From contig JBAYVF010000008.1 of NCBI GenBank assembly GCA_041674705.1, positions 1 to 62,858 on the forward strand: a DNA stretch of 62,858 bases, given 5' to 3'. This stretch comes from Candidatus Omnitrophota bacterium (GTDB taxonomy: Bacteria; Omnitrophota; Omnitrophia; Omnitrophales; Aquincolibacteriaceae). The position numbers were made by a program, and so were the translations under genes. The notes under the pieces are model-generated. The model did not search any database. It saw only the letters and a list, made by a program, of their open reading frames with translations, and was not told the origin of the DNA. This document shows positions 1 to 62,858 of this stretch, one piece after another (position 1 is the stretch's first letter; each line of letters opens with the position of its first letter).

Positions 1-2
1 CT

Positions 3-3000
3 CCCAGCGGACCCGCAGAGGGAGCATCACGTTCGGTCCTTGAAACAGCGATCGCGAAGCGTTCGGAAGTGCGGGGAGATTTCGACCCGGGAGCGACAAA
101 GGAACCGGGGGAGATAAAAGCTCGCCTGAACGCGGTGCTTTCAGAGATGTTTCGTTGGATTCGTGAAAAGGTTGAAGATCAGACTTTTTCCACATGGAGG
201 CCTGAGGCCGAAGTTCCTAACCGCGAACATGAATACATTCACGGGTTTAGCGCCCCCGGGTATCTGGATCCCGATTACGAAAAAATAAACAAGAGTATCG
301 ATTCTGAATACCTCCCCAGGTTCATCGCGCTTGGTGATCTGGCGATTCCTATCATCACGGAGTTGCTCGCTATTCCTGATGATAGTTCCAATCATTATCT
401 GAGGTTTTCTCTGGAGTATGTCGAATTCGCGTTGATGAAGCGGCAAGTGGAGGCTGGCCTTGCAGCAGTAGGAATTTCGCGGGTGGTGAATCATCCTGCG
501 AAACAAGGCGTTGAAATCGACCATACGATCAAGACGCTCGTGGAGTTATACAAATGGCACAGGGCTGCATGGACGAAACTCCTGGCCTACCTTGGCAAGA
601 AGTCTCAGCTTGATAGGGGCCGTCAGTTTACAGGGATCTATGTCTCACCGAGCGTTACGTTTCATCACATCATGAGCTCGTTCTCTGGGAATGGAGCTTT
701 TGGAGCCAAGAATTTTTGGGTCGTGGCGGTGCCGAGCAAGATCGATCCGCAGACGCTTGACTTCATGCCTGGCAAAGTACGCTTCAGCCGCTCGGAAGTG
801 CGCAATCAGAACACAGACCAGAGACTACAGACAACAGACCAAAGACCAACGACCAAAGACAAAGCTTCAAGTCTCCGGTCTCCCGCCACTAAAGTATCGG
901 CGGGCAGGCCAGTCTCCAGTCTGCTGTCCTCGGTTTTAGCGGTGGTGATGGGGATGATGGCGGTTTCCGTCAGGGCAGCGGAGAACACCCTTGCGGGTAG
1001 GATCCCTGCTTCCGGTCAAAACAAGGTTTCCTCCACCACTATCCAACAGATCTCTTTGACCCAGGCGGAGGTCCACCTGCTTGAAGAAGTGATGAATGAA
1101 GTGCACCCTACGTCCTTCCTGTTCGGCATGATGGATTGGGCCAAGGGCTATTTTAATGCGTTGGGCACAATAAAAACCCATCGTGCTCAGGGAACGCCGG
1201 TTCCAGATCGCGTTGTCACGGTCCGGACTGATTTTCCGCCTTTTGTTGAACGAGGCGTTCTGAAGAGTCTTTTCAAAAAAAGCATGATCGATGCGAAATC
1301 CAGCGCGATCGAAAAAGCTGTGGCGGAAAAATGTCTGATGATCTTTGGAAGGAATTTTAACGAACCCCTTGGGATCGCTTTGAATGATTCTGATTATTAT
1401 GTCCGTATCATTGCGGCTTATATCCTCGGAAAGCAAAATAACGACCCGAGGGCGATCACAAAGCTGTTGGAAATGCTAAAACAAGATAGCCCTTACGTCG
1501 ATCTCAAGTCAGTTCACGCGGGTGCTGCGATCGCAATAGGCGAGATCGGGACAAGAAATGAAGTTCAAAAACTGGTCGATATCGGGATCAATGAAAAAAA
1601 TCCAAAAGTCGGCGGGCTTGTGCTTGCTGCGATCCGTAAAATAGAAAAACGGGAAGGTCTGTCTCCGGTTACGGTCGATCTCCGGGAAAACGTCTCGCCG
1701 TCTGAAGTGTTTTTGGACGATTTTGATATGGGATGGATTAATGGTCTTCCAGACGAAACGACCGCTCATGAGAGGAAATTCCAGAACGCTCTCCTCGGCC
1801 TTCAGGAAAAAGCCGACAACGTCAAAAAAGAGGCCGCCGAAACATTAGGCCGGTTGAAGGATCGGCGCGGTATCCCCGTCCTGATCTGGGCTTTGAAAGA
1901 AGGGGGGGGGAATGAAGTTCGTGCCGCGGCGGCAAAGTCTCTCGGTGAGTTCGGCGACGAACGGGCTATTCATCCTCTGAAAAAGGCCGTTGAATCCGGT
2001 GACGAATCCCTTCGCCAGGCTGCGAAGGAAGCGCTCGAAAAGATCCAATCCTCTTTCCGCTCGGAAATGCGGGTAGATCTTATCTTGATCGCGTTCGTTG
2101 CCTTTTTCGCCATTACCGTCCTTCTTTCCGGGCATGAACTGCGGCATGTGAAAGCGCTTAAAAATAGGGATGAAGGGAGATATGGAAACTATCGAGCGGT
2201 CCTTGCTCAGCGTCTCGCGCAATTTAAGGGTATCGAGAACCCCACCGAAGAACAACTGCTTGCAGGAGCGGTGTGGGCCGCGCCCCAGGCTCCGGCGTTT
2301 TTCGCGGCTTTGGCCGGAGGCTTTGGAGCGTTTTATTTATTCCTGAGCTTGGGAGAAGTTGCTTTAAGCGCCGCTTTATCCTGCTTTGTTGTCTATTCCA
2401 TGGTGAAGTTTGGTGCTATCTCAATCGTGAATCAAGGGAAGTCCGGTCAAGGACCTGAGGATTCAAACCTATCCGATACCGAATCTCGCTCCGAAGTCCG
2501 CTTGCCCCTGCCTACCGGTCAGGCAGGCGCCAACGTTGCAGTGGCGGGGAAGGACGGCCGCGCGGAAGCGCGGGGGCAGCGGAAATGGTTAACGGCAATT
2601 AAAGCTATTCAGGGGTTAATCGTTGCTGTTGTGACTTCCAGAATAATCTGGAGCATTCATCTAATCGCGGCCCGTGGCCAAGAAGAGGCATTGGGAATAG
2701 ACGGTGTTGGATTACTTGGAATTATCATGGCGTGTTTGTTTATGGCGATACCTGCCGGGGTTGTTTTATTGCTGCCTTTTTTTGCTTGGAGTGGATTCCT
2801 GGATTACTTGTTTAAAAAATTCCCTACTCGATGGATCCCGGAAGGTTTCTCCCGAGACGATTTAAGGCGGCACTTACCTGTATTGGGCCATCTTTGGGAT
2901 AGCTTAAGGCTTTTGAAATGGGCGTCTTTACGGGACTCCGCAATGTTGCTTGCCATTGAAAATCATGATACCGACAAATTAGTTTCATTGGGTCATCCTC

Positions 3001-6000
3001 GAGCGATCAGATTTATGGCAAACGATGAATGGCTCGAATGGGATGCCAGCGCTAAAGACATTTGGAATGCGATGGCACTGCTCGAAAAATTTAATGCTAA
3101 AGAAAGAGATAAAACCAAAGCGCGTGAAATTTTTATAAAACACTTAACGTATGCCGCCTATAAAAATGAACATATTGGCGATCTTCATGAAACCGCTGCA
3201 CTGCTGAAAATGCTTAAGGCCACAGCTTTGCAAATAAGCGGTGCGGTCTCTCTGGTGCTTTCAACCTGTTCGAACCTCCTTCAGAACGATGGGAAAAATA
3301 TTTTTGAAAAGGTCTTGGAAGTAAAAGGAGCGACACCATCTTTCTTAAGAGAATATTTCCAAATGTATAAAGCCGGAATTTATGACCCCATTGTCAAGCT
3401 TGGATTGCCACCTGAACAAACGGTTCGTGATATCACCAAAGCTCTCAATCGCACAAAAATTTCCGTTATCCCAGCGGTTACAAGGGAGGAATATGAAGAG
3501 GAGACAGGGTATAACCAAGGCGGTCCTTCGACAGTAGAGGTTACCATTATACCTCGAGAAGAAAAGATCGATCTTGAACCGGCGATAAAAGAAGCGCAAA
3601 GAATTGTGGCAGAAGCAACAGGTCGTTCCGAAATGCGGACTTATCAGACACCCGTTATTTCTCAGATTCCAGCGGGTGATGCGAGCAATTTGACGGCAAA
3701 GATCGGGACGGCGATCCGAGTGGCGGCGAATACGCACCGCTCCGAAGTTCGGGGAAATCTGAGCGCTAAACCCTCTACGCTATTCGCTAAAAGGCTAATG
3801 CTGGCGGCGGTGATGGAAATGATGGCAATTTCCGGATTGGTGGGATGCGTATCATTCCGCCAGGCGACCCGTTTTGTTCCGGGCCCGACCAATTCTGCGA
3901 TGGTTCAGGCAGGGTCTCAGGTTTCTTCTCAGAGGATTTTGACCCGGGCCGAAGAGAAAAGATTTCGAGAGGCGATCAAAGGTTTAAAAGCCGAGCGTTC
4001 CTGGGACCAGGCAGACGCAGTAAAAGCGCTTGTTGCCTTGAAAGATCCACGTGCTATCCCCGAGCTGATCAAGTTACTGGATGCATCCACCGATGAGGAC
4101 TATTTTTATCACAACGAAGTGGTGAGCGCGATCGTTAAGCTGAAAGATTCTCAAACTGCTCCAAAGTTGATCGAGGCATTAAAAGATAAATCAGGGTCGG
4201 TGCGAAGCAACGCAGCCAAAGCGCTTACGGAGCTGAAAGATCCTCGAGCTTTCCTTGCATTGATTGAAGCCTTAAATGATGAGGACTATAAAGTTCGGGC
4301 TGCCGCCGCTGAGGCCCTTGGCGCTTTGAAGGATCCCAAGGCTGTTCCCGCGTTGCTCGTGAAATTAAAAGATGAATCATGGTGGGTCCGCAGCAACGCC
4401 GCCGATGCTCTTGGCGCGATAAAAGATTCCCGGGCTACCCCAGGGCTGGGCGAGGCCGTAAAAGATGAAAAAATGGGGGTTTTCATAAGCGCCGCGAAAG
4501 CCCTTTTGGAGATCGGAGATTTCGAGGCTATTTCTGTATTATTGTCAGCTTTAAAAGATCGCGAATATGACAATCTTTATACCGGCCTGTTCAGACAGAA
4601 AGCTCTGGAGAAGATCATGGGCTTTCTCGAAGACCCCCGCGCTATTCCTTTGGCGGTCGAGGCATCCAAGGATAAGGAAGATAATGTCCGCAATACTGCA
4701 GTGGAAGTGCTGAGACAGATCCGGAAGGCTGAGTCGGAGAGAAAAAAACAGAGCTCGCCGACGTCCGTGGATGCAAATGAAAAAGCCGAAGCCCGCTCGG
4801 AAACTCGCTCCCCAAGTTTCCGCACTGAGAGTGACGGCAAGGTCGGCACCGTACGTGCCGAAGTCCGCTTGATGCCCGAGCAACTGCATACGGCTGCCAC
4901 GGCGATTTTTGCCATTTCTTCTCTTTTGACCGTGTATTTTTCAGGGTCTCTTTTGTGGAAAGCAGTCAAGTTCAGAACGGGTAAATTTACCGCCTCTGAT
5001 CGTGAAATCGCACTGGCGAGAAGCTATCTGGCTCAAAAGGGGCTCCCATTCTATGTCGGGAAAAATATCGACCTTTTATTCAACGTCCTTCGTTATTACA
5101 TCGAAACGGATCCAAGATTGGCAAGAGGGTTTTTGCCTGTTGCTGTTCTGATGTATTACGGAATGATTAATGGGCCTAATTCGATCGGAGCTGTCTTGCT
5201 TGGCGGAAGCGTTATTGTCGCGTTTGCTTACGGGAAATTCCTGAAGTGGATCGCCGCGCATATCGCGAGCCCGGACGATCTTGACGTGAATCAATATGAC
5301 CGTCCTCGTGGTCGCTCCGAAGAAACCGGACGCCGTCCGGAGGGAAAGGGTAAAGAAGCCCGCTCGGAAATGAGAAATGATGAGCCCGACCTTGCGTTAT
5401 TGGGGGCTGTTATTAAAAGCATGGCTTATGGCTCGCCGGAGGCTGATGGCTTGCCGGTTCAGCTTGAAGAATTGTCAAGGTCGACCTTGTTATATATTTT
5501 TAAAGATCGTGATTGGGTTGCTCTTTCGGTAAAAAAAGGAATCAGCATGGCGGATAGTGAGCGCGATTCTGAAGGACTAGAGCCGGTCGGCGATGATGAG
5601 GCTAATGTCGAACAATCTATTCGAAAGATAAGGCAGCGCTTTGCCGACAGGCTCCGTGAGATTAGTCGGACGCCGAAGGCAATACGTGAGTGGAGATTTT
5701 TTGCGGAGGGGCCCGGAAAGAGCGGAGTTAATCTGCCAGGTTTGAAGCGGGAGGTACAATCCTTGGCAACGTTTACACCTGAAATTATAAGAGAATCCGA
5801 GGTTTTTCCGAATTTATCCCGAGAAACACTTATGGCTTTCTTTCTTGAGGATAAAGCGAGAGTTCGCAGATGGATAAGCGCAAACTTGCTCTCCCTCGAA
5901 GTTCCGGGCGCAATCTACGAAGCTGAGGATCGCCGTAAAGCGGTCGAAGATCGGATCGCGGCTAAGCTCGTTGACATGAGTACAACGACTTCTGAATTAA

Positions 6001-7430
6001 TGGAGCTCACCGAGCTGAAGGGAGAAGGGTTGTACGAAAATGGGGAGCTTTTTGAGAAATTAGCTAAAAGCCTGCCTTATTTTACCTATGCTCAGGCCTT
6101 TCTTGCTCAAGATTTTCCGGGTCGCGCCTTGGCCATCGCTAAGATCGATGAGTTTTATCAAAGGCAAGATATTAACGATCAAACAAAGGCTGAGATTACG
6201 GCGAGATTGAGTGAATTTCTTAAAAAAGAAGATCCGAATTTACTCAATCTGATGAATAGTCTTTTGAAAAGAAGCCAGGGGGCTTTTTACCTTAGGGGAA
6301 ATCCAGGTATGCCGGGTCAAAAGAAAACGGTTACCATCGAGATTCAAACTATCACTCGTGCGTTTCTCGAGCTTCTGAAGGGCGTATCCGATATAAAAGT
6401 GCTTAAAGCTTTAACTTCGGCGCTCATTCAATTACTTAGATACAGCCTTCTTTACGGACCTGCCGATGTTAAGGCCGATATTAAAGAGGCTCTCATCCGA
6501 TTTGACGATCGAGCCAAATCTGAAAGAATTCCTTTGAATATTTATGATCACATGGAAGCAGGAATTAAGGCGGAAATGCGGTCGGAGGTACGATCGAATG
6601 AAAAGCCGAATCGGAAAGCGCTTGATTGGGTAGTTTATCCGAAGCGAAATGCGTTGGAAACGATTGGAATTGACAAAAGCAGCATAGGCGCGAAGATCGG
6701 GACGGCGATCCGGGTAGCGGCGAATACGGTTTCGCCGCTGCTCTCAAGTAAGCCGGCGTATGCCTCAGAGATCGCGCCGCAGGTTTTTGCCGGGACAAGT
6801 CATTTTCAGAAGGTGACGGTGGTGCCTCCGGCGTTGGCGGCAAAATGGCCGGTTCTGAGTAAGATCATTGGCTCTTCCGCAACCGCTTCGACTGAGCGCA
6901 TGGTCATCGACCAGCGGCAGGGGATCCCTGATGCGGCGAGCCTACTGCCCTTGGTCACTTTCGCCGCTTACAATCCGAAAGCGAGCGTGGTGCTTGCCTT
7001 GATCGCGGATGCTTCTGATGTGGAGGCTTTTATTAAAGAGCTTGCGGCCTTGAGTCCGAAGGGCGCTCTTCCGCAAAATTTTAAGGTAAAAGCATTCGCC
7101 AACGAAAATGAATTCGTCCGGGCCTTTGCCGGATTCTATAACGATGCAGCTCCGCTTGGACAATCCGTGGCGCTTGTGACGGATCGCGAGAATTCGATCG
7201 TGACGAAGAAGATCGGTTCGCGCAAGAAGCTTTTGAGCGTGGTCGGTGCCACGAGTCCGTTGAAGCAGACTGCGTCGACGCTTCTGGCCGCGGACAAACT
7301 CCTCAATGAGGCGATCTGGTCTTTGGGGTATCACTTCGTGTCAGTCGAGAAACTCGGCGGTCTGGAGGCCCTCATGGCCGAATTGACGAGCTATGTCGCC
7401 ACCCAGGCGAAGGTATTGGCCTCAGCGTAG
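3..7430 (+). CDS. Giant modular protein G1, 5'-partial: HEAT/PBS-lyase-like repeat modules, TM segments, unknown helical modules and a C-terminal domain, separated by RSExR linkers
   Basis: The ORF track gives 69..7430, but the same frame is open from position 3 (PSGPAEGASRSVLETAIAKRSEVR...) with no stop, and the GTG at 69 is the V of an RSEVR motif. HEAT-like repeats (e.g. VRAAAAKSLGEFGDERAIHPL, VRSNAAKALTELKDPRAFLAL). 11 R[SA]ExR motifs. Ends ..ATQAKVLASA*. Confidence 0.9.
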   Translation, partial: PSGPAEGASRSVLETAIAKRSEVRGDFDPGATKEPGEIKARLNAVLSEMFRWIREKVEDQTFSTWRPEAEVPNREHEYIHGFSAPGYLDPDYEKINKSIDSEYLPRFIALGDLAIPIITELLAIPDDSSNHYLRFSLEYVEFALMKRQVEAGLAAVGISRVVNHPAKQGVEIDHTIKTLVELYKWHRAAWTKLLAYLGKKSQLDRGRQFTGIYVSPSVTFHHIMSSFSGNGAFGAKNFWVVAVPSKIDPQTLDFMPGKVRFSRSEVRNQNTDQRLQTTDQRPTTKDKASSLRSPATKVSAGRPVSSLLSSVLAVVMGMMAVSVRAAENTLAGRIPASGQNKVSSTTIQQISLTQAEVHLLEEVMNEVHPTSFLFGMMDWAKGYFNALGTIKTHRAQGTPVPDRVVTVRTDFPPFVERGVLKSLFKKSMIDAKSSAIEKAVAEKCLMIFGRNFNEPLGIALNDSDYYVRIIAAYILGKQNNDPRAITKLLEMLKQDSPYVDLKSVHAGAAIAIGEIGTRNEVQKLVDIGINEKNPKVGGLVLAAIRKIEKREGLSPVTVDLRENVSPSEVFLDDFDMGWINGLPDETTAHERKFQNALLGLQEKADNVKKEAAETLGRLKDRRGIPVLIWALKEGGGNEVRAAAAKSLGEFGDERAIHPLKKAVESGDESLRQAAKEALEKIQSSFRSEMRVDLILIAFVAFFAITVLLSGHELRHVKALKNRDEGRYGNYRAVLAQRLAQFKGIENPTEEQLLAGAVWAAPQAPAFFAALAGGFGAFYLFLSLGEVALSAALSCFVVYSMVKFGAISIVNQGKSGQGPEDSNLSDTESRSEVRLPLPTGQAGANVAVAGKDGRAEARGQRKWLTAIKAIQGLIVAVVTSRIIWSIHLIAARGQEEALGIDGVGLLGIIMACLFMAIPAGVVLLLPFFAWSGFLDYLFKKFPTRWIPEGFSRDDLRRHLPVLGHLWDSLRLLKWASLRDSAMLLAIENHDTDKLVSLGHPRAIRFMANDEWLEWDASAKDIWNAMALLEKFNAKERDKTKAREIFIKHLTYAAYKNEHIGDLHETAALLKMLKATALQISGAVSLVLSTCSNLLQNDGKNIFEKVLEVKGATPSFLREYFQMYKAGIYDPIVKLGLPPEQTVRDITKALNRTKISVIPAVTREEYEEETGYNQGGPSTVEVTIIPREEKIDLEPAIKEAQRIVAEATGRSEMRTYQTPVISQIPAGDASNLTAKIGTAIRVAANTHRSEVRGNLSAKPSTLFAKRLMLAAVMEMMAISGLVGCVSFRQATRFVPGPTNSAMVQAGSQVSSQRILTRAEEKRFREAIKGLKAERSWDQADAVKALVALKDPRAIPELIKLLDASTDEDYFYHNEVVSAIVKLKDSQTAPKLIEALKDKSGSVRSNAAKALTELKDPRAFLALIEALNDEDYKVRAAAAEALGALKDPKAVPALLVKLKDESWWVRSNAADALGAIKDSRATPGLGEAVKDEKMGVFISAAKALLEIGDFEAISVLLSALKDREYDNLYTGLFRQKALEKIMGFLEDPRAIPLAVEASKDKEDNVRNTAVEVLRQIRKAESERKKQSSPTSVDANEKAEARSETRSPSFRTESDGKVGTVRAEVRLMPEQLHTAATAIFAISSLLTVYFSGSLLWKAVKFRTGKFTASDREIALARSYLAQKGLPFYVGKNIDLLFNVLRYYIETDPRLARGFLPVAVLMYYGMINGPNSIGAVLLGGSVIVAFAYGKFLKWIAAHIASPDDLDVNQYDRPRGRSEETGRRPEGKGKEARSEMRNDEPDLALLGAVIKSMAYGSPEADGLPVQLEELSRSTLLYIFKDRDWVALSVKKGISMADSERDSEGLEPVGDDEANVEQSIRKIRQRFADRLREISRTPKAIREWRFFAEGPGKSGVNLPGLKREVQSLATFTPEIIRESEVFPNLSRETLMAFFLEDKARVRRWISANLLSLEVPGAIYEAEDRRKAVEDRIAAKLVDMSTTTSELMELTELKGEGLYENGELFEKLAKSLPYFTYAQAFLAQDFPGRALAIAKIDEFYQRQDINDQTKAEITARLSEFLKKEDPNLLNLMNSLLKRSQGAFYLRGNPGMPGQKKTVTIEIQTITRAFLELLKGVSDIKVLKALTSALIQLLRYSLLYGPADVKADIKEALIRFDDRAKSERIPLNIYDHMEAGIKAEMRSEVRSNEKPNRKALDWVVYPKRNALETIGIDKSSIGAKIGTAIRVAANTVSPLLSSKPAYASEIAPQVFAGTSHFQKVTVVPPALAAKWPVLSKIIGSSATASTERMVIDQRQGIPDAASLLPLVTFAAYNPKASVVLALIADASDVEAFIKELAALSPKGALPQNFKVKAFANENEFVRAFAGFYNDAAPLGQSVALVTDRENSIVTKKIGSRKKLLSVVGATSPLKQTASTLLAADKLLNEAIWSLGYHFVSVEKLGGLEALMAELTSYVATQAKVLASA
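807..934. repeat. Heptamer-based degenerate inverted repeat inserted in frame in G1
   Basis: Eight 7-mers (CAGAACA CAGACCA GAGACTA CAGACAA CAGACCA AAGACCA ACGACCA AAGACAA) followed by complementary-type arms (AGTCTCCGGTCTCC, AGTCTCCAGTCTG). Starts 3 nt after RSEVR 789-803. Confidence 0.7.
1380..2050 (+). other. HEAT-repeat module 1 in G1
   Basis: Repeated 'VR..AA..LG...D.RAI..L' units (DSDYYVRIIAAYILG, KKEAAETLGRLKDRRGIPVL, EVRAAAAKSLGEFGDERAI). Confidence 0.8.
2507..2527. repeat. REP-like hairpin CCTGCCT-ACCGGTC-AGGCAGG, in frame in G1
   Basis: Perfect 7-bp arms, directly after RSEVR 2487-2501. Encodes LPTGQAG. Confidence 0.55.
3960..4730 (+). other. HEAT-repeat module 2 in G1
   Basis: About 7 tandem ~31-aa units (DKSGSVRSNAAKALTELKDP, DEDYKVRAAAAEALGALKDP, DESWWVRSNAADALGAIKDS). 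Confidence 0.85.
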
Positions 7431-7524
7431 TGAATTTCATTGAATTCACACGCTGAGGTATTTGCACAAAGGTGCAAATGCCTTAGGCGTAGCGGATTAT
7501 CGAAAAATCCGCGTCAAAATTTCG

Positions 7525-7561
7525 ACCCTGTACACACCCGGTGTGTACTGGGTGTTTTTTT
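7525..7561 (+). terminator. Putative intrinsic terminator downstream of G1
   Basis: Stem GTACACAC/GTGTGTAC (7530-7548), extendable by ACCC/GGGT, followed by a T-run at 7555-7561. It lies between convergent G1 and hicA. Confidence 0.5.
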
Positions 7562-7585
7562 GGGGGGGCAGGTGAGGAGGAGGTT

Positions 7586-7817
7586 TTATTTCAGAAGATC
7601 GGTGAATTCTTCGGGCGCGATACGGGCGCCGCGAAGGATGGCACGCAGCGTGCCGGGTTTGACGGTTTTAGAGCCGTGAACCGGAACAATGGCGCGTCGG
7701 TTGAGATCGGTGTGATGGCGCAGAACAGCGTGACTCCCGGATTGACGTAGAAGAATAAACCCGGCTTTCTGAAGGGCGCGTCACGCGGCGGCCGCTGACT
7801 TGGGGAACGAAGGGCAT
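7586..7817 (-). pseudogene. hicA: HicA-family mRNA interferase toxin, frameshifted near the 5' end
   Basis: ATG at 7817 gives MPFVPQVSGRRVT; another frame continues RALQKAGFILLRQSGSHAVLRHHTDLNRRAIVPVHGSKTVKPGTLRAILRGARIAPEEFTDLLK* (HicA GSH, VPxH and GTL..IL motifs). Length is 232 nt, and restoring one CG in GTGACGCGCCC gives 78 codons. Not in the ORF track. Confidence 0.8.
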
Positions 7818-7820
7818 GAC

Positions 7821-8045
7821 TCAGGCTTTATTAAAAGGGACCGAAACATCGCGGATCATTACGTGAGATTTTTGCAGAGACTCGCGATCCTGTTTCACAG
7901 ACCAGCAGTAAAGGTGAATGGCTTCCTTGATGTTCTTGATCGCTTTCTGGCGGGTCTCGCCCTGCGAGGCGCATCCGGGGAGTTCCGGAACGTAAACGGA
8001 ATAACCGCCCCCTTGCTCTTTCTCCAAAACAACCTTGTATTTCAT
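7821..8045 (-). CDS. hicB: HicB-family antitoxin (UPF0150-type, short)
   Basis: MKYKVVLEKEQGGGYSVYVPELPGCASQGETRQKAIKNIKEAIHLY is the HicB signature. ATG 8045 has GGAG upstream (preferred over 8078). Its stop is 3 nt from the hicA start. Confidence 0.9.
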   Translation of the reverse strand: MKYKVVLEKEQGGGYSVYVPELPGCASQGETRQKAIKNIKEAIHLYCWSVKQDRESLQKSHVMIRDVSVPFNKA

Positions 8046-8094
8046 AAAGACATCTCCGCGGCTAATTTTTTTTCGCATCGTTGCTTCTTTTGAG

Positions 8095-8123
8095 ATTATA
8101 GCCCAGTCCTTCGTGCCCGTCCA
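8095..8123 (-). promoter_or_regulatory. Putative sigma70 promoter for hicBA
   Basis: Minus strand TGGACG-17 nt-TATAAT, ~50 nt upstream of the hicB ATG. Confidence 0.5.
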
Positions 8124-8184
8124 ATCAGCTCGAAAGGCGAAGTAAGCTTTGCGCTATGCAGGGATCTTGGCGTGAGAGACACAA

Positions 8185-8213
8185 ACCTATCCGACCTCCG
8201 AGGTCGGATGGGT
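8185..8213. repeat. GC-rich palindrome (REP-like)
   Basis: ACCTATCCGACCTC-C-GAGGTCGGATGGGT: 14-bp arms with one G:U-type mismatch. Confidence 0.55.
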
Positions 8214-8509
8214 AAATTTGAAAGGCAGGATTTTTTTCGAAGATTTTCCTGCCGCAATTTGGAGCTGTTCCGTTTTTGAAATTAGTTTCTTCAGCTGATT
8301 AAAACGAATTCATTTTAAAAAACTTTTTATCAATACGATAAATATGTTTATTGTGTAAGCCGTTTTTTAGTCAAAAAAAGGTCATTTTTCGTGTTTTCTA
8401 ATGCTATAAGAAATGCTATGGAATGTTAAAAAAGTTCATATTTTTTTAAGGAGTATCATAACCAATTGATTGATAATGGGTTACATCATTAAAAATCTTT
8501 TAGGTTTGC

Positions 8510-8538
8510 TTGACTTGGGAGCTTCCATTGGGTATATT
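8510..8538 (+). promoter_or_regulatory. Putative sigma70 promoter for G2
   Basis: TTGACT-17 nt-TATATT in an AT-rich intergenic region, ~108 nt before the ATG at 8646. SD-like GAGGA at 8631-8635. Confidence 0.65.
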
Positions 8539-8645
8539 TCTATTGAGGTTAGTAAGGCTTTAAAATAAGTTTTATATCGTAGTGACTTAGAAGCTTTGGA
8601 ATACAAGATCAGTTCTAATCGGCTTTAAGAGAGGACGGCAATCCG

Positions 8646-11600
8646 ATGATTAGCTGGCAAACACATAGTTTTAAGCCTTGGCTTAGGACCGTTGCGCTAT
8701 TGACGGTTTGTGTGTTTACCTTCACATCGATTGTTTGGGACGGCGGCATCAACAAAGCTTATGCAGCGGCTCCCAGTCCTTCCAGTCCCACCCCCGTAGA
8801 AACCTTCAAAGCCAATGCCATACTTTCTCTGATCGATCGTCCTGACCTTCCCGATAGTTATGGAACGATCAAGGGAACCTTCAAGGGGAATCGCGACACG
8901 ATCGTGATCGCGATCCAGGACGCGCACATCAACGAAGAAGCCCAACGCAATATCGCCAATATCATTCGTTATTTCTCGGAAAAATATCAGCTCAACCTCG
9001 TGAACCTCGAAGGCGCGAGTGGCGAACTTTACACCGAACTCTTTTCCTTTTTCCCGAATAAAGAAGCCCGCCGGAATGTCGCCGATTATTTCCTGAAAGA
9101 AGGACGCCTTACCGGCCCCGAATATCTCGCCATTGTTGACAAGCCGGCGATGACACTTTTCGGTGTGGAAGATAAAGACCTTTACGAAGAAAACCGCAAA
9201 GCCTACGTGGACGCGCTCCAGTTCAAGGATCGCGATGAAAAGATCCTCGCCGAACTCGATAAGGTCCTTCAAGGGGTAAGCCGTTTTGTGTTCCCGGAAG
9301 AAATGCGTGAGCTGACCCGCCGCCGCGCCGCGTTCCAGGAAGGCGGGCCGGAGCTCGTCGCTTATGTCCGTTATCTTGTGGAGCTGGCCCGTAAGCATAA
9401 TATCGCCTTGGATGAATATCCGGGCATGCATTCCCTGATCGAGCTCGTGGACCTTGAAAAGAAAGTCGATTTTGACAAGGCTGAAAAAGAGACCGATGAA
9501 CTCGTTAATGACATGAAGCGCGTTCTCTCGCGCGAGAAGCTCTCCCGTTTCCTCACCAACACCGTCCACTTCCGCATGAAGAAGATGAAACGCGCCGCCT
9601 ATTACGGCTATCTTCAGGATGAGATCCAGGGGATTAGCGTGGCCCAAACGGGAGGGGAAGACCTGAACACGAAATACGCTAATGTGATCGCCTATATTCA
9701 ATACATGAAACTCTATGACGCGATCGATGTTTCGATCTTTGACGAGATCGAGTTCCTTGAGAAGACCGTCAAGAACAAGCTCTTCACGTCGCCGGAACAG
9801 GTCCAGCTCGATCACATCCTCAGGATCTATGATATCTACTGTAAGATGTTCGACTTTACGCTCACCAAACAGGATGCCGAGTTCTATTACACGTATCAAG
9901 ACGAGTTCAAGTCAGAAACCTTTGTAAGTTTTCTCAACCCGCTCATGTCGAAGTACCACTTCACCTACGGATTGCCGTCCCAAGTGAAGACACTCGATCA
10001 AGATCTGCCGCGTGTGGAGCGCTTCTATAAAGCCGCTCTGGAACGTGATCAGGTGTTGGTCGAGCGAGCGGTTGAGAAAACCTTTGCCACTGGGCAGAAG
10101 ATATCCGCCATCGTCACAGGCGGTTTCCATACGCCCGGGATCGAGAAGTACCTTCGCGAGAAGGACATCTCTTATATCGTCGTCGCCCCGCGCATCACCA
10201 AGGCGATCGACAAGAAAAAGGAAAGCGCGCTCTATGACGCCGCCCTGCGCGAAACCCCGCTCCCGATCGAAAAAGTCCTGACGGAGACATTCCTCCAGCC
10301 CCGGAGCGCCGTTCTGAATGACCCGCGGTTCCAGCTGGCCGCATGGCACATGATCCTGGCGAAGGGAGATAAGCTCGATTTTTCCAGTTTTGATTCCGAT
10401 CGCGTTCTCTACTTTCCGATCGAAATGGCAGCTTCGCTTTTGCGGGCCTCGGACGTTACGACCGCTTTTAAGGAAATCACGGACTCGCTTGCGAAGCTCG
10501 AGGAGAACGCTAGCGCCAGGGACAAGCCGGCGGTGGCAGCCCTGAAAGCATTGCTTGCCAAGTTTAAGCCGGAAAATATCACTGAAGAAGCCGACGGGAA
10601 CAGGACCTTGTGGATGCCGACGGTCGGAGAAGATTTCCTTGCTTTTACATTGCATGGCGAAAAATGGAAAGTGACTGAAGTGAAGGGCGCTATTCCGGGG
10701 TCGCGTCGTTCGATCCCGTCCGGCGAAAAAACAATCTCTCTTTATCGTGTGCGTGGTTTCATGGTTCCGGAGAAGGTGAAGACGGCCCGCGCTGAACTTC
10801 GTATCGGGGATGTTCTAGTTCGGACCGGTGAGCTTCCCATGACGGATGGCTCTGCCGCACTTAAACTTGAACCGACTGCCGGACCCAATCTCAGGCTAGT
10901 CGAGGTGGCGCAGGAAGCGGCCATTAAAGCGTCTCAGACGCAGCAAGAGCTCTATGAGCGCAATCTTGATCGTTATAAAAAATCCGGATTTGAAGTCCCG
11001 ACCCAAAAAGATGCCCAGACGGCGTTCCGCGCTCTTCTTTCAAACGCAAAATCCGGGGACAAGCTCCAAGCGCTGATCGAGACAGGCGCGCCCCAAGCGT
11101 TAAAAGCCGGTCTTATGGACCGCGTTATGATCATCCGGCTTTTAGGCCCACGTTATTCGGCGGATATGATCCGTACGAGAGTTCCGCGTCTTCTTGCCTC
11201 GGATGTCCCGGTGAATACCTACACGATGACTTTCCGGACCGATGCAGACATTGATGTCTATCGCCAGCGTTTGAGTGAACGGCAAGAAGAGGTTTTTGCG
11301 AAAAGCTATGGGGAAGGTCTTGAGCCGTTGATCCGTCAGGAGTTGGAGGGACTTCGCTCCGCCGGTATTACGCCCAACTTGGATACGATGAGAGTCCAGG
11401 TGGAGGCGGGTAAAAAATTAGCGCAGGGATCCTTGTATCGTCTCCCGATGGGTTTTGGTAAGACCCTGGCCTTGCGAGTGGCGGCTCACATGCTTGCCAG
11501 CGAAAGAAATTTTAAAACGGCCGAAGGTAAAGGCGTTCTTGTTTGCACGGTGAATGATGACCTTGCTATGAGGGACGCGACGGCGGCAGGCAAAATACTT

Positions 11601-14600
11601 TCGAATTTCGGTCTTCGGGTAGGATTTGTGAAAGATAAAGAGGGCCAGAAAGTCGGCTATATTTTCAACAAAGAGACCGGTGCCCTGACGGAGACTTCAG
11701 CGGATGAGGTCTATCGAAGCGCTGATGTCATCTATGGGACGGTCGACAAGTTTGTACACAGGTACGAGGACGAGGAGCTCGCGCTCGACGTGACTGACAG
11801 GGTATTCTCGAAACGGCAGTACTTTGTTCTTTTTGACGAGGCCGACGAACCTCTGACTTATCAGCTTATGATGCCGTTTATCGTTTCGGGTGGCGAAAAA
11901 GCCGATGCCGAAAGGATAAGACAGCAGAATATTAGCGCGCGTGAACTTGCAATGGCTATTTATGGCGCCAATGGCGAAGGCGTTAGTCAAGGGATGGTTG
12001 ACATTTCCAAGGAAAAGCAAAAACGGGTTTCGCTGACCCCCAACGGAGCGAATCGCTTGGAAGTTCTTCTGAACGAAAAACAGGTGGAGCTCAAGGAAAA
12101 GTGCGGCTTGGGGGCTGACGTCGTGTTGTGGAAACGCCTGGTCGAGCAGGCTCTTGCGGTCGAGAGGAGTTATAGCCTGGGCACGGATTATCTGATCATA
12201 GGGAAAGAAATCGTCATTATTGGCGAGGATGGCAAACCCCATCCTGGCACGAGGTGGTCGATGGGGCTCCACGCTGCTGTCGAGGCCAAGCATATGAAAG
12301 ACGGAGTCGAGGTTCAGGTCGAGCAGATCACAAGAAACTCCATGATGCTTAAGACGTTCCTTGGTAATAAGAAGCTTATCGCTGATTTTGCGGGCGCCAG
12401 CGGCACCCTTGACGCAGAATTTATGAAGGAAATCCATGGAAAATCCGTTGAAGAGCCCTCCGTAGCGGCCAGTTCCCGTCTTGATACAGACATGATGTAT
12501 GCCGGTGAGGCGTCTAAATGGGAGGCTTTCTTCAAAGAAGTAATTGAGAAAGCCCGCCAAGGGATACCCTTGGTTATTAAAGTCGAGGAAGGAACGGCTT
12601 CCGAGATGGAAGCGAATCTTCGGAAAATGGGGATCCCGTCCGGGGCAGTCATTCGCATATTTGATGCGTCTTCCGAAACCGATATCGCTGAAATAGAAAA
12701 ATTTGGCGGGCAGACGGGCGCTATTACGATCGTGACGAATCGCGGGGGCCGCGGCGTTGATATCAAGCTGGCCGAAGCCTTCAAAAAAGTCAGTGAGGAG
12801 GCAGCCAAAAGCGGCAAGCTGTTCACGGTTTATTCAACCTATATCGACGAGCTGGAGGCCCATGATGTGCAGTTTAGAGGCCGGGCCGCGCGTCGAGGAG
12901 AGTCTGGCCAGTTTAAGGCTTATTGGTCGGTCGAAGACAAGATATTCAAAAAATACGAGGCTCTGCCCGCGGTTCAGGCCGCGTTGGCTGCCATTAAACG
13001 GGAATTCAAGACCGCGGGGGAACCGATCAAAGAAACACGCGAAAAAGGTTCTACGACCGTGACCGATCTTATCGCTGCTTTAAGACGTGCGATCATGAAT
13101 TCGAGAGTCCAGCAGTTCAAACAAGATCAGCCCTTCGAAAAAGAAATGGAAGATCGCAAAGCCGCGTTCCAAAAAATCCGGGAGGCGGTGTTGGCCGGCC
13201 GTTTCGATGATGTCGTTCTCAATGCAGCTATTCCCGGGATCGTCGATCTCGCCCGGCGCGTCAGCAAGGGGAGAGAAGAAGCTTTCAGGAAAGGAATCCT
13301 CGAGTTGATCGACCGGGGTTTTTCCCAATACCTTGATATCGCCGGCAAAGTGAAACATGATCTTTCCCAGGAGATGCAGGAAGATTGGAAAGGGGTCGCC
13401 GCGCAACAGGATCCGTACGTCAAGTTCAGAGATATATCGCTTGCGGCCTACAGGAACGCCCTCGAGTTCATTAATGTTTCGATCGCCCGGAATGCCCCGA
13501 AAGACTGGACGCCCACCGCCACAGCAAAAGCCTTTGGCGTGAAACTCGATACCTTAAAGAGGAAAGCATCCGGATATTTATTCGGCGGAGCTCTTCTGGC
13601 CGGTTCGGTGTGGGTGATCAGTTTTGTGATGCAAGGAGCGAGTTTTATTCAGAAATTGGCGGCAGGGGGTGCCGTCGGCGATATGACCTCAAAACTGGAA
13701 TTTTTGCAAACGCTTTCGACGAACGTGTTCCAGAGCGTCCCTGCAGCGGTTTGGGTGGTTGCCGCGATAGGACTTATAGTTCTCGGATTTACTTTAGCGC
13801 AGACCTATGTGAAGAAATTTTCTCAGAATTATAAAGGATCCAGGAATATGGCCCTGTTTTTCAGAGGGACTGCAACCTGGTCCGAGCGCCTTGGGGCGGT
13901 GGTGTCCATTCCGGTTTCTGTGCTGACCATGCTTAGTTCGATGATGCCCTTGAGTGCGCTGCTCGCTTCGATCGCCGTGCTCGCGTTTCCCGCGACGGCT
14001 TCGTTTCTGATCCCCCTGGTGGTCGCCATGGCTGCGGTAGGGGTTGTCGCAGCGGCGCTTCTTATCGCGGTGAATTACCGCAGCATCAAGGAAACGCGCC
14101 TGGATCAGCCCAGTAATTTTCAACGCGCGATGCGTTCGTTATTGTTCGGGCTTACTTACCTGACGGCGGTCGGGCTGATCGTGATGTTTGTTCCGGGCAT
14201 GCTCTCGGCGGTGTTCGCCGCTGCGGCAATAGGCGTGATCGGCATTCGTGCCCATCAACGGTTCCGGGCGGATTATGGGAAGATTCTTGAGCCATCGATG
14301 CGCGCCAAGGCGGCAGGTTTGGTCGCTGCTGCGGTAGTTTTTACCGGGATTTTCGCCCTGGCATCCTTTGTGGGTTCCGTGGCCGGATTATTTGCAGCGA
14401 TGATGACCGTAGGATCGATCATTCTCATCATTACAACCGGGCTTTATTTTTTCGCTCTTCCTTATATTGCCTCGCGTTTGGCGGCCGTTGAAGCTCAAAC
14501 GATAGGCGGCAAGCACAAAGCTCTTACTCTGAGAGAACTGCTCGAATCCGCGGCTCCGAACGCCCGCGGGATCATCATTGGTGGCAGTGCGGTAGGCGCG

Positions 14601-17600
14601 CTTAGCATGAGTGTTGTTGGATTGGCGGGCAGTTTGCCGGTTCTTACGCTGGTGGGGGTGACCCTCGCGGTGATCGGGGCCGGATTTCTATCTGTGGCGG
14701 GTTTTTTAAATTACAGGAAAAAAGTTTTGGCGTTACGGGCAAAGGGCGAAACTCCGGAGGGTGTTTTTTCGACGCTCCTGGGTACGGACAGCAGGAAGAT
14801 TGTTCAGGGGCTGATGTCCAGTGTGGCGCTTACCGCGGCCCTTCCGTCGATTGGGGCGGGAGCGATGCTTGCCCCGGTAGCCTCTGTAACGCAAAGTATC
14901 TATGCCACCCAGACGAGAGATCAGCTGGTCGAAAATCTCAGCAGTGTTTTTAACATTGCTGTTGCCCCTCAGATTGAGGCGAAAAAACCCGAGGCTGCAC
15001 CGCACACAGGGCTTGCTCCGCCCGTTGCAGACGCTCAAGTCGAAACGGTGCAAAAAGAATTATTGAAGGAGCTGGCAAAAGTGCCGCCGATGGATATGAG
15101 GCGGACACAGCTCGAGGATGCGGTCCGTCAGGCGAAGACGGCTCCGGAATTAGCGAGTCTTACCCAGAGAATCTCGATGATGGTTGCCGCGTCTGAGGCT
15201 GTTGTTACAACTCCCGTGGTGGAAAAAGCGCCGGTGGCAGTCACGGCCGATCAAGATGCAGTTCTTTTTAAAAAGGGTCCGACGGAACCTACCGGTCCTA
15301 CGGGACCCACCGGTCCCACAGGTCCCGGGGGTGGTCCGGGCGGCGGTCCTCCTCCTGGTGGTGGGGGTCCTACAGGTCCGACAGATCTGGGTGGTTTACC
15401 TCCGGGCGCGCTCCCGCCAGGCGGCATCACGGTCCCGATCGATCGCCGAAATGAAGAGAAAGTTGAATTTTCTGAAGAAGCGCTGCGGGCGACCGCAGGG
15501 ACGCTTGGGACCTATGCCGGTCCGTCAATGGTCATGAACGCCAAGGCGAAGGCCGAGCTTGAAAGGATCGACAAACTCGAGGCCCAAGAAAAATCCGCCG
15601 CGGCTCTCGATCAAGCCCGCCTCGAAACGATCAACAGCCGGATCCGTTTCCTGACGCAGGATATTCAGCAAATGAACCGGGATCTGAACGGCGCCGGAAG
15701 TGATGTGACCGAGGCTCTTTCCGCCAAGATCGCAGAGGCTAAGGGTGAGATCACGCGTCTTGAGCAGGAATCTGCGCGTCTTCGTGTGACTCCCAAAGTT
15801 GTGCCGCCTGAAGTGAAAGCTGCGGAAACGCCGAAGGCTATGGCTGTCCCTCCCGCCGCTCCCAGAGCCGAACTCATCAAAGAAGATGCTGCCAAGGCTG
15901 CCGGAGAAGGTGCGACATCCGGGCTGGTGGGTGTTGCTTCGGGGATTCTCGTAGCGTCGGTTGAAATACCCCTGGTAATGAATCAGGCTGAAAAGGATCT
16001 TGCGGACGCGGATCCTGCCCTGTGGCTCTTGAACAGAACGCTCGGAAATAATTTTGCTTTGCGCTGGCAACAGAATGCGAAGGAACAGAGAGAAATCGCG
16101 CTCAAGGCCGTACAGTGGAGGAACTCCATTTTCAAGCTGATGATGAACTTCTCGTGGAATTTTAATCCGCGGGTTTATCACATGAGCCAGAATAAAGTGG
16201 AGATGGCTGAAGGACAGAATATCGATTTTCCTTATAAGTGGGCTAGTGACTCCGAAGGCAATGTTTATCTCCGGCAGTTGGGCGTGGAAGGTCCCAAGGT
16301 GAGTCCGAGAGTGACCGTGATCCAGGACAAAGATCTTGTGTCAGACAAGATGCTGGATCTCGGGGATGTCAGTATTTCGGTAGGCCAATACCTCAATAAT
16401 TTGAATCAGATCCTGAAGTGCCCGGATTTCTGGAAGTATGTCGGCCATGCGCCCGTGGATCCTCTGGAATTTGTCAGTAATGACGCCTACGCCAAGTGGT
16501 CGGGCGTGGCGGGCTATTGGGCATCTCATTACGACACGGTCAAAGGGGAATTCAATAACGCGTCTCTTCCCGAGATCATGAAGGCCTTGGCGGAAACCAA
16601 GGTCAATCTCGAACAGTCTTTGGGCAGGGAACTCGATTTGCAAAATATCAAGGATGCGAGTCTTCTCTCCTGTCTGGCGAAATACAAGATTGAGGGGATC
16701 AATACCGATGAGCTTTTTGGGGAACGTGATAAAGGAAACGTTTTTCTTCTGGCCCAGGCGGAACTAGTCAGCACGCTGACGACTCATTACCGGGGAATCC
16801 TCGAAAAAGAGTTCGAGCGCGAAGATCTGACCCTCCAGTCGATGAAACTGGAAAAGATCGAACAACAGGGCCGGTTCACTACGGAATATCGCGCAATTCA
16901 GGGAGAGATTGTTCAGATAGGCGGCCAGATCACTGATCTGGAGACAATCAGGACTGCCGCAGAAAAGGCGAAGCCGGAGAATATGCTTTTGGAGATCGCC
17001 CGGGCCAAGAGAAATAATGAGCCCATTCCGAGCATTGGATTCGTTCCTTCCGAACAAAATATCAAAGATCTGGACATCGCCATCTCCGACAGAAAAGCGA
17101 AGCTCATTGAGTTGAAGCGCGATCTCTGGAGAAAGGAAAAGGAAATCCGGGATGCGGCCAGTCTTGATATCCACGCAAAGCTTCCCATCGATCTTTCGAA
17201 GATCACGGAGGATCAGATGATGAAGGCCGTCAAGAGTTTGGGGATCGCCGACTATTCTTCGCTTCAGATCCGTCTTTCACAGAATTCCATGGAGATTTTG
17301 CAGAGGAGGATCTCGAATGTCGCGGAGGTCAGCGGCGGCCTTGAATCGATCATTGATGCTTTCAAGATCGGGAATGTCTACAACATCGGGACCGAGGCGG
17401 ATCTCGGCATTTATTTGAAGCTCACGTGGGGCTGGAAAAATCTCCATCAGCGAGGTGTTGAAAAGCAGAAATATGAGAAGTCGGTCTATGAATTTATTGA
17501 TAACGTCCGTTCCGTGCGGCTCAAGCACAACGAAATAAACGCTAAGGTGGAAAGACTCGAGAGGGTTTTGGAGGCCACCCGGCAGTATCTTGATGCCCGC

Positions 17601-20600
17601 AAAAAAGCGACGGCTGAAATGGAGAGGCAGTTTTTGAGCCCTGACGGTAACGCTTCGTTAAAAGCGTTGATCTCCGCCCAAGATTCCGTTCGCCAGGCGG
17701 AGATCCTGGTGCAGGGACTCGAGCAGCTTCTTGCGAATGCAAAGCTCCGTGTCGCCATGTATGAGAATGCTTATGCGGATCTGAAGAAAGCCTTCCAGGC
17801 TGAGGAGAAGACGTTTGCGAAGATGGAAATTCCGGTCCGGGAACTGGACGAGTGGGTGGGCGAGAAGGGCGGCGTTGAGGTGCCGGTCGCAAAACCCGTT
17901 ACGCTTACGAATCCATCCATTCAGGAGCTGGTAGGGCTTTCGCAAAGTAAGATTGATTTGTTCAAAAGAACGGGAACCACCATGAGCGCGGACCACGAGA
18001 CGGTCCAGTGGATTGCGTTCGAAGTTTTGGGGGGGCTGAAGCTTTGGCAGTATGGAAATGCTCAGGATTATATCCAGGGAGATCAAAGCACCTGGATCGG
18101 GCAAGGAAACTTTGGATTCTGGAAGGATCTTATGTTTGGTTCTATGGCGCCGAGGATCCAGGTGGTGGATGCTCCAACGGTCATGCGTCACCTGACAGGA
18201 CAGGTTTCCGATGAAACCCTGGCAGGCCAGGTTGGTCGTGATACGGTCGAGATAGAGTTGATCCATCACAATCAGCGCATTGCCGACCAGGTACGTGAAG
18301 CGGTGCGGCTCCGGACGTCCCTGCAGGATAAGGAGAATCGTCTCCGTAACGAGATCAGTGCCCTGAAAGGGCGCATGAGCGAAGGGGTTAAGGAAATCCG
18401 GGACGCGGGCCTTTTGAGTTCCTCGGAAAATTCGGGACCCCCCCAGAGAATGCAGATTCTTGAAAAAGCAGTGAAGGATTTTTCCGAAAATGAGGCGGAG
18501 ACTGTTAAAAAGCTTTTGCGAGAAACAGGTCTTTCAGAAGAAACGCGAACGAAGTTAACGAAGTTGATGGAAGAGATAGTGAATCTCCGCAAAAAGGGCC
18601 GGACGGTAAGTAGCCTTGAGAATGAGATTGCGAACCTGAAGACGGAGATGAATAAAGGACTTGAGGAGATCCGTGCTGCAGGCTTTTTGAGCCCGAAAGG
18701 AATGAGGGTTTTTGACGAAGCGGTAAAGGATTTTTCCAAAAAGGGGTTTATCGTGGAAGAGGCGGAGAATGTTATAAATCTTTTGGGAGGAGGAACAGGC
18801 CTTTCGAGTAAGAAAGATCAGGAATTGATGTCGGAAATGGCGAATTTCTTCCAGCGGGTGGCGGATGTGGAGACAGCGCGGATGAAATATGACGTCTGCG
18901 TTTTTGAGCTCAAGTCGACGATCGGACTCAGTAACGGAGAAACCCTTATTTTTTCTCCGGATTACAATTTGAACGCACTGGAAGAAGGCTCGGAATTCCT
19001 GAAACCTTATCCCCGGATCCTGGATGCTCAGCTGACGCTCACGAAAGAGGGCCGGGAAAAGATAAATAAATTTTTGGATGAGATCAAACGGGCGATCAAA
19101 AAAGTCAACAAAGTTTCGACCCCCGAAAAACTTAAGGCACAAAAAGAGGGGGTCGTGAGCGCGTTGACGGCGGTCAAGGCGAATCTCGAGGCCGTCCTTT
19201 CCGGGACACGGTCGGCGGAGTCTTCGACGCCGGATCTGCTGACCCAGGCAAGTGTCATGTATCTGGAGGCGGAGCGTCTTTTCGCACAGACCTTCCCCAA
19301 ACGGGGCAACGCCCTTTTCAACAATGCACGGTTGCTGCTTGTGGATATTTCCGGTATCCCGCAGGTGCTTATGGCGGCCCGCCATCTGGGATGGGCAGAT
19401 CGTAATATCGGGATGCGGGATACGTTAAAGTGGGAGCCATTCAGTTTGGGAGCTTTTTTTGGAGTCGGTATAAAAGGAGCAAAAGTGGTTGCGGGTGTGG
19501 CGCCGGATAGCGAATTGCCGGAATATCTTATCGGGAGCACGCTGATCGGTATTCAGAAGGGTTGGCAAAAACTGCTTCCGGAGAAGAAGATTCCGATCGT
19601 GAGTAATTTTTTCCGTAACCTGGCGAACCTCTCCGGAACGAATCCCGAGGGACGTTGGCAGAAGATGCTGGAGTTTCAGACGCGTGCTATGCAGGAGATC
19701 CTTCTCGCCGAAGAACCCACGAATGAACCCCTGAGCCTTAAACAGAAATATAAAGCGGATTATATGGTTTTGGCGGAGTTGGAAGCGCTTTACAGCGCGC
19801 GGATCGATGAGGTCAATGCCCGGGAAGAGAAGGAAGCTCCCTTAAAAAGATTTCAGCAGGCGATGGACAATAACCAGACGATCGCACAGGGCTTTGAAGA
19901 GGACCGGCAAATTCTGACAGAACGTATGAATTACACGAAGAACGTAAAAGACGCGATCGCGTTCCGCATTCGCCTGCTCGGGGGCCCGGATCAGAAGACG
20001 TTGGATCAGGAACTTAATCCGCGTCCCATAATCGAAGGGGAAGTTCGGCAAGGCTCGGTTAAATTTCTCGCGGGTGATTTGAAGGGAGATTTTGACGCCA
20101 ATGCCTTGAAGGGGAACGGGTTAGCGGATGGATGGGACCAAGGGAAGCTTGACGCGATAAGGACGAGGCTTGGGATCGGAGTTGCTGTCACTAAAGAAGA
20201 GTGGGTGGGGGAACTCAACCAGATCCTAAAAGCCAAGATGCGTGTTGCGGATTATCAGGGCCTTCAGCAAAATCCCTTGATCCTGAAAAATCTCGACAGC
20301 GAGATCCAGGGATTACTAGCGAAGGTGCTGGACCCCAAAACGGTCGTGACGACAGAAGCAGAAGCGGAATTAATAAAACAAAAGCTGGATCCAAAACCTC
20401 ACATAACTGAAACAGAATTGGAGCGTCTGAACAGAAAATTATTAGAGGCCGTTTACCCGCAACAAATCGAGAAGACTATTTTTGATAAAGTTCGTTCTGT
20501 GGAAGGCGCCACGGCAGGGAAAGGAATTGGACAGTCTCCCGTACGGGAGGTTAGTTCTCTGGAAGGCGCTAAGGCGCTGAAGTCGGAAACCCTCGAAAGC

Positions 20601-23600
20601 CGGATCGAAGAGCTGGAAACGCAACTTGCGGAGAAGGGAAGGTACCTCCCGTATGTGGCAAGCAAAACCCCCGTGAGCCGGCTGTTGAATACCGGGATCT
20701 ATGGCAAAAACTACAAGCCGGACCGGACGCTCATGTTCTCGTTTGATCTGGGCGAGATCTTTATGGCGTTATCGCAAAAAGTAAGGAACGTGATCGCCGA
20801 CCGTTCTCAGGCGAAGAAAGACAAAGTCCAGGAAGCTGCCGCCCAGGAGCTTCTTCAGAAGGCCTCCGTTTGCGCTCAAACGGAAGAAGAGATCCAGGCG
20901 ATTCTTCCTCGACTCGGACCGGAACGGGAGCAATTCCTCAACATTGTGACCCGGCTCCAGGCGTACGACGAATTCACCGCAAAAGACCGGGATATCGCGC
21001 TTGAGCAGATCGGGCGTTTGAATCGTGAGGCGGCGGAACTTCTTCAACGCTGGATCGCGGCCCGCGAGGATCTGAATAATGTCCAAAAAGGGTTTTCATT
21101 CCGGATCGAAACAAAGCGGTTCGCGGCCGGGCAAGAGATCGAAACGGGAGCGTTGGAGGCCCTGACGGAAGATCAGCTCAAAAAACATCCTGATGTCAAT
21201 TATGTCACCAAGCTTTTTGACGAAGCCGAGAAAAACGCGCGCAAAACTCTTTTGGAGGGTTTCAACGCCTGGTACGAAGTTGGTGAGGCGGACAATCTGG
21301 ACGGGACAAAGTCGGTTGCGGGGTTATCGGTTCCGCTTTGGGGATACGGGAAGCAAAGCCGGAGAGGCATCGCAAGAAAAAATGTCCAGATCCAGAAAGA
21401 AGCCGTGGACGAAGTCATGCGCCAGGTCAAGTCCGACTTCGAAGCTGTAAAAGTCGAATATAACACCAACCGGGATATTCTGAGAGAGCGGGAGCGTGCG
21501 GCCAAGGTGGCTTCTCCGACGGAATTGAAATCCCGCGAAAAAGCCATGAATGAGCAGAATACCGTGAGCGGAGACTACTCAAGTTCTCTGGACCAGTGGG
21601 CGGCCGCTGTTAAGTCGGCGTCGGCCGCGAGGGTGGACTATTACCGTTCTTCGGCTAAATTGATCCACATCTTGGATCTCTTCAAGGTGCCCGTGAAACA
21701 AACCGGTCCTGTTACAGAAGTGCCCGGGCCTTCCACGCCGGCACCGGCTACGCCGGAAGAAATAGCGAAAAAAGAAGCGGATGCCCTGACGGCAGCGATC
21801 GCAAGCGTCATGTCAAAAGACGTGCCGTACGGGAACGTGGAGTCGCCGGAAGTTGTGTCGAACAAGTCGCTTTCTTATGGCAAGGATTCTGAGACGAAGG
21901 CCGGCGAGGTGATGACAAAGATCTTTCACCGGACGCTGCCGGAAGAGCTTGCGCTTGAAGTGAAGAAGATCCCGGCGAAGATCGAGGCGCAGAAAAAAAT
22001 CGTGCAGACGGCGAAAGCGGTAGCGAATGAGGCAACAACAGCCTATCAGAACTATGTGACAGACCATTCAAGACCTTTTGTCAAGTTCCTGGGGATCAGG
22101 ATCCGTTGGGCTTGGGTCCTGAAGCTGGTTCCCGAATCCTGGATCCGGACGAAAATGGATGCCGCGGAATTGAAAAAAGCGGAGGAGTTGAAAAAGGATC
22201 AGGAACAGAAACGCGGAGAATTTTCCAAGGCCGAAGAGAGCCTGAGAGGGTTTGAGAAAGAGCTTCGTGAAAAGACGGCTGAAATCGACGAAATGAAGAA
22301 AATCCGGGTCCTTCTTGCCAATATCCTTGGCCGTTACGGCCAACGCCTTATGGTGCAACGCCCTGATTGGGTGGAGCATATCATCAGTCTCTCGGAAGGG
22401 CTCGGCGATGGGTTCATTCCGGAATTTTTCAAAAATGATAAAGAATCGCAGGAAAAAGATAAAAAGAAAGATGTGACAGAAAAAAAAGAGGATCCGGCCG
22501 GACCGTTGCTGGCATTGTGGGGGCGCCAGATCGAATTGCCCTCGCCGATGCTTTTTACGGACAGCCAGCTGCTTCAAAAATACAATGTGAATTTGAAGTT
22601 GATCGGGTTTTTGAATTTCTTTGCCCGCTTTGGAGATAAGCTCGATAAAGATCCGGAATTTTTCGCAAAATACAAAAGTGACCTATACGACAGGAGCGAC
22701 AAAGCCGACAAGAGCGCTGAAGCTCGGAAAAAGGATAGAGACCAGTGGATTCAGGAGCTGGTGGCTTCTTTGCCGACGGTGCGTGATTTTGTGGAGATCT
22801 ATCGTTCCAGTAATCCAAACCTTGAACCGCATAAACTTCTCGCGAATGATCCGAAAGATCTCGGGAGTTACATCTCTGGATGGGCCCTTTACGCGAAATT
22901 GACGGGTTTTAAGATCACTCGGGGGATGTCCTCTGAGAGCGTGATCTCCTGGATGAAAGAGAACCAGGAGGCGATGGGGGCCATGATGAAAGGTCTCAGC
23001 TTTAATAATCTGGTAGTGAAGGTCGAAGCCCAGGATGTGCCGCCGCAAGATCTGATGGAGGGTTTGAAGCCCATGGCGTTGGCCCATACCATTGATACGG
23101 GGGAACGAACCACGACGGATCAGGATTCTCACATGATGGATGTGGCCACAGTCACCGCAGTGAATTTTGACCGCTTCTTGAAAAACCGGAAATCACCGGA
23201 ACAAGAGCTGGACATGGGACGCGTTAATAGCCGTATCCGGCAGGCGGTCAAGACAGCTTTTAACGAAAAGATCTGGGCCGAGGTGGATGTCCGGCGTCAG
23301 CCGGGAGCCTCTTTCCTGCGAGACAGGAAACCCCGCCAGGGAGAGCCTGAGGGTCCCGAGGATGTTCTTTATGACACAGTTTATGCGAGTGTCGAAAAGG
23401 CGCTGACCGGGGGAGTTGCCGGTGGGTACGAGAACATCATTCTTGCCGGTGTTCATATTGACAATCAGGAAGCCCGGCAAAAATGGGTGAGTATGCCTTT
23501 GGACGAAAGGGTTACGCGCATCGAAGAACTCATCAGTATTGCCGGTGATCTTGTGGAGCCTCTCGAAAAGCTTTATGGAAAACTCGATATTTGGTCCCCG

Positions 23601-26600
23601 GATGGTCGGGATATGGGGATCCTCATGGCCCACGCGCAATTTGTTCAGATGATCACGGGGCACGAAAAAGGCCAGCGCGCGGCTGAGAAATACGCGGCAG
23701 GCGGGGATCTGACCCGAAGCGAGCTCGATGAAAAGATCGACTATGAGCGCTGGAAATTTAAAGACAAAGAAAAGAAGATCGAATCCACGAAAGAAGAACG
23801 GCGTGACGAATACATTCGACGGATCAAGCTGCTAACCGATCTTCGCGACGCTCCCGAGACCCGAGACATTTGGGATAAAATGGGCCAGGTTTTTACGGTG
23901 ATGCATCCCGGCGTTCCTGCAGATCTTCGGTCAGGAGACGGCGCGTTTCTTGGTTTTCTTCTCAACGAAGTGGCCCAGGCGAATGATAAGGATAAACCTA
24001 AAGAAACGCCGGAGCAGATGCGGACTAAATATGAAAACATTTTGAGACTCACAGGTTCGCCTGTTTCTCTTATAGGGACGCCTTCTTATATTTTTTCGCC
24101 TTCTTCCTCTTACGCGGAATACTTGCAAGAGCTCGGAAAAGAGGGTGATCTCCAATCGATTCTCAGAGAGCTTTCGGATGCGATCACGGGACTTTCTGAC
24201 GAGATCCAGAGCCTTTCCCGCGAGATTGCTGTTGAAAAAGGTCAGGTTCCACCGGCTGACAAAGTCGAGGCCTACAAAAAGGCTGTCAAAGATTACAACG
24301 GAAAGATCAGGGATTACAACGACCTGGTCGGCAGGCTTACTGCCGTTGCGCGGACACTTCCCGACAATTTTGAGACCCTCTACGCTGAACGAGCGGCGGT
24401 TTTGAAACTTTTAAAAGAGAGGTATGGGCGCGGATCATTAAAGGCGCTTCAATTGTGGATGCAAGCGATCTATGAAGAGGTCCATACGGCGTCTCTTGAG
24501 CCTGGGAAACCCGCAAAAAGTTTTTGGGACATTGAGAGAGAGGTTTTTGATTTTCTTCCAAGAATGCGCTACGGGGAGGAGACAAAAGACTCTCGTGTCC
24601 AAAAACTATTGAAAAAGGAATCAGACGAAAATTTTCCGTTAGCACTGGTGGAAGGGGAAGTTGCAGGGCTTGTGCTTTTGTTGAATGACCTTGGGATTAA
24701 GGATCCTGCCGCGATGCAGGGCGCGGAAAGCAGGCGGATCATCAACGACTACTTTGAAAAAGGGCTCAGGCCGAGCAATGGGTATCCCTCATTTCGGCAA
24801 ATGCTCTGGCCGGAAGTCCAGCAGCAGTTGAAATATTTGAAGCAGTCTCTTTCGCTGAACGAACCGGACATTGCGTTGGCCCTGGAGGATCCGGGAAAAC
24901 AGCAGATGCTTTATTACGTCATTGCCAAACAGGGCCAATTGGGAGTTGCGAGTTATTGGATTAAATACATTGATATGGCGAAGAGTCGCAAGGATATGAG
25001 CGCTCCTCCCACGTTTAAAAAATACAAAGAGATGATTGAAAGAGCTCGGAAGAGCTGGGAGCTTTCGGATACATATCTGGCGAGTTTTGGATTCGAAGTT
25101 ACGCCTGCGGATATCGACAGTGTAGTGTCTAATCCTAAGGTTAAGACCGCAGAATTGGAAGAGTATTTTAAGTTCGGGCGAGTATTTCTGGCGCTTGCAA
25201 AAGGCGATATCGATAGCATTCCAAAGGAATATGCGGATCTTATGGACCCGAAATTCAAAAAGGAAGTCGCGAAGTCGAACATGGGGCGTCTTCTGACCTT
25301 TGATGAAATGAGCGGCTACATCACGATGTTGCGAAGCATGAAAGGCAATTACTACCAGGGGCACCTGCTTCCCCAAGTAGCATTTTCATTAATAGGACCG
25401 AGTAAAATTGCAAATGTGGATTCTTTAGACCCCAAACGTTTGTATGCTTTGTCAGCTGGTATGGAAGGAGAAAAATCGCGAGCGTTGTTCAACGCGATGA
25501 TCTGGAAGTTTTCCAGGAATCTGTTGCTGGAATATCCTGGCTCTCAGGGTTCGGTGGATACGAACCTTTACTCATATTTGGAATTTTTGATGAAAGAGAT
25601 CGAACAAAAGAATGCGGGGATGTCTCCCGAGAATGTTCGCGTGACTGCAGCAGGGCTTTTCGATTTTTCAAGAAAAATAAAGAATGCCATGCGCAGTGAA
25701 TGGTTTGAAAGACAGATCGTTTTTGACAAATCAATTGACAAAAACGACGACCAAATGAACCGCATTATTGAATTGAGGCTTCTGACCCGTCCGGCCAAAC
25801 GCGAACTGATTACGAACGAAGAAAGAGTTGCTCTTTACGGTAAGGATTGGGAAAAACAGGATGAGAAGGACAGAAGGCCGAATAGGGAGGCTTTTGTAGA
25901 TTATCTCTTGGAGCAGAATCATTTTTACAGCATGAAAGCTCCTTGGACTTCCTTGATTTCTAAGAAGCGTCGGGACGAATTAGCTAAAATGGACCCGGAA
26001 GTTTCGAATGCGGTGATCAATGACACCAAGGTGTTGATGCGGATGTTCGTCGTTGGCTGGCAGGTCCGGCCTGTGGTCGACGACTTGATGGCCGGGGTTA
26101 TGAACGTCCGTTCGAACGGCGAAGGAGTTCGCTTTCTTAAGGCCGAAGAAGCTGTTCTACGGCGATATCTGGATATCTCGATGAATCCTCCGAAAGCTGT
26201 TGTATTTACGGACAAAGAAAAAGAACTGACCGACGCTGATTTTCTGAGACAAGAAATTAACACGGCGGCGGTGCCGATGGCTGATGAAGATCTCATGAAA
26301 TGGGAGAAGGCGTTAAAGCGCGGCGAGATTAGCCGTGAAAAAGTTCGCCAGATCTTTTCAGATATTCATGATTTCCGAAAAGTTTTTGAAGAGCAAAAGA
26401 TTTCGATGCCATTAGAAAGAATTTTGCGGGTGATTGAGGTGGGGCGGTCGGTGTCGTTGAGTCACGCCGGGATACTTGAACCGCGCGGCTTGGAACTCCT
26501 TACGGAGGAGGAGGCGAAAAATCGTGACGCTTTCTATGAATCCCAGGATACGGAGTTAGCCAATGATTCGCAGGACCTCTTTTTCAATAATTTCGTTCTG

Positions 26601-29600
26601 AAAAACAATCCTCAAGTAAAAGAAAAAATGGCGAAGGACGAATCGGGGAAACCCCTGACGCCAAAAGCCTACGAACTTTTCCTGTCGTCTCCGGAAAGGA
26701 TCAAAACCGGAATTCAATCGGGATTCAGTCTCATTTTCATCGGGATCATGGCGGTAGTGGCATTTCTGGTTATTGCGGGTGCCGCATTGGATCTGCGGCG
26801 CCGTAAAGCGCAGGCGGTCGATCGATCGCGTACCGGAGCCGACAGGCCGGAATTGATCCGGACGAATCGCCGGGAGAAAACTGGACAAGTTCGTTCGGAA
26901 GTCCGGACCCCGCCTGTTGAGGTGGAACAGAAGCGTTCCGAAGTCCGGATCGAGTCCGAACTGCAAGCCGCTGGTGTTACCAAACCGCGCATTCCCGAGT
27001 CTTTCAATAAAGGGCCGGGTTCGATGACTGCGCGCGGATGGTTTTATATGTTTCTTCACTTTGCGATCGCAGGGCTCTTTGTGTACGCGGTATTCGGGGT
27101 GATGGATCTGTCCAACACTTCGATGATGGGAGCCGCTTTCGAATTGGCATGGGATTTTTTTCTTGGCCTCGGCCTCGCCCACCGCTTGACGGCATTTTTG
27201 TCAACTCAAGTCCATCACATTCGGGCGAAAATGGGCGGGTCGCGATCGAGCCGCGATGCGGTCGAACGTCCCGAGGCCGACAAATTCACTCCTGTCCTTA
27301 AAGAGAAAAAATCCTTCGAGTTTTCTGTCCGTGATTTTAAAGGAGATTTTGATGCCAATTCGTTGAAGGGTAATGGCCTGGCTGATGGGTGGGACCATGG
27401 AGAAGCTGGGGGTAAAGTAGGTCTCGATACGGTACGAGCTAAAGGAAGCTCGGCTACCAAAGAAGAATGGGCTACAGCGCTCAACGAGGTTTTGAAAGGC
27501 CGGATGAGGAGTGCGGATTATGCGGCGGCTGAATCCAATGAGTCGGTTTTGAACAGTCTCAGTGATGACGAACAGGCCCTTTTGAAAAAAGCGAAAAATG
27601 CTGCAGCCAATGTGAAGAACGTTGAGGAATTAACGCGTCTCAATAGACGATTGCTAGAGGCTTTTTATCCGCAACAATTCAATAAAGTCTACGAACGCTA
27701 TTGGGATATGGATAAGAATGAAGAAATCTTTGTCAAAAACAATGTGATCCTGACTGGTGTCGGAGCCGAAACGGCCCGGCAGGCGGCTTTGGCGGCGCGC
27801 GCGACGAATCCCTTGCCTGTTTTTAATACTGAGCCGATCACTCGCGAGGCGGGTGATGCGAAAGAAATATTCATGAAAGGCGAGAACAACCGGATCGTTT
27901 CACTCAGAAGCCCTGAAGGGCAAAACATTTTTGCGATCGCCAAGGGCCATAAAGTGGCTCACGCCTACTTCCGTTTCAATCTTATGAATTTACCGGGTTG
28001 CGGAAGTAAAAAACTTTTAAATCAGGAAGAGGAGAGCCTTCCAGAAAAAGAAAAAAAAGAGCTTTTGGAAAAGAAGCAGAAGGCTCATGCGGCGCAGCTC
28101 TATGAGTTCTTTGGGGAAGCTTTTAAGAACGACTGGAGTTTGGATTATGCGGAGGCGGAATTCCAGCGCCGGATCAAGGAAGTGTGGACGGGCGCGAATG
28201 ACAGCTTCAAATGGGAGTGGATGAAGGATGACAATGGTGATGACTTGGTTCTTGCGAAAGCGTTCGCGGATTATTATTTTCTCCGGAATATTATCCGTTC
28301 GGCCGCGAATAATCTGGACCCGAGAGGGAACACGACACTTGCGGTCGTGACTGAAAAAGAAGGCGCCATGATCGATAAGGCGAGGAAATACCGGCAAGAC
28401 TCGGCCAATATCGATGCCCTTCTGAGTAGTCCTGAAGCTAAAACTCGGGTCGAGGTGCTGGAAAAGAGCAAAAAGAACAATGGTCGGATCTCGCAGGACG
28501 ACGAAGCTTGGCTGAAGGACTATAACGACAAGAAAGGCTGGAAGGACAACGAAAAGACATTCAGATTTGTCAGTGATGCGCTTGATTATGCCAGACGCCA
28601 GCTTGTGACCATCGGACAGAGCCGGTTTGGGAGCGATTTTTATAAGGCGGATTCAACAGACCAGAAAACCAGGATAGGCCGACAGCTTATTTATTGGATG
28701 CCTCTTTCCGATGTGATTCTGGAAAAGAAACAAGGCTACATTCTCGCCTTTCTGGATTATGTGAACGGGCAGAATGGAGCTCCTGTTGTGGAAAAAGGTC
28801 AGGCGGTCCCGATGAACCGGCATTTCGGGCGAGTCAATGATCGGGCGGCGCATGCTTGGATCGGCGTTGTAGGAATTCTCTTTGGCGTGGGAACTTTCTT
28901 TGGACTTATTCCTGTGGTCACCATGCTCCTGGAAGGGGTTGTTCTCGGCACAGCGCCCGCTGTGTTGATCAGCTTGGGGATGGCTTGGATCGGGCTCATC
29001 GCGGGACGTTACTTGATCAATTTACTGGCGCAGTCGCAGACAGCCGATGGGACGTTCTTTTACGAGACGAACAGCCGTGGGGCGAAGTTTCTCAGAGCGA
29101 TCGGATGGTTGCGTCCCTCGAATATGAAACAGACGGGGCGGGCGGACCGGTATTTTGTGGATGAGATTTACGATGACCCCGGTTCTATTTTTGGAATGGA
29201 CCCTGACCATTTATTGAGAATGAAGCGCAAAGTCGGGATGAAACTCATGCCTGTTCGCGAAGAATATTCCCGACCGGCGGCATGGCTCCGTAAGCTTTTG
29301 CGCAAACAGGTCAACCCAGAGCGCATGGAAATGGTCCAGCAATTTGAGCTGAACCCGGATGGCAGCGCCTATATGTTCTCGGCGGATGATAAGAATGTTT
29401 TGGGGGACCCTCCGGATCGTCCCAAGTACGCGACAGAGGACCCTTCGCTTCTTTTCCCGACCCGGAAACTGATCGAAGTGGCGACGAACAAGTACAACTG
29501 GGCGGGGATCATTGTCCCGCGAACCAAGATTGTTACGGACCCGAAAGAAAGAACGGGTTATTCATCCACGAACGATTTCTTCGGAGAGCTCGGCATTTTT

Positions 29601-32600
29601 TATGCGTATGCGCTTCAGCTAATCCGCGGCCGCGGAAATTTTACCGGTAAAGCGCTGATGAATCTTACGGTGGTCTACGGACACGGGGATCGTCGGAATA
29701 GCCCGACGCGTTGGTGGGCCCCCACCGCCGGCCTTTTGGCTGGTTTTGCGGTCGGGTTCATGATTTGGATGACCTTGGGGCAAGTGGTAATCTTGCCGCT
29801 GGCTTTTTGGCTTTTTGGATCTATGAATGCCGCGGTTTTTGCTGCGCTGTTTTTCTCCTGCGCAACGGGAGGTTCCTACGGACTCGTCAAGTTCAAGCAG
29901 CTGAGCCATGACTACCGCGAGGGAGATACGGCCGGAGCCGTGTATGTCACTAATGCAGCGATCACCGAGCCTTCCACGGACACTTTTTTTGCGGCCGTCG
30001 GACGTGGCTTTGTCCGTTGGGGGCAAGGCGATATGATGCGCGGGGATGAGATCTTTGCGGCAGGAACGCCGATGGGTGCACGGTGGATGAATCTTGTGGC
30101 CCTCGCGGGGTACCTGGAGCCTGTGATCTTCGGATTCTGGATCATCAAGCGCTTCTTCATCGACCCGTCTTTTTCAGGTCTTTCAAACATTTATTCTCTC
30201 GGGTTTCACAAAGTGGCAGAGTGGATGATCGTACCCGGGATTCTGAGCCCGCTGACCGTAGGGATTATTGTCGGGATATTAGCAGCACTTTTGATCATCG
30301 GATTTATTCAGCGAAAAGGTGAGCAGGCTAGCCACGCATCTACAAGGAAGCCTCTCCAGGGTTGGAGCCGCGCAGCAATGCCGCTCATTCTCACCGCGCT
30401 GTCTACGTTATTGGCAATCATCCTCTCTCCGGCATGGGCGGGTTTTTTCGGAGTTCAAGCAGGTGTGATCTTGTTTTCCTATTCGTTTACACTGCTTCTT
30501 GAGAACGAAAAGGTGGGGAACAAGCTTTCGTCTTGGATTCCGCCGTTTCTTAAAAAACTTCTTAACATTGAAAAAGGTTCGATCGCGAATCAAATGAATG
30601 GAAAAATCTACTATTTTGTTTTGGCTCCGTTAGTGGTTTTGGGCTCAATTTTATTTTTTGTCTTGATTGTTTCGTCCGGAGTTGTGCAGTTGCCAATGTC
30701 TGCACTGTCGCTTATTTTTATCGCGGTGATGTATCAGGTGCTTGTTTTTCCGGTGTTCTTTGGCAGCCTTTCCGGGATGTACTGGAATAAATTTTCCGGC
30801 TTTATTAAAACGACCACTACGGGATTGTCAGATGTCTTTCTGCATCTGCGGTTTACCTTCTGGGAAAATTCGTGGAAGCTTTTTATGGTAGGTCACCAGG
30901 ATACGGGTCGTGCGTGGTTCATGTCGACCGGAGCGACCATCGGGCAGTGGCTCATCTGGACCTTGCGCTTGGGGATCGTTCTTGTCCCGCTTTCATTTAT
31001 CGTGTTGCCCATGTTCGGGTTGCCCACGCTGGCCAGTCTTGCCGTAGCCGGACTGGCAAAACTGAGCTTTGTTAATTTTGTGATTACGTCCAAACTGACG
31101 GCAGTTCCGCTGGCCGCCAAGGTCTTGGCCGTTGTAAAAATGTCTCTTCCCGGGTTGATGGCGTTTTGGATCAGCTATGCCTATGTTCGTTACGCATTCA
31201 AATTCACGCGGATGCTGGAAGTGGCTCTAAGGAATCAACAGCTGCCGTGGACCACCTTCTCACAGGGAGGCGGTAAAAAGAAGACGCTGCTTGAATCTTA
31301 CCAGTTTTATATCGCTTCGCTTATCGCGGCGGTCGCCGCCGTTGCTTTGGGCGTTTTTACTCATACTAACTTCTATATCTTTTTGTTCGGAGCGCCCTTC
31401 CTTTGGTCATGGTCATTCGCGCCCTGGGTGTCGTGGCTCGACCAGTTCCCTTTGCCGCCGAATTACCCCAACTTTGATGCGAAGGGGAAGCGTTGGGTGA
31501 GAGTTAAATGGCGTTTTATTCATGTGGTTAATGTCATTTCTAAGGAGCTTTCCGGTTCGGAGATCATCGATGTGAAACGCGTCGAAGATGCCGAAAAAAG
31601 TGGACGTTCTTCATTCAGGCATTCGTTTCTTGGATCTTTAAAATTTTCCACAGATGATCTCGAAGGGGATTTTGATTCTAATTCCTTGACGGGGACGGGG
31701 TTGCCCGGAGGGTTGTCTGCGGGATGGGACCAGGGCGCACTTGCTTCTGTAGAGAATAAGCGTAAAGCGATTTTGGAGAAAATCATGGAAATTACAGAAG
31801 GCTCCACAATTGTTCCTGCGTATGATTCTGTAAAGGCTGTTTTGGCGGATGGATGGGACCATGGAGAACATCGCGACAAGGATGGCCTCAACGCAGTACG
31901 GGCTAAAGGAAGTTTTGTCACTAAAGTGGAATGGGATTCCGCAATAAACGAGGTTCTGAGGGTCCGGATGCCTATTGGAGCTTACCGGAATGTTCAGGCC
32001 AATGCCGCCCTATTCAGCAAGCTTGATCCTGAGACTCGGGCTCTCCTCACAAAGGCTTTGGATGCGGATCCCGATGCGACTATGACGGAAGAGGAGTTAA
32101 TTCGCTTGAACAGAAAGCTGTTGGGTGTCATTTTTCCAAAAATTCTATCAAAGAGCATCACGGCTCCAGGTCAGATCAAAAAAGAAATTGACGGGAAAAG
32201 AAAACAGCTCGACGAGGCAAAGGCGAAGCTTGAAAGTATAAAAACTGCTACCGAAGAAGAATGGGTGAAGGCGGAAGCGGTTCTAGAAAAGTCAAAAAAA
32301 GAACTGGAAAAGTCACAACAAGAACTGGAAAAGTCAGAACAAGATCTGAAGAAAGCTAAGGATGAGTTGAAAAATTATAAAAAAGGATGGGCCGAAGCGC
32401 TCAACCCGATCCTGAAAGTCAGGATGCTCAGCGAGGATTATCAGGCGGTTCAGGAGAATTCCTTACTACTGAAAGGTTTCGATAAGGAGGTCAGGGCTCT
32501 GCTGGCGAAGGCGCTGAAGATTCCGGTTGATGAAATGACTGAAACGGAATTGGAACAATTGAATAGGCGAATATTAGAAGCTGTTTATCCCCAGAAAATC

Positions 32601-35600
32601 CGGCCGGCCAGGAGCTTTTTAGCGAGGCTTGGCGGGCGGAGTGCCGTGGGATTTTTTCAAGTGTTGGGGGATGCGCTTGTAACGTCGTTGAAGCTTCTCG
32701 GGGGCACTGTGAGGGTGATCATCATGAGAGGCGTGCTTTATTCCCTTTGGCTGTTAGTTAAATCGGCTCGTCCCTCGCTGCGGGAAGATGCGCTGAAGCA
32801 GATTGGACGAAATGTGGAGGATGTTGCGCTCTGGTCCAAAGGGATTGCTGAAGAATCGATGAAGACAGCGAATCGTTTGTTTCATGCCGGTTTTTATTTC
32901 GGGATCGCCGGAATGATCACGATGATCGTTATCTTGGCGTTTTATGCCGCATCAGGTGTTGGTGCTGTCCAGTTTTTCTTTGCCTTGCCGCCGCTTTTCG
33001 TGATCCCGGCTGTTACGGCGTTTGCGTTGGCCGGTCTTATCCTTCTCTTGAGTGCCTTGCCTCGTCACTTGGACAGCTTTTTTCAGGCGTACTATAACGA
33101 TGAAGTGGCTTCTGCCAAGAATGAGAATTTGCCGCAGTCAACGAGGCTTTACAGATGGTTGACAAAGTACGCTCCTGCCTTGGGCGGGAAGATCGAGTCC
33201 AAATTCGCAAACGTACCACCGAAATTTGTTTTTAAATTAAATGCAGACGGAACGAAGATTGAAGAAACCAACGAAGATGATACCGGCGCTTTTCCGACGC
33301 AGACGCGTCTTTGGGCCAAGACAAACGCAGACTCAACAAGCGGGAAATCGTTCGAGTTTTCTGCGGGCGATTTTAAAGGAGATATTAATTCTAATTCCCT
33401 GAAGGGGACAGGGTTGCCGGATGGGTTATCTTTGGGATGGGATCAGACGACACTGGATGCTGCAAGAAAAGGGCTGGATAAAGCAAAGGAAAACCTTGAG
33501 ACTAAAAAAGCTGTCACAGGAAAAGTCCTTTCGAAAGAAGAGCGCAAGATGGTCAAGGATGAGATTAAGAGGGCAGAAGACGAGCTGAAGAAAGCAAAAA
33601 AAGAATGGCTGGATGCGCTCAATCGGACTCTTTCGATCAGGATGAGTAAAGCTGATTATGATGCGGTTTTTGATAATGTGTCGGTCCGCAAAAAACTCAA
33701 TCCTGACGAACAAGCTCTTTTGGAAAAAGCAAGAAACTCAGCTGCCATGTCAACTGGGGCGGAATTAAGGAACTTGAACCGGAGATTATTAGAGGTTTTT
33801 TACCCGCAGCAAATCAAGAAGAGCTCGGATGCTAATGTCCCCAAGGCGGAGGTTAGTGCCGCCGCGATTGAGACATTGGCTGAGCAATTAAAAGCAAAGA
33901 TAATCGCGGACCCGAGGGCTGTAGCTGCAAACGTGGTGGATCGTACGCGGACTATCGAGGTTCTTTATGGACAAACCCGGAGCACGAATCCGGCCGATCG
34001 GGAACATTCGATGAGGCAAATAAAAAATCTGCGAGCTGAGCAGAGCGCATGGGATAGTGCGTTGGAAAAATTGCGCCGAGATTATCGCCAAAGCGATGAT
34101 CCGTTTGCGGATAAGCTGGCAGAAACGTTTACTCTCATCCAGCAACGTTCTGAAATACGGGCGGAGACGCGGGAATCGGTGGAGAAGGAAGTCCGGACGG
34201 TCGCAGAGTTTCTTGCGAAGCGGAATGCCTTGGTTGAAAAAACAAAACTGTTGGTGGTCTTTGCAAACGAGGATGTGAGAGTGTCTATTTTAGCGGCCAA
34301 GCTTTATCTCTCGGGCATGGCCAAAGCGGTGGTGGTAGCGCCCAGCATCGGAGCGGCGGCTGTTAACTTTGACCCTGAAAAGATGGAGGCCTCCATCGCG
34401 TTCCTGGTGGCAGCCGGGATTCCTTATACGCAAGCGCAAAAGTTTCTTTTGAGCTGGAAACTCGGAACAAAGTCTGAAGTGCAGGTTTTTAAAGATATCC
34501 TGGCGGCGCTTGGGGTTCCGGAGACGGATATCATCACGGAGACAGGCGTCCCATTCTCAAAACAGCAAAGTATTATTTTTATGGATGCTCCCTTGAATCT
34601 GAGAGAAGCAAGGGGAGAAGTGAAGGCGAAATTCCCGGAGATCAAGGATCCCCGTCTCTATGGTCATGCGCCGGCTTTGCCGGATTTTTCTAAGATGAGC
34701 GACGCGGAGTTGGCCCGGACGGTTGAACGCGCGCTTGGGTTCATTCAAAAATTGAAAGATAACGGATCCGTCGAAATCCCGCAAGAGATCGCGGACTCCG
34801 TCCAAAGATTGCAGACCGGGACGCTGGTCGAGCGTTCTGAGGTCCGAAAACCTCTCGCGGATGAGATCAAGAAGCTTTGGCTGAAAGGTGTCGGGACGGA
34901 TAAATACCTTCTGCCCCCGGCGAGCATTCTTCCCGGCCGGGAGGGATTTGAGCTTATCGTGCTCGAGAAAAAACAGACGATCGAAAGAGAACGCGCTAAG
35001 CCGCCTTTTGATTCGACTCCGGTCAATCTTCCATTTGAAGTCCCGTTCAGCAGCGATGCCTTGACCTTTGGGAAGATCATTCAGCGCCATCCGGAGCAGA
35101 CCCTCAAACAAATAAAGATCGAGGGTGTTCCTGTTTTTATCCAGCGTAATTATGCGCCGGTTTACCCGAATCATTTTATGGTCGTGATCGATCCTGCTTC
35201 GCATCACAATCAGACGATGGATCAGGCGTCACTCTTGATCGCGCTTAAGGCACTTGAGCAGATCGGGGATGAAGATGCGTTCCTTGGAATGAACGTGGGG
35301 AAAGCGGCCTCGGCATCGATCAATTCCCAGCACTTACCGGGTGGTTTTGTGAAACGGGCCCGTGTCGAAAGAAGGCCGGTCGCGAAGACGATCGTTGCTT
35401 CTTCGGAGACTGGGGCGTCGGTCGGGGAACTTTGGGGTGATGCGGAGCCGACGTTCATTGTGAAGGCTCCTTCGCTCGAGAGCCTTGCCGCGTATGCGTC
35501 GCTCGTTTCAGACTTCTTGCTGGAATTGGATATACCTTCCACTCTTTTTATCCGGCCGGGATCGGCGAACCGGTCCTGGACGATGTATATCGAACCGCGT

Positions 35601-36596
35601 TCGCGTGTGCGCCCGGAGTTTTTCCCCGGGAATGCAGGTTTCGCGGAGATCATGCTCGGAAGGATCTCTTCGGATGGGAAAAAAGAAATCCGCGAAGAGG
35701 AGGTTGCTGAAGCGCTCCGCATTGCCGGAGTCACGCCTGAAGTGTTCAAAACGCTTTCAGAAGGTTTAATGCGATATGCCCAAGCCCAAGCGACCGGCGA
35801 AGAGAAACGGGCTGTGGTTGAGTCCACGAAGACTGCGCTTAATACAGTGAAAGCCGTGGCCGTCAGCGAAACGCCTGTGGAGCTCCGCTCTGAAGTCAAG
35901 ACTCCCGCCGCGGAAATCGATACGGCCATGGAAGAAGAGCTTAAGCGGATTGCTGAGAAAAAGGCGGAAGCACCGGCGGGTTTGACAGCGGCGCTTAAAT
36001 CTATTCAGACCGTGAAAATGGACACAGAGATCGCGTCGATCTTTTCGAAGGCTCAAGTCCTGGGGATCGAAGATCTTCTGCTAGACAATATTCTGAATTT
36101 TTCGAAGGATGCGCGTGTGATGGAAGCTCTCAATAGTGCTCGCAGGGCAAACGGATTGCCGGCGATCGTGGTGCCTACGGTGGGTGAGCCCCAGCTCTTG
36201 ATCATTAAGGGTTTTGATGAGGCGGTCATCATGGATCTCGCTGGCAAAGTCGACGCAGATACCAACATCGTGATCTCGGATGTCCCGGCCGCACAAATTG
36301 ATTTGGTTCAGGTTTCTCTGGCTAAGATGGGGTTGAAGAAAGCGGAGGCTTCTTCGGATGATGCCCTGAAGATCCTTGCGGCCAAGAGAGTGCCGAGAAA
36401 TACGGTGAAGCAGATCCTGGGTCATCAGACTCTGGATAAGAAGATCTATGCGCAACTTTTGGCGGGCTCAAAGGAGTTGGGCGTTGTGATCGCGGGCGAA
36501 GAAAAACGTCTCTCCGGGATCACCCAGTTCATGTACGTTGCCGAGATCATCAGCGCCTCATTCGAAGCTGCCCAAGCCGTCGCCCAGTCGGCGTAA
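8646..36596 (+). CDS. Giant multidomain membrane protein G2 (9,316 aa)
   Basis: Uninterrupted 27.95-kb ORF with RBS and promoter. N-terminal basic-hydrophobic helix, then recognisable SecA-like, TM, TolC-like, GT, DUF218-like and HIT-like segments separated by R[SA]ExR motifs. Ends ..AAQAVAQSA*. Confidence 0.93.
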   Translation: MISWQTHSFKPWLRTVALLTVCVFTFTSIVWDGGINKAYAAAPSPSSPTPVETFKANAILSLIDRPDLPDSYGTIKGTFKGNRDTIVIAIQDAHINEEAQRNIANIIRYFSEKYQLNLVNLEGASGELYTELFSFFPNKEARRNVADYFLKEGRLTGPEYLAIVDKPAMTLFGVEDKDLYEENRKAYVDALQFKDRDEKILAELDKVLQGVSRFVFPEEMRELTRRRAAFQEGGPELVAYVRYLVELARKHNIALDEYPGMHSLIELVDLEKKVDFDKAEKETDELVNDMKRVLSREKLSRFLTNTVHFRMKKMKRAAYYGYLQDEIQGISVAQTGGEDLNTKYANVIAYIQYMKLYDAIDVSIFDEIEFLEKTVKNKLFTSPEQVQLDHILRIYDIYCKMFDFTLTKQDAEFYYTYQDEFKSETFVSFLNPLMSKYHFTYGLPSQVKTLDQDLPRVERFYKAALERDQVLVERAVEKTFATGQKISAIVTGGFHTPGIEKYLREKDISYIVVAPRITKAIDKKKESALYDAALRETPLPIEKVLTETFLQPRSAVLNDPRFQLAAWHMILAKGDKLDFSSFDSDRVLYFPIEMAASLLRASDVTTAFKEITDSLAKLEENASARDKPAVAALKALLAKFKPENITEEADGNRTLWMPTVGEDFLAFTLHGEKWKVTEVKGAIPGSRRSIPSGEKTISLYRVRGFMVPEKVKTARAELRIGDVLVRTGELPMTDGSAALKLEPTAGPNLRLVEVAQEAAIKASQTQQELYERNLDRYKKSGFEVPTQKDAQTAFRALLSNAKSGDKLQALIETGAPQALKAGLMDRVMIIRLLGPRYSADMIRTRVPRLLASDVPVNTYTMTFRTDADIDVYRQRLSERQEEVFAKSYGEGLEPLIRQELEGLRSAGITPNLDTMRVQVEAGKKLAQGSLYRLPMGFGKTLALRVAAHMLASERNFKTAEGKGVLVCTVNDDLAMRDATAAGKILSNFGLRVGFVKDKEGQKVGYIFNKETGALTETSADEVYRSADVIYGTVDKFVHRYEDEELALDVTDRVFSKRQYFVLFDEADEPLTYQLMMPFIVSGGEKADAERIRQQNISARELAMAIYGANGEGVSQGMVDISKEKQKRVSLTPNGANRLEVLLNEKQVELKEKCGLGADVVLWKRLVEQALAVERSYSLGTDYLIIGKEIVIIGEDGKPHPGTRWSMGLHAAVEAKHMKDGVEVQVEQITRNSMMLKTFLGNKKLIADFAGASGTLDAEFMKEIHGKSVEEPSVAASSRLDTDMMYAGEASKWEAFFKEVIEKARQGIPLVIKVEEGTASEMEANLRKMGIPSGAVIRIFDASSETDIAEIEKFGGQTGAITIVTNRGGRGVDIKLAEAFKKVSEEAAKSGKLFTVYSTYIDELEAHDVQFRGRAARRGESGQFKAYWSVEDKIFKKYEALPAVQAALAAIKREFKTAGEPIKETREKGSTTVTDLIAALRRAIMNSRVQQFKQDQPFEKEMEDRKAAFQKIREAVLAGRFDDVVLNAAIPGIVDLARRVSKGREEAFRKGILELIDRGFSQYLDIAGKVKHDLSQEMQEDWKGVAAQQDPYVKFRDISLAAYRNALEFINVSIARNAPKDWTPTATAKAFGVKLDTLKRKASGYLFGGALLAGSVWVISFVMQGASFIQKLAAGGAVGDMTSKLEFLQTLSTNVFQSVPAAVWVVAAIGLIVLGFTLAQTYVKKFSQNYKGSRNMALFFRGTATWSERLGAVVSIPVSVLTMLSSMMPLSALLASIAVLAFPATASFLIPLVVAMAAVGVVAAALLIAVNYRSIKETRLDQPSNFQRAMRSLLFGLTYLTAVGLIVMFVPGMLSAVFAAAAIGVIGIRAHQRFRADYGKILEPSMRAKAAGLVAAAVVFTGIFALASFVGSVAGLFAAMMTVGSIILIITTGLYFFALPYIASRLAAVEAQTIGGKHKALTLRELLESAAPNARGIIIGGSAVGALSMSVVGLAGSLPVLTLVGVTLAVIGAGFLSVAGFLNYRKKVLALRAKGETPEGVFSTLLGTDSRKIVQGLMSSVALTAALPSIGAGAMLAPVASVTQSIYATQTRDQLVENLSSVFNIAVAPQIEAKKPEAAPHTGLAPPVADAQVETVQKELLKELAKVPPMDMRRTQLEDAVRQAKTAPELASLTQRISMMVAASEAVVTTPVVEKAPVAVTADQDAVLFKKGPTEPTGPTGPTGPTGPGGGPGGGPPPGGGGPTGPTDLGGLPPGALPPGGITVPIDRRNEEKVEFSEEALRATAGTLGTYAGPSMVMNAKAKAELERIDKLEAQEKSAAALDQARLETINSRIRFLTQDIQQMNRDLNGAGSDVTEALSAKIAEAKGEITRLEQESARLRVTPKVVPPEVKAAETPKAMAVPPAAPRAELIKEDAAKAAGEGATSGLVGVASGILVASVEIPLVMNQAEKDLADADPALWLLNRTLGNNFALRWQQNAKEQREIALKAVQWRNSIFKLMMNFSWNFNPRVYHMSQNKVEMAEGQNIDFPYKWASDSEGNVYLRQLGVEGPKVSPRVTVIQDKDLVSDKMLDLGDVSISVGQYLNNLNQILKCPDFWKYVGHAPVDPLEFVSNDAYAKWSGVAGYWASHYDTVKGEFNNASLPEIMKALAETKVNLEQSLGRELDLQNIKDASLLSCLAKYKIEGINTDELFGERDKGNVFLLAQAELVSTLTTHYRGILEKEFEREDLTLQSMKLEKIEQQGRFTTEYRAIQGEIVQIGGQITDLETIRTAAEKAKPENMLLEIARAKRNNEPIPSIGFVPSEQNIKDLDIAISDRKAKLIELKRDLWRKEKEIRDAASLDIHAKLPIDLSKITEDQMMKAVKSLGIADYSSLQIRLSQNSMEILQRRISNVAEVSGGLESIIDAFKIGNVYNIGTEADLGIYLKLTWGWKNLHQRGVEKQKYEKSVYEFIDNVRSVRLKHNEINAKVERLERVLEATRQYLDARKKATAEMERQFLSPDGNASLKALISAQDSVRQAEILVQGLEQLLANAKLRVAMYENAYADLKKAFQAEEKTFAKMEIPVRELDEWVGEKGGVEVPVAKPVTLTNPSIQELVGLSQSKIDLFKRTGTTMSADHETVQWIAFEVLGGLKLWQYGNAQDYIQGDQSTWIGQGNFGFWKDLMFGSMAPRIQVVDAPTVMRHLTGQVSDETLAGQVGRDTVEIELIHHNQRIADQVREAVRLRTSLQDKENRLRNEISALKGRMSEGVKEIRDAGLLSSSENSGPPQRMQILEKAVKDFSENEAETVKKLLRETGLSEETRTKLTKLMEEIVNLRKKGRTVSSLENEIANLKTEMNKGLEEIRAAGFLSPKGMRVFDEAVKDFSKKGFIVEEAENVINLLGGGTGLSSKKDQELMSEMANFFQRVADVETARMKYDVCVFELKSTIGLSNGETLIFSPDYNLNALEEGSEFLKPYPRILDAQLTLTKEGREKINKFLDEIKRAIKKVNKVSTPEKLKAQKEGVVSALTAVKANLEAVLSGTRSAESSTPDLLTQASVMYLEAERLFAQTFPKRGNALFNNARLLLVDISGIPQVLMAARHLGWADRNIGMRDTLKWEPFSLGAFFGVGIKGAKVVAGVAPDSELPEYLIGSTLIGIQKGWQKLLPEKKIPIVSNFFRNLANLSGTNPEGRWQKMLEFQTRAMQEILLAEEPTNEPLSLKQKYKADYMVLAELEALYSARIDEVNAREEKEAPLKRFQQAMDNNQTIAQGFEEDRQILTERMNYTKNVKDAIAFRIRLLGGPDQKTLDQELNPRPIIEGEVRQGSVKFLAGDLKGDFDANALKGNGLADGWDQGKLDAIRTRLGIGVAVTKEEWVGELNQILKAKMRVADYQGLQQNPLILKNLDSEIQGLLAKVLDPKTVVTTEAEAELIKQKLDPKPHITETELERLNRKLLEAVYPQQIEKTIFDKVRSVEGATAGKGIGQSPVREVSSLEGAKALKSETLESRIEELETQLAEKGRYLPYVASKTPVSRLLNTGIYGKNYKPDRTLMFSFDLGEIFMALSQKVRNVIADRSQAKKDKVQEAAAQELLQKASVCAQTEEEIQAILPRLGPEREQFLNIVTRLQAYDEFTAKDRDIALEQIGRLNREAAELLQRWIAAREDLNNVQKGFSFRIETKRFAAGQEIETGALEALTEDQLKKHPDVNYVTKLFDEAEKNARKTLLEGFNAWYEVGEADNLDGTKSVAGLSVPLWGYGKQSRRGIARKNVQIQKEAVDEVMRQVKSDFEAVKVEYNTNRDILRERERAAKVASPTELKSREKAMNEQNTVSGDYSSSLDQWAAAVKSASAARVDYYRSSAKLIHILDLFKVPVKQTGPVTEVPGPSTPAPATPEEIAKKEADALTAAIASVMSKDVPYGNVESPEVVSNKSLSYGKDSETKAGEVMTKIFHRTLPEELALEVKKIPAKIEAQKKIVQTAKAVANEATTAYQNYVTDHSRPFVKFLGIRIRWAWVLKLVPESWIRTKMDAAELKKAEELKKDQEQKRGEFSKAEESLRGFEKELREKTAEIDEMKKIRVLLANILGRYGQRLMVQRPDWVEHIISLSEGLGDGFIPEFFKNDKESQEKDKKKDVTEKKEDPAGPLLALWGRQIELPSPMLFTDSQLLQKYNVNLKLIGFLNFFARFGDKLDKDPEFFAKYKSDLYDRSDKADKSAEARKKDRDQWIQELVASLPTVRDFVEIYRSSNPNLEPHKLLANDPKDLGSYISGWALYAKLTGFKITRGMSSESVISWMKENQEAMGAMMKGLSFNNLVVKVEAQDVPPQDLMEGLKPMALAHTIDTGERTTTDQDSHMMDVATVTAVNFDRFLKNRKSPEQELDMGRVNSRIRQAVKTAFNEKIWAEVDVRRQPGASFLRDRKPRQGEPEGPEDVLYDTVYASVEKALTGGVAGGYENIILAGVHIDNQEARQKWVSMPLDERVTRIEELISIAGDLVEPLEKLYGKLDIWSPDGRDMGILMAHAQFVQMITGHEKGQRAAEKYAAGGDLTRSELDEKIDYERWKFKDKEKKIESTKEERRDEYIRRIKLLTDLRDAPETRDIWDKMGQVFTVMHPGVPADLRSGDGAFLGFLLNEVAQANDKDKPKETPEQMRTKYENILRLTGSPVSLIGTPSYIFSPSSSYAEYLQELGKEGDLQSILRELSDAITGLSDEIQSLSREIAVEKGQVPPADKVEAYKKAVKDYNGKIRDYNDLVGRLTAVARTLPDNFETLYAERAAVLKLLKERYGRGSLKALQLWMQAIYEEVHTASLEPGKPAKSFWDIEREVFDFLPRMRYGEETKDSRVQKLLKKESDENFPLALVEGEVAGLVLLLNDLGIKDPAAMQGAESRRIINDYFEKGLRPSNGYPSFRQMLWPEVQQQLKYLKQSLSLNEPDIALALEDPGKQQMLYYVIAKQGQLGVASYWIKYIDMAKSRKDMSAPPTFKKYKEMIERARKSWELSDTYLASFGFEVTPADIDSVVSNPKVKTAELEEYFKFGRVFLALAKGDIDSIPKEYADLMDPKFKKEVAKSNMGRLLTFDEMSGYITMLRSMKGNYYQGHLLPQVAFSLIGPSKIANVDSLDPKRLYALSAGMEGEKSRALFNAMIWKFSRNLLLEYPGSQGSVDTNLYSYLEFLMKEIEQKNAGMSPENVRVTAAGLFDFSRKIKNAMRSEWFERQIVFDKSIDKNDDQMNRIIELRLLTRPAKRELITNEERVALYGKDWEKQDEKDRRPNREAFVDYLLEQNHFYSMKAPWTSLISKKRRDELAKMDPEVSNAVINDTKVLMRMFVVGWQVRPVVDDLMAGVMNVRSNGEGVRFLKAEEAVLRRYLDISMNPPKAVVFTDKEKELTDADFLRQEINTAAVPMADEDLMKWEKALKRGEISREKVRQIFSDIHDFRKVFEEQKISMPLERILRVIEVGRSVSLSHAGILEPRGLELLTEEEAKNRDAFYESQDTELANDSQDLFFNNFVLKNNPQVKEKMAKDESGKPLTPKAYELFLSSPERIKTGIQSGFSLIFIGIMAVVAFLVIAGAALDLRRRKAQAVDRSRTGADRPELIRTNRREKTGQVRSEVRTPPVEVEQKRSEVRIESELQAAGVTKPRIPESFNKGPGSMTARGWFYMFLHFAIAGLFVYAVFGVMDLSNTSMMGAAFELAWDFFLGLGLAHRLTAFLSTQVHHIRAKMGGSRSSRDAVERPEADKFTPVLKEKKSFEFSVRDFKGDFDANSLKGNGLADGWDHGEAGGKVGLDTVRAKGSSATKEEWATALNEVLKGRMRSADYAAAESNESVLNSLSDDEQALLKKAKNAAANVKNVEELTRLNRRLLEAFYPQQFNKVYERYWDMDKNEEIFVKNNVILTGVGAETARQAALAARATNPLPVFNTEPITREAGDAKEIFMKGENNRIVSLRSPEGQNIFAIAKGHKVAHAYFRFNLMNLPGCGSKKLLNQEEESLPEKEKKELLEKKQKAHAAQLYEFFGEAFKNDWSLDYAEAEFQRRIKEVWTGANDSFKWEWMKDDNGDDLVLAKAFADYYFLRNIIRSAANNLDPRGNTTLAVVTEKEGAMIDKARKYRQDSANIDALLSSPEAKTRVEVLEKSKKNNGRISQDDEAWLKDYNDKKGWKDNEKTFRFVSDALDYARRQLVTIGQSRFGSDFYKADSTDQKTRIGRQLIYWMPLSDVILEKKQGYILAFLDYVNGQNGAPVVEKGQAVPMNRHFGRVNDRAAHAWIGVVGILFGVGTFFGLIPVVTMLLEGVVLGTAPAVLISLGMAWIGLIAGRYLINLLAQSQTADGTFFYETNSRGAKFLRAIGWLRPSNMKQTGRADRYFVDEIYDDPGSIFGMDPDHLLRMKRKVGMKLMPVREEYSRPAAWLRKLLRKQVNPERMEMVQQFELNPDGSAYMFSADDKNVLGDPPDRPKYATEDPSLLFPTRKLIEVATNKYNWAGIIVPRTKIVTDPKERTGYSSTNDFFGELGIFYAYALQLIRGRGNFTGKALMNLTVVYGHGDRRNSPTRWWAPTAGLLAGFAVGFMIWMTLGQVVILPLAFWLFGSMNAAVFAALFFSCATGGSYGLVKFKQLSHDYREGDTAGAVYVTNAAITEPSTDTFFAAVGRGFVRWGQGDMMRGDEIFAAGTPMGARWMNLVALAGYLEPVIFGFWIIKRFFIDPSFSGLSNIYSLGFHKVAEWMIVPGILSPLTVGIIVGILAALLIIGFIQRKGEQASHASTRKPLQGWSRAAMPLILTALSTLLAIILSPAWAGFFGVQAGVILFSYSFTLLLENEKVGNKLSSWIPPFLKKLLNIEKGSIANQMNGKIYYFVLAPLVVLGSILFFVLIVSSGVVQLPMSALSLIFIAVMYQVLVFPVFFGSLSGMYWNKFSGFIKTTTTGLSDVFLHLRFTFWENSWKLFMVGHQDTGRAWFMSTGATIGQWLIWTLRLGIVLVPLSFIVLPMFGLPTLASLAVAGLAKLSFVNFVITSKLTAVPLAAKVLAVVKMSLPGLMAFWISYAYVRYAFKFTRMLEVALRNQQLPWTTFSQGGGKKKTLLESYQFYIASLIAAVAAVALGVFTHTNFYIFLFGAPFLWSWSFAPWVSWLDQFPLPPNYPNFDAKGKRWVRVKWRFIHVVNVISKELSGSEIIDVKRVEDAEKSGRSSFRHSFLGSLKFSTDDLEGDFDSNSLTGTGLPGGLSAGWDQGALASVENKRKAILEKIMEITEGSTIVPAYDSVKAVLADGWDHGEHRDKDGLNAVRAKGSFVTKVEWDSAINEVLRVRMPIGAYRNVQANAALFSKLDPETRALLTKALDADPDATMTEEELIRLNRKLLGVIFPKILSKSITAPGQIKKEIDGKRKQLDEAKAKLESIKTATEEEWVKAEAVLEKSKKELEKSQQELEKSEQDLKKAKDELKNYKKGWAEALNPILKVRMLSEDYQAVQENSLLLKGFDKEVRALLAKALKIPVDEMTETELEQLNRRILEAVYPQKIRPARSFLARLGGRSAVGFFQVLGDALVTSLKLLGGTVRVIIMRGVLYSLWLLVKSARPSLREDALKQIGRNVEDVALWSKGIAEESMKTANRLFHAGFYFGIAGMITMIVILAFYAASGVGAVQFFFALPPLFVIPAVTAFALAGLILLLSALPRHLDSFFQAYYNDEVASAKNENLPQSTRLYRWLTKYAPALGGKIESKFANVPPKFVFKLNADGTKIEETNEDDTGAFPTQTRLWAKTNADSTSGKSFEFSAGDFKGDINSNSLKGTGLPDGLSLGWDQTTLDAARKGLDKAKENLETKKAVTGKVLSKEERKMVKDEIKRAEDELKKAKKEWLDALNRTLSIRMSKADYDAVFDNVSVRKKLNPDEQALLEKARNSAAMSTGAELRNLNRRLLEVFYPQQIKKSSDANVPKAEVSAAAIETLAEQLKAKIIADPRAVAANVVDRTRTIEVLYGQTRSTNPADREHSMRQIKNLRAEQSAWDSALEKLRRDYRQSDDPFADKLAETFTLIQQRSEIRAETRESVEKEVRTVAEFLAKRNALVEKTKLLVVFANEDVRVSILAAKLYLSGMAKAVVVAPSIGAAAVNFDPEKMEASIAFLVAAGIPYTQAQKFLLSWKLGTKSEVQVFKDILAALGVPETDIITETGVPFSKQQSIIFMDAPLNLREARGEVKAKFPEIKDPRLYGHAPALPDFSKMSDAELARTVERALGFIQKLKDNGSVEIPQEIADSVQRLQTGTLVERSEVRKPLADEIKKLWLKGVGTDKYLLPPASILPGREGFELIVLEKKQTIERERAKPPFDSTPVNLPFEVPFSSDALTFGKIIQRHPEQTLKQIKIEGVPVFIQRNYAPVYPNHFMVVIDPASHHNQTMDQASLLIALKALEQIGDEDAFLGMNVGKAASASINSQHLPGGFVKRARVERRPVAKTIVASSETGASVGELWGDAEPTFIVKAPSLESLAAYASLVSDFLLELDIPSTLFIRPGSANRSWTMYIEPRSRVRPEFFPGNAGFAEIMLGRISSDGKKEIREEEVAEALRIAGVTPEVFKTLSEGLMRYAQAQATGEEKRAVVESTKTALNTVKAVAVSETPVELRSEVKTPAAEIDTAMEEELKRIAEKKAEAPAGLTAALKSIQTVKMDTEIASIFSKAQVLGIEDLLLDNILNFSKDARVMEALNSARRANGLPAIVVPTVGEPQLLIIKGFDEAVIMDLAGKVDADTNIVISDVPAAQIDLVQVSLAKMGLKKAEASSDDALKILAAKRVPRNTVKQILGHQTLDKKIYAQLLAGSKELGVVIAGEEKRLSGITQFMYVAEIISASFEAAQAVAQSA
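8850..10250 (+). other. Conserved N-terminal domain of giant proteins (G2 copy)
   Basis: Motifs IQDAHINEEAQ, NLEGASG, ERDQVLV and VTGGFH align with IENAHANYGAQ, FVEGAAE, QREKVF and VTGGFH in G3. Confidence 0.8.
11330..13200 (+). other. SecA-like DEAD ATPase domain within G2
   Basis: SecA motifs in order: PMGFGKT (11451), VCTVNDDLAMRDA, DVIYGT, FDEADEPL (DEAD 11835-11846), DYLI..KEIVII, RWSMGLHAAVEAK, AGASGT, IVTNRGGRGVDIKL, DVQFRGRAARRGESG, YWSVED. Confidence 0.85.
13560..14900 (+). other. Multi-pass transmembrane bundle following the SecA-like domain
   Basis: About 10 or more long hydrophobic stretches (e.g. YLFGGALLAGSVWVISFV, LIPLVVAMAAVGVVAAALLIAV, GLVAAAVVFTGIFALASFV). Confidence 0.75.
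17250..21680 (+). other. TolC/outer-membrane-efflux-like helical repeats within G2
   Basis: Beta-strand-then-coiled-coil pattern: IYLKLTWG..., LISAQDSVRQAE..LANAKL, VAGLSVPLWGYG (21315-21350)...ASAARVDYYRSSAKL. Recognised by eye only. Confidence 0.5.
20058..33821 (+). repeat. Dispersed ~120-150-aa internal repeat domain in G2, five copies (~20058-20472, 27312-27686, 31638-32153, 32385-32603 partial, 33348-33821)
   Basis: Consensus F...DF.GD.D.NSL.G.GL...GWD...EW...LN..L..RM...DY......L...E.ALL.KA....EL..LNR.LLEA.YPQ. Confidence 0.85.
27010..30450 (+). other. Processive glucosyltransferase domain (cyclic beta-1,2-glucan synthase Cgs/NdvB- or MdoH-like) with flanking TM helices
   Basis: Motifs YMFSADD, AGIIVPR, GNFTGKAL, LSHDYREG (29901-29924) and RGFVRWGQGD (~30015) match the Cgs/MdoH pattern (LDAD, QPR, F.GKG, LSHD..EG, R..RW..GD). 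Confidence 0.65.
34190..34800 (+). other. DUF218/YdcF-like domain (possibly truncated) in G2
   Basis: VAEFLAKR..LLVVFANEDVRVSILAAKLY..G.A..VV...SEVQVFKDIL..LGVPETDIITE. Bounded by RSEIR/RAETR and RSEVR. Confidence 0.5.
34850..35800 (+). other. HIT-fold GDP-hexose phosphorylase (GDPGP1/VTC2/DUF4922)-like domain, degenerate
   Basis: NYAPVYPNHFMVV...HNQ...FLGMNVGKAASASINSQHL resembles N..P....H...GFN...A.ASVNHLH. Confidence 0.5.
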
Positions 36597-36787
36597 TGGA
36601 TTTCCCTAATCCACGCGCCGCAGTGCTTGCGCGTTGGGCGCAAGCGCAGTCGGCGTAATGGATTTCCCTAATCCACGCGCCGCAGTGCTTGCGCGTTGGG
36701 CGCAAGCGCAGTCGGCATAATGGATTCCCCTAATCCACGCGCCGCAGTGCTTGCGCTGCGCATTGGGCGCAAGCGCAGTCGGCGTAA
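36585..36787 (+). repeat. Tandem repeat: units of 62, 62 and 67 bp plus a terminal 12-mer, each starting with the last codons of G2
   Basis: CAGTCGGC(G/A)TAA at 36585, 36647, 36709 and 36776. Each unit holds hairpins TGGATT..AATCCA and GCTTGCGC..GCGCAAGC. Confidence 0.95.
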
Positions 36788-36988
36788 TTCAGGCCACAGG
36801 CAACAGACTGCAGTTTAAAGCGTTTTCGATCTATCTATATCTTTCAGCCCTGTGCCTCAATGAAAGCTCTCTATTGATCAAACTTGATAGAATCTGCCGC
36901 TTAAAGTTGTCCACTCAAAGCCACGAAATACCCGCGCCCGTTCACCCCTCCAGGCTATAATTTTTAAAATTTATATGTGTCCTATCTC

Positions 36989-37016
36989 TTGACTGGCGAA
37001 GGAGATGTGTTACATT
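36989..37016 (+). promoter_or_regulatory. Putative sigma70 promoter for G3
   Basis: TTGACT-16 nt-TACATT with an extended -10 TG. SD AAGGAG lies 9 nt before the TTG at 37080. Confidence 0.55.
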
Positions 37017-37079
37017 TTCGGCATGGATTTGTTGCTTCGAAAACAGTAAAAATATCCTTTAAGAAAGGAGCCGTCGGTT

Positions 37080-40000
37080 TTGAGAACCTCGAGTAAAACT
37101 CTCAGGGTCATCAGTTTTTTGACGGCATCCTGCTTTCTGATCACCTCGATTAGCTGGGCCTCTCCGGAAGGCATGGGCGTGTCCCGAGCGATCACAAATC
37201 CCGAGCTTCCTTTCGTCGGCGGGTTCCAAATTCCCGAGCAGTTGGGTTCGGTAAACGAAGTTTACCGCGTTGAGCGGGGAACGGGGAACGGAGAACGCAA
37301 CGACGAAAATGTTTCCCGTTCCCCGTTTGCCGTTTCCCGGTACGACCGCATGGTCGTGCTCATCGAAAACGCCCACGCGAATTACGGCGCGCAGGTCAAG
37401 GTCCGGGAGCTTCTCCGCTACCTGGACAAAACCTACGGCATCAAGACGGTCTTTGTTGAAGGCGCGGCCGAAAAGCTCGATCCTTCCTCGCTCCAATTTT
37501 TTCCTGAAAAAGAAAAGAATCTTAAGCTTGCGGAGTATCTTGCGCAGGAAGGGATCCTGAGCGGGGCGGGGCTCTATCTTGCGGAAGATCCCAAGGGTGT
37601 GGAAGGCCTGCCGCTTGAAGATATAAAACTCTACCGCGCCAATTACGAGGCCCTCAAAAAAGTATTCTCGGCCGGAACTTCAATGGATCGCGGCCTGGAG
37701 ACTATGGAAGCGCGTCTCGGGAAACTTTCCTCCAAAACCCTCTCACCGGAACTCAGGAAAACGCTTGAGGAATGGCAGCGCTTTGAAAAAGGACGGCGGG
37801 AATTTCTGCCTTTTACCGGCCGGCTCGTGGTGCAGGCCAAAGAAGTCCTTCATCTGGACATGCAGAATGCCTACAGCCAGCTCGAGTGGCCTCAGATGGT
37901 CCGATTGCTCGCGCTCCAGAAGATGGAAAAAAAGATCGATCCCGCCAAAGTCCGCGAGGAACGAACGCGCCTTGTGCGTTTTCTAAAAGAGAAGCGTGTT
38001 TCCGAGGGAACGATCCTGTCGCTTGAGCAAGCATTTGGTGAGACTCCGGCGGACCCGAAGCTGGATCTCCGTGCTGTTTTCGAATCCTTCGTGACGGATG
38101 CACGGGCCAAAGGGCTGCTTCTCAAGGATTGGCCTTCTTTTACGGCTTATGCCGCACACCGCACGCTGCAGCAGGAGCTCGATGCCCCTGCCCTTTTTAA
38201 GGAGATCGGGCGCCTCTTTGCCGGGATCACGGATTCACTTGCGAAAACGGATCAAGAAAAAGCCCTCGTTCGGCTTCATCGCGATCTCACTCTTTTCTCG
38301 AAACTGCTTCATCTTGAATTGTCGAGGGATGAGTGCTCGGAACTATTGGCTCGCAAAATATCGCCCAAAAGATTGACGGATCAACTTAATCTGGCGCAAC
38401 GCGCAACGGCCAACGCGCAACGATTGACGAATTTCAAGACTGGCCCGTCATCCCCGAACGTTTTAATCGGGGATCAAGGTCTGGATTCCCGCTTTCGCGG
38501 GAATGACATGGAGGCGATCCATGCGAATGCTCTCGCTTTCTATTCCTTCGCCTCTCAGCGTGAAAAGGTTTTTTATGACAAGATCGATCGCGCGATGCGT
38601 GAGAAGGGGATCACGAAAGCGGTTGTCGTGACCGGCGGTTTTCATACGGAAGGCATGAGCCAGATCCTTCGCGAAAAAGGGGCGGGTTTTGCGGTCGTGA
38701 CGCCGCATATCTCGGAAACTTCCGATGCCCGTCTTTATAAAGATGCGATGCTTGGCAGGCGTAATGCTGTCATTGCGAGTCGCGAAGACGGCGAAGCAAT
38801 CTCGGCGATGCAACATTCAGATCCCAGTCAGTTCGCAGGAGCTTCTTTTCTCGATGCCGCCCAGCCCCAGCAATCTGCAGGCGTCGTGACCGCCCTCCGG
38901 GGCAGTTCCTATCGCTCCGACATCGCGGCCGGCCTTACCCAGATCACCGGCATCCATGATCCACAGCGAATCGCTGCCGTGATGAGCGTGAAACAAACTT
39001 CAGACCGCAAGTCGCAAGAAGTAGTAGGAATCTCGGATCTTCGGTCTTCATCCTCCGATCTTCAGTCTGGAAAAATTCGCGCCGAGGTGAGGAAAGATAA
39101 TGAGAAGGACAAAAAACCTGGTTCCTCGGACAAGGTCAAAAACTTCATAAAAAGCAAAATAACTCCCGATAAATTTTCCATTATCGATGATAATCGGAAC
39201 CACGCCGCCAAGAACATTCTGCAAGTCCTGGCCCGGGGGCAATTGCCCGTGGTGTTCCCGTACCAGATCCAGCTCGACCTAACTCAATTTTGTCCTTTTT
39301 GGGATGTCATCCAGCGGACGGGGAAGGGGTTCAAAGATTGTATCCATTGTGCCTTTCCGAGCAAGACAAGACGCCAGGTCGACCCCGCCATTCTGACCAA
39401 GATTCTGAAGAATTTCGAAGCGCACGGGGGCAAATCCATTTTTGTCACCGGCGGCGGTGAGCCCGGTGTCTACGAGTCCTGGCATGAATTTTTTAGTTTT
39501 TTGGCAGGTTCTCGATTAGGCCTGACGATGAACACCAATGGCCTGTTCGTTAAAAAACTGTTCAAGGAAGATCCCGATATTCTCCGGAAGGTTTTTTCGG
39601 AGGAAAAAGACCCCAGCGTGATCAGTATTTCGATCCATGGGGACTATGCGTATAAGTTGGTAACACAACTGAATGATATGCGTCAAAAGTTAGGGCTGAA
39701 CATCGTGATTCGTAACACCTATCTTGTTCATCCCGACACGCCCATTTCGGAACTCACCGAATTTCTCGAAAAAAGCCAGGGATCAGGGGCGGACATGGTT
39801 TCTTTTAAGCCGGAGCACGTTTTAAAAGGGGATCAGCGGGTCTTTTCCACGAATGAGGTGGCCTACCGCTTTATTCAGAATCTTCTTTACCAGCAAGCGG
39901 CTAAGGACAAGGGGATGCTCGAGCTGGCTCACCCCTACGATCTGGTGATCACGGCCATGAGGCCAAATCGCCTGAAGAACGATTTTGAATCCGTCCGTAC

Positions 40001-43000
40001 GATCTATCAGCGGCAGGTGGATACGGATCACGATCCTCTCTGCTTTGGGCCCTTGTGCAATTTGTACCTCAATACGGAGCTTCTTCTCGGTATGTGCTGT
40101 GATACTAAGGACAAAGGGATCGGGGGAACTCCGGCAGAGGTTTTTGCGGATTCTTTGTTCGTTCAGGATAAGCCGCAGGATTACTTTTTGGCCGCCATGC
40201 TCGGCATGATCAAGTTGAACCCCAAACACTGCATTGTGGGTTGTGGTTTTATGGAGCCCAATTTCACTTATCCCATGACGCTCGGGTTGAAATATTTAAC
40301 TGATACATTGAAGGCGTTAAGAACGGCATGGCGCAGAGGTGAAATAACCGAGGAACATATTAAGGAGCACTTGAAACAAGCATTCATTGAAAATGTTAAA
40401 GAGGCCGGTGATGCCAGCAACGAAAACTCCGCGCGGCGTGCCGAAGTGCGTTCCGCACCTCTTCTTCGAAGTCTGGAGGGATCCGATGCGAGAGGCCAAG
40501 CCTTGGCACAGATCGCCCAATATCTTGTGAGCCTTTTGAATTCTCAACCCCGATCCGAGGCGCGGGGAACAGTTTCAGAAGAAGTGCGGGCTTTTGATGC
40601 GAACGTGCAAAATGAAATAGAAAAGATTGAACGTAAGCTTCCTTCGGCCGATCTTGTGGTTCTCCTGCCTTTCTTTAATGAAATCCCGGAAGTAGCGGCT
40701 TTACCCGGAACAAAAGGTCAGCCGATCGATGTCCGGGAGTTGGTAAAAACAATCGGACGATCGTTGCCGGATGTCTTGAAACAGTATGGGCTGAAGCATG
40801 CTCTGGTTCTCTGTGTCGGCGAGACGAAGGGGAAAGGGGCAATGGACTCGCTTGAGGCGCTCACGCAAGGAATTCCCAAAGACAACGAATCTGTGAAGTT
40901 CGAAGTGTACGGAAAAGAAGGGGAATTTACGGGTAAAGGGCTGTCCGGAAAGAAATGGGCGACGAGGCTCGGGATGAAAGTCGCCGAGCGGTTGGGGGCC
41001 CACTTTGTTCTGATCGACAGCGATATGACGGTCGATCAAAATTGGCTTTCCCGATTCGTGGAGCCGGTCTTAGCGGGCCGCGTGGATTATGTCTCGCCCC
41101 ACTATGCTCGGTATTACAGCAAGGATGATATTTCGATCATTGATCATCTTGTGTTCCCGCTCTTTTCGTCCCTGTTTGGAGCACCGGTGAGAATGCCTAA
41201 TGCGGGTGAACTTGTCGCATCCAAAGACCTGATCGAAGGATATTTAAACGATGACGCCATCTGGACCGCGGCCTGGCCGTACGAAGAACAGTTTGCAGTT
41301 CGCGCGGTGGCGCAGGGGAAAAAGACTGCCAATGTCTGGATGGATGAGAAGATTCATAAGAAAGCTCCGATCGAAGGAAATTTATCGCCTTATTTGAAAG
41401 CCGCATTCGACGTTTTCGCACAGCAGATGACCGATCATCCGGATTGGTGGCGGTCCGCGAAAGAAACTAAAACAAGGGCGCCCCTCGAAGATAGCACGCT
41501 GCCGTTGGATCAAATGAATCGTCCCGCAAACGAACTGTATGGCGATCGGAGTTCTCAAATGGGTGGCCAGAACGGTATCGATCGATCCGCGTGGATCAAG
41601 ATCTTTAAAGATGAATATTCAGCGGTGAAAAACTGGTATCGGGACAACTTTCCAGAAACCGGCTCCGTTTTAGAGGGGCTGTTAAAGTCCTCAGATGAAG
41701 AATTCAGATTTTCTTCCAGGGATTGGGCGCAATTCGTCATGCAATTCATGCAGGGCTATAGGATCGCCAATGCTGATAGCCGTGCGGTGTATTTAAGCGC
41801 CTTCATTCCGGCTTTCCGGGCCCGCGTGGCCAGCTTCATCGGGGAGACGGAAAAACTGACGCTTCGCCAGGCCGAACAACAGCTTCGTGCCCAAGCTCAG
41901 GATTTTACTGATGCGAAGATGGTTGTTCTAGAGAATCAGCGAATGAGGATGAGGTACGATGACATCTTTTCTGGAGCTCTCGTAGCAAATGATTTTACCC
42001 TCGAAAGGCTTTTTGCCAATAAAGATCACTATCACGACGGGAAGCCGTTAAGCGGTGTTGCGGCAGCATTGTTATTCATGGCGACAAAACAAAAAGATTC
42101 GAAGCTGTTGACGAACAATATCCACGATCTCGTGAGGGAACTTACGGAAAGTCTCCGGCTCAAGTCAGGTGAAGTTTTCTGGACGCCTCAAACGGATCTT
42201 CATACGGCGATCGCGACCCCGAACAAAAAATTCCTGCCGGAACTTCCGGCCCAGACGTTTGACCCTGCGACGGTGGAAAAAATCCGGAAAACGGTCGCTT
42301 CGGCCGGTTCCTTTGATATCCGTTGGCAGGGGATCACGATGGGAGACAATGGCGTCATGATCCTTCAGGGTTTTATTTCAAACCCTGAGATCATCAAATT
42401 GCGGGCCGCGTTGGCTCAAGATTTCCCGAAGTCGGTATTTCCGGATGTTTTTATCCCGAACATTATCCACATGACTTTGGGGCGCTTTCGTGCGCCCATT
42501 GGCGCTGACCGGTACCGGAAACTTCTGGAGAAGGTCGCTGAACGTCGGAATCTTGAATTCGGGACATCTCATGTTGAAAATCTGAACTATGTTCGCGCCA
42601 CCCTCAAATCAGGGCAACAGATCGGTGAGGAATCGTACGTGCTCCTTCACGAGTTGCGACTGTCGACATCCCCTCGCTCCGAGATGCGGGTTGACGCTAG
42701 ATTTTCCGAAGGCAAGTTTTCCTCGGTTGCAATTACCGGTGCGAGTGGGGATCTTGGCGCGATGCTGGGACGTTATGTCGATTCCAAGGGCCATTTTGTC
42801 AGGGCCATGGTGCGGTCTGACAAAGGTAAACAGAAATATGAGGACAGGGCTTTGCGCGGTCTTCCGAACGACAGGTTTCTCCTGTTGGATATTTTGGACC
42901 GTGAAAAAATGAAAAGCATTATGGCGGAAAGTTCAGTGTTCTATCATCTGGCCGCTCTTGTGGGGCTCGGTAAAGACTCCAAAAGCTTCGCAGAGAATTT

Positions 43001-46000
43001 CAAGGTAAATGGCCTGGCCGCGGTCGGTCTGGTAAAGCTTGCGGAAGAGAATAACCCCGGCGTCCGTTTTATTTTTGCCTCAACTCAACGTGTTTGCGGG
43101 ATCGAGCAACTGCCGGCGGTCAACCGGTGGATTGACGGGGTCCTGCAGATGATCGAAGAAAATGACGCTCTTTTTCACGAAAAGAATTACGAGGTGGCGA
43201 TCGATCGGCTGATGGAGATTATTCTGCAAAAGCAGCCATTTCCCGAAGATGTTTATCCCTACGAACTGGGCAAGCTTCTGGTGGAACGGTATCTTGAAAA
43301 AAGCAGGTTGAAGCAGTTCATCTCCGTTCGCATCTCCAGTTTGTACGGCCCGGGAAATCTTTCGGGACGTAAAGTTCAGCGCATGATCGAAGCTCGCCTG
43401 AAGGGACAGACCATCACGGAACAGCGAGAAACGCGAGACTATATTAATACGCAGGACGCAGTTGAAATCATGTATCAATTGGGTGTGCGCGAAAAACTTC
43501 CCGTCGAGCATGTGATTGACCTGGCTTCCGGTGAAGAAGTTTCTGGTGAGGATATCTGGAAGATCATCGAGAGACACACACCAGAAGCGGACGGTAAAAT
43601 CGAGTGGAAGGGCGAGCCGGTTCCTGCGAACGTCCAATCCAATGAAATTGGCAGGAATATCTTGGGGAGGGATTTCGCCCACATCGAGACAGGGGTTCGG
43701 AACCAGATCGACGAAATTCGGCGCCGTCTTCCTTCCGCAGTAAAAAGACAAGGCCTCGTGCTGGTCATAGATGCTGGCGGCACATCGACCCGGATGGGTG
43801 TGTGGGACGGAGAAAAACTTACAGATCAGATCAAGGTCCCAACGATTAATTATGTCTCAGCTGAAGCTCAGGGCAAACCGATCGATCAAATGCAAGAGAT
43901 CTGGCTTGAAGCCCTTGCTCAGAAAATCCGAGAATACCGGGCACGGTACCCCCATATGCAAAGCATTTCAATGGGGTTCGCAGGACCTGTGGGCGAGGGA
44001 GGAGACCTTACCGAATCGGCGGTGATCTGGGGCCATGACAGGCATAAGATTTCTAATCCGGAGCTCCAGAAAAAGTGGGGATTGCCTGTGAAAGTCGTAA
44101 ACGATCTTACAGCTGCAGTCTACCGTTATGGGCGGTCCAAAAAATTCTCCGGAATGCGAACGATCGCTTTAATCACAGTCAGTAGCGGTATTGGATCCAA
44201 ATTGTTTGACGTAGTTCATGGGGAAGTGGTCATTGACCGCCAAGGCCGCGCCGGGGAGATTGGCCATACGATTGTTGATTACGCCGGAAACGCAATCTCG
44301 GGAGAGGGACTAAAGGGTGAATTGAACGCCTATGCCTCAGGCCGCGGTCTTTCGAATTTGGCAAAACGTTTGGTTGAGCAAAAGAAATTCAAGGTGCTTT
44401 ACGAAAGATCTTTCTTGAAAATGGATATCGAAAAGGTCGGCCAAAAGATTGAGAGCATCGATCGTGACCTTTTAACACGCTTGCTTGTGGAAGCGATCAA
44501 TAAAAAAGACGATTTCTCTATGCAAGTTATGAAAATCTCGATCACGTATTTGGTTCGTGTTGTCGGGCCTTTTATCTTGCAAAATGCGCCAGATGTCATT
44601 GTGTGGATGGGGAGCATCGCCGAGCATCTGGGACCTGTTTATCTGGACGAGGTGATCGATCAGCTTCTTAGTAAGGGGTTATATGGTTATACACGGGACG
44701 ATCTGAAAAAGATGTTCGCGATGGGAGAAAATGACGATGAGAATGGCCTTCGCGGAGCAGGGCTGATGGTATTTGACAAGCACGGTGAGGCGACGGAGAA
44801 GGTAGTCCATAATCCGGGATATGTCAGGGATAGCGTGGACCTTCGCGGACACGAGATGATCGAAGCCGTGGCTCCGAATGATTTGCAGCAGCGAAATTAT
44901 TTTACGGAGGGCGCTTTTGATGTCGAGAATCCCATCCTTGCTGATGTGCTCGAAAAACGTAACGTAATTTTTGTGGTAGAAAAGTCCGTCGCTGATAAGG
45001 TCCTTCAGCCTTTAAAGCAGTACATTCGACATTATCGTCTGGAAAAGAATATTAAAGGCGAGATCCAAGTCCTGGATGGCGGGGAAAAGATTAAAAGTGA
45101 CGAGCAGGTAAAAAATTTAACTGATTATGCGCAGGACCAAAAACTGGATCGTAACGGGATTTTCGTGGTCGTGGGTGGTGGGGCCGTTATGGATATGGTC
45201 GGGATGGTTGCTAACCAATTCCGGCGCGGGGTTCGATATGTTCGGATTCCCACGACGCTTTTGGCGCAGGTCGATGCCGCGGTCGGAGTCAAAGTCGGTA
45301 TAGATTATCGAACTGCTAAAAACTTTCTCGGGGCCTTTTATCCACCTTTTGCGACGATCACCGATACTCGTTTTCTTGAAACCCTGCCCGAGCGTCAGAT
45401 CCAAGGAGGCATTGCAGAGATCATCAAGGTAGCCCTTATTTCAAATCCTTCGCTTTTTGAAATTTTGGAAAAATACGGAACGAATTTTATCCGTGATATG
45501 CCAAAGGACGAGGAGCAGGCTTTTATCAAGGACGCCGCGGCTGAGCTTCTGAAGCATCTTCAAATGGATTTTTTCGAGCATAATCTGATGCGGCATGTCG
45601 ATTTTGGGCACGTTCTCGCTCACAAATTCGAATCGATGACGAACTATGAACTTTCTCACGGGGAAGCGGTCGCCATTGATATTCTCATGTCTTCTTACAT
45701 TGCCCGCGAACGCGGTCTATTGAGCGGCCAGGCTTTTCAGCGGATTTTAGCTTTGCATGGGAAGTTGAAGCTTCCATTTTATCACCCTGCCTTAAATCCA
45801 AACCTTGCGTGGGAAGGGCTCGAAGAGGCCAAGGCGCACAAAGGCGGGCGCCTCATGATGGTAGTCCCTATCGAAATTGGCCAGACTACTTTTATAGATT
45901 CCTTGCGACGCGATGAGTTGGATGCAGCGCTCGACTTTCTGCGACGACACCAGGAACAAGACGATGAAGAGCTGATGATCCATGAAATTAATGAAGATCA

Positions 46001-49000
46001 TCCGCCTGTGGAATTAAGGTATCTTCAGCAGTATTTGGAATCTCTTCCCTCAGACCCAATTTATTATCTAACAGAAATTAGTAATGTTCTCAACGATCTT
46101 TTGGGGCCATCCGTTCAAATGATCATCAACGTTGCAACGAACCAGCATTTGGATCCTGGAACGCGAGCCAAAGCTGCAGAAATGCTCGCAAAGTACGGTC
46201 TTCATACGGATCGTAATGGGAAAGCAATAAGCCTGAGCTCAATGGCTTCGCCGAACCTAAAAAATATAAAATTCAGGCGGCATGGCGAATCTTTTGTTCC
46301 AGACGTGCCAATTAAAGTGCAAGCCGATGAAGCTGTCGCGCAGCAGCTCCTAGATAAAGAGGCATTTGTTTTTGATATTGATGGGACGCTCATTTCTCGG
46401 AGGCTGGATCCTGAGATCGTCGAATTAATCATCGAGCTTCTTAAGCGAAACAAGACGGTTGTTTTTGCAACAGTGAGAGGGCTTACATTGGAAGATTATT
46501 ACGCTCATATCCAAAAAGGAGAAGGGCTCGGCATTCTCAAGAATATTTTTGAGCACCCTGATTTTAAGCCGGAAATGCTTTCCAAGATCTTTGCTTATAC
46601 GGATGTGGCAAGTTACAAATATGCTTTTCGCATGAAACCCGGTCATTTTCGTTCTGGATGGTTCAATGTCGAACCTTTTCCGGATAAAAAATTTACCGCT
46701 AAATATCGGCAAGCCAAGATTTTTTCGGAAGAAGATGCCATTCGTTTGAAAGAGATTAAAACATCGCTTTTAGAGATTGAGAACCGTTTTTCCAAAGAAT
46801 ACGGTTTTGCTAATCCTGATCAGGATTATGAGGGTTTTGTGCGTGGCGCTAAGATTCAGGAAGATGAAAAAGCGGTTCTTTATTTTCCACGGACAAAGCA
46901 GGGCGAAGTTGAGAATTGGAAGCTGAGGAGCATGCTTCAAAAGCTCAGGGATCGATTGGCGGAAAAATCTCCTAAGGAATTCGTCAAAGGGCTGACCTTC
47001 CGCGTTGTTTGGCGCAAGGGGATAGTTATTGCGAAGCAGAATAATCGGAAGAATGAAGCGCTTTTGGATCTTGAGGCGATGGGTTTTTCCAGGGACAAGC
47101 TTTGTTTTTTTGGGGATGACGTCGTAGCGGACGGGCTTGACCGTTTGGTTGCCGAGATTCCTGGGCTTATGGTTATATCAACTGCAGCGCCGATTCCCGG
47201 AGAGATTTCAATGTTTCAAATTGAAACCGAAACTTCGAAAAGCGGACCTGATCGAGTTAAGCGTATTATGAAAGCCTATCTCAACCTCGTTCAGCGGGGA
47301 ATGATCCGTTCCGAAGTTCGTCTTACCGATTCGGAAGTGAAGGAGTTTCTGGCCAACTGGGTTGTTGAGGGGCATCGGTTCAATCCTGATGAGCTCCAGC
47401 CGGTGAGCCGGGCTGTTTTTCTAAGTGAGGCGGAGAGCCTTGGAAGCGCCAATCCTGAATGGGTCCTGAGAAGTATCTTGGGGAAAACTTCCAGGGAAAA
47501 AATTTCTGCTGAAGAAGTTGAGCTTTTTCTTTACCAAGGGAAGGTGAGACCAGTCTCAATTCTTTACAAGCCGCGCATCCGGCCTGGGGATATCCAGCAT
47601 TCGAACCGGTTTAAAAAAGGTGTTCCTGTCACGTCAAGCAATCACCCGATCTCTCCGGTTATCGCGGAGAGCCTAGCTGCGGCACTTGTTGCGAAGATGC
47701 GCTCCCGTATCGATTTGAGCGAACATGCTAGAAAAGGTCTCTGTGTCCTCGGGAAATATACGGGAAGCTTGGTCCTCGGTAGTTTGGTAGCAAATCTTTT
47801 GAAACTGCCTTTTGTCACTCTTACGAAACGGTCTTATGCCTTTGATCTTCCCGCGAATAAAGAGATGGTTAAAATACCGGAGCCACATATGCCTCCAGAG
47901 AATCCGGAATATTTTTCCTACATGACTTTGCCTCACAACAGTCGTGTTCTTTTTGTCGACGATGAGATTACTTCAGGGGAGGTGGTGAAAAATACGTCTC
48001 AGGCGCTAAAGCAGAATCTGAACGCAGACATGGTGGGAGTTGGCGTGGCACTTGAATCTTCTCCGGCTGCGCGTCTGCGTCTTGAGGAGATGAATCTGCC
48101 ATATACCTCACTCGATCAGCTCAACGAAGGGGATCTGGCAGCTGCTGATAAAAAAAATAGTCCGACTCTTGTTCCTTTCCGAGAAGCGATACCCCTTGCA
48201 CTTCGAACTGAAGTGAAAAAATCGGAGAAATCATCCAGGGATATTAACGTGGAGTTCCTCAAAATGAATAATGGGGCCGTTTTTGCGGACCATCCATTTC
48301 GGGGAATGACACTCGGCTTAGATCCAGATCTCTCAGACCAGGTTGGAGAAAGGATTGCGGGAGAATTGGAAGAACAACTAGGCTCCCTGAGCGCCCTTCG
48401 GAAAAAATACTATGAAAGGGGAAGGACCTTATTCATGGTTGGCACGACCCCCAGCGGGATACTTGGGGCTTTGCCGGCCTCTCGTGTTACGCGACTTCCT
48501 CTTATCGGTGCTATGAACCGTCCCGAACCCAAGGATTATGATCAGCTCAATATGTCAGATGTGGTCAACTACATCGGGTTGGACGGATATGCTTACTCGA
48601 TGTTCGGCTTGACGGCTGGAGACGGGATTCTTCTCGTGACGGGGGAGCTCACGGATGGAGAAGAACAGATTCGGATCATTCAATCACTGAAACAAAAAGG
48701 GATTGATGTTCTCGGAGTTGTTTCCTTGATCGAAAATACACGGTACAGCGGGCGGGAAAGGATCAGGCAAAACGCCGGCGTCTTTGTAACTTCGCTTCAA
48801 CCCTACCAGGCCAAAGAAAATATTCCAGAAGTGAACGTGACAGATCGATCTTGGGCGGCTCTTAAGTATGCCGTCATGCTCTTAGAAGACGAGATCAAAA
48901 AAATCAACCCCGAGGCGTACTTGGATTCCATTCGTGTGCTTCCCAGTTCGTTAACCGGAAATTTCATGATCTCGGCAAGCGATCTTGATGAAGCTTATAT

Positions 49001-52000
49001 TTGGGTTGACGGGTTAAGTCAATTTCAGCTCGAGCAATTACAGCCGGTTTTTAATCAATGGCTCGAAAACGGCGGTTTTAAGTTTGACGGTCATTCGAAT
49101 AAGGCCCCACTCTTACTATCATTATGGCATCGTGAGTCGAATGAAAAAATATATGAACTTCATCATTTTCCGCACATCGAAATTTACCGCGGTGGGCAAT
49201 TTTATTCACCCGAGGCGCTGGTTAAAAGCGGAGTGTTGCCCACGCGAAAAGTGCAATCGAAAAATCTAGCGCGATTAAAATGGTTTTATTCTTTAAATGA
49301 AATTGGTGTGGAGTTTCTTAAGGACTTGCTTGTGCTCGCAGTCAAATCAGGCAAATGGCCGCAAGGAAGAATCAAGGTTTTGAGCGATCTTATCGACAAC
49401 CTGGCGAAAGAACGGTTGAGCGCAGCTGCGCTTGAATGTCTGCGATGGATCGACCGAGAATATCTAGCCGGGACAAGGGACCTAGCCATTCCACAGGAAA
49501 AATCGGAAGTTTTTCAGGCTGCGCTTCAGGAATTGGTACAAAAAGGCATTTTTCGAATCTACGGAAACAAGATCTTATTAGTGACGCGTCATGGAACTGT
49601 TGTCTATTCGGATCGTTTTTGGAAAGATCAAATGCGTATCTTGGGCCATGATGATTTTTTGAAGTTCGTTGAAGCTCGGTGGCGAATGTCAACGCCGGAA
49701 TATCGGATGATGGCTGAACAGTATTCAGCCGCAATCATAAAAAAATGGGATCGTGAAACGCCAAGACTTCTTCCGGAATTAGTGATGCGGTCATGGATCG
49801 ATCGTATGGCCCCTTTAACAGATGAAGAAAAAGAACGCTGGTTTGAATCCTTTGAGTGTGATGACGCTTTGATCTTTGCAGCCGCTATTGAGGCGGGAGA
49901 GCGGAGGGAGGTGGAGCTTAAGGAATTTTTGAAGCGAAAGGTCCTCGCAATATTAAATCTTCCTGCAGAAAAGAACGGCTCATTACACTCCTATTCGGGT
50001 CATTTGCAAGTGCAGCTTCATTTATCCCTCAACATGATGTTTCGATGGATGCGTCAGCACAAAGGTGTGATCGATGACGACATCCTCTTCATTATGGACG
50101 CTATAATCAATGGTCCTAAAGATATTCGCATCCCGTCAATGATTTTACAGGACCTGACGGTCTATTTTGCAGGAGTTTACGAACAAATTATGGACAATGG
50201 ATTAAAACAACGCGTATATCGTTTCATTCGAGACGAAAAAGGGAGTTTTAAATACCGTTCCAACCAGTTGGGAAGTAAAGCGTTTAAAACGATTATCGAG
50301 AAATCTCCGGAGGACGCTGCTTTGGTATCGTCGCAGTCTTTTCGGATGATCGCGCCTGAGGCAGTTCAGAATGAAGAACGGAAAAAAATATTTCATGCGA
50401 TTGAACGAAAAAGAAAAAATGGCCAGCCCATCGAATTTTTAGCTTCCGATTGGGATGGTTCTTTGGTTGCGTTTTCTTCCGGGCAAGAAAGCAGGCTGTC
50501 GCCCGAGATGGCATTCTGGCTCAACTGGCTTATGTCGAAAGGTAAGCAAATAGTGATCACTACGGCAGCTTCCTATTCGCGATTCTACCGCCAAACAATG
50601 GATCCTAGTTCCAATCCGGTCCCGCTTGTTAAATCCAAAAATTTCAATGTTTTCAATGACACGGTTGCGTATTTAAATGATCGGCCGGTTTCATTACGCG
50701 AGTTTACGCCATCTTTTTTAAAGCAGTTACATGCAGTTATGGAAAAAATGAAATGGCATTTTCTCGATGACGGCAGGCCTCCTCAGCTGGCTTTTTGGCA
50801 CGAAACGCTCTCACGTGAAGAAGCGGTCCGGGAATCGGAGGCGATCAAAAGCCTGCTGCCGCAAGGAAATAATTTTTATTTAACGTTGTCGAAATTTCGA
50901 AAAAACGAATGGATCATCAAGCTTTATTACGAAACCAAAGAACTTATTTATCAAACTCCGCTGGCCAATGGTGAAAAAATTCAGCCAGGTCGTTCTCTTG
51001 TCATGGGAGACGATGCAGGACCGATGGGCAATGATGAGCCGCTTTTTCGAGGCGCGGCAGATGGCCTTAAGATCGCTTTGGGCGAAGAAAATATCTCAGG
51101 TGCTATGACCATGCAAACCAAAAATAAGGAAGGCGCTTTATTGGCCATCGAAGCGTGGGTCGCGTCGATTTTAATTGATGAAGCGTCTCAAGAATTGCTT
51201 CCTTTGGGAGAGAAACTTCAAGAGTTAGTAGTGATGATTGATGGAACGCCGGGTCTCGGCCCTGAAGTCTCAGAGCGCATGAAGAAAAACATCGGTGGTT
51301 TGCTAGCAAGAGTCAGGAGTGAAATGCGCGCCGATGAATCGGGCGAATTAACAGAAGAAGATTTGATCAGAAAAGCGGTAATTGAAAACCCTAACGCGGT
51401 TCTTCCCTCACCCGTCTATTTTCTGGAACTACATCCGACGAATCAGTGTAACCTTCGCTGCAAAGATTGTATCGCGGGTAAACGTGATCATGCGTTTGTT
51501 TTTCCATTCGACCAATTAAAAAATGTCGGTACCCTCAAGCCCTCTGAAGTATTGGTGATCGGAGGCGGAGAGCCGACCATCTATCGGGATGGTCAGCATA
51601 ACTTCAACGACTACATTTTAAAACTTGCCGCTGTTGCGCCGCAGGCAAATATTGGATTGGGTACGAACGGTGTTTATGTGCCGAAAGGGGATTGGACAAA
51701 GAAAATCAAATGGGTCAGCATTTCTTTGCATGGGACCAGTCAAGATCGGTTCCTTGGTTTTACCGGACGAGATAAATTCGACCAGGTTTGGCACAATATT
51801 TTTCAAGAATACGCGCTTAAAAGTCCCATTGAAGAAATTAAGATTTCTTTCGTATATACGAAGGAGAACTTAAAAGAGGTTCTGCCATTATTAGAGAAAA
51901 TTCGGAGTGCATGGACAGCCGTTGAGGCAGAGTTAGCGAAAAAAGGCATTAAGAAACGCTTCTGGTTTTATTTGCAGGCTGAAGCCGTTGACCATGGCCC

Positions 52001-55000
52001 GGATAGGCCCTTCGCTATTTTAAACCTTGATGATGAGTCCAAACGTATGTGGGCGGATGCGGTGGAGAAAATGCGTATTGAGAATCCGCCGTTATGGGCA
52101 TTTATTCAAGAGCATTGTCCCTGGATTTCCGGTGGACCGTTGAAGGAACGCAAGTCTGAACCTGCGAAACTTTGCTATATGGTAACTAATTATCTCCTTA
52201 TTGCCGCCAGCGGGTTAATTTACCCGTGCTGTGTAATGCCGGCATCGGCTCCCCGAACGAATCTCGGGCACATTACACAATCTTTGGAAGAGCTTCTTCG
52301 TAGACGTATGAAATTCATGTTCGCGCTACCTAAACGCTGTCGCATAGGTTGTCATATAGGCAATACGCTATCCGGGCAGACTGTAAAAAGACTATTATTG
52401 GAACCGGCCAATGCGGCTAACCCGGATTTGAAAATTAAAAACGCTCAAGCGACGAATGGAGTACAAGTCTCCGCGACTATTTCTTCAAACACCAAACAAG
52501 TAGGTCAGATCCAGCCCACCGTTAATGAACGAGAGAATCGATCTGAAATGCGCGCCAATGCTGTTGACTTAGCGCAGCAGAATAAAGATCTGATCGATCG
52601 CTTATTTTATGCGAAAGGTGTGCTGGCTGCCGAAGGTGCGAGGGTGGAGATGGCGAAGCGCGGGTTGATACTTTTAGAGCAATTTCCGATCGAAGATAAA
52701 CAAGTTATGGGTGCTGTTTTTAGGATGCGAGTTCGGGAAGTTCTGGGATCACGGATTTTATTGGCTGTGAAAGTTCCTAGCGTTGAGCGTGCGGCGTATT
52801 ATTCTTACGCGTTTGGAAATGTTGATTTGCTTGTATTACCAGCTGGCCCAAAGCCGGTTGAGCAACGGATGGCTAATGCCGTGCTGGATGAGTCAATGGT
52901 AAAACGATTGCCACCCTCCGTCTTTCCGAAAATATTTCGATATCTTGATTTTGGGCAGAGACTGAATTTGCAGACATTGAACTTTATTTTAGATTACCCT
53001 TGGAATGCTTCCAGTCCGGATGTTTATGAGCGAGAACTTGCTCAACTCCGCAAATACAGAAATGAAGCACCCCTGGGGCGCTTAATAACGAATAGAGAGA
53101 TGTTCCCAACGGATCGCGACGGAAATTTATACGCTCTTCATATTACAAGTGGCAAGTCAGCTATTCTTACATCTGCGAATAAAGAGATGCATACTACGCC
53201 CCATGCAGTTGGACCCGTTATTTATGCAACACCGCTTATCAGGAATGGTTTGAAACCGCTTTCTGAATCAGCAAAACCGGTCAGCCTGGCTGAAGATGTA
53301 TGGAAAAATCTGAGCGCTCGCCGGGAGATCGCTCATGATGAAAACATTGACAACTATGGGCTCGTGATCCGCGTTCCCTATCAAAGCGCTAGCGCAAATC
53401 GATTGACGAATTGGGTCGACTATTTTGGCTTCGGGCGCGCCGAACTCGAGACCTATTATCGTTTTCGAGCTAGGCCGGAGTGGACACCCGTTATGGATAG
53501 CATTATCCAGAAAGAGGTTGCCAGACAATATAACAGTTCCCATGAATTTCTTAAGAAAATATTGGGTAGCCGAAGCGTGGATGTCCAGCGAGATTGGCCG
53601 GCTTTCTGGGGCGCATTTAAAGAAGCTAGGGGCAATATGCCGATCCTCAATCACGCGTTTTTTGAAATCTTAAAATCTTATATTTTATTATTTCAAAACG
53701 ATCAGCAGTCGTTTGCAATGCGCGATGAGGGAAATATGAATGTGGGGCTTCAATACAAAGTGCTTTTTGAGGTCGATCCGAATCAGCGGATGCATTTCAG
53801 TACCCAACGTTTTACGCCCGAGATAGATGCTCTTCTGATCGCGCTCGCTAAGCATATCCGTTCCTTTTCTTCCGACCATTTTAAGGCATATGTCATGGAA
53901 CGCTTCCCGATGTTTATTGCCATTAAATTCTTAGAAGGTGAAACCCTTTCAGGTCCAGTCGATCAATTTGACGACTTGGCTGTGCGGCTTCCGAATATCG
54001 CTGGTTTATTACATTATAATGTTGCGTACGATAAGCTTTTAGAAACCTCATCGGATTTGAAATATGAGTATCAGCTTGTTTTTTCGCAGGTTTTGCGAGA
54101 CATTTTTAGAAAACGACGTATTTTTGTCCCGATTTTTGGGATGATGGTTCCGACGGGCGAATTAGGCGTGTGGCAGATGGGCGATGAAGATATTAAAATT
54201 TTTGATTTGTATTTTGATTTGCCCAAGCAAATAAGCCCATTAACTATTGGTAAGTCGTTGGATATTCATATCGCACGAAATAAGACGATTCGGGATGAAG
54301 AACGAGGATTAAGCTACAAGAGACCGGTGCGCGACGAATCTACTGCAGCTCATTCGGAGGAGAGTGATAAGCGGGATCGAAAAGAACATGGAAAACGTTC
54401 CGAAATACGAACTGTTACAGAATTATTGACGGACCGATATGCCTCGGTGGTGGGGCTGGAAGTGGAGGTCGGGCAACTGGATGAGGCGAGGCTTTCTTCT
54501 GTGACGCTGACGGCGCTTGTGCATGGCGGGATCTTTAACATTGGAATTTCTTCTGCGAAGATCGAAGCTGCGATTCGTGAAGTCCAGGCCGCGATGGCGG
54601 GGGATCTTTGGAGCGGAAATCTGAAGCGACTTCAAAAGGTGATGGCGTCCCGTCCGGATTCGATTTTTAAACCGTCGGATGCCCAGGGGGGGCTGATCGT
54701 TCCTCTTAAAGGTTTACCCGCCTCAGACCAGATCGCTCGCGATGTGTTTGCGATGATCACGAATACGGGCGTTCGGAAAACATATGTGTTGGAAGACGTA
54801 TCGGAGGCAGCTTGGAGATCTTTGCTCGAGCCCTTTGCGGCGACGAAAGATCTAAGAGGCGAATCGGTGCTTGATCGCTTGAAGATCGTTCCTGCAAAAA
54901 AAGGCGACCTGATGAAAGTAGTTTCGAGCTATGGCACGGGCATGGCACATCTTCTTGAGATGGATCCCCAGGATATTGTGGTGCTTTTTGAAGGGGCTGG

Positions 55001-55280
55001 GGCGGTTCCCGCCAGGGAGCGGATGGCTCAGACCATGATCGTCTCGGATCTTGGGGGTCGAGAGAATCTTGGACCGGCGCGCGATTACCTTGCGATGTGG
55101 GCGTCCATGATGAATGTCCGGATGGATAACGATGCCTGGACGCTTCTTAACCAAAAAGTTGCGAACGCTCTGAAAAAGAAGGACGGATTTTTTAAAATGG
55201 ATCGCGATGCCCTGGCAGGCCTTGCCGAGATCTTGAGCCAGATCTTTGTGCAGGAGCGGGTGACCTCAACGGCAGCGTAG
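37080..55280 (+). CDS. Giant multi-enzyme protein G3 (6,066 aa)
   Basis: Uninterrupted 18.2-kb ORF with TTG start and AAGGAG. Signal-like N-terminus, shared N-terminal domain, more than 12 enzyme-like domains separated by R[SA]ExR. Ends ..QERVTSTAA*. Confidence 0.93.
   Translation: [6066 protein letters not shown]
37275..37339. repeat. Heptamer inverted repeat, in frame in the G3 N-terminus
   Basis: CGGGGAA CGGGGAA CGGAGAA ... TTTCCCG TTCCCCG TTTGCCG TTTCCCG. Confidence 0.7.
37350..38760 (+). other. Conserved N-terminal domain of giant proteins (G3 copy)
   Basis: IENAH (H at 37374), FVEGAAE, QREKVF, VTGGFH (38634-38645); colinear with the G2 domain. Confidence 0.8.
38447..38507. repeat. 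GTCAT..ATGAC two-hairpin miniature element, in frame in G3
   Basis: GTCATCCCCGAACGTTTTAATCGGGGATC-AAGGTC-TGGATTCCCGCTTTCGCGGGAATGAC. Confidence 0.85.
39180..40350 (+). other. Radical SAM domain 1 with C-x15-C-x2-C and a SPASM/twitch-like tail
   Basis: Cys at 39291, 39339 and 39348; VTGGGEP, MNTNG; C-terminal LCF...GMCCD...HCIVGC. Confidence 0.75.
40600..41950 (+). other. GT-A glycosyltransferase, mannosyl-/glucosylglycerate synthase-like
   Basis: [14 protein letters not shown], LIDSD (DxD), [36 protein letters not shown], EKIHK. Confidence 0.7.
41990..42660 (+). other. 2H phosphoesterase-like domain
   Basis: Two His motifs, LHTAI (42201) and IHMTL (42468), with typical spacing. Confidence 0.65.
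42700..43740 (+). other. NAD-dependent epimerase/dehydratase (extended SDR) domain
   Basis: [20 protein letters not shown], YELGK (YxxxK), [9 protein letters not shown], RDYI. Confidence 0.85.
43750..44780 (+). other. ROK-family sugar/cyclitol kinase domain
   Basis: [44 protein letters not shown]. Confidence 0.85.
44830..45960 (+). other. Sugar-phosphate cyclase (DHQS superfamily; sedoheptulose-7-P cyclase/EEVS-like)
   Basis: [63 protein letters not shown] (45597), HGEAVAID. Confidence 0.85.
46340..47290 (+). other. HAD-superfamily phosphatase domain 1
   Basis: FDIDGT (46374), FATVRG, K in RKNEAL, FFGDD...GLD. Confidence 0.75.
47620..48820 (+). other. Two tandem type I phosphoribosyltransferase-like domains
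   Basis: [11 protein letters not shown] (47955) in the first; degenerate [11 protein letters not shown] in the second. Separated by RTEVK at 48204. Confidence 0.65.
50420..51150 (+). other. HAD-superfamily phosphatase domain 2
   Basis: ASDWDGS (50448), VITTAA, LVMGDD..PMGND. Confidence 0.7.
51380..52400 (+). other. Radical SAM domain 2 (canonical CxxxCxxC) with a SPASM/twitch-like tail
   Basis: [13 protein letters not shown] (51447-51470), GGGEPTI, LGTNG, LCY...IYPCC...RCRIGC. Confidence 0.85.
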
Positions 55281-55372
55281 CGGTTCTAGTTTTAATTCCT
55301 GCTTTAAGACCGGGTCTTAGAATTCCAAGATTCGGTCTTTTGTATTTGTCCCCCATTGCAGAAGAGGAGATC

Positions 55373-55462
55373 ATGAACTTATCACAAATTGTGATAAGTT
55401 CGGGGATCAAGCACGCTCCCATTCCCGAAAAAAAGAAAGGGCCGATCGGCTTCCATCCGTAG
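55373..55462 (+). pseudogene. 29-codon ORF resembling an internally deleted ORF6N-type DNA-binding protein gene, containing a 25-bp palindrome
   Basis: SD GAGGAG then MNLSQIVISSGIKHAPIPEKKKGPIGFHP*. Palindrome AACTTATCACAA-A-TTGTGATAAGTT at 55376-55400. SQIVISS and K..IGF resemble ORF6N motifs (recollection, not searched). Confidence 0.4.
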
Positions 55463-55513
55463 AAGCCCCGGTCTTTTGCTGCAGTCTCCAGTCTGTGGTC
55501 TCCGGTCTAGTTA

Positions 55514-55522
55514 TGATATAAT
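55514..55522 (+). promoter_or_regulatory. Extended -10 element upstream of nadE (possibly leaderless)
   Basis: TGaTATAAT ends 8 nt before the ATG at 55531; no SD is visible. Confidence 0.5.
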
Positions 55523-55530
55523 TCCGCGTT

Positions 55531-57357
55531 ATGAAACCTCCTCTTAAAATTGCGATTGCGCAAATGAATCCCACTGTCGGAGATTATGCTTCGAATACGG
55601 CGAGGATCCTTCGATGGCTTGATCTGGCTGAGCGGCAAGGCGCGGATCTGATCGTTTTCCCTGAGGCCGCTCTCTGCGGCTATCCTGTCTGGGATCTTGC
55701 CAATAAAAAGCAATTCCTGGCCGAAGGAATGAAGTGTTTGAAAAAGATCGCGGCGGCTACCCGGAAAAAGAATATCGCAGTCGTGGTCGGTTTTATTGAT
55801 GCAGGTACGGCGTACGGAGTAAGGTGTACGGCGAAAACGTCTGACGCCGTACACCGTACACCTTACGCTTTTAATGCTCTCGCCTGGATCGAAAAGGGCA
55901 AGATCCGGACGATTTATCACAAACAATTGTTGCCCACCTATGATGTCTTTTTGGAAGATATCTTCTTTCGGCCCGGGACCGAGACCAAGGTCGTCTCTTT
56001 TCGAGGTTATAAAGTGGGGCTGACGATCTGTGAGGATATGTGGGACGAACGTTATGAGGTCAAGCCCCTTGCTGCGCTTGCGAAAAAGAAAGCCGAGCTT
56101 GTCCTTAATATTTCCGCTTCGCCCTATTACCGGGCTGTTGCCGCGGCCCGCGAAAAGCTTCTTCAAGGCCATGTGCGCCGCTATGGTTTCCCGATCCTTT
56201 ATGTGAATCAGGTCGGGGGGCAGGACGACCTGCTTTTCGACGGCCGCAGTCTTTTTATGGACGCGAAAGGCCGCGTTCTTTTTAAGGCACCCGCGTTTGA
56301 AGAGGGGCTTTTCTTTTTCAGCCATGATCCTTCTCAACCTCCGAGGTTGAAAATCCGACCTCGGAGGTTGGATCCGGTTCGAGAGGTGTATCAGGCGCTT
56401 GTGATGGGCGTGCGGGATTATTTCCGGAAGAATGGGTTCAGGAAAGCTGTGATCGGTTTGAGCGGCGGGATCGATTCCGCTTTGGTTGCGACGATCGCGG
56501 TGGATGCTCTTGGAAAAGAGGCTGTCAAAGGTGTGACGATGCCCGGGCCTTTTTCCTCCGAAGGGAGCTGGAAAGATTCCGAAGAACTCGCGAAGAACCT
56601 TGGCATTGCTTTTGAAGTGAGGCCGATCAAAGAAATGTACCGGACGTTTTTAAAAAAAGGCAAAGCCCCCTCACCTTTGTCCTCTCCCCAGGGGAGAGGG
56701 TTGGGTGAGGGGAATGCTGCTCAGGGAAAGGGGCCGACGCTAGCGATGGAAAATCTTCAGGCGCGGCTACGCGGCATGGAGCTCATGTTCATTTCGAATG
56801 ATGAAGGCCGTTTGGTCCTGACGACCGGAAATAAATCCGAGCTGGCCATGGGGTATTGCACGCTTTATGGCGACATGGCGGGCGGCCTTGCGGTGATCGG
56901 CGATGTTTATAAAACTGATGTCTACCGGCTTGCACGCTACCGGAACACCCTTAAGAAAGTGATCCCGGAGGCCACGCTTACCAAGGCTCCGTCTGCGGAA
57001 CTCCGGCCCAACCAGAAGGATCAGGATTCGTTGCCGTCTTATGATGCGCTGGATGAAGTGCTCGGCCTCTATATTGAAAAAAATCTGAGCCGTGATGAGA
57101 TCATCCGGAAGCTGATGAGGAAAGGAAAGGCTTTTATGTCATTCCCGCATGTTGTAAGCGGGAATCCAGATTCTGGATCCCCGATAAAAGCATTCGGGGA
57201 TGACAAGACAAAGAGAATCTCTCTCTTAGTAAACGAAGTGGTCCGTAAGGTGGACCATAATGAATACAAGCGCCGCCAAACGCCTCCCATTCTGCGTGTA
57301 ACCGAAAAAGCATGGTTCGGACGCCGCATGCCGATCACGAATCGATTTTTGGGGTAG
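55531..57357 (+). CDS. nadE: Glutamine-dependent NAD+ synthetase
   Basis: Nitrilase-type E-K-C triad (FPEAALCGY, YHKQLLP, ICEDMW) plus synthetase motifs GLSGGIDS, NLQARLR, TGNKSE, PSAEL and NEYKRRQ. Carries three in-frame repeat insertions. Confidence 0.97.
   Translation: MKPPLKIAIAQMNPTVGDYASNTARILRWLDLAERQGADLIVFPEAALCGYPVWDLANKKQFLAEGMKCLKKIAAATRKKNIAVVVGFIDAGTAYGVRCTAKTSDAVHRTPYAFNALAWIEKGKIRTIYHKQLLPTYDVFLEDIFFRPGTETKVVSFRGYKVGLTICEDMWDERYEVKPLAALAKKKAELVLNISASPYYRAVAAAREKLLQGHVRRYGFPILYVNQVGGQDDLLFDGRSLFMDAKGRVLFKAPAFEEGLFFFSHDPSQPPRLKIRPRRLDPVREVYQALVMGVRDYFRKNGFRKAVIGLSGGIDSALVATIAVDALGKEAVKGVTMPGPFSSEGSWKDSEELAKNLGIAFEVRPIKEMYRTFLKKGKAPSPLSSPQGRGLGEGNAAQGKGPTLAMENLQARLRGMELMFISNDEGRLVLTTGNKSELAMGYCTLYGDMAGGLAVIGDVYKTDVYRLARYRNTLKKVIPEATLTKAPSAELRPNQKDQDSLPSYDALDEVLGLYIEKNLSRDEIIRKLMRKGKAFMSFPHVVSGNPDSGSPIKAFGDDKTKRISLLVNEVVRKVDHNEYKRRQTPPILRVTEKAWFGRRMPITNRFLG
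55805..55868. repeat. GTACGGC heptamer inverted repeat, in frame in nadE
   Basis: GTACGGC GTACGGA GTAAGGT GTACGGC ... CGCCGTA CACCGTA CACCTTA. Same family as 58323-58390. Confidence 0.8.
56667..56712. repeat. CCCTCTCCC/GGGAGAGGG REP-like element, in frame in nadE
   Basis: CCCCTCACC..CCTCTCCCC-A-GGGGAGAGG..GGTGAGGGG, encoding PSPLSSPQGRGLGEG. Confidence 0.8.
57138..57204. repeat. GTCAT..ATGAC miniature element, in frame in nadE
   Basis: GTCATTCCCGCATGTTGTAAGCGGGAATCCAGATTCTGGATCCCCGATAAAAGCATTCGGGGATGAC. Confidence 0.85.
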
Positions 57358-57399
57358 CAAAAATCGAGACCGCAGACCACAGACTCTAGACTACAGCCA

Positions 57400-57888
57400 A
57401 TGCAAAAGCTTCGAAAAATTTCTGTAAAAACCCGCGCTGGGACTTTTGTGCTTGAAATGAGTTCCAAGGGGCTTTGGGCCGTGCGGTTTCCGGTGTTTTC
57501 GCGCGTCACATCGGGGACACTCACTTTTTCGCGAACAATGAATGTCCCCGCTTTTAAAAAAATCCGGAAGATGAAGCTCGATCTTACGGGTTACACCCCA
57601 TTTCAGGCCAAGGTCTATGCCGCGCTTCGCAAGGTGCGGGCCGGCCAGACCGTGACATATGGCGAGCTTGCAAGGCGAGCAGGATATCCCGGCGCGGCTC
57701 GTGCCGTCGGAAGCGCCATGAAAAAGAACCGCCTTCCGATCATCGTCCCGTGTCACCGGGTCCTTCCCGCGGTGGGTGGGCTTGGGGAATATTCGGCAGG
57801 GAAGAAGTGGAAGCGGTGGTTGTTGGAATATGAATTAAAGCAGGATGGTGGAGGGAGGATGGAGCGAAATAGAAAAGCAAAGGCTTGA
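57400..57888 (+). CDS. ogt: Methylated-DNA-[protein]-cysteine S-methyltransferase
   Basis: TPFQAKVYAALRKV..GQTVTYGELA...AARAVGSAM..N.LPIIVPCHRV (PCHR active site). Confidence 0.93.
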   Translation: MQKLRKISVKTRAGTFVLEMSSKGLWAVRFPVFSRVTSGTLTFSRTMNVPAFKKIRKMKLDLTGYTPFQAKVYAALRKVRAGQTVTYGELARRAGYPGAARAVGSAMKKNRLPIIVPCHRVLPAVGGLGEYSAGKKWKRWLLEYELKQDGGGRMERNRKAKA

Positions 57889-57911
57889 CGCCATCCACCA
57901 TCCGTCATCCA
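57843..57911. repeat. GGATGG heptamer inverted repeat overlapping the ogt stop
   Basis: GGATGGT GGAGGGA GGATGGA ... CCATCCA CCATCCG TCATCCA. Confidence 0.65.
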
Positions 57912-57986
57912 ATACGATTAAGTGCCTTTGTGCTCGTGTAACGCCATGCTATAATGCCGAAACTTTTTTGAGGAAAGGGAGTCAAA

Positions 57987-58319
57987 TTGCAGCCTAAAAA
58001 GATCGCCGAATTGTTAAGAACGCTTGCGGAAGACAAGAAGGCCGAAGAACCGGTCCTTCTGGATATTTCCAAGCAGTCCAGCATTGCGCATTATTTCCTG
58101 ATCTGTCACGGGAATAGCGACCGCCATGTGAAGTCCATTGCGATGCATCTGATGGATGAAATGAAGCAGAAGAAGATGCAAGCCTTCCACGTCGAGGGCC
58201 TGGTGGAAGGGAAATGGGTGCTTCTCGACTTCGGACCTGTGATCGCCCATATCTTCTATCATGAAACCCGAGAATTCTACGGCCTCGAGCGGCTGTGGGG
58301 AGAAGCGAAGAAAATATAA
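57987..58319 (+). CDS. rsfS: Ribosome silencing factor RsfS (Iojap)
   Basis: DKKAEEPVLLDI, YFLICHGNSDRHVKSIA, WVLLDFGPVIAHIF..ETREFYGLERLW; SD AGGGAG; TGCTATAAT upstream. Confidence 0.95.
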   Translation: MQPKKIAELLRTLAEDKKAEEPVLLDISKQSSIAHYFLICHGNSDRHVKSIAMHLMDEMKQKKMQAFHVEGLVEGKWVLLDFGPVIAHIFYHETREFYGLERLWGEAKKI

Positions 58320-58322
58320 AGA

Positions 58323-58390
58323 GTACTGCGTACGGAGTACGGCGTACGGCGAAAAAAATACGCCGTACGCGTGACGCCTTCCGCCGTACG
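58323..58390. repeat. GTACGGC heptamer inverted repeat, intergenic rsfS-argS
   Basis: GTACTGC GTACGGA GTACGGC GTACGGC GAAAA... CGCCGTA CGCGTGA CGCCTTC CGCCGTA. Confidence 0.8.
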
Positions 58391-58396
58391 AGTCTT

Positions 58397-60058
58397 ATGA
58401 AATCCAAACTCGAAATCCTCATCAATTCCGTGGTCGACGCATATTGCAGCCAGCAGGGCGCTGCAAAGCCCGAGGGCTTTGCGTATGACCTCCATCCTCC
58501 CAAAGACAGCCAGCACGGGGACCTTTCGTGCAATGTCGCGTTCCGGCTCGCAAAAGTCACACGTCAAAAGCCCGCCGAGATCGCTGACGGATTGATCAAG
58601 TTGCTTGAGCAAAAGCCCGCCAAGGATTCCCCGGTCGAAAAAACGGAGATCGCCGGCGGGGGATTCATCAATTTCTACCTGACAAAGTCAGGTCTCGGCG
58701 CAGTACTCCTCGAAATCCATAAGCAGGACAAGCATTACGGCCGTTCCGATTTCGGAAAAGGCAAAAAGGCCATCCTGGAATTTGTGAGTGCCAATCCCAC
58801 GGGGCCGCTCACGATCGCGCACGGCCGCCAGGCTGCGATCGGGGATTGTCTGGCGCGCATCCTCAAGTTCACAGGCCATGCGGTGCATTCGGAATATTAT
58901 CTGAACGATGCCGGTCGCCAGATGCGGATGCTGGCTCAAAGCGTCTGGGTCCGCTACAACGAACTTTTGGGAATGGAGATGCCGTTCCCCGAGGAAGGTT
59001 ATCAGGGGGATTATGTCCGCGAGATTGCGCGCGATATTATTGAAAAGGAAAAGAAGGATTCACTCCTTAAAGATCCTGAAGCAAAGGCGGTCGAATATTG
59101 CGGGCTTTATGCGGTCAAGTATCTGATGGGCACGATCGAAGCGGATCTTGCCAAAATGCGGGTTCACTTCGATCATTTTTTCAGCGAGAAGACGCTTTAT
59201 GCCAAAAATGAAGTGGAGCACGCGCTCGGGGTTCTGAAAGAAAAGGGCTATCTTTATGAAAGCGAGGGCGCGCTTTGGTTCCGTTCGACAGATCTTGGGG
59301 ATGATAAGGATCGAGTGGTCAAAAAATCCACGGGGGAATATACGTATTTGGCGCCGGATATTGCGTACCATCTTTCCAAGTACGAACGCGGCTACAACAT
59401 GCTTGTTAATTTCTGGGGGCCGGACCACCACGGCTATATCCCGCGCCTCAAGGCCGCTTGCCAGGTGCTGGGTTATCCTCCGGAAGCCATTCATATCGGG
59501 ATCGTTCAGCTGACCACGCTTTTCAGGAAGGGACAGCCGGTCCGGATGTCCACGCGTGCCGGGGAATTCGTGACGCTCAAGGAACTTTATGACGAAGTGG
59601 GCGTGGACGCAACGCGATTTTTCTTTGTAATGCGCCGCCAGGAAAGTCATCTGGATTTTGATCTCGATCTCGCCAAAGAGCAATCGCAGGAGAATCCCGT
59701 TTTTTATCTGCAGTACGCCCATGCCAGGATCGCGAGTCTTGCGAAGTATGCCGAGCAGGGGATCACGACAAAGGTAGATCTGAAACTTCTTGCGACGCCG
59801 GAAGAAGCCGAGCTGATCGGTTGTCTTTCGCAATTTTCCGAATATCTCATTCAGGCGAGCCGTTCGACCGAGCCGTACCGCTTAGCGGATTATTTGCGTC
59901 AGGTGGCGGCGTGCTTTCATAAGTTCTACAGTCATCACCGCATTGTTACCGAAGACAAAGAGCTGACCAAGGCGCGTCTTCTGTTGGCCGATGCCACCCG
60001 CATCGTCCTCCGCAACGGCCTCGAGCTTCTCGGCATCTCCCAACCGGAGAGTATGTAG
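58397..60058 (+). CDS. argS: Arginine--tRNA ligase
   Basis: HGDLSCNVAF, FVSANPTGPLTIAHGR (HIGH-like), YYLNDAGRQ, TYLAPDIAYH, MSTRAG, NPVFYLQYAHARI. Start 58397 preferred because the longer 5' part is repeat-derived. Confidence 0.96.
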   Translation: MKSKLEILINSVVDAYCSQQGAAKPEGFAYDLHPPKDSQHGDLSCNVAFRLAKVTRQKPAEIADGLIKLLEQKPAKDSPVEKTEIAGGGFINFYLTKSGLGAVLLEIHKQDKHYGRSDFGKGKKAILEFVSANPTGPLTIAHGRQAAIGDCLARILKFTGHAVHSEYYLNDAGRQMRMLAQSVWVRYNELLGMEMPFPEEGYQGDYVREIARDIIEKEKKDSLLKDPEAKAVEYCGLYAVKYLMGTIEADLAKMRVHFDHFFSEKTLYAKNEVEHALGVLKEKGYLYESEGALWFRSTDLGDDKDRVVKKSTGEYTYLAPDIAYHLSKYERGYNMLVNFWGPDHHGYIPRLKAACQVLGYPPEAIHIGIVQLTTLFRKGQPVRMSTRAGEFVTLKELYDEVGVDATRFFFVMRRQESHLDFDLDLAKEQSQENPVFYLQYAHARIASLAKYAEQGITTKVDLKLLATPEEAELIGCLSQFSEYLIQASRSTEPYRLADYLRQVAACFHKFYSHHRIVTEDKELTKARLLLADATRIVLRNGLELLGISQPESM

Positions 60059-60072
60059 ATGGCAGGGGGCAA

Positions 60073-60104
60073 CCCTCTCCCTTCAGGGAGAGGGAAGGGT
60101 GAGG
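60073..60104. repeat. CCCTCTCCC/GGGAGAGGG REP-like hairpin after argS
   Basis: CCCTCTCCC-TTCA-GGGAGAGGG-AAGGGTGAGG; same family as 56667-56712. Confidence 0.75.
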
Positions 60105-60132
60105 TCGTGGTATCAAGGTTTCAGGTCTCTTT

Positions 60133-60492
60133 GTCATCCCCGAATGTTTTAATCGGGGATCCATTTTATGAATGACTTCTTTCTTTACATTCTTGCCAGC
60201 AAAAAAAACGGAACTCTTTACATTGGCGTGACGAACGATCTTGCTAAGCGGATCTATGAGCACAAGAATGATTTGGTTGAAGGGTTTACGAAGCGCTATG
60301 GAGTCCACTTTCTGGTTCATTTTGAGATAACAGATTCTATAGAAAGTGCCATTGCAAGAGAGAAGCAGCTCAAGAAGTGGAACCGCCAATGGAAGATCGA
60401 ATTGATTGAAAAGGGCAATCCGGAATGGGCGGATCTTTATCTGCGTATCGTAAATGGGGAGAAAGATGGATCCCCGCTTTCGCGGGGATGAC
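60133..60492 (+). mobile_element. Candidate autonomous element: left hairpin arm, GIY-YIG nuclease gene, right hairpin arm
   Basis: Left arm 60133-60163 GTCATCCCCGAATGTTTTAATCGGGGATCCA and right arm 60467-60492 TGGATCCCCGCTTTCGCGGGGATGAC are the two halves of the miniature elements at 38447, 57138, 61272 and 62729. Confidence 0.6.
60168..60491 (+). CDS. GIY-YIG nuclease family protein (small, standalone)
   Basis: FLYILASKKNGTLYIGVTNDLAKRIYEHK...GFTKRY...AIAREKQLKKWNRQWKIELIE..NPEW. Confidence 0.93.
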   Translation: MNDFFLYILASKKNGTLYIGVTNDLAKRIYEHKNDLVEGFTKRYGVHFLVHFEITDSIESAIAREKQLKKWNRQWKIELIEKGNPEWADLYLRIVNGEKDGSPLSRG

Positions 60493-61527
60493 ATGAAGAA
60501 AAATCCGTTGGTTCTTTTCATTGTGGGTCCTACCGCCTCAGGAAAATCAGCTCTTGCGGTCGCGCTCGCTAAAAAACTCGACGGTGAAATCCTCTCCGCG
60601 GATTCCATGCTTGTCTACAAGGGGATGGATATCGGGACCGCGAAACCCACAAAAAAAGAGCGCGGCGATATTCCGCATTACGGTCTTGACCTTATTCCGC
60701 CTACCAAAAGTTTCTCGGTTTTTGCCTACCGCCAATATGCTCTCAAGGTCCTCAAGGATATCGTCAGGCGTGGCAAGATCCCTATAGTAGCCGGGGGGAC
60801 TGGCTTTTACGTTAGGGCCCTTCTGGAGGGGCTTTCTCCTCTACCCGGCACTCATGCCGCTATACGGGCAAAGCTCGAGCGGGAGGCCCAGGCGAAGGGC
60901 TTGCCGGCCCTCTATAAACGCCTGCGTAAGTTGGACCCCCGAAGGGCCAAGGCGATCGGGCCTCACAATCAGAGGCGCATCATACGGGCTTTGGAGATCT
61001 ACCTCGCCTCAGGGAAGAAGCCTTCCGAGCCGGCTCCGAAAACGCCGGGTCTTCGGGAGCTGGGCTACAAGCCTTTTGTGATCGGCCTTCACCGGGATCG
61101 TGAGGCGCTTTATCAGAAGATCAATCAGCGCGTGGATACCATGTTCCGAAAAGGGCTCGTGCGCGAAGTGACGCGTCTTGCCCGGAAAAAACTTTCCAAA
61201 ACCGCGCTTCAAGGCGTGGGGTATAAAGAGACGCTTGATTGGATTAAAAATAAGTCGAGCAAAATACCGATGTCATTCCCGCGTGTAATAAGCGGGAATC
61301 CAGAGCGTGGATCCCCGATTAAAGCATTCGGGGATGACAAAGCGAGGGGGACTCCGGTCTCTATAAATGATGTCAAAAATACAATCAAGCAAACAACGCG
61401 GCACTTTGCGAAACGACAGTGGACCTGGTTCAAGCGTGAGAGCGGTATTTGTTGGGTCTGGTGGCCGGAAGGCGCCAGCCTGAAAAGCATTTGTGATCTT
61501 GTCATCCAAAAATTCCAGAGGCTCTAA
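60493..61527 (+). CDS. miaA: tRNA dimethylallyltransferase
   Basis: VGPTASGKS, SADSMLVYKGMDIGTAKP, GGTGFY, NQRRIIRALE, GVGYKE, TRHFAKRQWTWF. Start 60493 chosen because upstream codons are repeat-derived. Confidence 0.96.
   Translation: MKKNPLVLFIVGPTASGKSALAVALAKKLDGEILSADSMLVYKGMDIGTAKPTKKERGDIPHYGLDLIPPTKSFSVFAYRQYALKVLKDIVRRGKIPIVAGGTGFYVRALLEGLSPLPGTHAAIRAKLEREAQAKGLPALYKRLRKLDPRRAKAIGPHNQRRIIRALEIYLASGKKPSEPAPKTPGLRELGYKPFVIGLHRDREALYQKINQRVDTMFRKGLVREVTRLARKKLSKTALQGVGYKETLDWIKNKSSKIPMSFPRVISGNPERGSPIKAFGDDKARGTPVSINDVKNTIKQTTRHFAKRQWTWFKRESGICWVWWPEGASLKSICDLVIQKFQRL
61272..61338. repeat. GTCAT..ATGAC miniature element, in frame in miaA
   Basis: GTCATTCCCGCGTGTAATAAGCGGGAATCCAGAGCGTGGATCCCCGATTAAAGCATTCGGGGATGAC; near-identical to the nadE copy. 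Confidence 0.85.
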
Positions 61528-61529
61528 GA

Positions 61530-62603
61530 ATGCCACGCGATAAAGTCTGCCTCGTCATTATCAAAACCGGCGCCCGGGATCTTCCGGACCTTCGGGAGGT
61601 TTTGGAAGAAATGACAGAACTCACCGAATCGGCGCAGGGGATCGTGGTCGCGAGCCTTACGGCGAGCGTTCCGCATCCAAGTCCAAGCCATTTTATCCGC
61701 GGAGGAAAGATCGAAGAATTGCGGGAAGAGATCGCAAAGACGGGGGCGAACGTGGTGATCTTCAGCGTGGACCTGACGCCTGCCCAGGCACGGAACCTCG
61801 AGACTGAATGTGGTAAACGCGTTGTGGACCGGACGGGTCTTATTTTGGATATCTTTGCGCGGCGCGCGATCTCAAGTGATGGAAAGCTCCAGGTAGAGCT
61901 CGCGCAAATGGAATATCTTCTACCGCGACTTCTGGGACTGGGCGTGGTCCTGTCGCGTCTCGGAGGCGGGATCGGGACCCGCGGGCCTGGAGAACAAATG
62001 CGTGAGGTGGACCGTCGCAAAATCCAAAGGCGCATCGATCATATCAAGGGGCAGATCGAACATCTCCGGACGCACCGCGCGCAGATGCGCCAGGGCCGCA
62101 GGCAAAAAGGGCTCAAACAAGTCGCGATCGTTGGCTACACGAACGCCGGAAAATCCACGCTTCTGAACGCCTTGACCAAAGCGGACGCTTATGTCGAGAA
62201 CCGGCTTTTTGCGACGCTCGATCCCAAGACGCGGATCTATGAGGATGGCCGTGGTCCGGGCATTCTTTTCACCGACACCGTGGGTTTCATCCGCAATTTG
62301 CCGCACGGGCTTGTGAAGGCATTCCACGCGACACTTGAAGAAGTTCTGGATGCGGATTTGATCCTCATCGTGGTGGATGCGGCGACCGAACACGCCGTAC
62401 AGCATAAACGCGTGGTGGATGAAGTCCTCAAAGAGCTGGGCGCGGAATCCCGGCCAAGGCTTCTCACCCTTAACAAGATCGATCTTCTGGGCGATCCGGA
62501 GAAGGCCCGGATCCAGGATGTTTTTCCGGAGGCGGTGCTTATCTCGGCCACGCAAAAGCTCGGGATGCAGGAATTGATCGCAAGGGTCCGGCAAATGTTG
62601 TGA
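61530..62603 (+). CDS. hflX: Ribosome-splitting GTPase HflX
   Basis: ILDIFARRA, LQVELAQ..Y.LPRL, GGGIGTRGPGE, GYTNAGKST, LFATLDP, DTVGFIR.LP, NKID. Confidence 0.96.
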   Translation: MPRDKVCLVIIKTGARDLPDLREVLEEMTELTESAQGIVVASLTASVPHPSPSHFIRGGKIEELREEIAKTGANVVIFSVDLTPAQARNLETECGKRVVDRTGLILDIFARRAISSDGKLQVELAQMEYLLPRLLGLGVVLSRLGGGIGTRGPGEQMREVDRRKIQRRIDHIKGQIEHLRTHRAQMRQGRRQKGLKQVAIVGYTNAGKSTLLNALTKADAYVENRLFATLDPKTRIYEDGRGPGILFTDTVGFIRNLPHGLVKAFHATLEEVLDADLILIVVDAATEHAVQHKRVVDEVLKELGAESRPRLLTLNKIDLLGDPEKARIQDVFPEAVLISATQKLGMQELIARVRQML

Positions 62604-62668
62604 CACCGGGCCACCACGTCACCTGTCACCAAGCCGTTTTTTCGGTGTCATGGTGTCTTGGTGACTTG
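62600..62668. repeat. Degenerate CACC/GGTG inverted repeat (about 8-nt period) at the hflX end
   Basis: GTGACACCGGGCCACCACGTCACCTGTCACC ... GGTGTCAT GGTGTCTT GGTGACTT. Confidence 0.55.
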
Positions 62669-62728
62669 GGATCTTTATGGTACAATTTCGCCTGTTTTTC
62701 CCGCCGCACTATAACTTTATTTACACAT

Positions 62729-62788
62729 GTCATCCCCGAATGTTTTTGTCGGGGATCCAGCCTGGATTCCCGCTTTCGCGGGAATGAC
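62729..62788. repeat. GTCAT..ATGAC miniature element, intergenic
   Basis: GTCATCCCCGAATGTTTTTGTCGGGGATCCAGCCTGGATTCCCGCTTTCGCGGGAATGAC. Confidence 0.85.
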
Positions 62789-62829
62789 AAAGTTCTTGGA
62801 CCGTCATTGAATCGAGAAAGGGAACTATT

Positions 62830-62858
62830 ATGGATACATGCATGACGAGTTTGCCGAG
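62830..62858 (+). CDS. Possible start of the next gene, cut by the window edge (unidentifiable)
   Basis: GAAAGGGA upstream of the ATG at 62830; only about 9 codons visible. Confidence 0.3.

Follow-up and report, generated by a model that had tools for sequence, protein, structure and literature searches.

The window, as we call the whole stretch of 62,858 nucleotides analysed here, carries three giant ORFs, G1, G2 and G3 (Table 1), and a stretch from nadE to hflX that encodes NadE, Ogt, ArgS, MiaA and HflX; an Rfam search of the window gave no match. The cargo of G3 comprises two radical SAM domains, a 2H phosphoesterase, an SDR epimerase, a ROK kinase, a DHQ synthase, a HAD module and a PRTase, and PDB sequence searches with its first radical SAM module and its PRTase module returned no match. 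All three ORFs belong to the Omnitrophota head-cargo-tail family, which numbers about 6,300 clusters at 50% identity and in which cargo is framed by a head of ~550 aa, signal peptide included, and a tail of ~230-300 aa ending in ..[SA][SA]A.

Table 1. Features of the three giant ORFs (nucleotide positions in the window; aa, residue number in the ORF named)
Feature	Position	Strand	Remarks
G1	3..7430	+	Giant ORF, 5'-open at contig end, 2,475 aa seen; 11 motif sites, HEAT-repeat modules, several hydrophobic helices
RSEVR	60..74	+	G1 aa 20
RSEVR	789..803	+	G1 aa 263; Sec-type signal peptide 36 aa downstream
Internal Sec-type signal peptide	912..977	+	h-region VSSLLSSVLAVVMGMMAVS, then VRA↓AE
RSEMR	2058..2072	+	G1 aa 686; TM helix from +1
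RSEVR	2487..2501	+	G1 aa 829; doublet member 1
RAEAR	2559..2573	+	G1 aa 853; doublet member 2, then signal-anchor-like segment
RSEMR	3624..3638	+	G1 aa 1208; doublet member 1
RSEVR	3738..3752	+	G1 aa 1246; doublet member 2, immediately upstream of lipoprotein signal peptide
Internal lipoprotein-type signal peptide	3753..3848	+	GNLSAKPSTLFAKRLMLAAVMEMMAISGLVG↓C, lipobox LVGC; at head of HEAT-repeat module
RSETR	4794..4808	+	G1 aa 1598; doublet member 1
RAEVR	4854..4868	+	G1 aa 1618; doublet member 2
RSEMR	5361..5375	+	G1 aa 1787
RSEVR	6579..6593	+	G1 aa 2193; tail border
G1 tail module	6594..7427	+	278 aa past last motif; C-terminus ..VLASA-COOH
G2	8646..36596	+	Giant ORF, 9,316 aa; order: head, SecA-like ATPase (aa 909-1389), >30 hydrophobic helices, tail
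G2 head	8646..10280	+	Signal peptide and ~500-aa conserved domain (QDAH..AQ, EG, FY..A..R, GGFH motifs)
RAELR	10788..10802	+	G2 aa 715; earliest site past head
RAELI	15864		Variant, in G2
RSEVR	26892..26906	+	G2 aa 6083; doublet member 1
RSEVR	26934..26948	+	G2 aa 6097; doublet member 2
RSEIR	34146..34160	+	G2 aa 8501
RAETR	34158..34172	+	G2 aa 8505; overlaps RSEIR of aa 8501
RSEVR	34833..34847	+	G2 aa 8730
RSEVK	35886..35900	+	G2 aa 9081; degenerate variant, tail border
G2 tail module	35901..36593	+	231 aa past RSEVK; C-terminus ..AQSA-COOH
G3	37080..55280	+	Giant ORF, 6,066 aa, 8 motif sites
G3 head	37080..38810	+
RAEVR	39078..39092	+	G3 aa 667; earliest site past head, upstream of radical SAM domain 1
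RAEVR	40437..40451	+	G3 aa 1120; doublet member 1
RSEAR	40551..40565	+	G3 aa 1158
RSEMR	42675..42689	+	G3 aa 1866; between 2H phosphoesterase and epimerase
RSEVR	47307..47321	+	G3 aa 3410; upstream of PRTase domain
RTEVK	48204..48218	+	G3 aa 3709; degenerate variant
RSEMR	51315..51329	+	G3 aa 4746; codons AGG AGT; 35 aa upstream of radical SAM domain 2
RSEMR	52539..52553	+	G3 aa 5154
RSEIR	54396..54410	+	G3 aa 5773; tail border
G3 tail module	54411..55277	+	289 aa past last motif; C-terminus ..TSTAA-COOH

Frequency of a pentapeptide in giant and ordinary proteins

The pentapeptide R-[S/A]-E-x-R, in which x is M, A, V, T, I or L, occurs 25 times in the window. A regular-expression scan finds 24 non-overlapping R[SA]E.R sites and the overlapping RAETR at 34158, all in frame, and recovers every strict copy that the initial annotation had counted by eye, together with the three variants that it had named, RSEVK, RTEVK and RAELI. 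On amino-acid composition, ~0.8 sites would be expected in the 17.9 kaa of G1, G2 and G3, and the degenerate DNA pattern of the motif matches the window 44 times, against 13.3 +/- 3.6 in shuffles. G2 holds six of them and RSEVK, and lacks any site between aa 715 and aa 6083. As originally described, no in-frame site lies between nadE and hflX; one chance match to the motif falls there on the minus strand, at 55962. The further claim that sites are often doubled is supported only mildly, by a slight excess of close pairs, as 28 of 172 gaps between motifs are shorter than 50 aa and a Poisson model predicts ~20.

Genome-wide, the motif distinguishes giant from ordinary proteins, with 173 sites against 3.9 expected in proteins of at least 2,000 aa and 24 against 16.4 expected in those below 1,000 aa. 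In the 13 motif-bearing giants, 185 sites are in frame, as compared with 3-13 per frame in the other five frames; only head-bearing giants, and only their coding frame, show the enrichment. An unbiased k-mer scan of the genome ranks RSExR as the top enriched motif and the sole strongly enriched k-mer, with no second punctuation motif in the host genome, and [AS]SLG shows no enrichment within the window. The excess extends to relatives, as 85 head-bearing ORFs of ~30 public Omnitrophota MAGs hold 347 sites against 7.9 expected and 57 database representatives of the family hold 163 against 7.4. These relatives' loci, all from 'Candidatus Omnitrophota' MAGs, were retrieved with a three-sequence head alignment; a nine-sequence alignment was too divergent, and a search with one head as query found none. 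The motif is wholly absent from about half of the family members sampled elsewhere, and a relative of 13,402 aa lacks punctuation up to residue 6,665.

The motif is strict and is selected as a peptide. Lysine at R1 or R5, aspartate at E3 and threonine at S2 occur at background frequency only. No consensus flanking the motif was found, upstream nascent-chain context included, and disorder propensity is raised around it from -25 to +15; the invariance of R1, E3 and R5 within a flexible linker fits binding in an extended conformation. Within the motif, the motif-bearing giants draw on every one of the six codons for Arg and on Ser codons of both families, and synonymous variants are common, while non-synonymous near-misses stay at background frequency. 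The initial annotation had argued from synonymous codon variation that selection acts on the peptide, and the frame-specific enrichment agrees, with the caveat that codon use is biased: R1 is CGC or CGT in 80% of cases, Ser is mainly TCC or TCG, R5 differs from R1 in preferring CGG and AGG, and several families lean toward CGC-TCC-GAR. Because the bias at R1 and Ser equals that of highly expressed genes, it fits accuracy selection on critical residues; given the biased codon use, some nucleotide-level constraint may act as well. A motif at the level of DNA is rejected because of one-frame enrichment, codon variation within dialects and near-miss peptides at background.

These dialects are genome-specific. 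The motif reads RPE[SA]R at all 16 sites of the CAYQTU genome, RSESR at 27 of 36 sites in CAZDVO and RAE[RKL]R in DAOPYQ, and one giant of family f3 carries G[AS]SLG in its place; codons vary freely within dialects, all Pro codons being present. That one dialect runs across all sites and giants of a genome argues for a reader encoded once per genome. Among candidate readers, Peptidase_C14 is absent from 30 of the 31 related genomes and Peptidase_S8 from the host genome and 20 of the 31 relatives, and both are rejected on phyletic grounds; C39-like matches are weak, patchy and located in motif-less giants. The giants have no conserved protease neighbour, the flanking genes being housekeeping, and no residue tracks the dialects in 60 heads or in 15 sequences of a stand-alone head+tail paralogue. 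No cognate protease was identified among C14, S8, C39, the head and the stand-alone paralogue; the Tiki-like head is a candidate, albeit one that does not covary with the dialects.

Cassette borders and the head-tail frame

To locate borders we relied on comparison across genomes, as the same test within the genome was uninformative, yielding 9 HSPs only among modules that are nearly all unique. Among 390 cross-genome HSPs, the start lies within 25 aa of a motif in 64% (13% on average at random, and at most 25%), with starts concentrating on the motif itself; the end lies that close in 31% (random 12%), and a motif is spanned internally in only 23% (68% at random, and at least 57%). Because HSPs start at the motif and seldom span it, exchangeable cassettes have the motif at their N-terminal edge. 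Single G1 and G3 modules recur in other giants of other genomes, the match ending at motifs. Modules homologous to G3 in two other genomes start exactly at aa 1158 and bear their own motifs, RSEVR and RAEMR, and the G1 module 686-829 has a copy on contig C54, 75% identical, over a match that runs from motif to motif. Cassette turnover between genomes is very high. Motifs are nonetheless kept at orthologous positions despite 20-40% overall identity: 41 of the 56 internal motifs have an aligned counterpart in the other genome, with identities of.79 (R),.70 (S),.84 (E),.16 (x) and.77 (R), as against.2-.45 in the flanks.

The modules resemble complete proteins. Downstream of motif sites, hydrophobic segments occur at twice the frequency seen at random positions, and in G1 a lipoprotein-type signal peptide with a lipobox (the lipobox rule being [LVI][ASTVI][GAS]C) and a Sec-type signal peptide lie directly downstream of motifs, hundreds to >1,000 aa into the ORF. 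In G3, a stand-alone epimerase would begin 2-3 aa downstream of RSEMR at aa 1866. The original placement of the motifs at domain junctions is well supported, but some junctions have no site, in G3 those at aa 1612-1620 and within aa 1871-3409, which covers four enzymes.

The initial annotation had also suggested that cassettes are added in frame to a fixed N- and C-terminal scaffold, and this agrees with the cross-genome borders, the conserved head and tail and the existence of a cargo-free head+tail protein of roughly 730 aa in which head and tail are contiguous. The heads of G2 and G3 align with 7 paralogues in the host genome, and all 31 related genomes contain heads that align with them; the G1 head lies off the contig, so that G1 is absent from this comparison. 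Residues H99, Q105, E127, G128, E375, F487, Y488, R494, GGFH519-522 and P542 of the G3 head are invariant, and H99, E127 and H522 are so in 9 paralogues. The tail ends in an amphipathic helix followed by ..[SA][SA]A-COOH, an ending shared with stand-alone paralogues and database members, and looks like a generic Rossmann-like alpha/beta domain only.

Pfam hmmscan and PDB sequence searches of the heads gave no match, nor did Foldseek against the PDB at E<=0.001 for the head and the head+tail protein. An AF2 model of the G3 head (pLDDT 76) shows an alpha/beta core into which a large helical stretch (~300 aa) is inserted, and its weak Foldseek matches include 2RAD/3B55 and 6XCS (EreC), at E 0.5-1.8 and TM 0.14-0.21. 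Matches to PF01963 are sub-threshold only (13-19 bits against a cut-off of 26.8); most of them cover HMM positions about 160-263, occur in giant ORFs of at least 12 relatives and, wherever the head position is known (the host C16 giant, G007 and G018), fall at the GGFH region. The head weakly resembles the superfamily of Tiki, TraB-PrgY-GumN, ChaN and erythromycin-esterase in its alpha/beta core and in what may be the same His...(28 aa)...Glu pair and GxxH (QDAH99, E127, GGFH522), and differs from it in the ~300-aa helical insert and in lacking a significant or curated-threshold match. Judged by the pattern of EreB and Tiki rather than by alignment, H99, E127 and H522 may equate with the superfamily's catalytic residues.

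Proposed cleavage and its alternatives

The most likely reading, to which we give a probability of about 0.5, is that the factor that reads the motif is a site-specific endopeptidase cutting a cellular polyprotein. Each cassette between head and tail would be equivalent to a complete protein, with the motif as a short linear motif at its N-terminal edge, in a flexible linker, read as a peptide by a factor encoded once per genome. The putative endopeptidase would act in the cytoplasm, during or soon after translation, and would convert the giant precursor into module-sized proteins; cofactor-dependent enzyme products would remain cytoplasmic, and products that carry a signal peptide, lipobox or TM helices of their own would be exported or inserted. 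Topology favours cutting. G3 has a Sec signal and a head followed by 5,500 aa of SAM-, NAD-, ATP- and PRPP-dependent enzymes with no strong TM helix past the signal peptide, and G2 has a SecA-like ATPase downstream of an exported head; in an uncut chain, the modules of G2 and G3 could not all work on one side of the membrane. That the motif is cut, which the initial annotation had suggested as one option, where, and by what, we infer.

Some observations count against cutting. Cutting would part head from tail in the giants, although the stand-alone protein has them in one continuous piece; there are junctions without a motif in G2 and G3 as well as motif-less family members; and neither a protease among those screened nor a dialect-tracking residue in head or paralogue came to light.

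A wider claim falls short of even odds and is offered tentatively: a large Omnitrophota clade may make a substantial share of its proteome as true cellular polyproteins, a share that in the host genome would come to ~15% of coding capacity and roughly 180 almost wholly non-redundant modules. Complete proteins strung together as in an operon, exported lipoproteins and membrane proteins with targeting signals of their own among them, would be made as a single chain behind the fixed head. A fast-coevolving, site-specific protease would separate them at a genome-specific five-residue code (R-[S/A/P]-E-x-R in the host, GASLG in a sister family), and this code would double as the in-frame socket by which cassettes come and go.

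The strongest competitor to cleavage, which we nevertheless consider unlikely, is that the motif is an uncut docking or handling site. A chaperone, an export or insertion factor, the Tiki/TraB-like head or its paralogue would bind it, in extended conformation, on a chain that stays intact, and would organise the folding, translocation or assembly of one module after another. Whatever speaks for a genome-specific reader of the peptide fits docking equally well; every family member has the head, whose invariant His/Glu/His/Arg make it enzyme-like; the stand-alone form unites head and tail; and G2 contains a SecA-like motor. Docking, however, leaves the topological paradox of G3 and G2 standing and the internal lipoprotein and Sec signal peptides right after sites without explanation, and neither head nor paralogue covaries with the dialects.

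Still less probable is a footprint of recombination or insertion that joins cassettes in frame and leaves the pentapeptide as a functionless by-product. Homology blocks that begin at the motif and the rapid turnover of cassettes are what it predicts, and the lean toward CGC-TCC-GAR in several families would favour microhomology. Yet within one dialect every Arg codon and every Pro codon is used and Ser draws on both of its codon families, non-synonymous near-misses stay at background frequency while synonymous variants are common, the R1/Ser bias is that of highly expressed genes, and motifs persist at identities at which synonymous sites are saturated. A co-translational ribosome signal, a pause or a peptide-bond skip that separates or paces modules protease-free, would account for the strict frame specificity and for codon preferences that differ by position (R1 CGC/CGT, R5 CGG/AGG), but we regard it as very improbable: a change between congeneric genomes (RPE[SA]R versus RSESR) or replacement by GASLG is not expected of such a signal, there is no conserved upstream nascent-chain context, and we know of no arrest or skipping peptide that resembles the motif (SecM, MifM, 2A-type peptides). 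Least credible is a passive structural linker such as a salt-bridged turn with no dedicated reader, since its location in linkers and its charged residues are outweighed by extreme strictness (K/D/T substitutes at background only), dialect shifts that run in concert through a whole genome at dozens of unrelated junctions, and absence from ordinary multidomain proteins of the host genome.

Relation to known systems and significance

The giants can be compared with the 'multi-enzyme metabolic cluster' giants of the same phylum (Nielsen & Lui 2026, bioRxiv 10.64898/2026.06.07.730766; West-Roberts et al. 2023, bioRxiv 10.1101/2023.11.21.568195), which show the same tiling of many Pfam domains, radical SAM and ROK included, and SecA-like domains. 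S8 and C39 peptidase domains were proposed there as processing enzymes (10.64898/2026.06.07.730766; 10.1101/2023.11.21.568195), whereas these peptidases are absent or patchy here. A text search of both papers found no junction motif, head/tail scaffold or cargo-free paralogue, nor did wider literature searches turn up the motif or a polyprotein from Omnitrophota.

Viral polyproteins (picornavirus 3C, potyvirus NIa, flavivirus NS2B-NS3) likewise hold many protein equivalents per ORF, with a short, strict, lineage-specific motif in flexible linkers at junctions, and there, as here, site and reader appear to coevolve. The present genes, whose cleavage is putative, differ in being cellular and chromosomal, with ~13 of them making up ~15% of coding capacity in one genome, in having cargo that is highly variable between close relatives, and in that no embedded protease was recognised. 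MARTX toxins likewise have a constant N- and C-terminal frame that holds a mosaic of exchangeable cassettes; their effectors are released by cutting in inter-domain linkers, and one effector, RRSP, is a Tiki-superfamily endopeptidase. MARTX toxins are also marked by glycine-rich RTX-type repeats at both ends and a cysteine protease domain, but Pfam scans (E<=0.001) found neither RTX repeats nor Peptidase_C80 (CPD) nor a related family in G1, G2 and G3, which have an N-terminal Sec signal in place of a type I secretion architecture, a five-residue code as opposed to a Leu in a loop, and housekeeping-type enzyme cargo. Large precursors cut at short motifs are also found in the Porphyromonas gingipains RgpA, Kgp and HagA and the Mycoplasma hyopneumoniae P97/P102 adhesins (S/T-X-F↓X-D/E), where cutting at Arg/Lys, or at a degenerate motif in disordered regions, gives functional fragments. 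Such precursors serve a single function, as adhesin or protease, and have few sites, whereas the present genes join dozens of unrelated enzymes under a genome-specific and much stricter code.

Ever since the discovery of giant genes in Omnitrophota, the question has stood whether their products act as single chains or are cut; the authors who first described the genes raised cleavage and stated the cleavage points as unknown (West-Roberts et al. 2023, bioRxiv 10.1101/2023.11.21.568195). The motif supplies exact candidate sites, 25 in the window and recurring in hundreds of related genes, and is the best candidate yet for the site at which Omnitrophota giants are cut or handled. It also gives a rule by which the giants can be divided up for structure prediction and annotation. 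Were cutting confirmed, bacteria would use for ordinary cellular proteins a polyprotein strategy that, to our knowledge, has so far been known mainly from viruses, and the motif would hint at a novel sequence-specific protease that recognises a simple, evolvable code of five residues. Whether or not there is cutting, the dialects show a peptide 'code' that coevolves with its presumed reader over dozens of sites per genome.

Enrichment of an R-[S/A]-E-x-R pentapeptide in giant reading frames

Three giant ORFs, G1 to G3, take up the first 55 kb of the window, which is contig C8 of a genome with 58 contigs and 1.78 Mb, and are followed downstream by the ordinary genes NadE, Ogt, ArgS, MiaA, and HflX. 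In this genome, 15 ORFs of at least 2,000 aa account for ~15% of coding capacity (86.6/576 kaa). MAGs encoding the same N-terminal domain, hereafter the head, are titled 'Candidatus Omnitrophota/Omnitrophica bacterium'.

Giant ORFs and associated features of the window
Feature	Window position	Strand	Protein position	Description
G1	3..7430	+		5'-open frame, 2,475 aa
AKIGTAIRVAANT, first copy	3699-3737		G1 aa 1233-1245	in the 38-aa spacer of doublet RSEMR/RSEVR
AKIGTAIRVAANT, second copy	~6690-6730		G1 aa ~2235	~45 aa past RSEVR 2193
G2	8646..36596	+		open frame, 9,316 aa
SecA-like ATPase	11370-12812		G2 aa 909-1389	directly after head
62-nt tandem repeat	36582-36790			three copies and a partial one
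G3	37080..55280	+		open frame, 6,066 aa
Motif-free cassette border	41900-41940		G3 aa 1612-1620	homology blocks of other genomes end and begin here

All sites listed in the initial annotation were recovered in frame, comprising 25 R[SA]E.R sites (including an overlapping RAETR at 34158) where composition predicts ~0.8 in G1, G2, and G3 together, and its variants RSEVK, RTEVK, and RAELI were all found. A degenerate DNA pattern for the motif matches the window 44 times, compared with 13.3 ± 3.6 in shuffles, with zero in-frame matches in the ordinary genes, as had been noted for nadE to hflX. The proposed genome-wide comparison of giant and ordinary proteins gave 173 sites versus 3.9 expected in proteins of at least 2,000 aa and 24 versus 16.4 in those below 1,000 aa; the 13 motif-bearing giants hold 185 in-frame sites, with 3-13 in each other frame. 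In an unbiased k-mer search, RSExR ranks strongest overall and within almost every head-bearing giant singly, G2 being the exception. The enrichment extends to related genomes, where 85 head-bearing ORFs from public MAGs contain 347 R[SA]ExR sites (7.9 expected); R[SAP]ExR is missing from about half of the 57 database members of at least 1,000 aa sampled.

The motif is strict, as replacement of either Arg by Lys, of Glu by Asp, or of Ser by Thr occurs at background frequency only, and position 4 is M/A/V/T/I/L. Disorder propensity is elevated from ~-25 to +15 around it, and no conservation was found in its flanks at the protein or DNA level. The reported synonymous codon variation holds, with Arg encoded by all six of its codons and Ser by both codon families. 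The first Arg is encoded by CGC/CGT in 80% of sites and Ser prefers TCC/TCG, a preference that highly expressed genes here share and that is consistent with selection for accuracy at critical residues. The last Arg is enriched for CGG/AGG, and giants from other families (L015, L017) show the CGC-TCC-GAR bias as well.

G2 is atypical in the family, with over 30 hydrophobic helices arranged in clusters, with PTGPT repeats, and with only six motif sites, none of them between aa 715 and 6083; a Pfam scan of its second half returned no match. The 62-nt tandem repeat starts within the last four codons and stop of G2 (GCC CAG TCG GCG TAA, AQSA*), and its later copies read GCG CAG TCG GCG TAA, so that the spacer from G2 to G3 repeats the codons that end the tail. 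The same genome encodes a second kind of giant ORF that lacks head, tail, and motif, found on C10 (4,270 aa, with a weak C39-like match), C17 (PVYQWT repeats), and C18 (NTYTG repeats).

Head, tail, and cassette borders

The head spans ~550 aa, is common to nine giants of this genome, carries a signal peptide, and has the invariant residues H99, Q105, E127, G128, E375, FY487-488, R494, GGFH519-522, and P542 (G3 numbering). It is present in 31/31 relatives of the same order at 7-55 copies per genome. The C-terminus of every complete member is an amphipathic helix followed by ..[SA][SA]A, and the distance from the last motif to the end of the protein is usually 230-300 aa. The suggestion of a fixed scaffold to which cassettes are added in frame is supported by this shared head and tail and by a ~730-aa protein, present in at least 17 MAGs, that consists of head and tail with neither cargo nor motif and ends ..KAA/..KSA; the present genome, which is 87% complete, yielded no copy. 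Its gene adjoins a giant divergently at loci L076-L100, on the minus strand and upstream of the giant, ~4-5 kb from the latter's head. In the AF2 model of the protein (pLDDT 76), a disordered linker lies between the head and a tail domain of alpha/beta type. Searched as a profile among 1.84 billion representatives, the protein matches 7,848 clusters, of which 6,295 reach E<=1e-10, and the head is always N-terminal; the 150 best matches listed range from fragments of ~125 aa up to 6,699 aa.

Pfam and PDB sequence searches with the head were empty. Its AF2 model (pLDDT 76) is an alpha/beta core broken by a ~300-aa helical insert, for which Foldseek gave nothing significant, its weak matches repeatedly including the erythromycin-esterase-like structures 2RAD/3B55 and EreC 6XCS. 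The Pfam TraB_PrgY_gumN model has its best matches below threshold in 15/31 genomes; 14 of the 18 listed span HMM ~160-263, mostly within giant ORFs, and where the head position is known (the C16 giant of this genome, G007, and G018) the match falls at or just past the GGFH region. We regard a link of the head to the Tiki/TraB/ChaN/Ere hydrolase superfamily as real but unproven.

As proposed, sites map to domain boundaries: all Pfam domains of G3 (two radical SAM domains, 2H phosphoesterase, SDR epimerase, ROK, DHQ synthase, HAD, and PRTase) fall between sites, and the first residue of a stand-alone epimerase homologue would map 2-3 aa past RSEMR. In a search of 30 relatives, modules within G3 aa 1000-2000 recur singly in different giants, with matches that end at motifs, and each homologue has an RSEVR or RAEMR of its own in the same place behind unrelated upstream neighbors. 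Likewise, a 75%-identical copy of G1 aa 686-829 on another contig matches from motif to motif. A set of 67 cargo regions (203 kaa in total), drawn from this genome and ~30 public MAGs, gave 390 cross-genome HSPs; 64% of HSP starts lie within 25 aa of a motif (random mean 13%, maximum 25%), as do 31% of ends (12%, maximum 19%), and 23% of HSPs span a motif internally (68%, minimum 57%). Starts heap on the motif itself, which defines the cassette as motif plus module. In alignments that run through sites, 41 of 56 sites pair with a site in the other genome, with identities over the five positions of.79/.70/.84/.16/.77 and of.2-.45 in the flanks; in these alignments, the motif is an island of conservation within a poorly conserved linker.

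Cargo turnover is rapid, with just 9 paralogous HSPs (>=100 aa) among the giants of this genome, a near absence of paralogy that implies roughly 180 different modules in giants (C2, C5, C7, C8, C16, C19, and others). For the C-terminal 1,300 aa of G3, 30 relatives contain no homologue.

At the motif-free border in G3, the orthologous module of relative G017 is followed by RAEMR, and G3 reads only ..ENQRMRMRYDD..; the junction here seems to have been lost or fused. AKIGTAIRVAANT occurs twice in G1, and the doublet spacer that holds its first copy has 60% identity to a giant of a congeneric genome. This repetition and cross-genome match suggest that spacers between doubled motifs may be small conserved units, not debris.

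Genome-specific motif forms and a putative reader

Sites of one genome share a form of the motif, or dialect, across its different giants: RPE[SA]R in CAYQTU (16/16 RxExR sites), RSESR in CAZDVO (27/36), RAE[RKL]R in DAOPYQ, and RSE[TV]R in JBAXGK. Several synonymous codons occur at every position within a dialect. A giant of another family in G028 carries G[AS]SLG instead, with 10 in-frame [AS]SLG versus ~0.45 expected, and no punctuation was found in the first 6,665 aa of a 13,402-aa relative from G019.

Concerted change within a genome at dozens of unrelated junctions argues against the motif being a passive linker, and equally against a DNA footprint. Such change calls for a common reader of the peptide, and this putative factor would need to be genome-encoded. 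Private residues were absent from the heads of dialect genomes (0 columns each for CAYQTU and CAZDVO), and in the stand-alone paralogue, positions that are otherwise invariant show no surplus of private changes in CAZDVO or in DAOPYQ.

Among candidate proteases, Peptidase_C14 is absent from 30/31 genomes and Peptidase_S8 from 20/31 and from this genome; C39-like matches are weak and patchy, and here fall in a motif-less giant. Neither these screens nor the genes flanking giants, which are housekeeping genes, identified a protease as the reader.

Proposed cutting of the chain

West-Roberts et al. (bioRxiv 10.1101/2023.11.21.568195) give the cleavage points of giants as unknown and suggest C39/S8 domains. 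The multi-enzyme class of giants was described by Nielsen & Lui (bioRxiv 10.64898/2026.06.07.730766), in whose text a search found no motif, linker, or cleavage terms; full-text literature searches found no paper on the motif. In their logic, the giants are similar to viral polyproteins and to mosaics of the MARTX type. Here, however, they have no recognized protease, and Pfam scans of G1-G3 gave neither the RTX repeats nor the CPD of MARTX, which excludes them from that class.

We favor the reading that giants are cut at the motif. Against cutting, some junctions have no site, and the stand-alone protein keeps head and tail joined, yet in giants they would be parted. G3 has a Sec-type signal peptide followed by 5,500 aa that lack a TM helix and consist of enzymes dependent on SAM, NAD, ATP, and PRPP, and the SecA-like ATPase of G2 is placed behind a head with an export signal. 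In G1, a canonical lipoprotein signal peptide (aa 1251-1282, ..AISGLVG|C) directly follows a motif, a Sec-type signal follows another (aa 304-325), and a TM helix begins at +1 of RSEMR 686; across the genome, the stretch just downstream of a site contains hydrophobic segments twice as often as random positions do. A cytoplasmic endopeptidase acting early would reconcile these observations. Targeting signals deep in the chain would be understandable if every module ends up as a protein of its own, or still was one in the recent past.

What the first reader, a model, noticed from the sequence alone, without database searches (positions are those of the whole stretch)
8850..10250. Shared N-terminal domain of G2/G3 has a TIKI/ChaN/EreA-like H-E-R-H constellation and is a candidate maturation protease
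Seen: both genes begin with a signal/anchor helix and a colinear ~500-aa domain (QDAH/ENAH, EGA, ERD/QRE, TGGFH), followed directly by the first RAExR. Established: the TIKI/TraB-EreA-ChaN superfamily, which includes the PMT C2 domain and the MARTX Ras/Rap1 endopeptidase, uses conserved His/Glu residues and a C-terminal GxxH, and includes proteases. Inference: this domain may be the self-processing enzyme or a secretion-targeting domain for the RSExR-tagged cargo.
Basis: inference. Interest (0 to 1): 0.7.

Follow-up and report, generated by a model that had tools for sequence, protein, structure and literature searches.

The report
Esterase/Tiki-like hydrolase head on giant proteins
Two giant genes of an uncultured Omnitrophota bacterium begin with the same unannotated, exported ~490-residue domain, which looks like a very divergent Tiki/ChaN/erythromycin-esterase-type hydrolase with its catalytic residues intact; it is the best, still unproven, candidate for the enzyme that cuts these giant chains at their Arg-Ser-Glu-x-Arg joints.

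Summary
G2 (8646..36596, 9,316 aa) and G3 (37080..55280, 6,066 aa) each start with a Sec-type signal peptide, then a colinear ~490-aa domain (BLASTP E=2e-31), then the first R-A-E-x-R about 170-220 residues after GGFH.

The domain heads at least 9 giant ORFs in this 1.78-Mb genome. It belongs to a family of at least 10,289 protein clusters. Pfam, NCBIfam and two giant-protein preprints do not annotate it.

Invariant residues are D-x-H, E-G, E, R-D and G-G-F-H. They sit at the ends of the core strands of a high-confidence AlphaFold model, in the same order as the 2His/2Glu+Arg site of the TIKI superfamily. A ~290-aa helical insert splits the core.

Every link to the superfamily is individually weak, but they agree:
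- Foldseek's top hit is EreC (E=0.07).
- ChaN, Bcr135/136, HopBA1 and TraB structures recur in both models' hit lists.
- The Pfam ChaN model hits the R...GGFH part of 16 of 30 insert-deleted heads.
- One relative reaches the ChaN gathering cut-off.

I put superfamily membership at about 0.8.

The protease role is only circumstantial. In this genome RSExR occurs only in head-bearing giants. Elsewhere, 61 long head-bearing proteins have no such motif. I put RSExR cutting by the head at about 0.25-0.3.

The parts
8646..8765 (+). G2 signal peptide (residues 1-40; K10, R14, hydrophobic core, AYA|A)
   Evidence: Read directly from the translation. All 9 head-bearing paralogs of the genome have the same n-h-AxA layout. 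No SignalP-type tool was available.
8823..10280 (+). G2 head domain (residues 60-545): split alpha/beta core plus helical insert
   Evidence: AlphaFold2 pLDDT 89.7, pTM 0.79. Foldseek top hit is EreC 6xcs_A, E=0.072, prob 0.66. Family profile scores E=2.6e-208. The C-terminal limit matches the ends of stand-alone heads P0023, P0024 and P0026.
8919..8927 (+). D92-A-H94 (D-x-H; first catalytic His candidate), just after strand 1 of the core
   Evidence: H 100% and D 96% conserved in 182 sequences. DSSP strand 27-33 is followed by H35 in domain numbering.
9009..9014 (+). E122-G123 (catalytic Glu candidate) at the end of the second core strand
   Evidence: 100% conserved. Strand 59-62 is followed by E63. 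hhalign aligns it to the E of ChaN-like 'AIE'.
9168..9170 (+). E175 (second conserved Glu) at the end of strand 111-115, followed by Y180 and N183
   Evidence: 98% conserved.
9174..10088 (+). About 300-residue all-helical insert (domain residues 118-422), probably a lid or substrate-binding lobe
   Evidence: DSSP of the model. It accounts for the coiled-coil noise in Foldseek. Some relatives lack about 100 residues of it (L011, L040).
10044..10049 (+). R467-D468 on the long helix before the last beta-alpha-beta unit
   Evidence: R 96% and D 91% conserved. hhalign aligns it with the E-R-N Arg of TraB proteins.
10119..10130 (+). G492-G-F-H495 (GxxH; second catalytic His candidate)
   Evidence: 95-96% conserved. 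Pfam ChaN matches end at this motif. Aligned to GAGH of TraB and ChaN-like proteins.
10788..10802 (+). First junction motif of G2, RAELR (residues 715-719)
   Evidence: G2 has 5 such motifs in all (715, 6083, 6097, 8501, 8730).
37080..37160 (+). G3 signal peptide (residues 1-27, SWA|S)
   Evidence: No further hydrophobic helix of TM strength in the 6,066-aa protein.
37197..38759 (+). G3 head domain (residues 40-560). Candidate catalytic residues: N97-A-H99, E127-G128, E180, R494-E495, G519-G-F-H522
   Evidence: AlphaFold2 pLDDT 86.2, pTM 0.82. Foldseek lists 2rad_A, 3b55, 6xcs_A and 8b6h_DQ/8bqs_DQ, all at E about 1-2. Invariant columns; coordinates.
39078..39092 (+). First junction motif of G3, RAEVR (residues 667-671)
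   Evidence: G3 has 8 motifs. The one at 1866 lies between the 2'-5' RNA-ligase-like domain (ends 1835) and the epimerase domain (starts 1883).

Best explanation
The ~490 residues behind the signal peptide of G2 and G3 are a catalytic 'head' domain.

Its parallel-sheet alpha/beta core is split by a ~290-residue helical lobe. D-x-H, E-G and E sit at the ends of the first strands. R-D and G-G-F-H come back after the insert to complete the site.

Shown here: the shared domain, its family size, its constant N-terminal position, the invariant residues and the predicted fold.

Inferred: it is an active, exported hydrolase that emerges first from the Sec translocon. It then acts as a peptidase on its own long chain or on sister chains. 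In this lineage it would cut at the R-[SA]-E-x-R joints, so that the giant ORFs are polyproteins matured by their own head.

My odds:
- superfamily membership about 0.8
- active hydrolase about 0.7
- self or sister-chain processing at any site about 0.35-0.4
- specifically at RSExR about 0.25-0.3
For: FOLD
- G2 model pLDDT 89.7. Foldseek against PDB puts EreC first (E=0.072, prob 0.66) and lists 6xcq, 3b55, 2rad_A, 2g5g (ChaN) and 5t09 (HopBA1) in the top 50 of 350,542 chains.
- PMC6254334 names 3B55, 2G5G and 5T09 as TIKI-superfamily structures.
- The independent G3 model again lists 2rad_A (highest prob of the list), 3b55, 6xcs_A and the Tetrahymena TraB protein.

SEQUENCE
- With the helical insert removed, 16 of 30 heads hit Pfam ChaN PF04187 (best E=3.4e-4) and 1 hits TraB. 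No other family recurs in more than 3 members.
- In 301 Omnitrophota genomes PF04187 hits the R...GGFH part of at least 14 heads. One scores 28.0 bits against a cut-off of 27.7.
- hhalign against ChaN-like proteins is colinear over 178 columns, with both His and the Glu aligned (P=0.015). Against TraB, P=0.006-0.0095.

RESIDUES
- H, Q, E-G are 100% conserved, and D, E, R-D, GGFH 91-98%, in 182 sequences. All lie at strand ends.

LINK TO THE CHAIN
- The head is always N-terminal in the 150 best of 10,289 clusters.
- Stand-alone heads sit directly upstream of large cargo ORFs.
- RSExR runs at 2-4 per 1000 aa in head-bearing giants against 0.028 in the background.
- In this genome RSExR occurs only in head-bearing giants or their contig-edge fragments. 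It is absent from headless large proteins C17, C18, C1, C22 and C10.
- Motif presence follows head clades: 8 changes on the tree against about 36 in shuffles.
Against: - No structural or profile match for G2 or G3 reaches conventional significance. Foldseek E is at least 0.07. There are no hits by phmmer or hmmsearch against PDB sequences. Pfam E=0.17 for the G2 mini-domain.
- Clustering of the residues in 3D could not be measured.
- 61 long head-bearing proteins (at least 1,500 aa after the head) have no RSExR, and I found no other strict recurring motif in them. The head is therefore far more widespread than the motif.
- The head-motif correlation across genomes is confounded with lineage, because the motif-less heads form one tight clade.
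- G2 itself has only 5 motifs in 9,316 aa.
- Nine highly divergent heads (23-30% identity) share one identical motif, and I found no shared specificity residues.
- G3 carries radical-SAM, NAD- and ATP-dependent enzymes behind a signal peptide. That makes the compartment in which head and cargo meet unclear.
Confidence: 0.4

Rival explanations
1. The head is a TIKI-superfamily hydrolase, but its substrate is not its own chain. As the leading, first-exported part of a giant surface or effector protein, it would hydrolyse something in the cell envelope, in a prey or host envelope, or a peptide or ester signal. Precedents are PrgY acting on a pheromone peptide, Tiki on Wnt, and Ere enzymes on a macrolide lactone. 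RSExR would be handled by another enzyme or would not be cut at all.
For: The catalytic residues are invariant across the whole family, including the large clade with no RSExR and no other repeated motif. Known superfamily members act in trans on foreign substrates (PMC6254334; PMC8939145). Stand-alone heads exist.
Against: It does not explain why every polyprotein-type giant keeps its own head (at least 9 per genome). It does not explain why stand-alone heads are glued to cargo ORFs. It does not explain why RSExR is confined to head-bearing chains in this genome.
Confidence: 0.28
2. The head is mainly an export, targeting or anchoring module. It would be comparable in position to the TPS domain of two-partner-secretion giants: recognised by a transporter, or folding outside as a ratchet or plug. 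The hydrolase-like residues would serve binding rather than catalysis.
For: It has a constant position right behind a signal peptide on very long exported proteins. Some TIKI-superfamily members are non-catalytic binders: ChaN binds haem, and PMT C1/C2 lacks the 2His/2Glu motif.
Against: Near-perfect conservation of a full D-x-H/E/E/R/GxxH set in 182 divergent sequences is what catalysis, not docking, predicts. The fold is alpha/beta plus helical, not a TPS beta-helix. No partner transporter gene lies next to G2 or G3; the downstream genes are NAD synthase, ArgRS, MiaA and HflX.
Confidence: 0.12
3. The resemblance to TIKI/ChaN/Ere is convergent or spurious. The head would then be a new alpha/beta fold family whose H/E/R/H residues form an unrelated site, for example a metal site.
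For: No match is significant on its own. Foldseek E is at least 0.07 with TM about 0.2. hhalign probabilities are 3-6%. The Pfam hits cover mostly the C-terminal third.
Against: Five different superfamily structures recur among the very few alpha/beta hits of two independent models. ChaN is the only Pfam family hit by most members. One member passes the ChaN cut-off. The motif order and strand-end placement match.
Confidence: 0.15
4. The head is a ChaN-like haem or iron-acquisition domain.
For: ChaN is the closest Pfam model. A bona fide small ChaN-like relative from Omnitrophota is named 'uncharacterized iron-regulated protein' by its source (P0213).
Against: The matches stay below the cut-off and cover only the R...GxxH part. 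The head keeps the full catalytic set typical of the enzymatic members. The bona fide ChaN-like proteins of Omnitrophota do not match the head profile.
Confidence: 0.05

Closest known systems
Erythromycin esterase family (EreA-D; Bacillus cereus Bcr135/Bcr136; Pfam PF05139; PDB 6XCS/6XCQ, 3B55, 2RAD)
   Same: These are the best structural matches of both models. They share an alpha/beta core interrupted by a helical lobe. They share the residue order: His after the first strand, Glu after the next, a second His in a GxxH-like motif near the C-terminus.
   Different: There is no PF05139 match for G2 or G3. Only one relative scores E=4e-4. The head's helical insert is much larger. The head is exported and fused to, or encoded beside, giant proteins. 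Ere enzymes are soluble antibiotic esterases.
ChaN / Cofac_haem_bdg (Pfam PF04187; PDB 2G5G)
   Same: This is the closest sequence model. 16 of 30 insert-deleted heads hit it, and heads in at least 14 genomes hit it over R...GGFH. The hhalign alignment is colinear, with both His and the Glu matched. Both are extracytoplasmic.
   Different: Scores are below the curated cut-off for G2 and G3. ChaN is about 250 aa with no large insert and is known as a haem binder. Bona fide Omnitrophota ChaN-like proteins do not hit the head profile.
TraB/PrgY/GumN/Tiki family (Pfam PF01963; vertebrate Tiki1/2, Enterococcus PrgY, E. coli YbaP)
   Same: The motif series runs in parallel: LGSIH / VVE / ELE / ERN..M / VVGAGH in Omnitrophota TraB proteins against IQDAH / LEG / GVE / KRD..L / VTGGFH. 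The family includes membrane-tethered extracytoplasmic peptidases (own knowledge; PMC6254334).
   Different: hhalign aligns only the C-terminal part confidently (P=0.006). Genuine TraB genes are separate about 300-aa proteins in 6 of 251 Omnitrophota genomes. This genome has none.
Ras/Rap1-specific endopeptidase domain of MARTX toxins (TIKI-fold, metal-independent; PMC6254334)
   Same: It is a TIKI-fold endopeptidase with a 2His/2Glu site plus an essential Arg, embedded in a giant, exported, autoprocessed multi-domain protein.
   Different: There the TIKI domain is a cargo effector acting on host proteins, and chain processing is done by a separate cysteine protease domain (own knowledge). Here the TIKI-like domain is the constant N-terminal head. 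I compared no sequence or structure of it.
Viral polyproteins with a built-in site-specific protease
   Same: One long chain of unrelated modules is separated by a short strict motif (RSExR), with a conserved enzyme domain in the same chain.
   Different: Cleavage is not shown. The system is cellular, exported and chromosomal. The candidate protease has a different fold. Many head-bearing proteins lack any motif.

Membership tests
TIKI superfamily (Tiki/TraB - ChaN - Ere - HopBA1 - RRSP/PMT-C2) | Core of parallel beta-strands flanked by helices, structurally superposable on known members | tested here: inconclusive
   AF2 models show the beta-alpha-beta core. Foldseek ranks EreC first for G2 (E=0.072, prob 0.66). 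It lists 3b55, 2rad, 2g5g, 5t09 and 8bqs_DQ for G2 and/or G3. No hit has E<0.001, and global TM is only about 0.2 because of the helical insert.
TIKI superfamily | 2His/2Glu catalytic set in the order [acid]-x-His ... Glu ... His (GxxH), located after core strands (PMC6254334) | tested here: met
   G2 has D92-x-H94, E122, E175 and H495. G3 has N97-x-H99, E127, E180 and H522. H and E are 100% and GGFH 95-96% conserved in 182 sequences. All lie directly after predicted strands. In G3 the acid at -2 is Asn.
TIKI superfamily | Conserved Arg on the helix preceding the GxxH strand (Arg-4001 in RRSP; E-R-N in TraB) | tested here: met
   R467 in G2 and R494 in G3; 96% conserved. Aligned with the TraB ERN Arg by hhalign.
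TIKI superfamily | The catalytic residues form one pocket in 3D | not testable with these tools
   Model coordinates are not returned. Only strand-end placement could be read from the DSSP strings.
TIKI superfamily | Hydrolytic (peptidase or esterase) activity | not testable with these tools
   Needs biochemistry.
ChaN, Pfam PF04187 | Whole-protein score at or above the gathering cut-off (27.7 bits) | tested here: not met
   G2 mini-domain scores 12.3 bits, E=0.17. The full heads give no hit or E of about 0.08. One relative (G105) reaches 28.0 bits over model positions 159-204 only.
Erythromycin esterase, Pfam PF05139 | HMM match over the cut-off | tested here: not met
   No match in this genome. 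Only a 20-bit partial hit in one relative's head.
TraB/PrgY/GumN, Pfam PF01963 | HMM match over the cut-off | tested here: not met
   No match in the own genome. 1 of 30 mini-domains hits at E=0.0023.
Self-processing polyprotein (viral type / MARTX type) | Recurrent short site at module borders in the chain that carries the protease | tested here: met
   R[SA]E[VMILA]R occurs 146 times in the giants, an enrichment of roughly 20- to 140-fold per giant, in otherwise unconserved linkers. One example lies between two Pfam domains of G3. It is confined to head-bearing chains in this genome.
Self-processing polyprotein (viral type / MARTX type) | Cleavage at those sites by the resident protease | not testable with these tools
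   No proteomic or biochemical data are available. The preprints leave open whether the giants are cut.
TPS domain of two-partner secretion exoproteins | Right-handed beta-helix fold behind the signal peptide | tested here: not met
   The models are alpha/beta plus all-helical.

The most novel reading that the evidence does not exclude
The multi-enzyme giant ORFs of this Omnitrophota lineage are exported cellular polyproteins. Each carries its own N-terminal TIKI-type maturation peptidase. The head leaves the translocon first, stays beside it, and cuts the following chain (its own or its sisters') at R-[SA]-E-x-R. Dozens of ordinary-sized enzymes would be released outside the cytoplasm or into a host or prey cell.
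Probability: 0.25. Interest if true: 0.85.

Novelty: new variant of a known kind. Interest (0 to 1): 0.6.

Why it matters
Giant Omnitrophota proteins reach beyond 100,000 residues. The two preprints that survey them leave open whether they work as one chain or are cut. One states that the N-terminal regions 'generally lack identifiable domains'.

The constant head appears to be a catalytically intact hydrolase of a superfamily that contains site-specific peptidases. In this lineage the same chains carry a strict junction pentapeptide. Together these give an enzyme, candidate active-site residues and candidate sites. That turns the open question into a simple cleavage assay.

It would also annotate a family of at least 10,000 protein clusters that no domain library covers.

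Earlier notes of this scan reached the same reading in other genomes. This window is therefore one more, well-resolved instance rather than a first sighting.

Tried and rejected
- Direct sequence searches gave nothing for the head: Pfam, NCBIfam, phmmer and hmmsearch against PDB sequences with the full head and with the insert-deleted profile.
- I looked for a natural short version of the domain, to get a clean model without the helical insert. All short hits were fragments cut by contig ends.
- I tried to bridge to annotated ChaN proteins by profile search. The head mini-profile found only head fragments. The ChaN-like profile found only 5 proteins. The templates for hhalign therefore stayed thin and the probabilities low.
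- I looked for residues that separate RSExR-positive from RSExR-negative heads. The top columns (for example Cys after the catalytic His, N-L instead of N-R) only mark one tight clade. They are not shared by the deep paralogs of this genome, so nothing can be said about specificity.
- I looked for another strict repeated linker (GAR[LM][AS], A[AS]SLG, any 5-mer with one wildcard) or a relaxed [RK][SATG]E.[RK] motif in motif-less head proteins. None was found.
- I asked whether relatives split the gene exactly at the first RSExR. In L042 and L043 the head ORF ends in a frame change 95-154 residues before the first RSExR. This is probably a frameshift and is not informative.
- A DNA-level origin of the motif is rejected, because many synonymous versions exist. 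There is a bias to CGY for the first Arg and TCN for Ser.
- There is no dedicated transporter or protease gene next to G2 or G3.
Full report
WHAT IS THERE

The window is contig C8 of a 1.78-Mb, 87%-complete genome. The closest database proteins are named Candidatus Omnitrophota.

Three giant frames fill most of the window:
- G1 (3..7430, 5'-open)
- G2 (8646..36596, 9,316 aa)
- G3 (37080..55280, 6,066 aa)

ORFs of at least 1,500 aa make up 15.5% of the genome.

G2 and G3 begin alike. Each has a short basic stretch, a hydrophobic helix and an A-x-A site (AYA|A, SWA|S). A domain of about 490 residues follows, and the two align colinearly (BLASTP E=2e-31, 23% identity). The first R-A-E-x-R follows 145-220 residues after GGFH, so 'directly' overstates it slightly.

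HOW BIG THE FAMILY IS

The same head opens at least nine giant frames of this genome, of up to 11,517 aa, plus one contig-edge fragment. All nine have a signal-peptide-like N-terminus with an A-x-A site (read by eye; no predictor was available).

A profile of 25 heads found 10,289 clusters at E<=0.001 (7,358 at E<=1e-30) among 1.84 billion representatives. In all 150 best hits the domain starts within the first ~70 residues of proteins of up to 7,853 aa.

Members also occur in Elusimicrobiota, and some are stand-alone proteins of 508-571 aa. Two stand-alone heads lie directly upstream of large ORFs:
- One precedes a 2,061-aa protein.
- One precedes a 1,716-aa aldolase/PFK/GAPDH fusion with its own signal peptide, beside a 23,525-aa gene.

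Pfam and NCBIfam have no model for the head. The 2023 giant-gene preprint says N-terminal regions 'generally lack identifiable domains'. The 2026 preprint mentions only signal peptides there. No paper in the library pairs Omnitrophota with 'polyprotein'.

CONSERVED RESIDUES AND FOLD

In 182 aligned heads, conservation is as follows (domain numbering, add 59 for G2):
- 100%: H35, Q41, E63-G64
- 91-99%: D33, E100, E116, Y121, N124, R408-D409, G433-G-F-H436, P456, Y471

AlphaFold2 gave confident models:
- G2: pLDDT 89.7, pTM 0.79
- G3: pLDDT 86.2, pTM 0.82

Both show a beta-alpha-beta core whose N-terminal half ends near residue 117. A ~300-residue all-helical lobe follows. Then come a long helix carrying R-D and a final beta-alpha-beta unit carrying GGFH. 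H35, E63, E116 and H436 each lie directly after a predicted strand. That is where active sites of parallel alpha/beta folds sit.

PMC6254334 describes the TIKI superfamily in the same terms. It has a parallel sheet flanked by helices and a 2His/2Glu set (Glu-x-His, Glu, His) near the core strands, plus an essential Arg. Its named members are PMT, HopBA1 (5T09), Bcr135 (3B55) and ChaN (2G5G).

TESTS OF THE SUPERFAMILY LINK

Foldseek against 350,542 PDB chains put EreC first for G2 (6xcs_A, E=0.072, prob 0.66). It also listed 6xcq, 3b55, 2rad_A, 2g5g and 5t09 in the top 50. Nearly everything else was coiled-coil or helical-bundle noise from the insert.

The G3 model repeated this pattern with weaker numbers:
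- 2rad_A had the highest probability in the list (0.28).
- 3b55, 6xcs_A and the Tetrahymena TraB-family protein 8b6h_DQ/8bqs_DQ were also listed.

None of these is significant alone. However, by my own knowledge such entries number only dozens in the PDB. Their repeated presence among the few alpha/beta hits of two models is hard to get by chance.

On the sequence side, I removed the helical insert in silico. This manipulated construct was used only for homology search.
- 16 of 30 diverse heads then hit Pfam ChaN (best E=3.4e-4) and one hit TraB. No unrelated family was hit by more than three members.
- Scanning 301 Omnitrophota genomes with the ChaN model gave sub-threshold hits to model positions ~135-205. 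My head profile showed these lie in the R...GGFH part of at least 14 heads.
- One of them scores 28.0 bits against the 27.7-bit cut-off, and also E=4e-4 against the erythromycin-esterase model.
- Profile-profile alignment to six genuine Omnitrophota TraB proteins aligned K-R-D...VTGGFH with E-R-N...VVGAGH (P=0.006-0.0095).
- Alignment to six ChaN-like proteins ran colinearly over 178 columns. IQDAH matched GESH, LEG matched AIE and GGFH matched GAGH (P=0.015).

G2 and G3 themselves pass no Pfam threshold. They are not members of PF04187, PF05139 or PF01963. The claim is at superfamily level, at about 0.8.

IS IT THE RSExR PROTEASE?

For:
- R[SA]E[VMILA]R occurs 146 times in the giants, at 0.5-4 per 1000 aa against 0.028 in other frames. 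It sits in otherwise unconserved linkers.
- Where Pfam domains are known, at least one site falls between two of them (G3 residue 1866).
- Within this genome the motif is found only in head-bearing giants, in 5'-truncated giant fragments and in contig-edge pieces.
- Complete large proteins without a head (C17, C18, C1, C22) and the adhesin-like C10 have none. This within-genome contrast is not confounded by lineage. It is confounded by protein class.
- On a tree of 109 heads, motif presence needs 8 changes against about 36 in shuffles.
- The first motif usually follows the head by about 200-330 residues.

Against:
- 61 head-bearing proteins with at least 1,500 residues behind the head have no RSExR. 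They also have no relaxed version and no other strict recurring pentapeptide.
- These form one tight clade, so the correlation cannot be separated from descent.
- The nine heads of this genome are only 23-30% identical yet face one identical motif. I found no residues shared by them and absent from motif-less heads.
- G2 has only five motifs.
- G3 is a signal peptide followed by radical-SAM, epimerase, ROK-kinase and dehydroquinate-synthase-like modules with no further membrane helix. Either the whole chain is exported or the topology prediction is misleading. Where head and sites meet is therefore open.

The motif is a protein-level signal, because many synonymous codings exist. There is a bias to CGY for the first Arg and TCN for Ser.

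VERDICT

The head is real and ancient. It is very probably a divergent TIKI/ChaN/Ere-type hydrolase with an intact catalytic set. It is the best available candidate for a chain-processing peptidase, but that role is inferred from architecture and co-occurrence only.

A hydrolase with an external substrate is nearly as likely. A mainly export-related module is less likely.

Earlier notes of this scan describe the same head in other genomes and the same motif in other contigs of this genome. I stated my reading before seeing them, and they did not change it. They are repeats by similar agents, not independent proof.

Noticed in passing
L022:1-17587 (Logan SRR31357138 contig): A stand-alone head gene (528 aa) lies between a 23,525-aa gene and a 1,716-aa fusion of aldolase, phosphofructokinase and GAPDH domains. 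The fusion starts with its own signal-peptide-like segment and is followed by a PGI-like ORF. These are glycolytic enzymes behind export signals.
   Followed up: partly
G291:C1:28210-28563 and 130231-130560 (L039, L026): An 81,822-residue open frame in another Omnitrophota genome contains two internal domains that pass the Pfam ChaN cut-off. They do not match the head profile. TIKI-superfamily modules therefore also occur inside giants, not only as heads.
   Followed up: no
all giant ORFs of the genome; in the window e.g. 10788-10802, 39078-39092: Codon bias inside R[SA]ExR. The first Arg is CGC or CGT in 81% of cases (41% elsewhere in the giants). Ser is TCN in about 93% (about two-thirds elsewhere). 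Glu and the last Arg follow background usage.
   Followed up: partly
head alignment columns 36, 125, 470: The RSExR-less head clade (58 sequences) has an invariant Cys right after the catalytic His (DAH-C-N-Y), Leu instead of Arg after the conserved Asn, and Pro before the conserved Tyr. This is a sharply distinct subfamily.
   Followed up: partly
L011, L040, L009: Some heads lack about 100 residues of the helical insert (profile positions ~207-303). The insert is therefore modular. These shorter heads would be better targets for structure comparison.
   Followed up: no
L042:6001-11527 and L043:6001-11680: In two relatives the G2-type head is called as a separate 671-691-aa ORF. It overlaps the next ORF by 20-32 nt in another frame, 95-154 residues before the first RSExR. 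This is either an assembly frameshift or a real split. Both share upstream patatin, AMP-binding and hydrolase genes that are absent from this window.
   Followed up: partly
window 11370-12800 and 13570-14700 (G2 residues 909-1389 and 1644-2017): G2 continues with SecA_DEAD, SecA preprotein-binding and SecA P-loop domains and then a cluster of about 9 hydrophobic helices.
   Followed up: no
window 7180-7427, 36350-36593, 55030-55277 (C-termini of G1, G2, G3): The three giants end in similar-looking Ala/Ser-rich tails (...ATQAKVLASA...AAQAVAQSA...QERVTSTAA). BLASTP found no significant tail similarity except between two other giants, C5 and C7.
   Followed up: partly
window 3-7427 (G1): The 5'-truncated G1 carries many HEAT/PBS-lyase-type repeats, about 8 hydrophobic helices and 11 R[SA]E.R motifs. 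That is about 4 per 1000 aa, the densest in the window.
   Followed up: no

Follow-up and report, generated by a model that had tools for sequence, protein, structure and literature searches.

A SecA-like motor, a membrane bundle and TolC-family modules in one giant Omnitrophota protein that probably spans both cell membranes

SecA and TolC are normally encoded by separate genes, and their fusion in one reading frame is thus notable. The window analysed here, a stretch of 62,858 nucleotides from a Candidatus Omnitrophota bacterium, raises the question of whether such a fusion exists and what it could do. The original prediction, made for positions 11330-21680, had placed a SecA motor, inner-membrane helices and a TolC-like region in a single polypeptide, and was correct in naming SecA and TolC as products of usually separate genes. 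The single polypeptide was borne out: the range corresponds to aa 896-4345 of one open reading frame, here termed G2, which is free of stop codons over 27,951 nt and is preceded by a purine-rich Shine-Dalgarno-like stretch, AGAGAGGA, upstream of its ATG. The host is a diderm that carries about eight TolC genes of the ordinary kind besides those for SecY, SecA and BamA; its genome, a fragmented metagenome-assembled genome (MAG) of 58 contigs and 87% completeness, holds 18 frames of at least 1,500 aa, which make up 15.5% of the genome. G2 is probably one of the giant proteins of the Omnitrophota type, with a single chain that spans the envelope across both cell membranes. Its features are listed in the table.

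Table. Features of G2, with positions in the window and the basis of each assignment.
Feature	Residues (aa)	Position (nt)	Strand	Basis
G2 reading frame holding all modules	9,316 aa	8646..36596	+	stop-free
N-terminal signal-peptide-like or anchor segment	1-40	8646..8765	+	hydropathy; sequence
N-terminal head region, then RAELR	41-714; RAELR 715-719	8766..10802	+	
SecA-like ATPase	881-1613	11286..13484	+	Pfam, PDB SecA match, hhalign, motifs
Polytopic membrane bundle, about 11 TM helices	1644-2080	13575..14885	+	hydropathy
Gly/Pro-rich linker	2196-2275	15231..15470	+	composition, orthologue comparison
TolC-family module M1	2440-3057	15963..17816	+	hhalign, AF2, fold search, profile search
Globular domain of about 190 aa, between M1 strands S1 and S2	2506-2697	16161..16736	+	AF2, hhalign
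Helical / coiled-coil middle stretch	3058-3803	17817..20054	+	OEP comparison
Repeated domain of about 140 aa, copy 1 of 5 in G2		20055..20480	+	also widespread in relatives' giant ORFs
TolC-family module M2	4144-4343	21075..21674	+	hhalign, Pfam OEP
Next TM helix, plus double RSEVR	6029-6047; RSEVR 6083, 6097	26730..26948	+	hydropathy; motif scan

The motor comprises NBD1, a preprotein-binding domain (PPXD), NBD2 and a shortened helical scaffold. The predicted set of SecA motifs was recovered in order: a Walker A motif GFGKT at aa 936-940 (nt 11451-11465), a Walker B motif DEAD at aa 1064-1067 and, in NBD2, TNRGGRGVD at aa 1364-1372 and RGRAARRG at aa 1411-1418 (motif VI with the arginine finger), the latter two aligning to TNMAGRGTDI and RGRAGRQG of the SecA structure 3jux. 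This structure matches G2 at 2.4e-38. Pfam assigns SecA_DEAD (1.2e-21, 77.7 bits, cut-off 24.6), P-loop_SecA (2.7e-16, 60.2 bits, over its cut-off) and SecA_PP_bind (1.7e-9, 38.7 bits, cut-off 23.5, aa 1122-1213). The separate housekeeping secA that was looked for in the same genome is present (C2:128393-130684, 1080 bits), and hhalign aligns its product with the G2 motor over 661 columns (Prob 99.9%, E 1.2e-34). The alignment extends to residue 795 of the 893-residue housekeeping protein and stops ahead of its CPCGSGKKYKKCC; by hhalign, the G2 motor lacks the N-terminal ~46 aa, the C-terminal linker and the zinc finger. The scaffold remnant (aa ~1480-1613, low-confidence alignment) measures about 135 aa compared to about 205 aa in housekeeping SecA and is too short to leave room for the wing domain, while it keeps a QxDP..Y/F motif (QQDPYVKF, matching QRDPLVEY). 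Against the NCBIfam SecA equivalog the motor scores 187 bits, under the cut-off of 814. The nucleotide pocket looks usable, as it is conserved together with the SecA motifs in orthologues of 35-73% identity, including those from two other species, G015 and G014. Judged by its sequence, the G2 motor is a SecA-derived ATPase with intact catalytic motifs.

Downstream of the motor at least 10 TM helices had been expected, and we count about 11, segmented by hand from hydropathy rather than by a trained predictor. They are laid out as five tight hairpins and a single weaker helix, of which the last bundle helix is kept in the orthologues (bundle identity 67% for G015 and 34% for G014). No Pfam family was found for the bundle even at E 10, neither in G2 nor in the two orthologues. 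Lysine and arginine residues per loop number 8, 6, 5, 6, 5 and 7 on the motor side versus 2, 0, 0, 0 and 0 on the opposite side. From this charge bias we infer that the motor and the positively charged loops face the cytoplasm, which would place the downstream tail in the periplasm. The anticipated Gly/Pro linker follows, with a G+P content of at least 50% and the core PTGPTGPTGPTGPGGGPGGGPPPGGGGPTGP at aa 2215-2245; it is missing from G015 and G014 and thus particular to G2. Between aa 2091 and 6020 the sole strongly hydrophobic stretch lies near aa 2423-2445 (KD 2.07; runner-up 1.52). Were this stretch a TM helix as well, M1 would be flipped to the cytoplasm; it is not kept in relatives. Upstream, the N-terminal segment has a hydrophobic core at aa 12-30 and the sequence AYA|A, and by hydropathy no hydrophobic segment occurs within aa 31-1643. 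A Sec-signal-like N-terminus would put the motor outside the cell, which counts against the cytoplasmic-motor model.

Does the region beyond the linker indeed belong to the TolC family? M1 corresponds to a complete two-repeat subunit of the OEP type. In a search on 400-aa tiles, its second repeat matches Pfam OEP at aa 2910-3035 with 14.9 bits and M2 matches at aa 4217-4338 with 17.3 bits, the two falling on the same span of the profile. Across the OEP searches the scores range over 14.9-15.8 and 17.3-18.9 bits, respectively, all under the cut-off of 22 bits. In a six-frame OEP scan of the whole genome they rank right behind the canonical OEP genes (E 0.001 and 0.009), the next match having E 0.34. 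Using hhalign against 21 canonical OEP genes (Prob 86-92%; E 4.8e-6 in local and 6.7e-8 in global mode), M1 is colinear over 303-415 columns with such genes of its own genome, compared to E 0.63 for a reversed alignment and scores of 20-35 for block-shuffled controls versus 56.8 for the real one. Conversely, the M1 profile recovers canonical OEP proteins from 1.84 billion proteins with E values from 2.7e-7 to 9e-4; of ten that were tested, nine are Pfam OEP.

An AF2 model of M1 from a 21-sequence alignment (pLDDT 76.7) shows four strands in TolC order, predicted at aa ~2496-2503, 2698-2709, 2895-2904 and 2918-2926 (model residues 97-104, 299-310, 496-505 and 519-527), and long helices of 65-68 residues at aa 2710-2774 and 2930-2997 (model residues 311-375 and 531-598). 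The best 39 matches of this model in the PDB all belong to the TolC family, led by VceC (2.4e-7; TM-score to target 0.4-0.51), and the next match has E 0.48, so that the model departs from a plain coiled coil. The globular domain between S1 and S2, an insertion relative to the OEP profile, is predicted with a pLDDT of 86-96 in most blocks and shows conserved motifs and loops of variable length. If M1 resides in the outer membrane, this domain would form the first surface loop and be exposed at the cell surface.

M2, in turn, holds at least one further OEP-type repeat, a robust one that corresponds to the second half of a TolC subunit, on its C-terminal side (hhalign versus OEP: Prob 95%, E 3.2e-8, 189 columns). 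Taken alone, its upstream half (aa 3940-4145) yields E 0.53, and no first repeat is detectable there. A third two-repeat unit between M1 and M2 is unsupported: the middle stretch, which carries a tandem duplication (aa 3233-3297 / 3324-3387), reaches an OEP Prob of 5% (E 0.007). The TolC-like repeats of the original prediction, although below the Pfam threshold, are thus upheld. Since four independent lines agree, namely the sub-threshold Pfam ranking, hhalign, the AF2 model with its fold matches and the reverse profile search, sequence comparison and modelling argue solidly for true homology of the three OEP-type repeats in G2 to the TolC family.

The orthologues provide a further view of this architecture. 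G015 is 67% identical to G2 over aa 1-2203 and G014 36% over aa 1-2153; M1 is present in both, and the order of motor, bundle and M1 is kept. The head is conserved among the orthologues while the tail differs, which fits a cis-acting export device. Within the same genome, the N-termini of eight further giant frames are 22-27% identical to the G2 head, the first ~500-600 aa of which are common to other giant ORFs. The account we favour, on whose correctness we stand about evenly divided, takes sequence and models together as a cis-acting motor that exports its own chain, with the TolC modules as outer-membrane anchor. The motor would drive the downstream segment of about 4,000 residues across the inner membrane, with either its own bundle or SecYEG as the route. 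Once the TolC-type modules have reached the periplasm, BAM would insert them into the outer membrane, probably in trimeric assemblies that include further copies of the chain. There they would hold the giant protein in place and expose the ~190-aa loop domain at the cell surface. At aa 6029 the chain would pass back into the inner membrane, so that one polypeptide would staple two membranes. A module tethered at both ends would be an unusual BAM substrate, and the scores of M1 and M2, the shortened strand S4 of M1 and the half subunit of M2 are further points against this account.

The same parts could also be read as a self-contained secretion machine, in which motor, bundle and TolC duct form one conduit, comparable to a type I secretion system or tripartite pump fused into one chain, for a hypothetical cargo. 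This cargo could be segments of the chain itself or other proteins, for instance the products of the giant neighbours G1 and G3, delivered to the outside or into a neighbouring cell. All three classes of tripartite-exporter parts occur in the right order and, by inference, the right compartments, this order is conserved in G015 and G014, the long helical stretches after M1 may take an adaptor role, and G1 and G3 open with export-type N-termini. We nevertheless consider this unlikely: giant ORFs with M1 are found in 19 of the 96 genomes of the order, whereas a SecA-like domain in giant frames is found in far fewer of them, and two M1-bearing library proteins give no match to the SecA-like profile, which means that motor and duct are separable and not an obligate pair. 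Moreover, the bundle has almost no periplasmic loops on which a duct could dock, and the TolC homology amounts to 1.5 subunit-equivalents. That G2 is instead made whole and hypothetically cut into separate proteins of ordinary size, such as an accessory SecA, a membrane bundle and extra outer-membrane factors, appears distinctly unlikely. A candidate cleavage code exists in R[SA]ExR, which occurs six times in G2, where about 0.9 would be expected, as well as 12 times in G1 and eight times in G3, and whose site at aa ~683-719 after the head is kept in position in G2, G015, G014 and two further proteins (P0002 and P0010). The motif is absent from aa 716-6082, however, so that cleavage at this motif would leave the motor, the bundle and both TolC modules together in one piece of about 5,400 aa; this undivided block ends at the TM helix of aa 6029-6047 and the double RSEVR. 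Neither M1 nor M2, embedded at aa 2440 and 4144, has a signal peptide or lipobox of its own.

Decidedly improbable, in our view, is that the TolC-like modules are degenerate captured gene copies that now act as no more than stiff helical spacers in the periplasm, without ever entering the outer membrane. Their sub-threshold Pfam scores, the deletion in G2 that shortens S4 relative to relatives, the lack of a detectable first repeat in M2 and an identity of just 12-31% among relatives would all agree with decay. On the other hand, the strand-hairpin segments are among the best kept columns of the family, the predicted fold has strands at all four expected places, and the inserted domain sits precisely in the surface loop, which would be sensible only for a membrane-inserted barrel. 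As for a chimeric metagenome assembly or a pseudogene that joined unrelated genes in frame, the fragmented state of the source MAG speaks for such an artefact, while the stop-free length of G2 and the same head-to-M1 order in the independently assembled G015 (record CAZSFZ010000005.1) and G014 leave it the slightest of chances. The anchored, self-exporting chain stays our favoured account.

Compared to known systems, G2 shares with canonical SecA and SecA2 the NBD1, PPXD and NBD2 domains, Walker A, DEAD and the arginine finger. Unlike either, its motor is covalently fused to its own membrane domain and, unlike canonical SecA, it does without the C-terminal linker, the zinc finger, the N-terminal ~46 aa and, probably, the wing domain. 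With the OEP family (PF02321; TolC, OprM, OprN, CusC, VceC, MtrE, CmeC) M1 shares the tandem repeats and the strand hairpin, followed by a helix of about 65 residues down and a helix back up. In contrast to this family, M1 lies within a chain of 9,316 aa that ties it on both sides to inner-membrane helices; it stays below the Pfam threshold and carries a ~190-aa domain in surface loop 1, while M2 is half a unit. Like G2, tripartite efflux pumps and type I secretion systems (ABC/RND/MFS plus adaptor plus TolC; PMC8277102) combine an ATPase in the cytoplasm with a polytopic part in the inner membrane, long helices in the periplasm and an outer-membrane part of the TolC type, which together span the envelope. 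Here, however, the parts lie in one polypeptide, the ATPase is of the SecA and not the ABC type, the membrane domain falls outside known transporter families, and an adaptor (HlyD/MFP) domain was detected neither by the Pfam search nor by the OEP tile search.

The closest known systems are giant proteins of Omnitrophota whose SecA_DEAD and SecA preprotein-binding domains are divergent (West-Roberts et al. 2023, 10.1101/2023.11.21.568195) and the PF07517 architecture cluster (Nielsen & Lui 2026, bioRxiv 10.64898/2026.06.07.730766). Like G2, these have a very long ORF with many TM helices, a divergent SecA_DEAD plus PPXD beside such helices, a second, normal SecA encoded elsewhere and a proposed role in self-export. 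At 9.3 kaa, G2 is smaller than the sizes stressed in both papers, and it keeps a scaffold remnant, whereas the 2023 paper describes scaffold and wing as lacking in the giants. Neither paper mentions the TolC, OEP or efflux-type modules that G2 has, the 2026 paper dismissed two beta-barrel topology calls as artefacts, and we found no report of embedded TolC modules in giant proteins in the literature. While the SecA-plus-TM part of such giant proteins has already been described, the TolC part, as far as our search shows, has not.

The genome of this Candidatus Omnitrophota bacterium (1.78 Mb in 58 contigs, 87% complete) contributes the window as an entire contig, C8, on which three giant open reading frames (G1, G2 and G3) are followed by ordinary housekeeping genes (nadE, ogt, argS, miaA, hflX). 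The central frame, G2, is the subject of the present analysis; the coordinates of the features are compiled in the table. The enzyme domains of G3 comprise, in a single frame, radical SAM, 2H-phosphoesterase-like, SDR epimerase, ROK kinase, dehydroquinate-synthase-like, HAD, phosphoribosyltransferase and radical SAM/SPASM domains. Genome-wide, 18 open frames of at least 1,500 aa account for 15.5% of the sequence; eight of these 18 share an N-terminal head domain of about 500 aa, and a SecA-like domain is found in G2 only. PDB sequence searches with aa 1-908, 4346-6029 and 6030-9316 of G2 returned zero matches, and weak NCBIfam matches to TrlF, LegC2/C7 and MbeD fall on coiled-coil stretches and were judged spurious.

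Features of the contig and of G2 (positions on the forward strand)
Feature	Position	Strand	Remarks
G1	3-7430	+	5' end open; HEAT repeats
G2	8646-36596	+	9,316 aa; range 11330-21680 = residues 896-4345
N-terminus of G2 resembling a Sec signal peptide	8646-8765		AYA|A
G2 aa 1-2203	8646-15254		segment compared with the G015 orthologue
R[SA]ExR sites in G2	10788-10802, 26892-26948, 34146, 34833, 35886	+	six sites
SecA-like ATPase of G2	11286-13484
Tandem duplication of about 65 aa in G2	18342-18536, 18615-18806		aa 3233-3297 / 3324-3387
Repeated domain of about 140 aa in G2	20055-20480, 27309-27689, 31629-32606, 33348-33851		five copies
G3	37080-55280	+	6,066 aa; string of enzyme domains

The original prediction had named an ordered set of SecA motor motifs in G2, all of which are found in that order. 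Residues 909-1389 match the Pfam families SecA_DEAD (1.2e-21), P-loop_SecA (2.7e-16) and SecA_PP_bind (1.7e-9), each above its cut-off, NCBIfam SecA models cover aa 911-1570 but score only 187 bits, short of the 814 demanded by the equivalog cut-off, and a sequence search finds PDB SecA structures at 2.4e-38. The motifs are kept in orthologues at 73% and about 35-37% identity. A profile built from G2 and two orthologues aligns with residues 47-795 of the genome's own 893-aa SecA (Prob 99.9%, E 1.2e-34), suggesting a helical scaffold shorter than that of the housekeeping protein, in which the QxDP..Y/F motif is retained and which seems too short for a wing domain; a C-terminal linker and zinc finger are absent. 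That separate housekeeping secA, whose presence had been proposed as a check, lies elsewhere in the genome (1080 bits), as do the genes for SecY and BamA.

Following the motor, hydropathy analysis places a cluster of membrane segments at aa 1644-2080, which hand segmentation resolves into 11 helices, made up of five tight hairpins and a weaker single helix, consistent with the ten or more helices expected. The loops of this bundle carry 8, 6, 5, 6, 5 and 7 Lys+Arg residues on the motor side and 2, 0, 0, 0 and 0 on the opposite side; by the positive-inside rule this charge bias suggests that the motor is cytoplasmic and that the chain would leave the bundle into the periplasm. No Pfam family matches the bundle up to E 10 in G2 or two orthologues, and SecY or a known transporter was rejected as its identity on this ground. 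The predicted Gly/Pro linker is likewise present (aa 2196-2275, at least 50% Gly+Pro) and is specific to G2 among the orthologues compared. Two sequence features bear on the topology. Read literally, the Sec-like N-terminus would place the ATPase outside the cell, in conflict with the cytoplasmic location expected of such an ATPase; the 1,600 residues between this segment and the bundle contain no hydrophobic segment (maximum KD19 1.27). A hydrophobic stretch at aa 2423-2445, which is not conserved in relatives, would invert the topology of the following module if it formed a transmembrane helix.

Beyond the linker, whole-protein scans gave no match in the TolC-like region, and PDB sequence searches with a single sequence or a 7-sequence profile did not find TolC, since HMMER searches of PDB do not reach a relationship this distant. 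Scanning of G2 in 400-aa tiles yielded two sub-threshold matches to OEP (Pfam PF02321) with identical profile span, at aa 2910-3035 and 4217-4338; when the genome is scanned in all six frames, both rank next after the canonical OEP genes (E 0.001 and 0.009), the following match having E 0.34. A local HMM from 21 canonical OEP genes gave no more than marginal matches among the giant frames. Genome searches identified aa ~2400-3100 as a conserved module of giant ORFs in relatives, here termed M1 (aa 2440-3057), of which 21 sequences were aligned. The M1 alignment was compared by hhalign with 21 canonical OEP genes taken from the present genome and its relatives. Local mode gave Prob 86% and E 4.8e-6 (303 colinear columns), global mode 92% and E 6.7e-8 (415 columns); as controls, the reversed alignment gave E 0.63, and block-shuffled alignments reached scores of 20-35, the real one 56.8.

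An AlphaFold2 model of M1 from 7 sequences (pLDDT 60, without strands, TolC fold matches at E 0.01-1) was replaced by one from the 21-sequence alignment. In the latter (pLDDT 76.7), four strands are predicted (model residues 97-104, 299-310, 496-505 and 519-527) together with helices 65-68 residues long, and the elements follow the order of TolC, S1-S2-H3-H4 / S4-S5-H7-H8. In a PDB fold search its top 39 matches are all TolC-family channels (VceC at 2.4e-7, followed by OprN, OprJ, CusC, SilC, MtrE, OprM, CmeC and TolC), the next match having E 0.48. Searched against 1.84 billion representative proteins, the M1 profile retrieved 26 proteins, the strong matches being giants or fragments; nine of ten weak matches tested are canonical Pfam OEP proteins of 340-544 aa. 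Homology of the predicted TolC-like repeats to the family is thus confirmed by profile alignment, structure prediction, fold search and reverse profile search. Relative to the OEP profile, M1 contains an insertion of about 190 aa between S1 and S2 (aa 2506-2697), confidently folded in the AlphaFold2 model, which would sit at the first surface loop.

A second module, M2 (aa 4144-4343), aligned together with three relatives to the C-terminal OEP repeat, gave Prob 95% and E 3.2e-8. Its upstream half (aa 3940-4145) alone gives E 0.53 and was rejected as an OEP repeat, and for aa 3058-3803 a comparison based on 3 sequences (Prob 5%, E 0.007) does not support a third TolC unit; hence we count three solid OEP-type repeats, i.e. 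one complete subunit and one half. No further TolC modules occur in aa 4400-9300, where a single-sequence match at aa ~7886-7967 (E 9e-4) was dismissed as a Lys/Glu coiled coil aligned to helical columns only. The helical stretch after M1 contains a tandem duplication with 46% identity between copies. In two public-library proteins, P0007 (aa 881-1551, 2481-2759) and P0011 (aa 1-180, 930-1227), an M1-like module precedes an M2-like one, the two being separated, as in G2, by about 750-930 aa; the stretches that lie between the modules in G2 and in P0007 are not homologous. The pair may form one larger conserved unit.

As to function, our favoured reading is that the G2 chain would span the cell envelope, the SecA-like motor exporting the periplasmic segment of its own chain and the TolC modules putatively anchoring it in the outer membrane and possibly displaying a surface domain. 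Outer-membrane insertion of M1 is suggested by its predicted fold and the modelled position of its insert. That G2 is instead an assembly artefact joining unrelated pieces appears less likely; in a second species (G015, record CAZSFZ010000005.1, contig C5) a 10,366-aa ORF is 67% identical over aa 1-2203, falls to 26% in M1 and is unrelated beyond it, and in a third (G014) a 7,884-aa ORF with M1 shows 36% identity over aa 1-2153. Head, motor, bundle and M1 thus keep their order across species and the tail is exchanged. We also regard it as less likely that the TolC-like modules are relics. A protein homologue search with two regions of G2 found no giant relatives; the genome searches did. The most widely conserved piece in giant ORFs of related genomes (up to 62% identity) is the repeated ~140-aa domain, GDFDANxLKGNGL...LNRKLLExxYPQ.

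Processing of G2 into separate proteins is a further, less likely, explanation. The motif R[SA]ExR occurs six times (aa 715, 6083, 6097, 8501, 8730 and 9081), compared with an expectation of about 0.9 from composition, and 12 and 8 times in G1 and G3; both orthologues and the library proteins P0002 and P0010 have the site following the head at a corresponding position. It is absent from aa 716-6082, so that, if it were a cutting site, motor, bundle, M1 and M2 would stay in one piece. The self-contained machine of the original prediction is a live alternative, weakened because motor and duct are separable: M1-type modules occur in giant ORFs of 19 of the 96 genomes of the order, SecA-like domains in giant frames of about 10, and in P0002 and the fragment P0010, M1 lies downstream of a transmembrane cluster and a SecA-like profile search gave no match, indicating that motor and TolC module are separable cassettes. 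We consider it improbable that G2 and the proteins related to it, presumably trimeric, constitute an undescribed secretion system. In this reading one polypeptide would combine a motor derived from SecA, its own inner-membrane channel, belonging to a new family, and an exit duct of the TolC type. The resulting continuous trans-envelope conduit would extrude the giant's own variable tail or the neighbouring giants to the surface of the cell, or into cells of a prey or host; if aa 3058-4143 hid a third unit of TolC type, one chain could even close a pseudo-trimeric barrel.

It is an open question by what means bacteria produce proteins of 10,000 to >100,000 residues, export them and anchor them. 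In the favoured, envelope-spanning reading, a TolC-family module downstream of motor and bundle would place one chain at the inner membrane, periplasm, outer membrane and cell surface, with the ~190-aa insert as a candidate contact point with other cells. To our knowledge, outer-membrane factors are otherwise known solely as stand-alone subunits, and an embedded module poses the question of how BAM would cope with a barrel whose two ends are both tethered. Both M1 (~620 aa) and the motor (~730 aa) are small enough for expression and testing.

Published work on Omnitrophota giants goes no further than numerous TM helices and a SecA-like domain. In TM-rich giant Omnitrophota proteins, SecA DEAD and preprotein-binding domains of divergent sequence were described, separate normal SecA genes were noted, and a role in self-export was proposed (West-Roberts et al. 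2023, 10.1101/2023.11.21.568195); a PF07517 architecture cluster is listed by Nielsen & Lui 2026 (10.64898/2026.06.07.730766). Full-text literature searches returned no paper joining Omnitrophota, TolC and giant, and none on TolC-like modules within giant proteins. The TolC modules of G2 go beyond what these two studies describe, as TolC, OEP and efflux are absent from their texts.

Follow-up and report, generated by a model that had tools for sequence, protein, structure and literature searches.

A probable carbasugar/cyclitol cassette in a modular giant protein of an uncultured Omnitrophota bacterium

The window, a 62,858-nt stretch of DNA from an uncultured Omnitrophota bacterium, includes one uninterrupted ORF (G3; 37080-55280, plus strand, as are all features below) that encodes a protein of 6,066 aa. 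Its TTG start has a good ribosome-binding site, AAAGGAG, 8 nt upstream. The protein opens with a hydrophobic helix (aa 10-28; 37107..37163), the sole TM-like segment of G3 in a Kyte-Doolittle scan, which is preceded by an n-region of charge +3 (R2, K6, R9) and followed by SWA/SP, and which is predicted to be either a signal peptide or an N-in signal anchor. Paralogous giants also begin with a conserved hydrophobic-helix leader. The helix forms part of a head domain, M0 (aa 1-666; 37080..39077), with invariant AH, EG, FY..R and GGFH motifs, which is common to at least nine giant ORFs of the same genome and has, in G3 only, an in-frame insert near nt 38447. A structure model of M0 (pLDDT 75.5) gave weak fold matches, including EreC, BcR135 and HopBA1 (E 0.7-1.5). 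A neighbouring giant in this genome has SecA-DEAD domains.

The remainder of G3 is punctuated by the motif RSExR, which occurs eight times against 0.24 expected from shuffles. It is a peptide-level motif, with codons that vary synonymously, and the homology breakpoints between G3 and other giants fall at these sites. One junction, RSEMR (42675..42689), precedes the module comprising an SDR, a ROK kinase, a cyclase and a HAD phosphatase, and the others start at nt 39078, 40437, 40551, 47307, 51315, 52539 and 54396. G3 belongs to a family of modular giant proteins in Omnitrophota that bear a leader and are punctuated by RSExR. Our domain searches recovered the order given in a first-pass annotation made from the DNA alone, namely radical SAM, a weak GT-A, 2H, SDR, ROK, a DHQS-like cyclase and HAD, followed by two PRTases, an SDxD domain, a further HAD and radical SAM/SPASM.

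Module M1 (39078..40550) bears CX15CX2C (nt 39291) and GGGEP, and its C-terminal part is rich in cysteine (9 Cys); the radical SAM domain (aa 753-854) scores 28.7 bits, slightly below the Pfam cut-off of 29.5, and a search for PDB sequence relatives of M1 found none. M2 (40551..42674) combines a GT-A-like region, for which there is a weak Glycos_transf_2 match (E 0.006, 17 bits, below the Pfam cut-off) and a DSD at nt 41013, with a 2H phosphoesterase (aa 1720-1835) that lies above its cut-off (32 versus 27 bits); one of its HxT motifs, IHMTL, is intact and in the other, LHTAI, Ala replaces Ser/Thr. Towards the C-terminus lies a radical SAM module with a SPASM region, M5 (51315..52538; CNLRCKDC, 9 Cys), whose domain at aa 4786-5076 has the canonical CX3CX2C. 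It is followed by two modules devoid of cysteine, M6 (619 aa; 52539..54395), which is conserved behind the cassette in the giants P0122 and P0123, and M7 (the C-terminal 294 aa; 54396..55277). The G3 lineage has its own add-ons in the two radical SAM/SPASM modules, the GT-A-like/2H module and M6/M7.

Between these add-ons lies a conserved core (aa 1866-4746), the first half of which, M3, begins with an SDR of the extended epimerase/dehydratase type (42726..43724) with intact TGASGDLG and YELGK. Its domain (aa 1883-2134) was detected at E 2.5e-20 with the GxxGxxG and YxxxK signatures, and its best PDB match has E 8e-6. The ROK-type sugar kinase that follows (43758..44819; domain aa 2229-2564, E 7e-21) retains DAGGT and the catalytic ND, lacks the ROK zinc motif CxCGxxGC, and is 80-93% identical in its core to orthologues. 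Next comes a sugar phosphate cyclase of what we term the D-H-D clade (44829..45965), with VDFGH..AHKFE and HGEAVAID and no cysteine. The ROK and cyclase cores are the most conserved parts of G3, at 80-96% identity between orthologues. M3 ends with a HAD-IIB-type phosphatase (46347..47306; DIDGT at aa 3099); a search for a PDB match to the HAD of G3 found none, and the nucleophile Asp is missing in two orthologues, which suggests that this step is not needed universally.

As had been noted in the first pass, no RSExR separates the SDR, ROK and cyclase, and the accompanying proposal that they were captured from an operon is borne out. The search for free-standing counterparts found a three-gene operon, L021, with the same enzymes in identical order, colinear with G3 aa 1883-2955, and single-gene ROK-cyclase fusions also exist (P0002, P0003; L001). 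For L021, P0002 and P0003, identity to G3 is 27%, 27% and 41%. Unlike G3, these are separate genes with 1.4-1.9% Cys and without leader, RSExR or PRTase/M4b partner. The single-gene fusions adjoin GT2 and GH4, and other free-standing relatives lie in clusters that also encode an NTP-transferase, two SDRs, a DegT aminotransferase, GT1 and a GFO oxidoreductase. M3 corresponds to a three-gene operon, for an SDR, a ROK kinase and an NAD/metal-dependent cyclase, that has been copied as a fusion and joined to a HAD phosphatase.

The second half of the core, M4, begins with two PRTases. The first (47646..48050; best Pfam match PRTase_2, PF15609) has a canonical PRPP loop, VDDEITSG, at aa 3626, and the second (48438..48821) has a conserved variant, VTGELTDG (aa 3853), that departs from the canonical loop in lacking the acidic pair, and may be non-catalytic. 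M4b (48837..50279) is a small alpha/beta unit with an invariant PSS..SDxD, followed by a helical repeat. The SDLD motif reported earlier lies exactly at nt 48978 (aa 3967), whereas its description as NTase-like has behind it the motif and a non-significant Foldseek match to Cid1 (E 0.22). A second HAD phosphatase (50427..51314; DWDGS at aa 4457, GDDAG) completes M4. We found the cassette in seven of 301 Omnitrophota genomes, always in giant ORFs (3,336-81,822 aa). M4 accompanies M3; the two are colinear in three other giants (44-56% identity), and their order is swapped in three further ones, with breakpoints at RSExR. Cyclase partners in other giants include a Zn-ADH, GT2, a CofD-like domain and M4b, the last being the most faithful.

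The cyclase domain (aa 2606-2962) is DHQS-like (E 3e-36 and 9e-25). Against solved structures it matches ValA, an EEVS, best (PDB 4P53; 197 bits), followed by DDGS (PDB 5TPR; 181), DHQS (at most 154) and DOIS (102); it is ~40% identical to ValA and DDGS over ~345 residues and has the same NAD motif and Glu/His/His metal ligands. In a tree of 101 cyclase domains, a biased sample consisting of the best matches to G3 and lacking DOIS, EVS and amino-DHQS references, G3 falls in a 20-row clade (SH-aLRT 100) made up almost entirely of Omnitrophota giants and ROK-cyclase fusions, P0002 and P0003 among them, plus a few free-standing or short sequences; the cyclase of L021, also of D-H-D type, branches slightly outside. 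This clade adjoins the ValA/DDGS group, the sedoheptulose-7-P cyclases being the nearest characterised group, and is apart from the EboD group (support 100) and DHQS (99). Its members share the D-H-D signature, which is a mosaic: the Asp of xDFGH is as in EEVS, including ValA, and EboD; the His after the metal His is shared with DHQS and EboD, against Pro in ValA and DDGS; the Asp of AVxID is as in ValA and DDGS; and a fourth position has Met against Lys356 of DHQS and His360 of ValA. The residues hence do not decide between a C7 and a C6 substrate. The earlier label EEVS-like survives as regards the best match and the shared Asp, and fails at two of the three EEVS-type positions compared, where G3 has His for Pro and Met for His360; the phylogeny that had been proposed as a check separates G3 from DHQS and puts it nearest to, yet outside, the ValA/DDGS clade.

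The best NCBIfam model for G3, NF004852, points to a further relative, EboD, which was long mis-annotated as DHQS (PMC5133447; PMC12904256) and shares xDFGH..AHK.E with both His. Nevertheless, sequences with the EboD-type signature (P0065, P0068, P0076) score 525-587 bits with this model, against 293.7, below the cut-off of 333, for G3; they have AIG and Thr where G3 has AID and Met, the clades are separate, and none of the ebo partners sought (UbiA, TatD-like, xylose-isomerase-like) accompanies G3. As mannose-6-P is turned into a C6 cyclitol by EboD, of a neighbouring clade (PMC12904256), the substrate of the G3 cyclase cannot be read from its tree position. The G3 clade is a new branch beside known cyclitol synthases, to which no characterised cyclase activity is transferable.

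What, then, would the core make? That the cyclase serves aromatic amino-acid synthesis as a second 3-dehydroquinate synthase is suggested by the names of its best NCBIfam models (NF004852, and TIGR01357 at 242 bits) and by 12 of 14 DHQS active-site positions being kept in an alignment. We regard this as exceedingly improbable: both scores are under the cut-offs (305 for TIGR01357), NF004852 matches the EboD-type sequences far better, Asn268 and Lys356 are replaced by Asp and Met, the tree splits the clade from DHQS, and a full-scoring AroB (TIGR01357 352) is encoded elsewhere, in an aroC-aroK-aroB operon on contig C9. This agrees with the first-pass view that the cyclase is not AroB-like. Hardly more credible is that the enzyme-like domains are decayed scaffolds in a structural or adhesive giant. 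Several are strongly divergent (the SDR, with a best PDB match of E 8e-6, and the HAD, with none), PRTase 2 and the first 2H motif are off consensus, and two orthologues have an inactivated HAD 1; however, the SDR, ROK, cyclase and PRTase 1 of G3, like both of its HADs and both of its radical SAM modules, have intact catalytic motifs, conservation peaks in the windows that cover active sites (up to 96% identity between orthologues), and cysteines are kept only where Fe-S clusters require them. The domains thus do not appear catalytically dead.

More weight, though still an unlikely option, attaches to the claim of a complete-looking C7 pathway with valienamine/acarbose/validamycin logic, in which the cyclase would act as an EEVS on sedoheptulose-7-P, the ROK kinase would phosphorylate a C7 cyclitol as do AcbM and ValC, and the epimerase, glycosyltransferase and phosphatase would finish a pseudo-sugar. 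The likeness to ValA, the position in the tree, the presence of a kinase, SDR, HAD-IIB and GT-A-like region, and the Zn-ADH of one relative, the enzyme class of the cyclitol reductases/dehydrogenases ValN and AcbL, all fit this. Against it stand the separate clade and the His and Met substitutions, and a ROK kinase ahead of the cyclase fits hexose-6-P supply equally well; moreover EboD, a non-DHQS with the same Asp, uses a hexose phosphate (PMC12904256). Domain searches of G3 detected no aminotransferase, GlgC-type sugar-1-P nucleotidyltransferase or OtsA-like pseudo-glycosyltransferase, so that a complete valienamine-type pathway was an overstatement. Given the branch occupied by its cyclase, G3 probably makes a carbasugar, though not demonstrably a C7, valienamine-type one, and we favour, with a probability of roughly 0.6, the reading of the conserved core as a carbasugar/cyclitol cassette.

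The first pass was right to see a conflict between an N-terminus of export type and cofactors of cytoplasmic type: a single N-terminal helix leads into Fe-S, NAD, ATP, PRPP and SAM enzymes, which are unable to work in the periplasm, and this argues against simple export. Its two proposals were delivery into the cytoplasm of another cell, host or prey, and a membrane-tethered cytoplasmic assembly line. It is conceivable, if somewhat doubtful, that the helix tethers the chain, or its head only, to the inner membrane while the enzyme modules remain in the cytoplasm of the bacterium itself, as a single assembly line or, once cut at RSExR, as an "operon in one ORF". Besides the cofactors, which every module needs, the protein-sized, RSExR-bounded modules of normal-operon origin are consistent with such a tether, and cytoplasmic-face or mis-predicted topologies of metabolic modules have been considered (10.64898/2026.06.07.730766; 10.1101/2023.11.21.568195). 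The charges flanking the helix, positive before and net negative after, instead predict N-in/C-out in the topology analysis that the annotation had called for, and G3 lacks a further hydrophobic segment at which transfer would stop. Furthermore, outside the radical SAM modules G3 has 8 Cys in 5,167 residues; median Cys in cyclase domains is 0.13% in giants versus 1.33% in free-standing homologues, and housekeeping proteins of the genome have 0.6-1.2%. This roughly 10-fold purge, needless for purely cytoplasmic enzymes, favours passage outside the cytoplasm, and we lean, tentatively, toward such passage of the G3 chain. MARTX-type multi-effector toxins are likewise long, Cys-poor secreted chains with several swappable enzyme cargos and linkers cut after delivery. 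The likeness is one of analogy; the G3 cargos are biosynthetic enzymes, a cysteine-protease domain is lacking, and cleavage is putative.

Under the carbasugar/cyclitol reading, the cyclase would convert a sugar phosphate to a keto-cyclitol, with the ROK kinase supplying hexose-6-phosphate or re-phosphorylating the cyclitol, the SDR reducing or epimerising the ketone, and a HAD removing phosphate; M4, with its two PRTases, SDxD/helical domain and second HAD, would most likely activate the cyclitol phosphate or couple it with a PRPP- or nucleotide-derived group. The chain would leave the cytoplasm, possibly being cut at RSExR. Giant multi-enzyme Omnitrophota proteins with an N-terminal signal peptide or TM have already been described, together with a sugar-metabolism module set that includes radical SAM, ROK and HAD (10.64898/2026.06.07.730766) and the paradox of cytoplasmic-type enzymes predicted to be extracellular (10.1101/2023.11.21.568195; 10.64898/2026.06.07.730766). 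All named relatives belong to this same phylum. That work focuses on proteins of 10-30 kaa, against 6 kaa for G3, and neither study mentions dehydroquinate-synthase-like/cyclitol modules or RSExR junctions; the cyclase clade and the cassette are not previously described. Within this family of giants, the cassette is a rare, swappable cargo.

G3, the third of three consecutive giant open reading frames on the forward strand, occupies 37080-55280 and encodes 6,066 residues from a TTG start with AAAGGAG 8 nt upstream. It is preceded by G1 (more than 2,475 residues, HEAT repeats) and G2 (9,316 residues, SecA-DEAD domains and many transmembrane segments), and the genes that follow the three giants are nadE, argS, miaA and hflX. 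The G2-G3 intergenic region holds a 62-bp tandem repeat at 36585-36787, seen already in the first-pass annotation, and an AT-rich promoter-like stretch (tataatttttaaaatttatatg) lies at about 36955-36985, ahead of G3. Searches with Pfam and NCBIfam recovered the domains that this annotation had listed, in the same order and with agreeing motif coordinates: radical SAM (module M1), GT-A-like and 2H domains (M2), SDR, ROK, sugar-phosphate cyclase and HAD (M3), two PRTases, the segment M4b and a HAD (M4), and radical SAM/SPASM (M5), between a head domain (M0) and the C-terminal modules M6 and M7. The GT-A region gives a weak match (E 0.006) together with a DSD motif, and M1 falls just under the radical SAM cut-off (28.7 against 29.5 bits) with a variant CX15CX2C in place of CX3CX2C. 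M5 is a radical SAM domain by both score (33.9 against 29.5 bits) and motifs (CNLRCKDC, GGGEP), followed by a SPASM domain (22.8 against 21.5 bits). PDB sequence and profile searches gave no match for M1 or HAD 1, and for M5 only generic ones (GDGT-MAS, MoaA, viperin), none of which connects it with BtrN, a radical SAM dehydrogenase acting on a cyclitol.

The cyclase passes the Pfam cut-offs of the superfamily (PF01761, 124 against 24.2 bits; PF24621, 87.7 against 27.6 bits), and alignment to ValA, DDGS and DHQS locates its NAD motif GGGxxxDxxG (GGGAVMDMVG) and its Glu/His/His metal ligands (AEIIK, DFGH, SHGEA). Among solved structures it matches ValA, an EEVS, best (197 bits), followed by DDGS (181 bits), every DHQS (at most 154 bits) and DOIS (102 bits). 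The best NCBIfam model is that of EboD (NF004852), at 293.7 bits, short of its cut-off (333); with this model, sequences bearing the EboD-type signature (P0065, P0068, P0076; from Dyadobacter, Hymenobacter and a deltaproteobacterial MAG) reach 525-587. On the AroB model TIGR01357 the G3 domain reaches 242.2 bits, under the equivalog cut-off of 305. That it might be the AroB of the shikimate pathway is ruled out, because a different contig of the same genome carries an aroC-aroK-aroB operon with a full-scoring AroB (352.3 bits). Two residues of AroB are also absent from the G3 cyclase, which has Asp at the column of the LNxGH Asn and Met at that of the C-terminal phosphate-binding Lys, columns that we take to be Asn268 and Lys356 of the A. 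nidulans enzyme.

When 1.8 billion representatives were searched exhaustively, the closest relatives of the cyclase (44-68% identity) proved to be domains of other very long proteins, followed by ROK-cyclase fusions of about 731 residues. In a tree of 101 domains sampled from the best matches to G3, the G3 cyclase belongs to a 20-row clade (SH-aLRT 100) of giants, together with two fusions (P0002 and P0003) and a small number of sequences that are short or free-standing. With a large assemblage containing ValA and DDGS this clade forms one unresolved group (support 95), and both the EboD-type clade (100) and DHQS (99) are split from the G3 clade. The first-pass annotation had called the cyclase EEVS-like rather than AroB-like; its separation from AroB and DHQS is borne out by the tree, but ValA belongs to a different group (support 99), which leaves G3 in a clade of its own outside that of the characterized EEVS. 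At the variable position of xDFGH, the position after the metal His, the last position of AVxI(D/G) and the Lys356 column, DHQS have N, H, G and K/R, EboD-type enzymes D, H, G and T, EEVS-like enzymes D, P, D and N/R/H, DDGS A, P, D and R, and the G3 clade D, H, D and M/V/I/L. The earlier remark that the domain is EEVS-like yet keeps a second His describes this D-H-D pattern exactly, and such a mosaic signature marks out the G3 clade as a predicted cyclase subfamily in its own right. Three sites of the ValA active-site fingerprint, which has 14 according to PMC4426668, were compared by alignment columns against ValA, DDGS and DHQS: Asp281 is kept, the Pro after the metal His is His in G3, and His360 is replaced by Met. 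A substrate is not to be read from these relationships, because for EboD sedoheptulose-7-P was predicted from tree position (PMC5133447), but the enzyme was later found to turn mannose-6-P into a C6 cyclitol (review PMC12904256).

G3 contains 8 copies of the peptide R-[SA]-E-x-R where 0.24 are expected, and G1 and G2 have 11 and 6. Synonymous codon variation among the copies identifies it as a motif of the protein and rules out a DNA repeat; a literature search with the junction peptides RSEVR, RSEMR and RAEVR returned irrelevant matches only. All breakpoints of BLAST homology between G3 and other giants lie at such sites. None of the sites in G3 falls between SDR, ROK and cyclase, as had been noted from the sequence alone in the first-pass annotation, which took the three for an operon-derived cassette and called for a search for free-standing operons of this order. 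Such an operon exists: locus L021 has three genes in the G3 order, whose products align end to end with G3 residues 1883-2210 (SDR), 2227-2563 (ROK) and 2584-2955 (cyclase). In the giants, residues 1866-4756 of G3 correspond to a single colinear block in P0122 (52% identity), P0123 of locus L006 (44%) and L005 (56%), and in P0126, P0128 and L009 its two halves, 1866-3352 (SDR-ROK-cyclase-HAD) and 3408 onward (PRTases, M4b, HAD and radical SAM), occur in reversed order. The most conserved stretches are the ROK core (80-93%), the cyclase cores (88-96%) and the second PRTase (76%).

The catalytic motifs of the cassette are intact with three exceptions. The ROK domain scores 75.5 bits with PF00480 (cut-off 22.9) and conserves DAGGT and VNDLT; its zinc motif GHx9-11CxCGxxGCxE is absent, the region reading GHTIVDYAGNAISGEGLKGELNAYASG with no Cys, and three orthologues are alike in this. 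The PRPP loop of the second PRTase is non-canonical. The third exception is the nucleophile of HAD 1: the Asp of this HAD-IIB domain, present as DIDGT in G3 (residues 3097-3103) and P0122, is replaced in L005 and L006 (GLDDV, ALDDA), the rest of the module being kept.

Other contexts of the cyclase are varied. A free-standing ROK-cyclase fusion adjoins GT2 and GH4 genes in L001, and in L002 and L022 cyclase and ROK, the cyclases here having an EEVS-like signature, lie within clusters of a methyltransferase, GT1, cupin, NTP-transferase, two SDRs, DegT aminotransferase, GH4 and GFO oxidoreductase. The gene for GH4, an NAD-dependent glycosidase family, thus stands beside such fusions twice, on unrelated contigs (L001 6586-7800; L002 11337-12545). 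Within other giants the partners include a Zn-ADH (P0124) or GT2, M4b and a CofD-like domain (P0131), and in the latter (locus L008) the CofD-like domain, of the 2-phospho-L-lactate transferase family, occupies residues 1350-1616 after GT2, M4b and cyclase. These contexts fit tailoring of a cyclitol or sugar phosphate, none of them fixing the product. In Porphyrobacter (L010) a cyclase is fused to a GNAT domain, within a polyketide/NRPS-like cluster, and is uninformative for G3.

M4b (residues 3920-4400), the putative nucleotidyltransferase of the first-pass annotation and the third weak item of its domain list, has PSS..SDxD invariant in six sequences, to be set against the hG[GS] loop and DxD on the next strand of pol-beta-type nucleotidyltransferases. 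Its model (pLDDT 76) consists of a small alpha/beta unit and a helical repeat; fold searches with it gave nothing at E 0.001 or better, the top Foldseek match being the nucleotidyltransferase Cid1, which is not significant (E 0.22, probability 0.82, 126 columns), and a PDB profile search gave no match. The pairing of SDxD and CofD-like domains in P0131 hints at nucleotidyl activation and phospho-transfer on a cyclitol phosphate. The first PRTase fits PF15609 slightly better than the general PRTase family, and a search for free-standing homologues of the PRTase tandem found none. M6 and M7 lack paralogues in their own genome, and a PDB search with M6 reached only E 0.67. G3 had also been read as a complete valienamine-type pathway. 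In the val and acb clusters the cyclase, kinase and phosphatase are accompanied by an aminotransferase, a GlgC-type sugar-1-phosphate nucleotidyltransferase and a pseudo-glycosyltransferase. Searches of G3 for PLP aminotransferase, NTP_transferase and GT20/GT5 domains gave no match at E 1 or lower, about 1,900 residues (the helical part of M4b, M6 and M7) having no assigned domain. With none of the three enzymes detected, that reading is unsupported.

Five loci recovered with clade-specific peptide patterns all come from 'Candidatus Omnitrophota' MAGs, one Porphyrobacter outlier apart. Seven of 301 Omnitrophota species genomes contain the cassette, every time in ORFs of 3,336-81,822 residues, and only two of about 20 genomes of the same genus have it. 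The cassette is a rare, mobile cargo. In distant Omnitrophota families it lies inside open frames of 52,518 residues (genome G241, contig C2) and 81,822 residues (G291, contig C1).

The sole hydrophobic segment of G3 spans residues 10-28, with R2, K6 and R9 before it and SWA/SP and a net acidic stretch after it. These features bear out the export-type N-terminus proposed earlier, and the segment is predicted to be a Sec-type signal peptide or an N-in anchor; a Tat leader is rejected, since G3 and its paralogues all lack a twin-arginine motif. The leader and the domain of about 550 residues that follows it (invariant AH, EG, FY..R and GGFH) head at least nine giant ORFs in the 1.78-Mb genome, G2 included. 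With its hydrophobic leader, conserved head and RSExR at module junctions far above chance, G3 thus belongs to a class of RSExR-punctuated giants. The ORFs sharing leader and head, at least nine in number, are open frames of 905-11,517 residues on contigs C2, C5, C6, C7, C8, C16, C26, C34 and C54, and giants of this family take up about a tenth of the genome. Fold matches of the M0 model are weak, none at E 0.001 or better, and include EreC, BcR135 and HopBA1 (E 0.7-1.5), members of the EreA/ChaN/TIKI-like group. The head domains of G3 and three paralogous giants (L012, L017, L014) contain lineage-specific in-frame inserts absent from other paralogues, such as LDSRFRGNDM in G3 (38400-38480, residues about 440-470) and YGVRSKEYGEKK..AVRRTPSA in the paralogues (alignment columns 205-232), which resemble palindromic repeat elements that the coding sequence has tolerated and that are translated with it.

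The amino acid composition of these chains bears on where they act. Outside its two radical SAM modules G3 has 8 Cys in 5,167 residues, and the median Cys content of cyclase domains is 0.13% in proteins of at least 1,500 residues against 1.33% in shorter homologues; the proteins of the L021 operon have 1.4-1.9% and housekeeping proteins of the G3 genome 0.6-1.2%. P0122 (4,266 residues) has a single Cys and P0123 (5,619 residues, L006 6032-21061) none; P0126 and P0128, in which radical SAM modules are duplicated, have about 1%. A purge of this kind, sparing Fe-S ligands alone, is expected where a chain crosses the cytoplasmic membrane or acts on its far side. Every module of G3, however, requires cytoplasmic cofactors. 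The conflict between export and cytoplasmic enzymes raised in the first-pass annotation therefore stands, and both of its solutions, delivery into a host or prey cytoplasm and a membrane-tethered cytoplasmic assembly line, stay in play, since the Cys purge points outward and the cofactor needs point inward. Taken together, the purge and the cofactor needs lend some weight to action of the cargos in another cell. In its boldest form, G3 would be an exported, Cys-purged polyprotein whose cargos, freed at RSExR, act in a host or prey cytoplasm and build a carbasugar or carbocyclic nucleotide-like antimetabolite, a speculation to which we give about one chance in ten. The victim's sugar phosphates, PRPP, NAD and SAM would then feed the new-class cyclase and the kinase, reductase, PRTase pair and radical SAM enzymes that accompany it, so that the delivered effector would be an entire biosynthetic pathway.

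Giant multi-enzyme proteins of Omnitrophota, with radical SAM, ROK and HAD content, have been described, and the export paradox has been discussed for other metabolic modules, in two preprints (10.1101/2023.11.21.568195; 10.64898/2026.06.07.730766), neither of which mentions DHQS-like or cyclitol modules. What is new here is the D-H-D cyclase clade, its operon-to-cassette history and its linkage to the PRTase/M4b module. The observation on G3 as a whole is confirmed, and the interpretation first placed on it is partly supported. Branches mis-annotated as 'DHQS' have repeatedly yielded new chemistry once assayed, as with EEVS, DDGS, EVS and most recently EboD; the D-H-D clade is another such branch, and its own residue signature, fused kinase, and operon and giant-protein contexts offer a concrete didomain to express. 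Being small (6 kaa) and having free-standing counterparts of its modules, G3 is also a test case for whether giant Omnitrophota genes yield one chain, cut pieces or products that leave the cell, and the roughly ten-fold Cys purge supplies a quantifiable mark of chains that pass outside the cytoplasm. If they do act inside another cell, the cargos would give episymbiotic or predatory bacteria a novel means of manipulating their partners.
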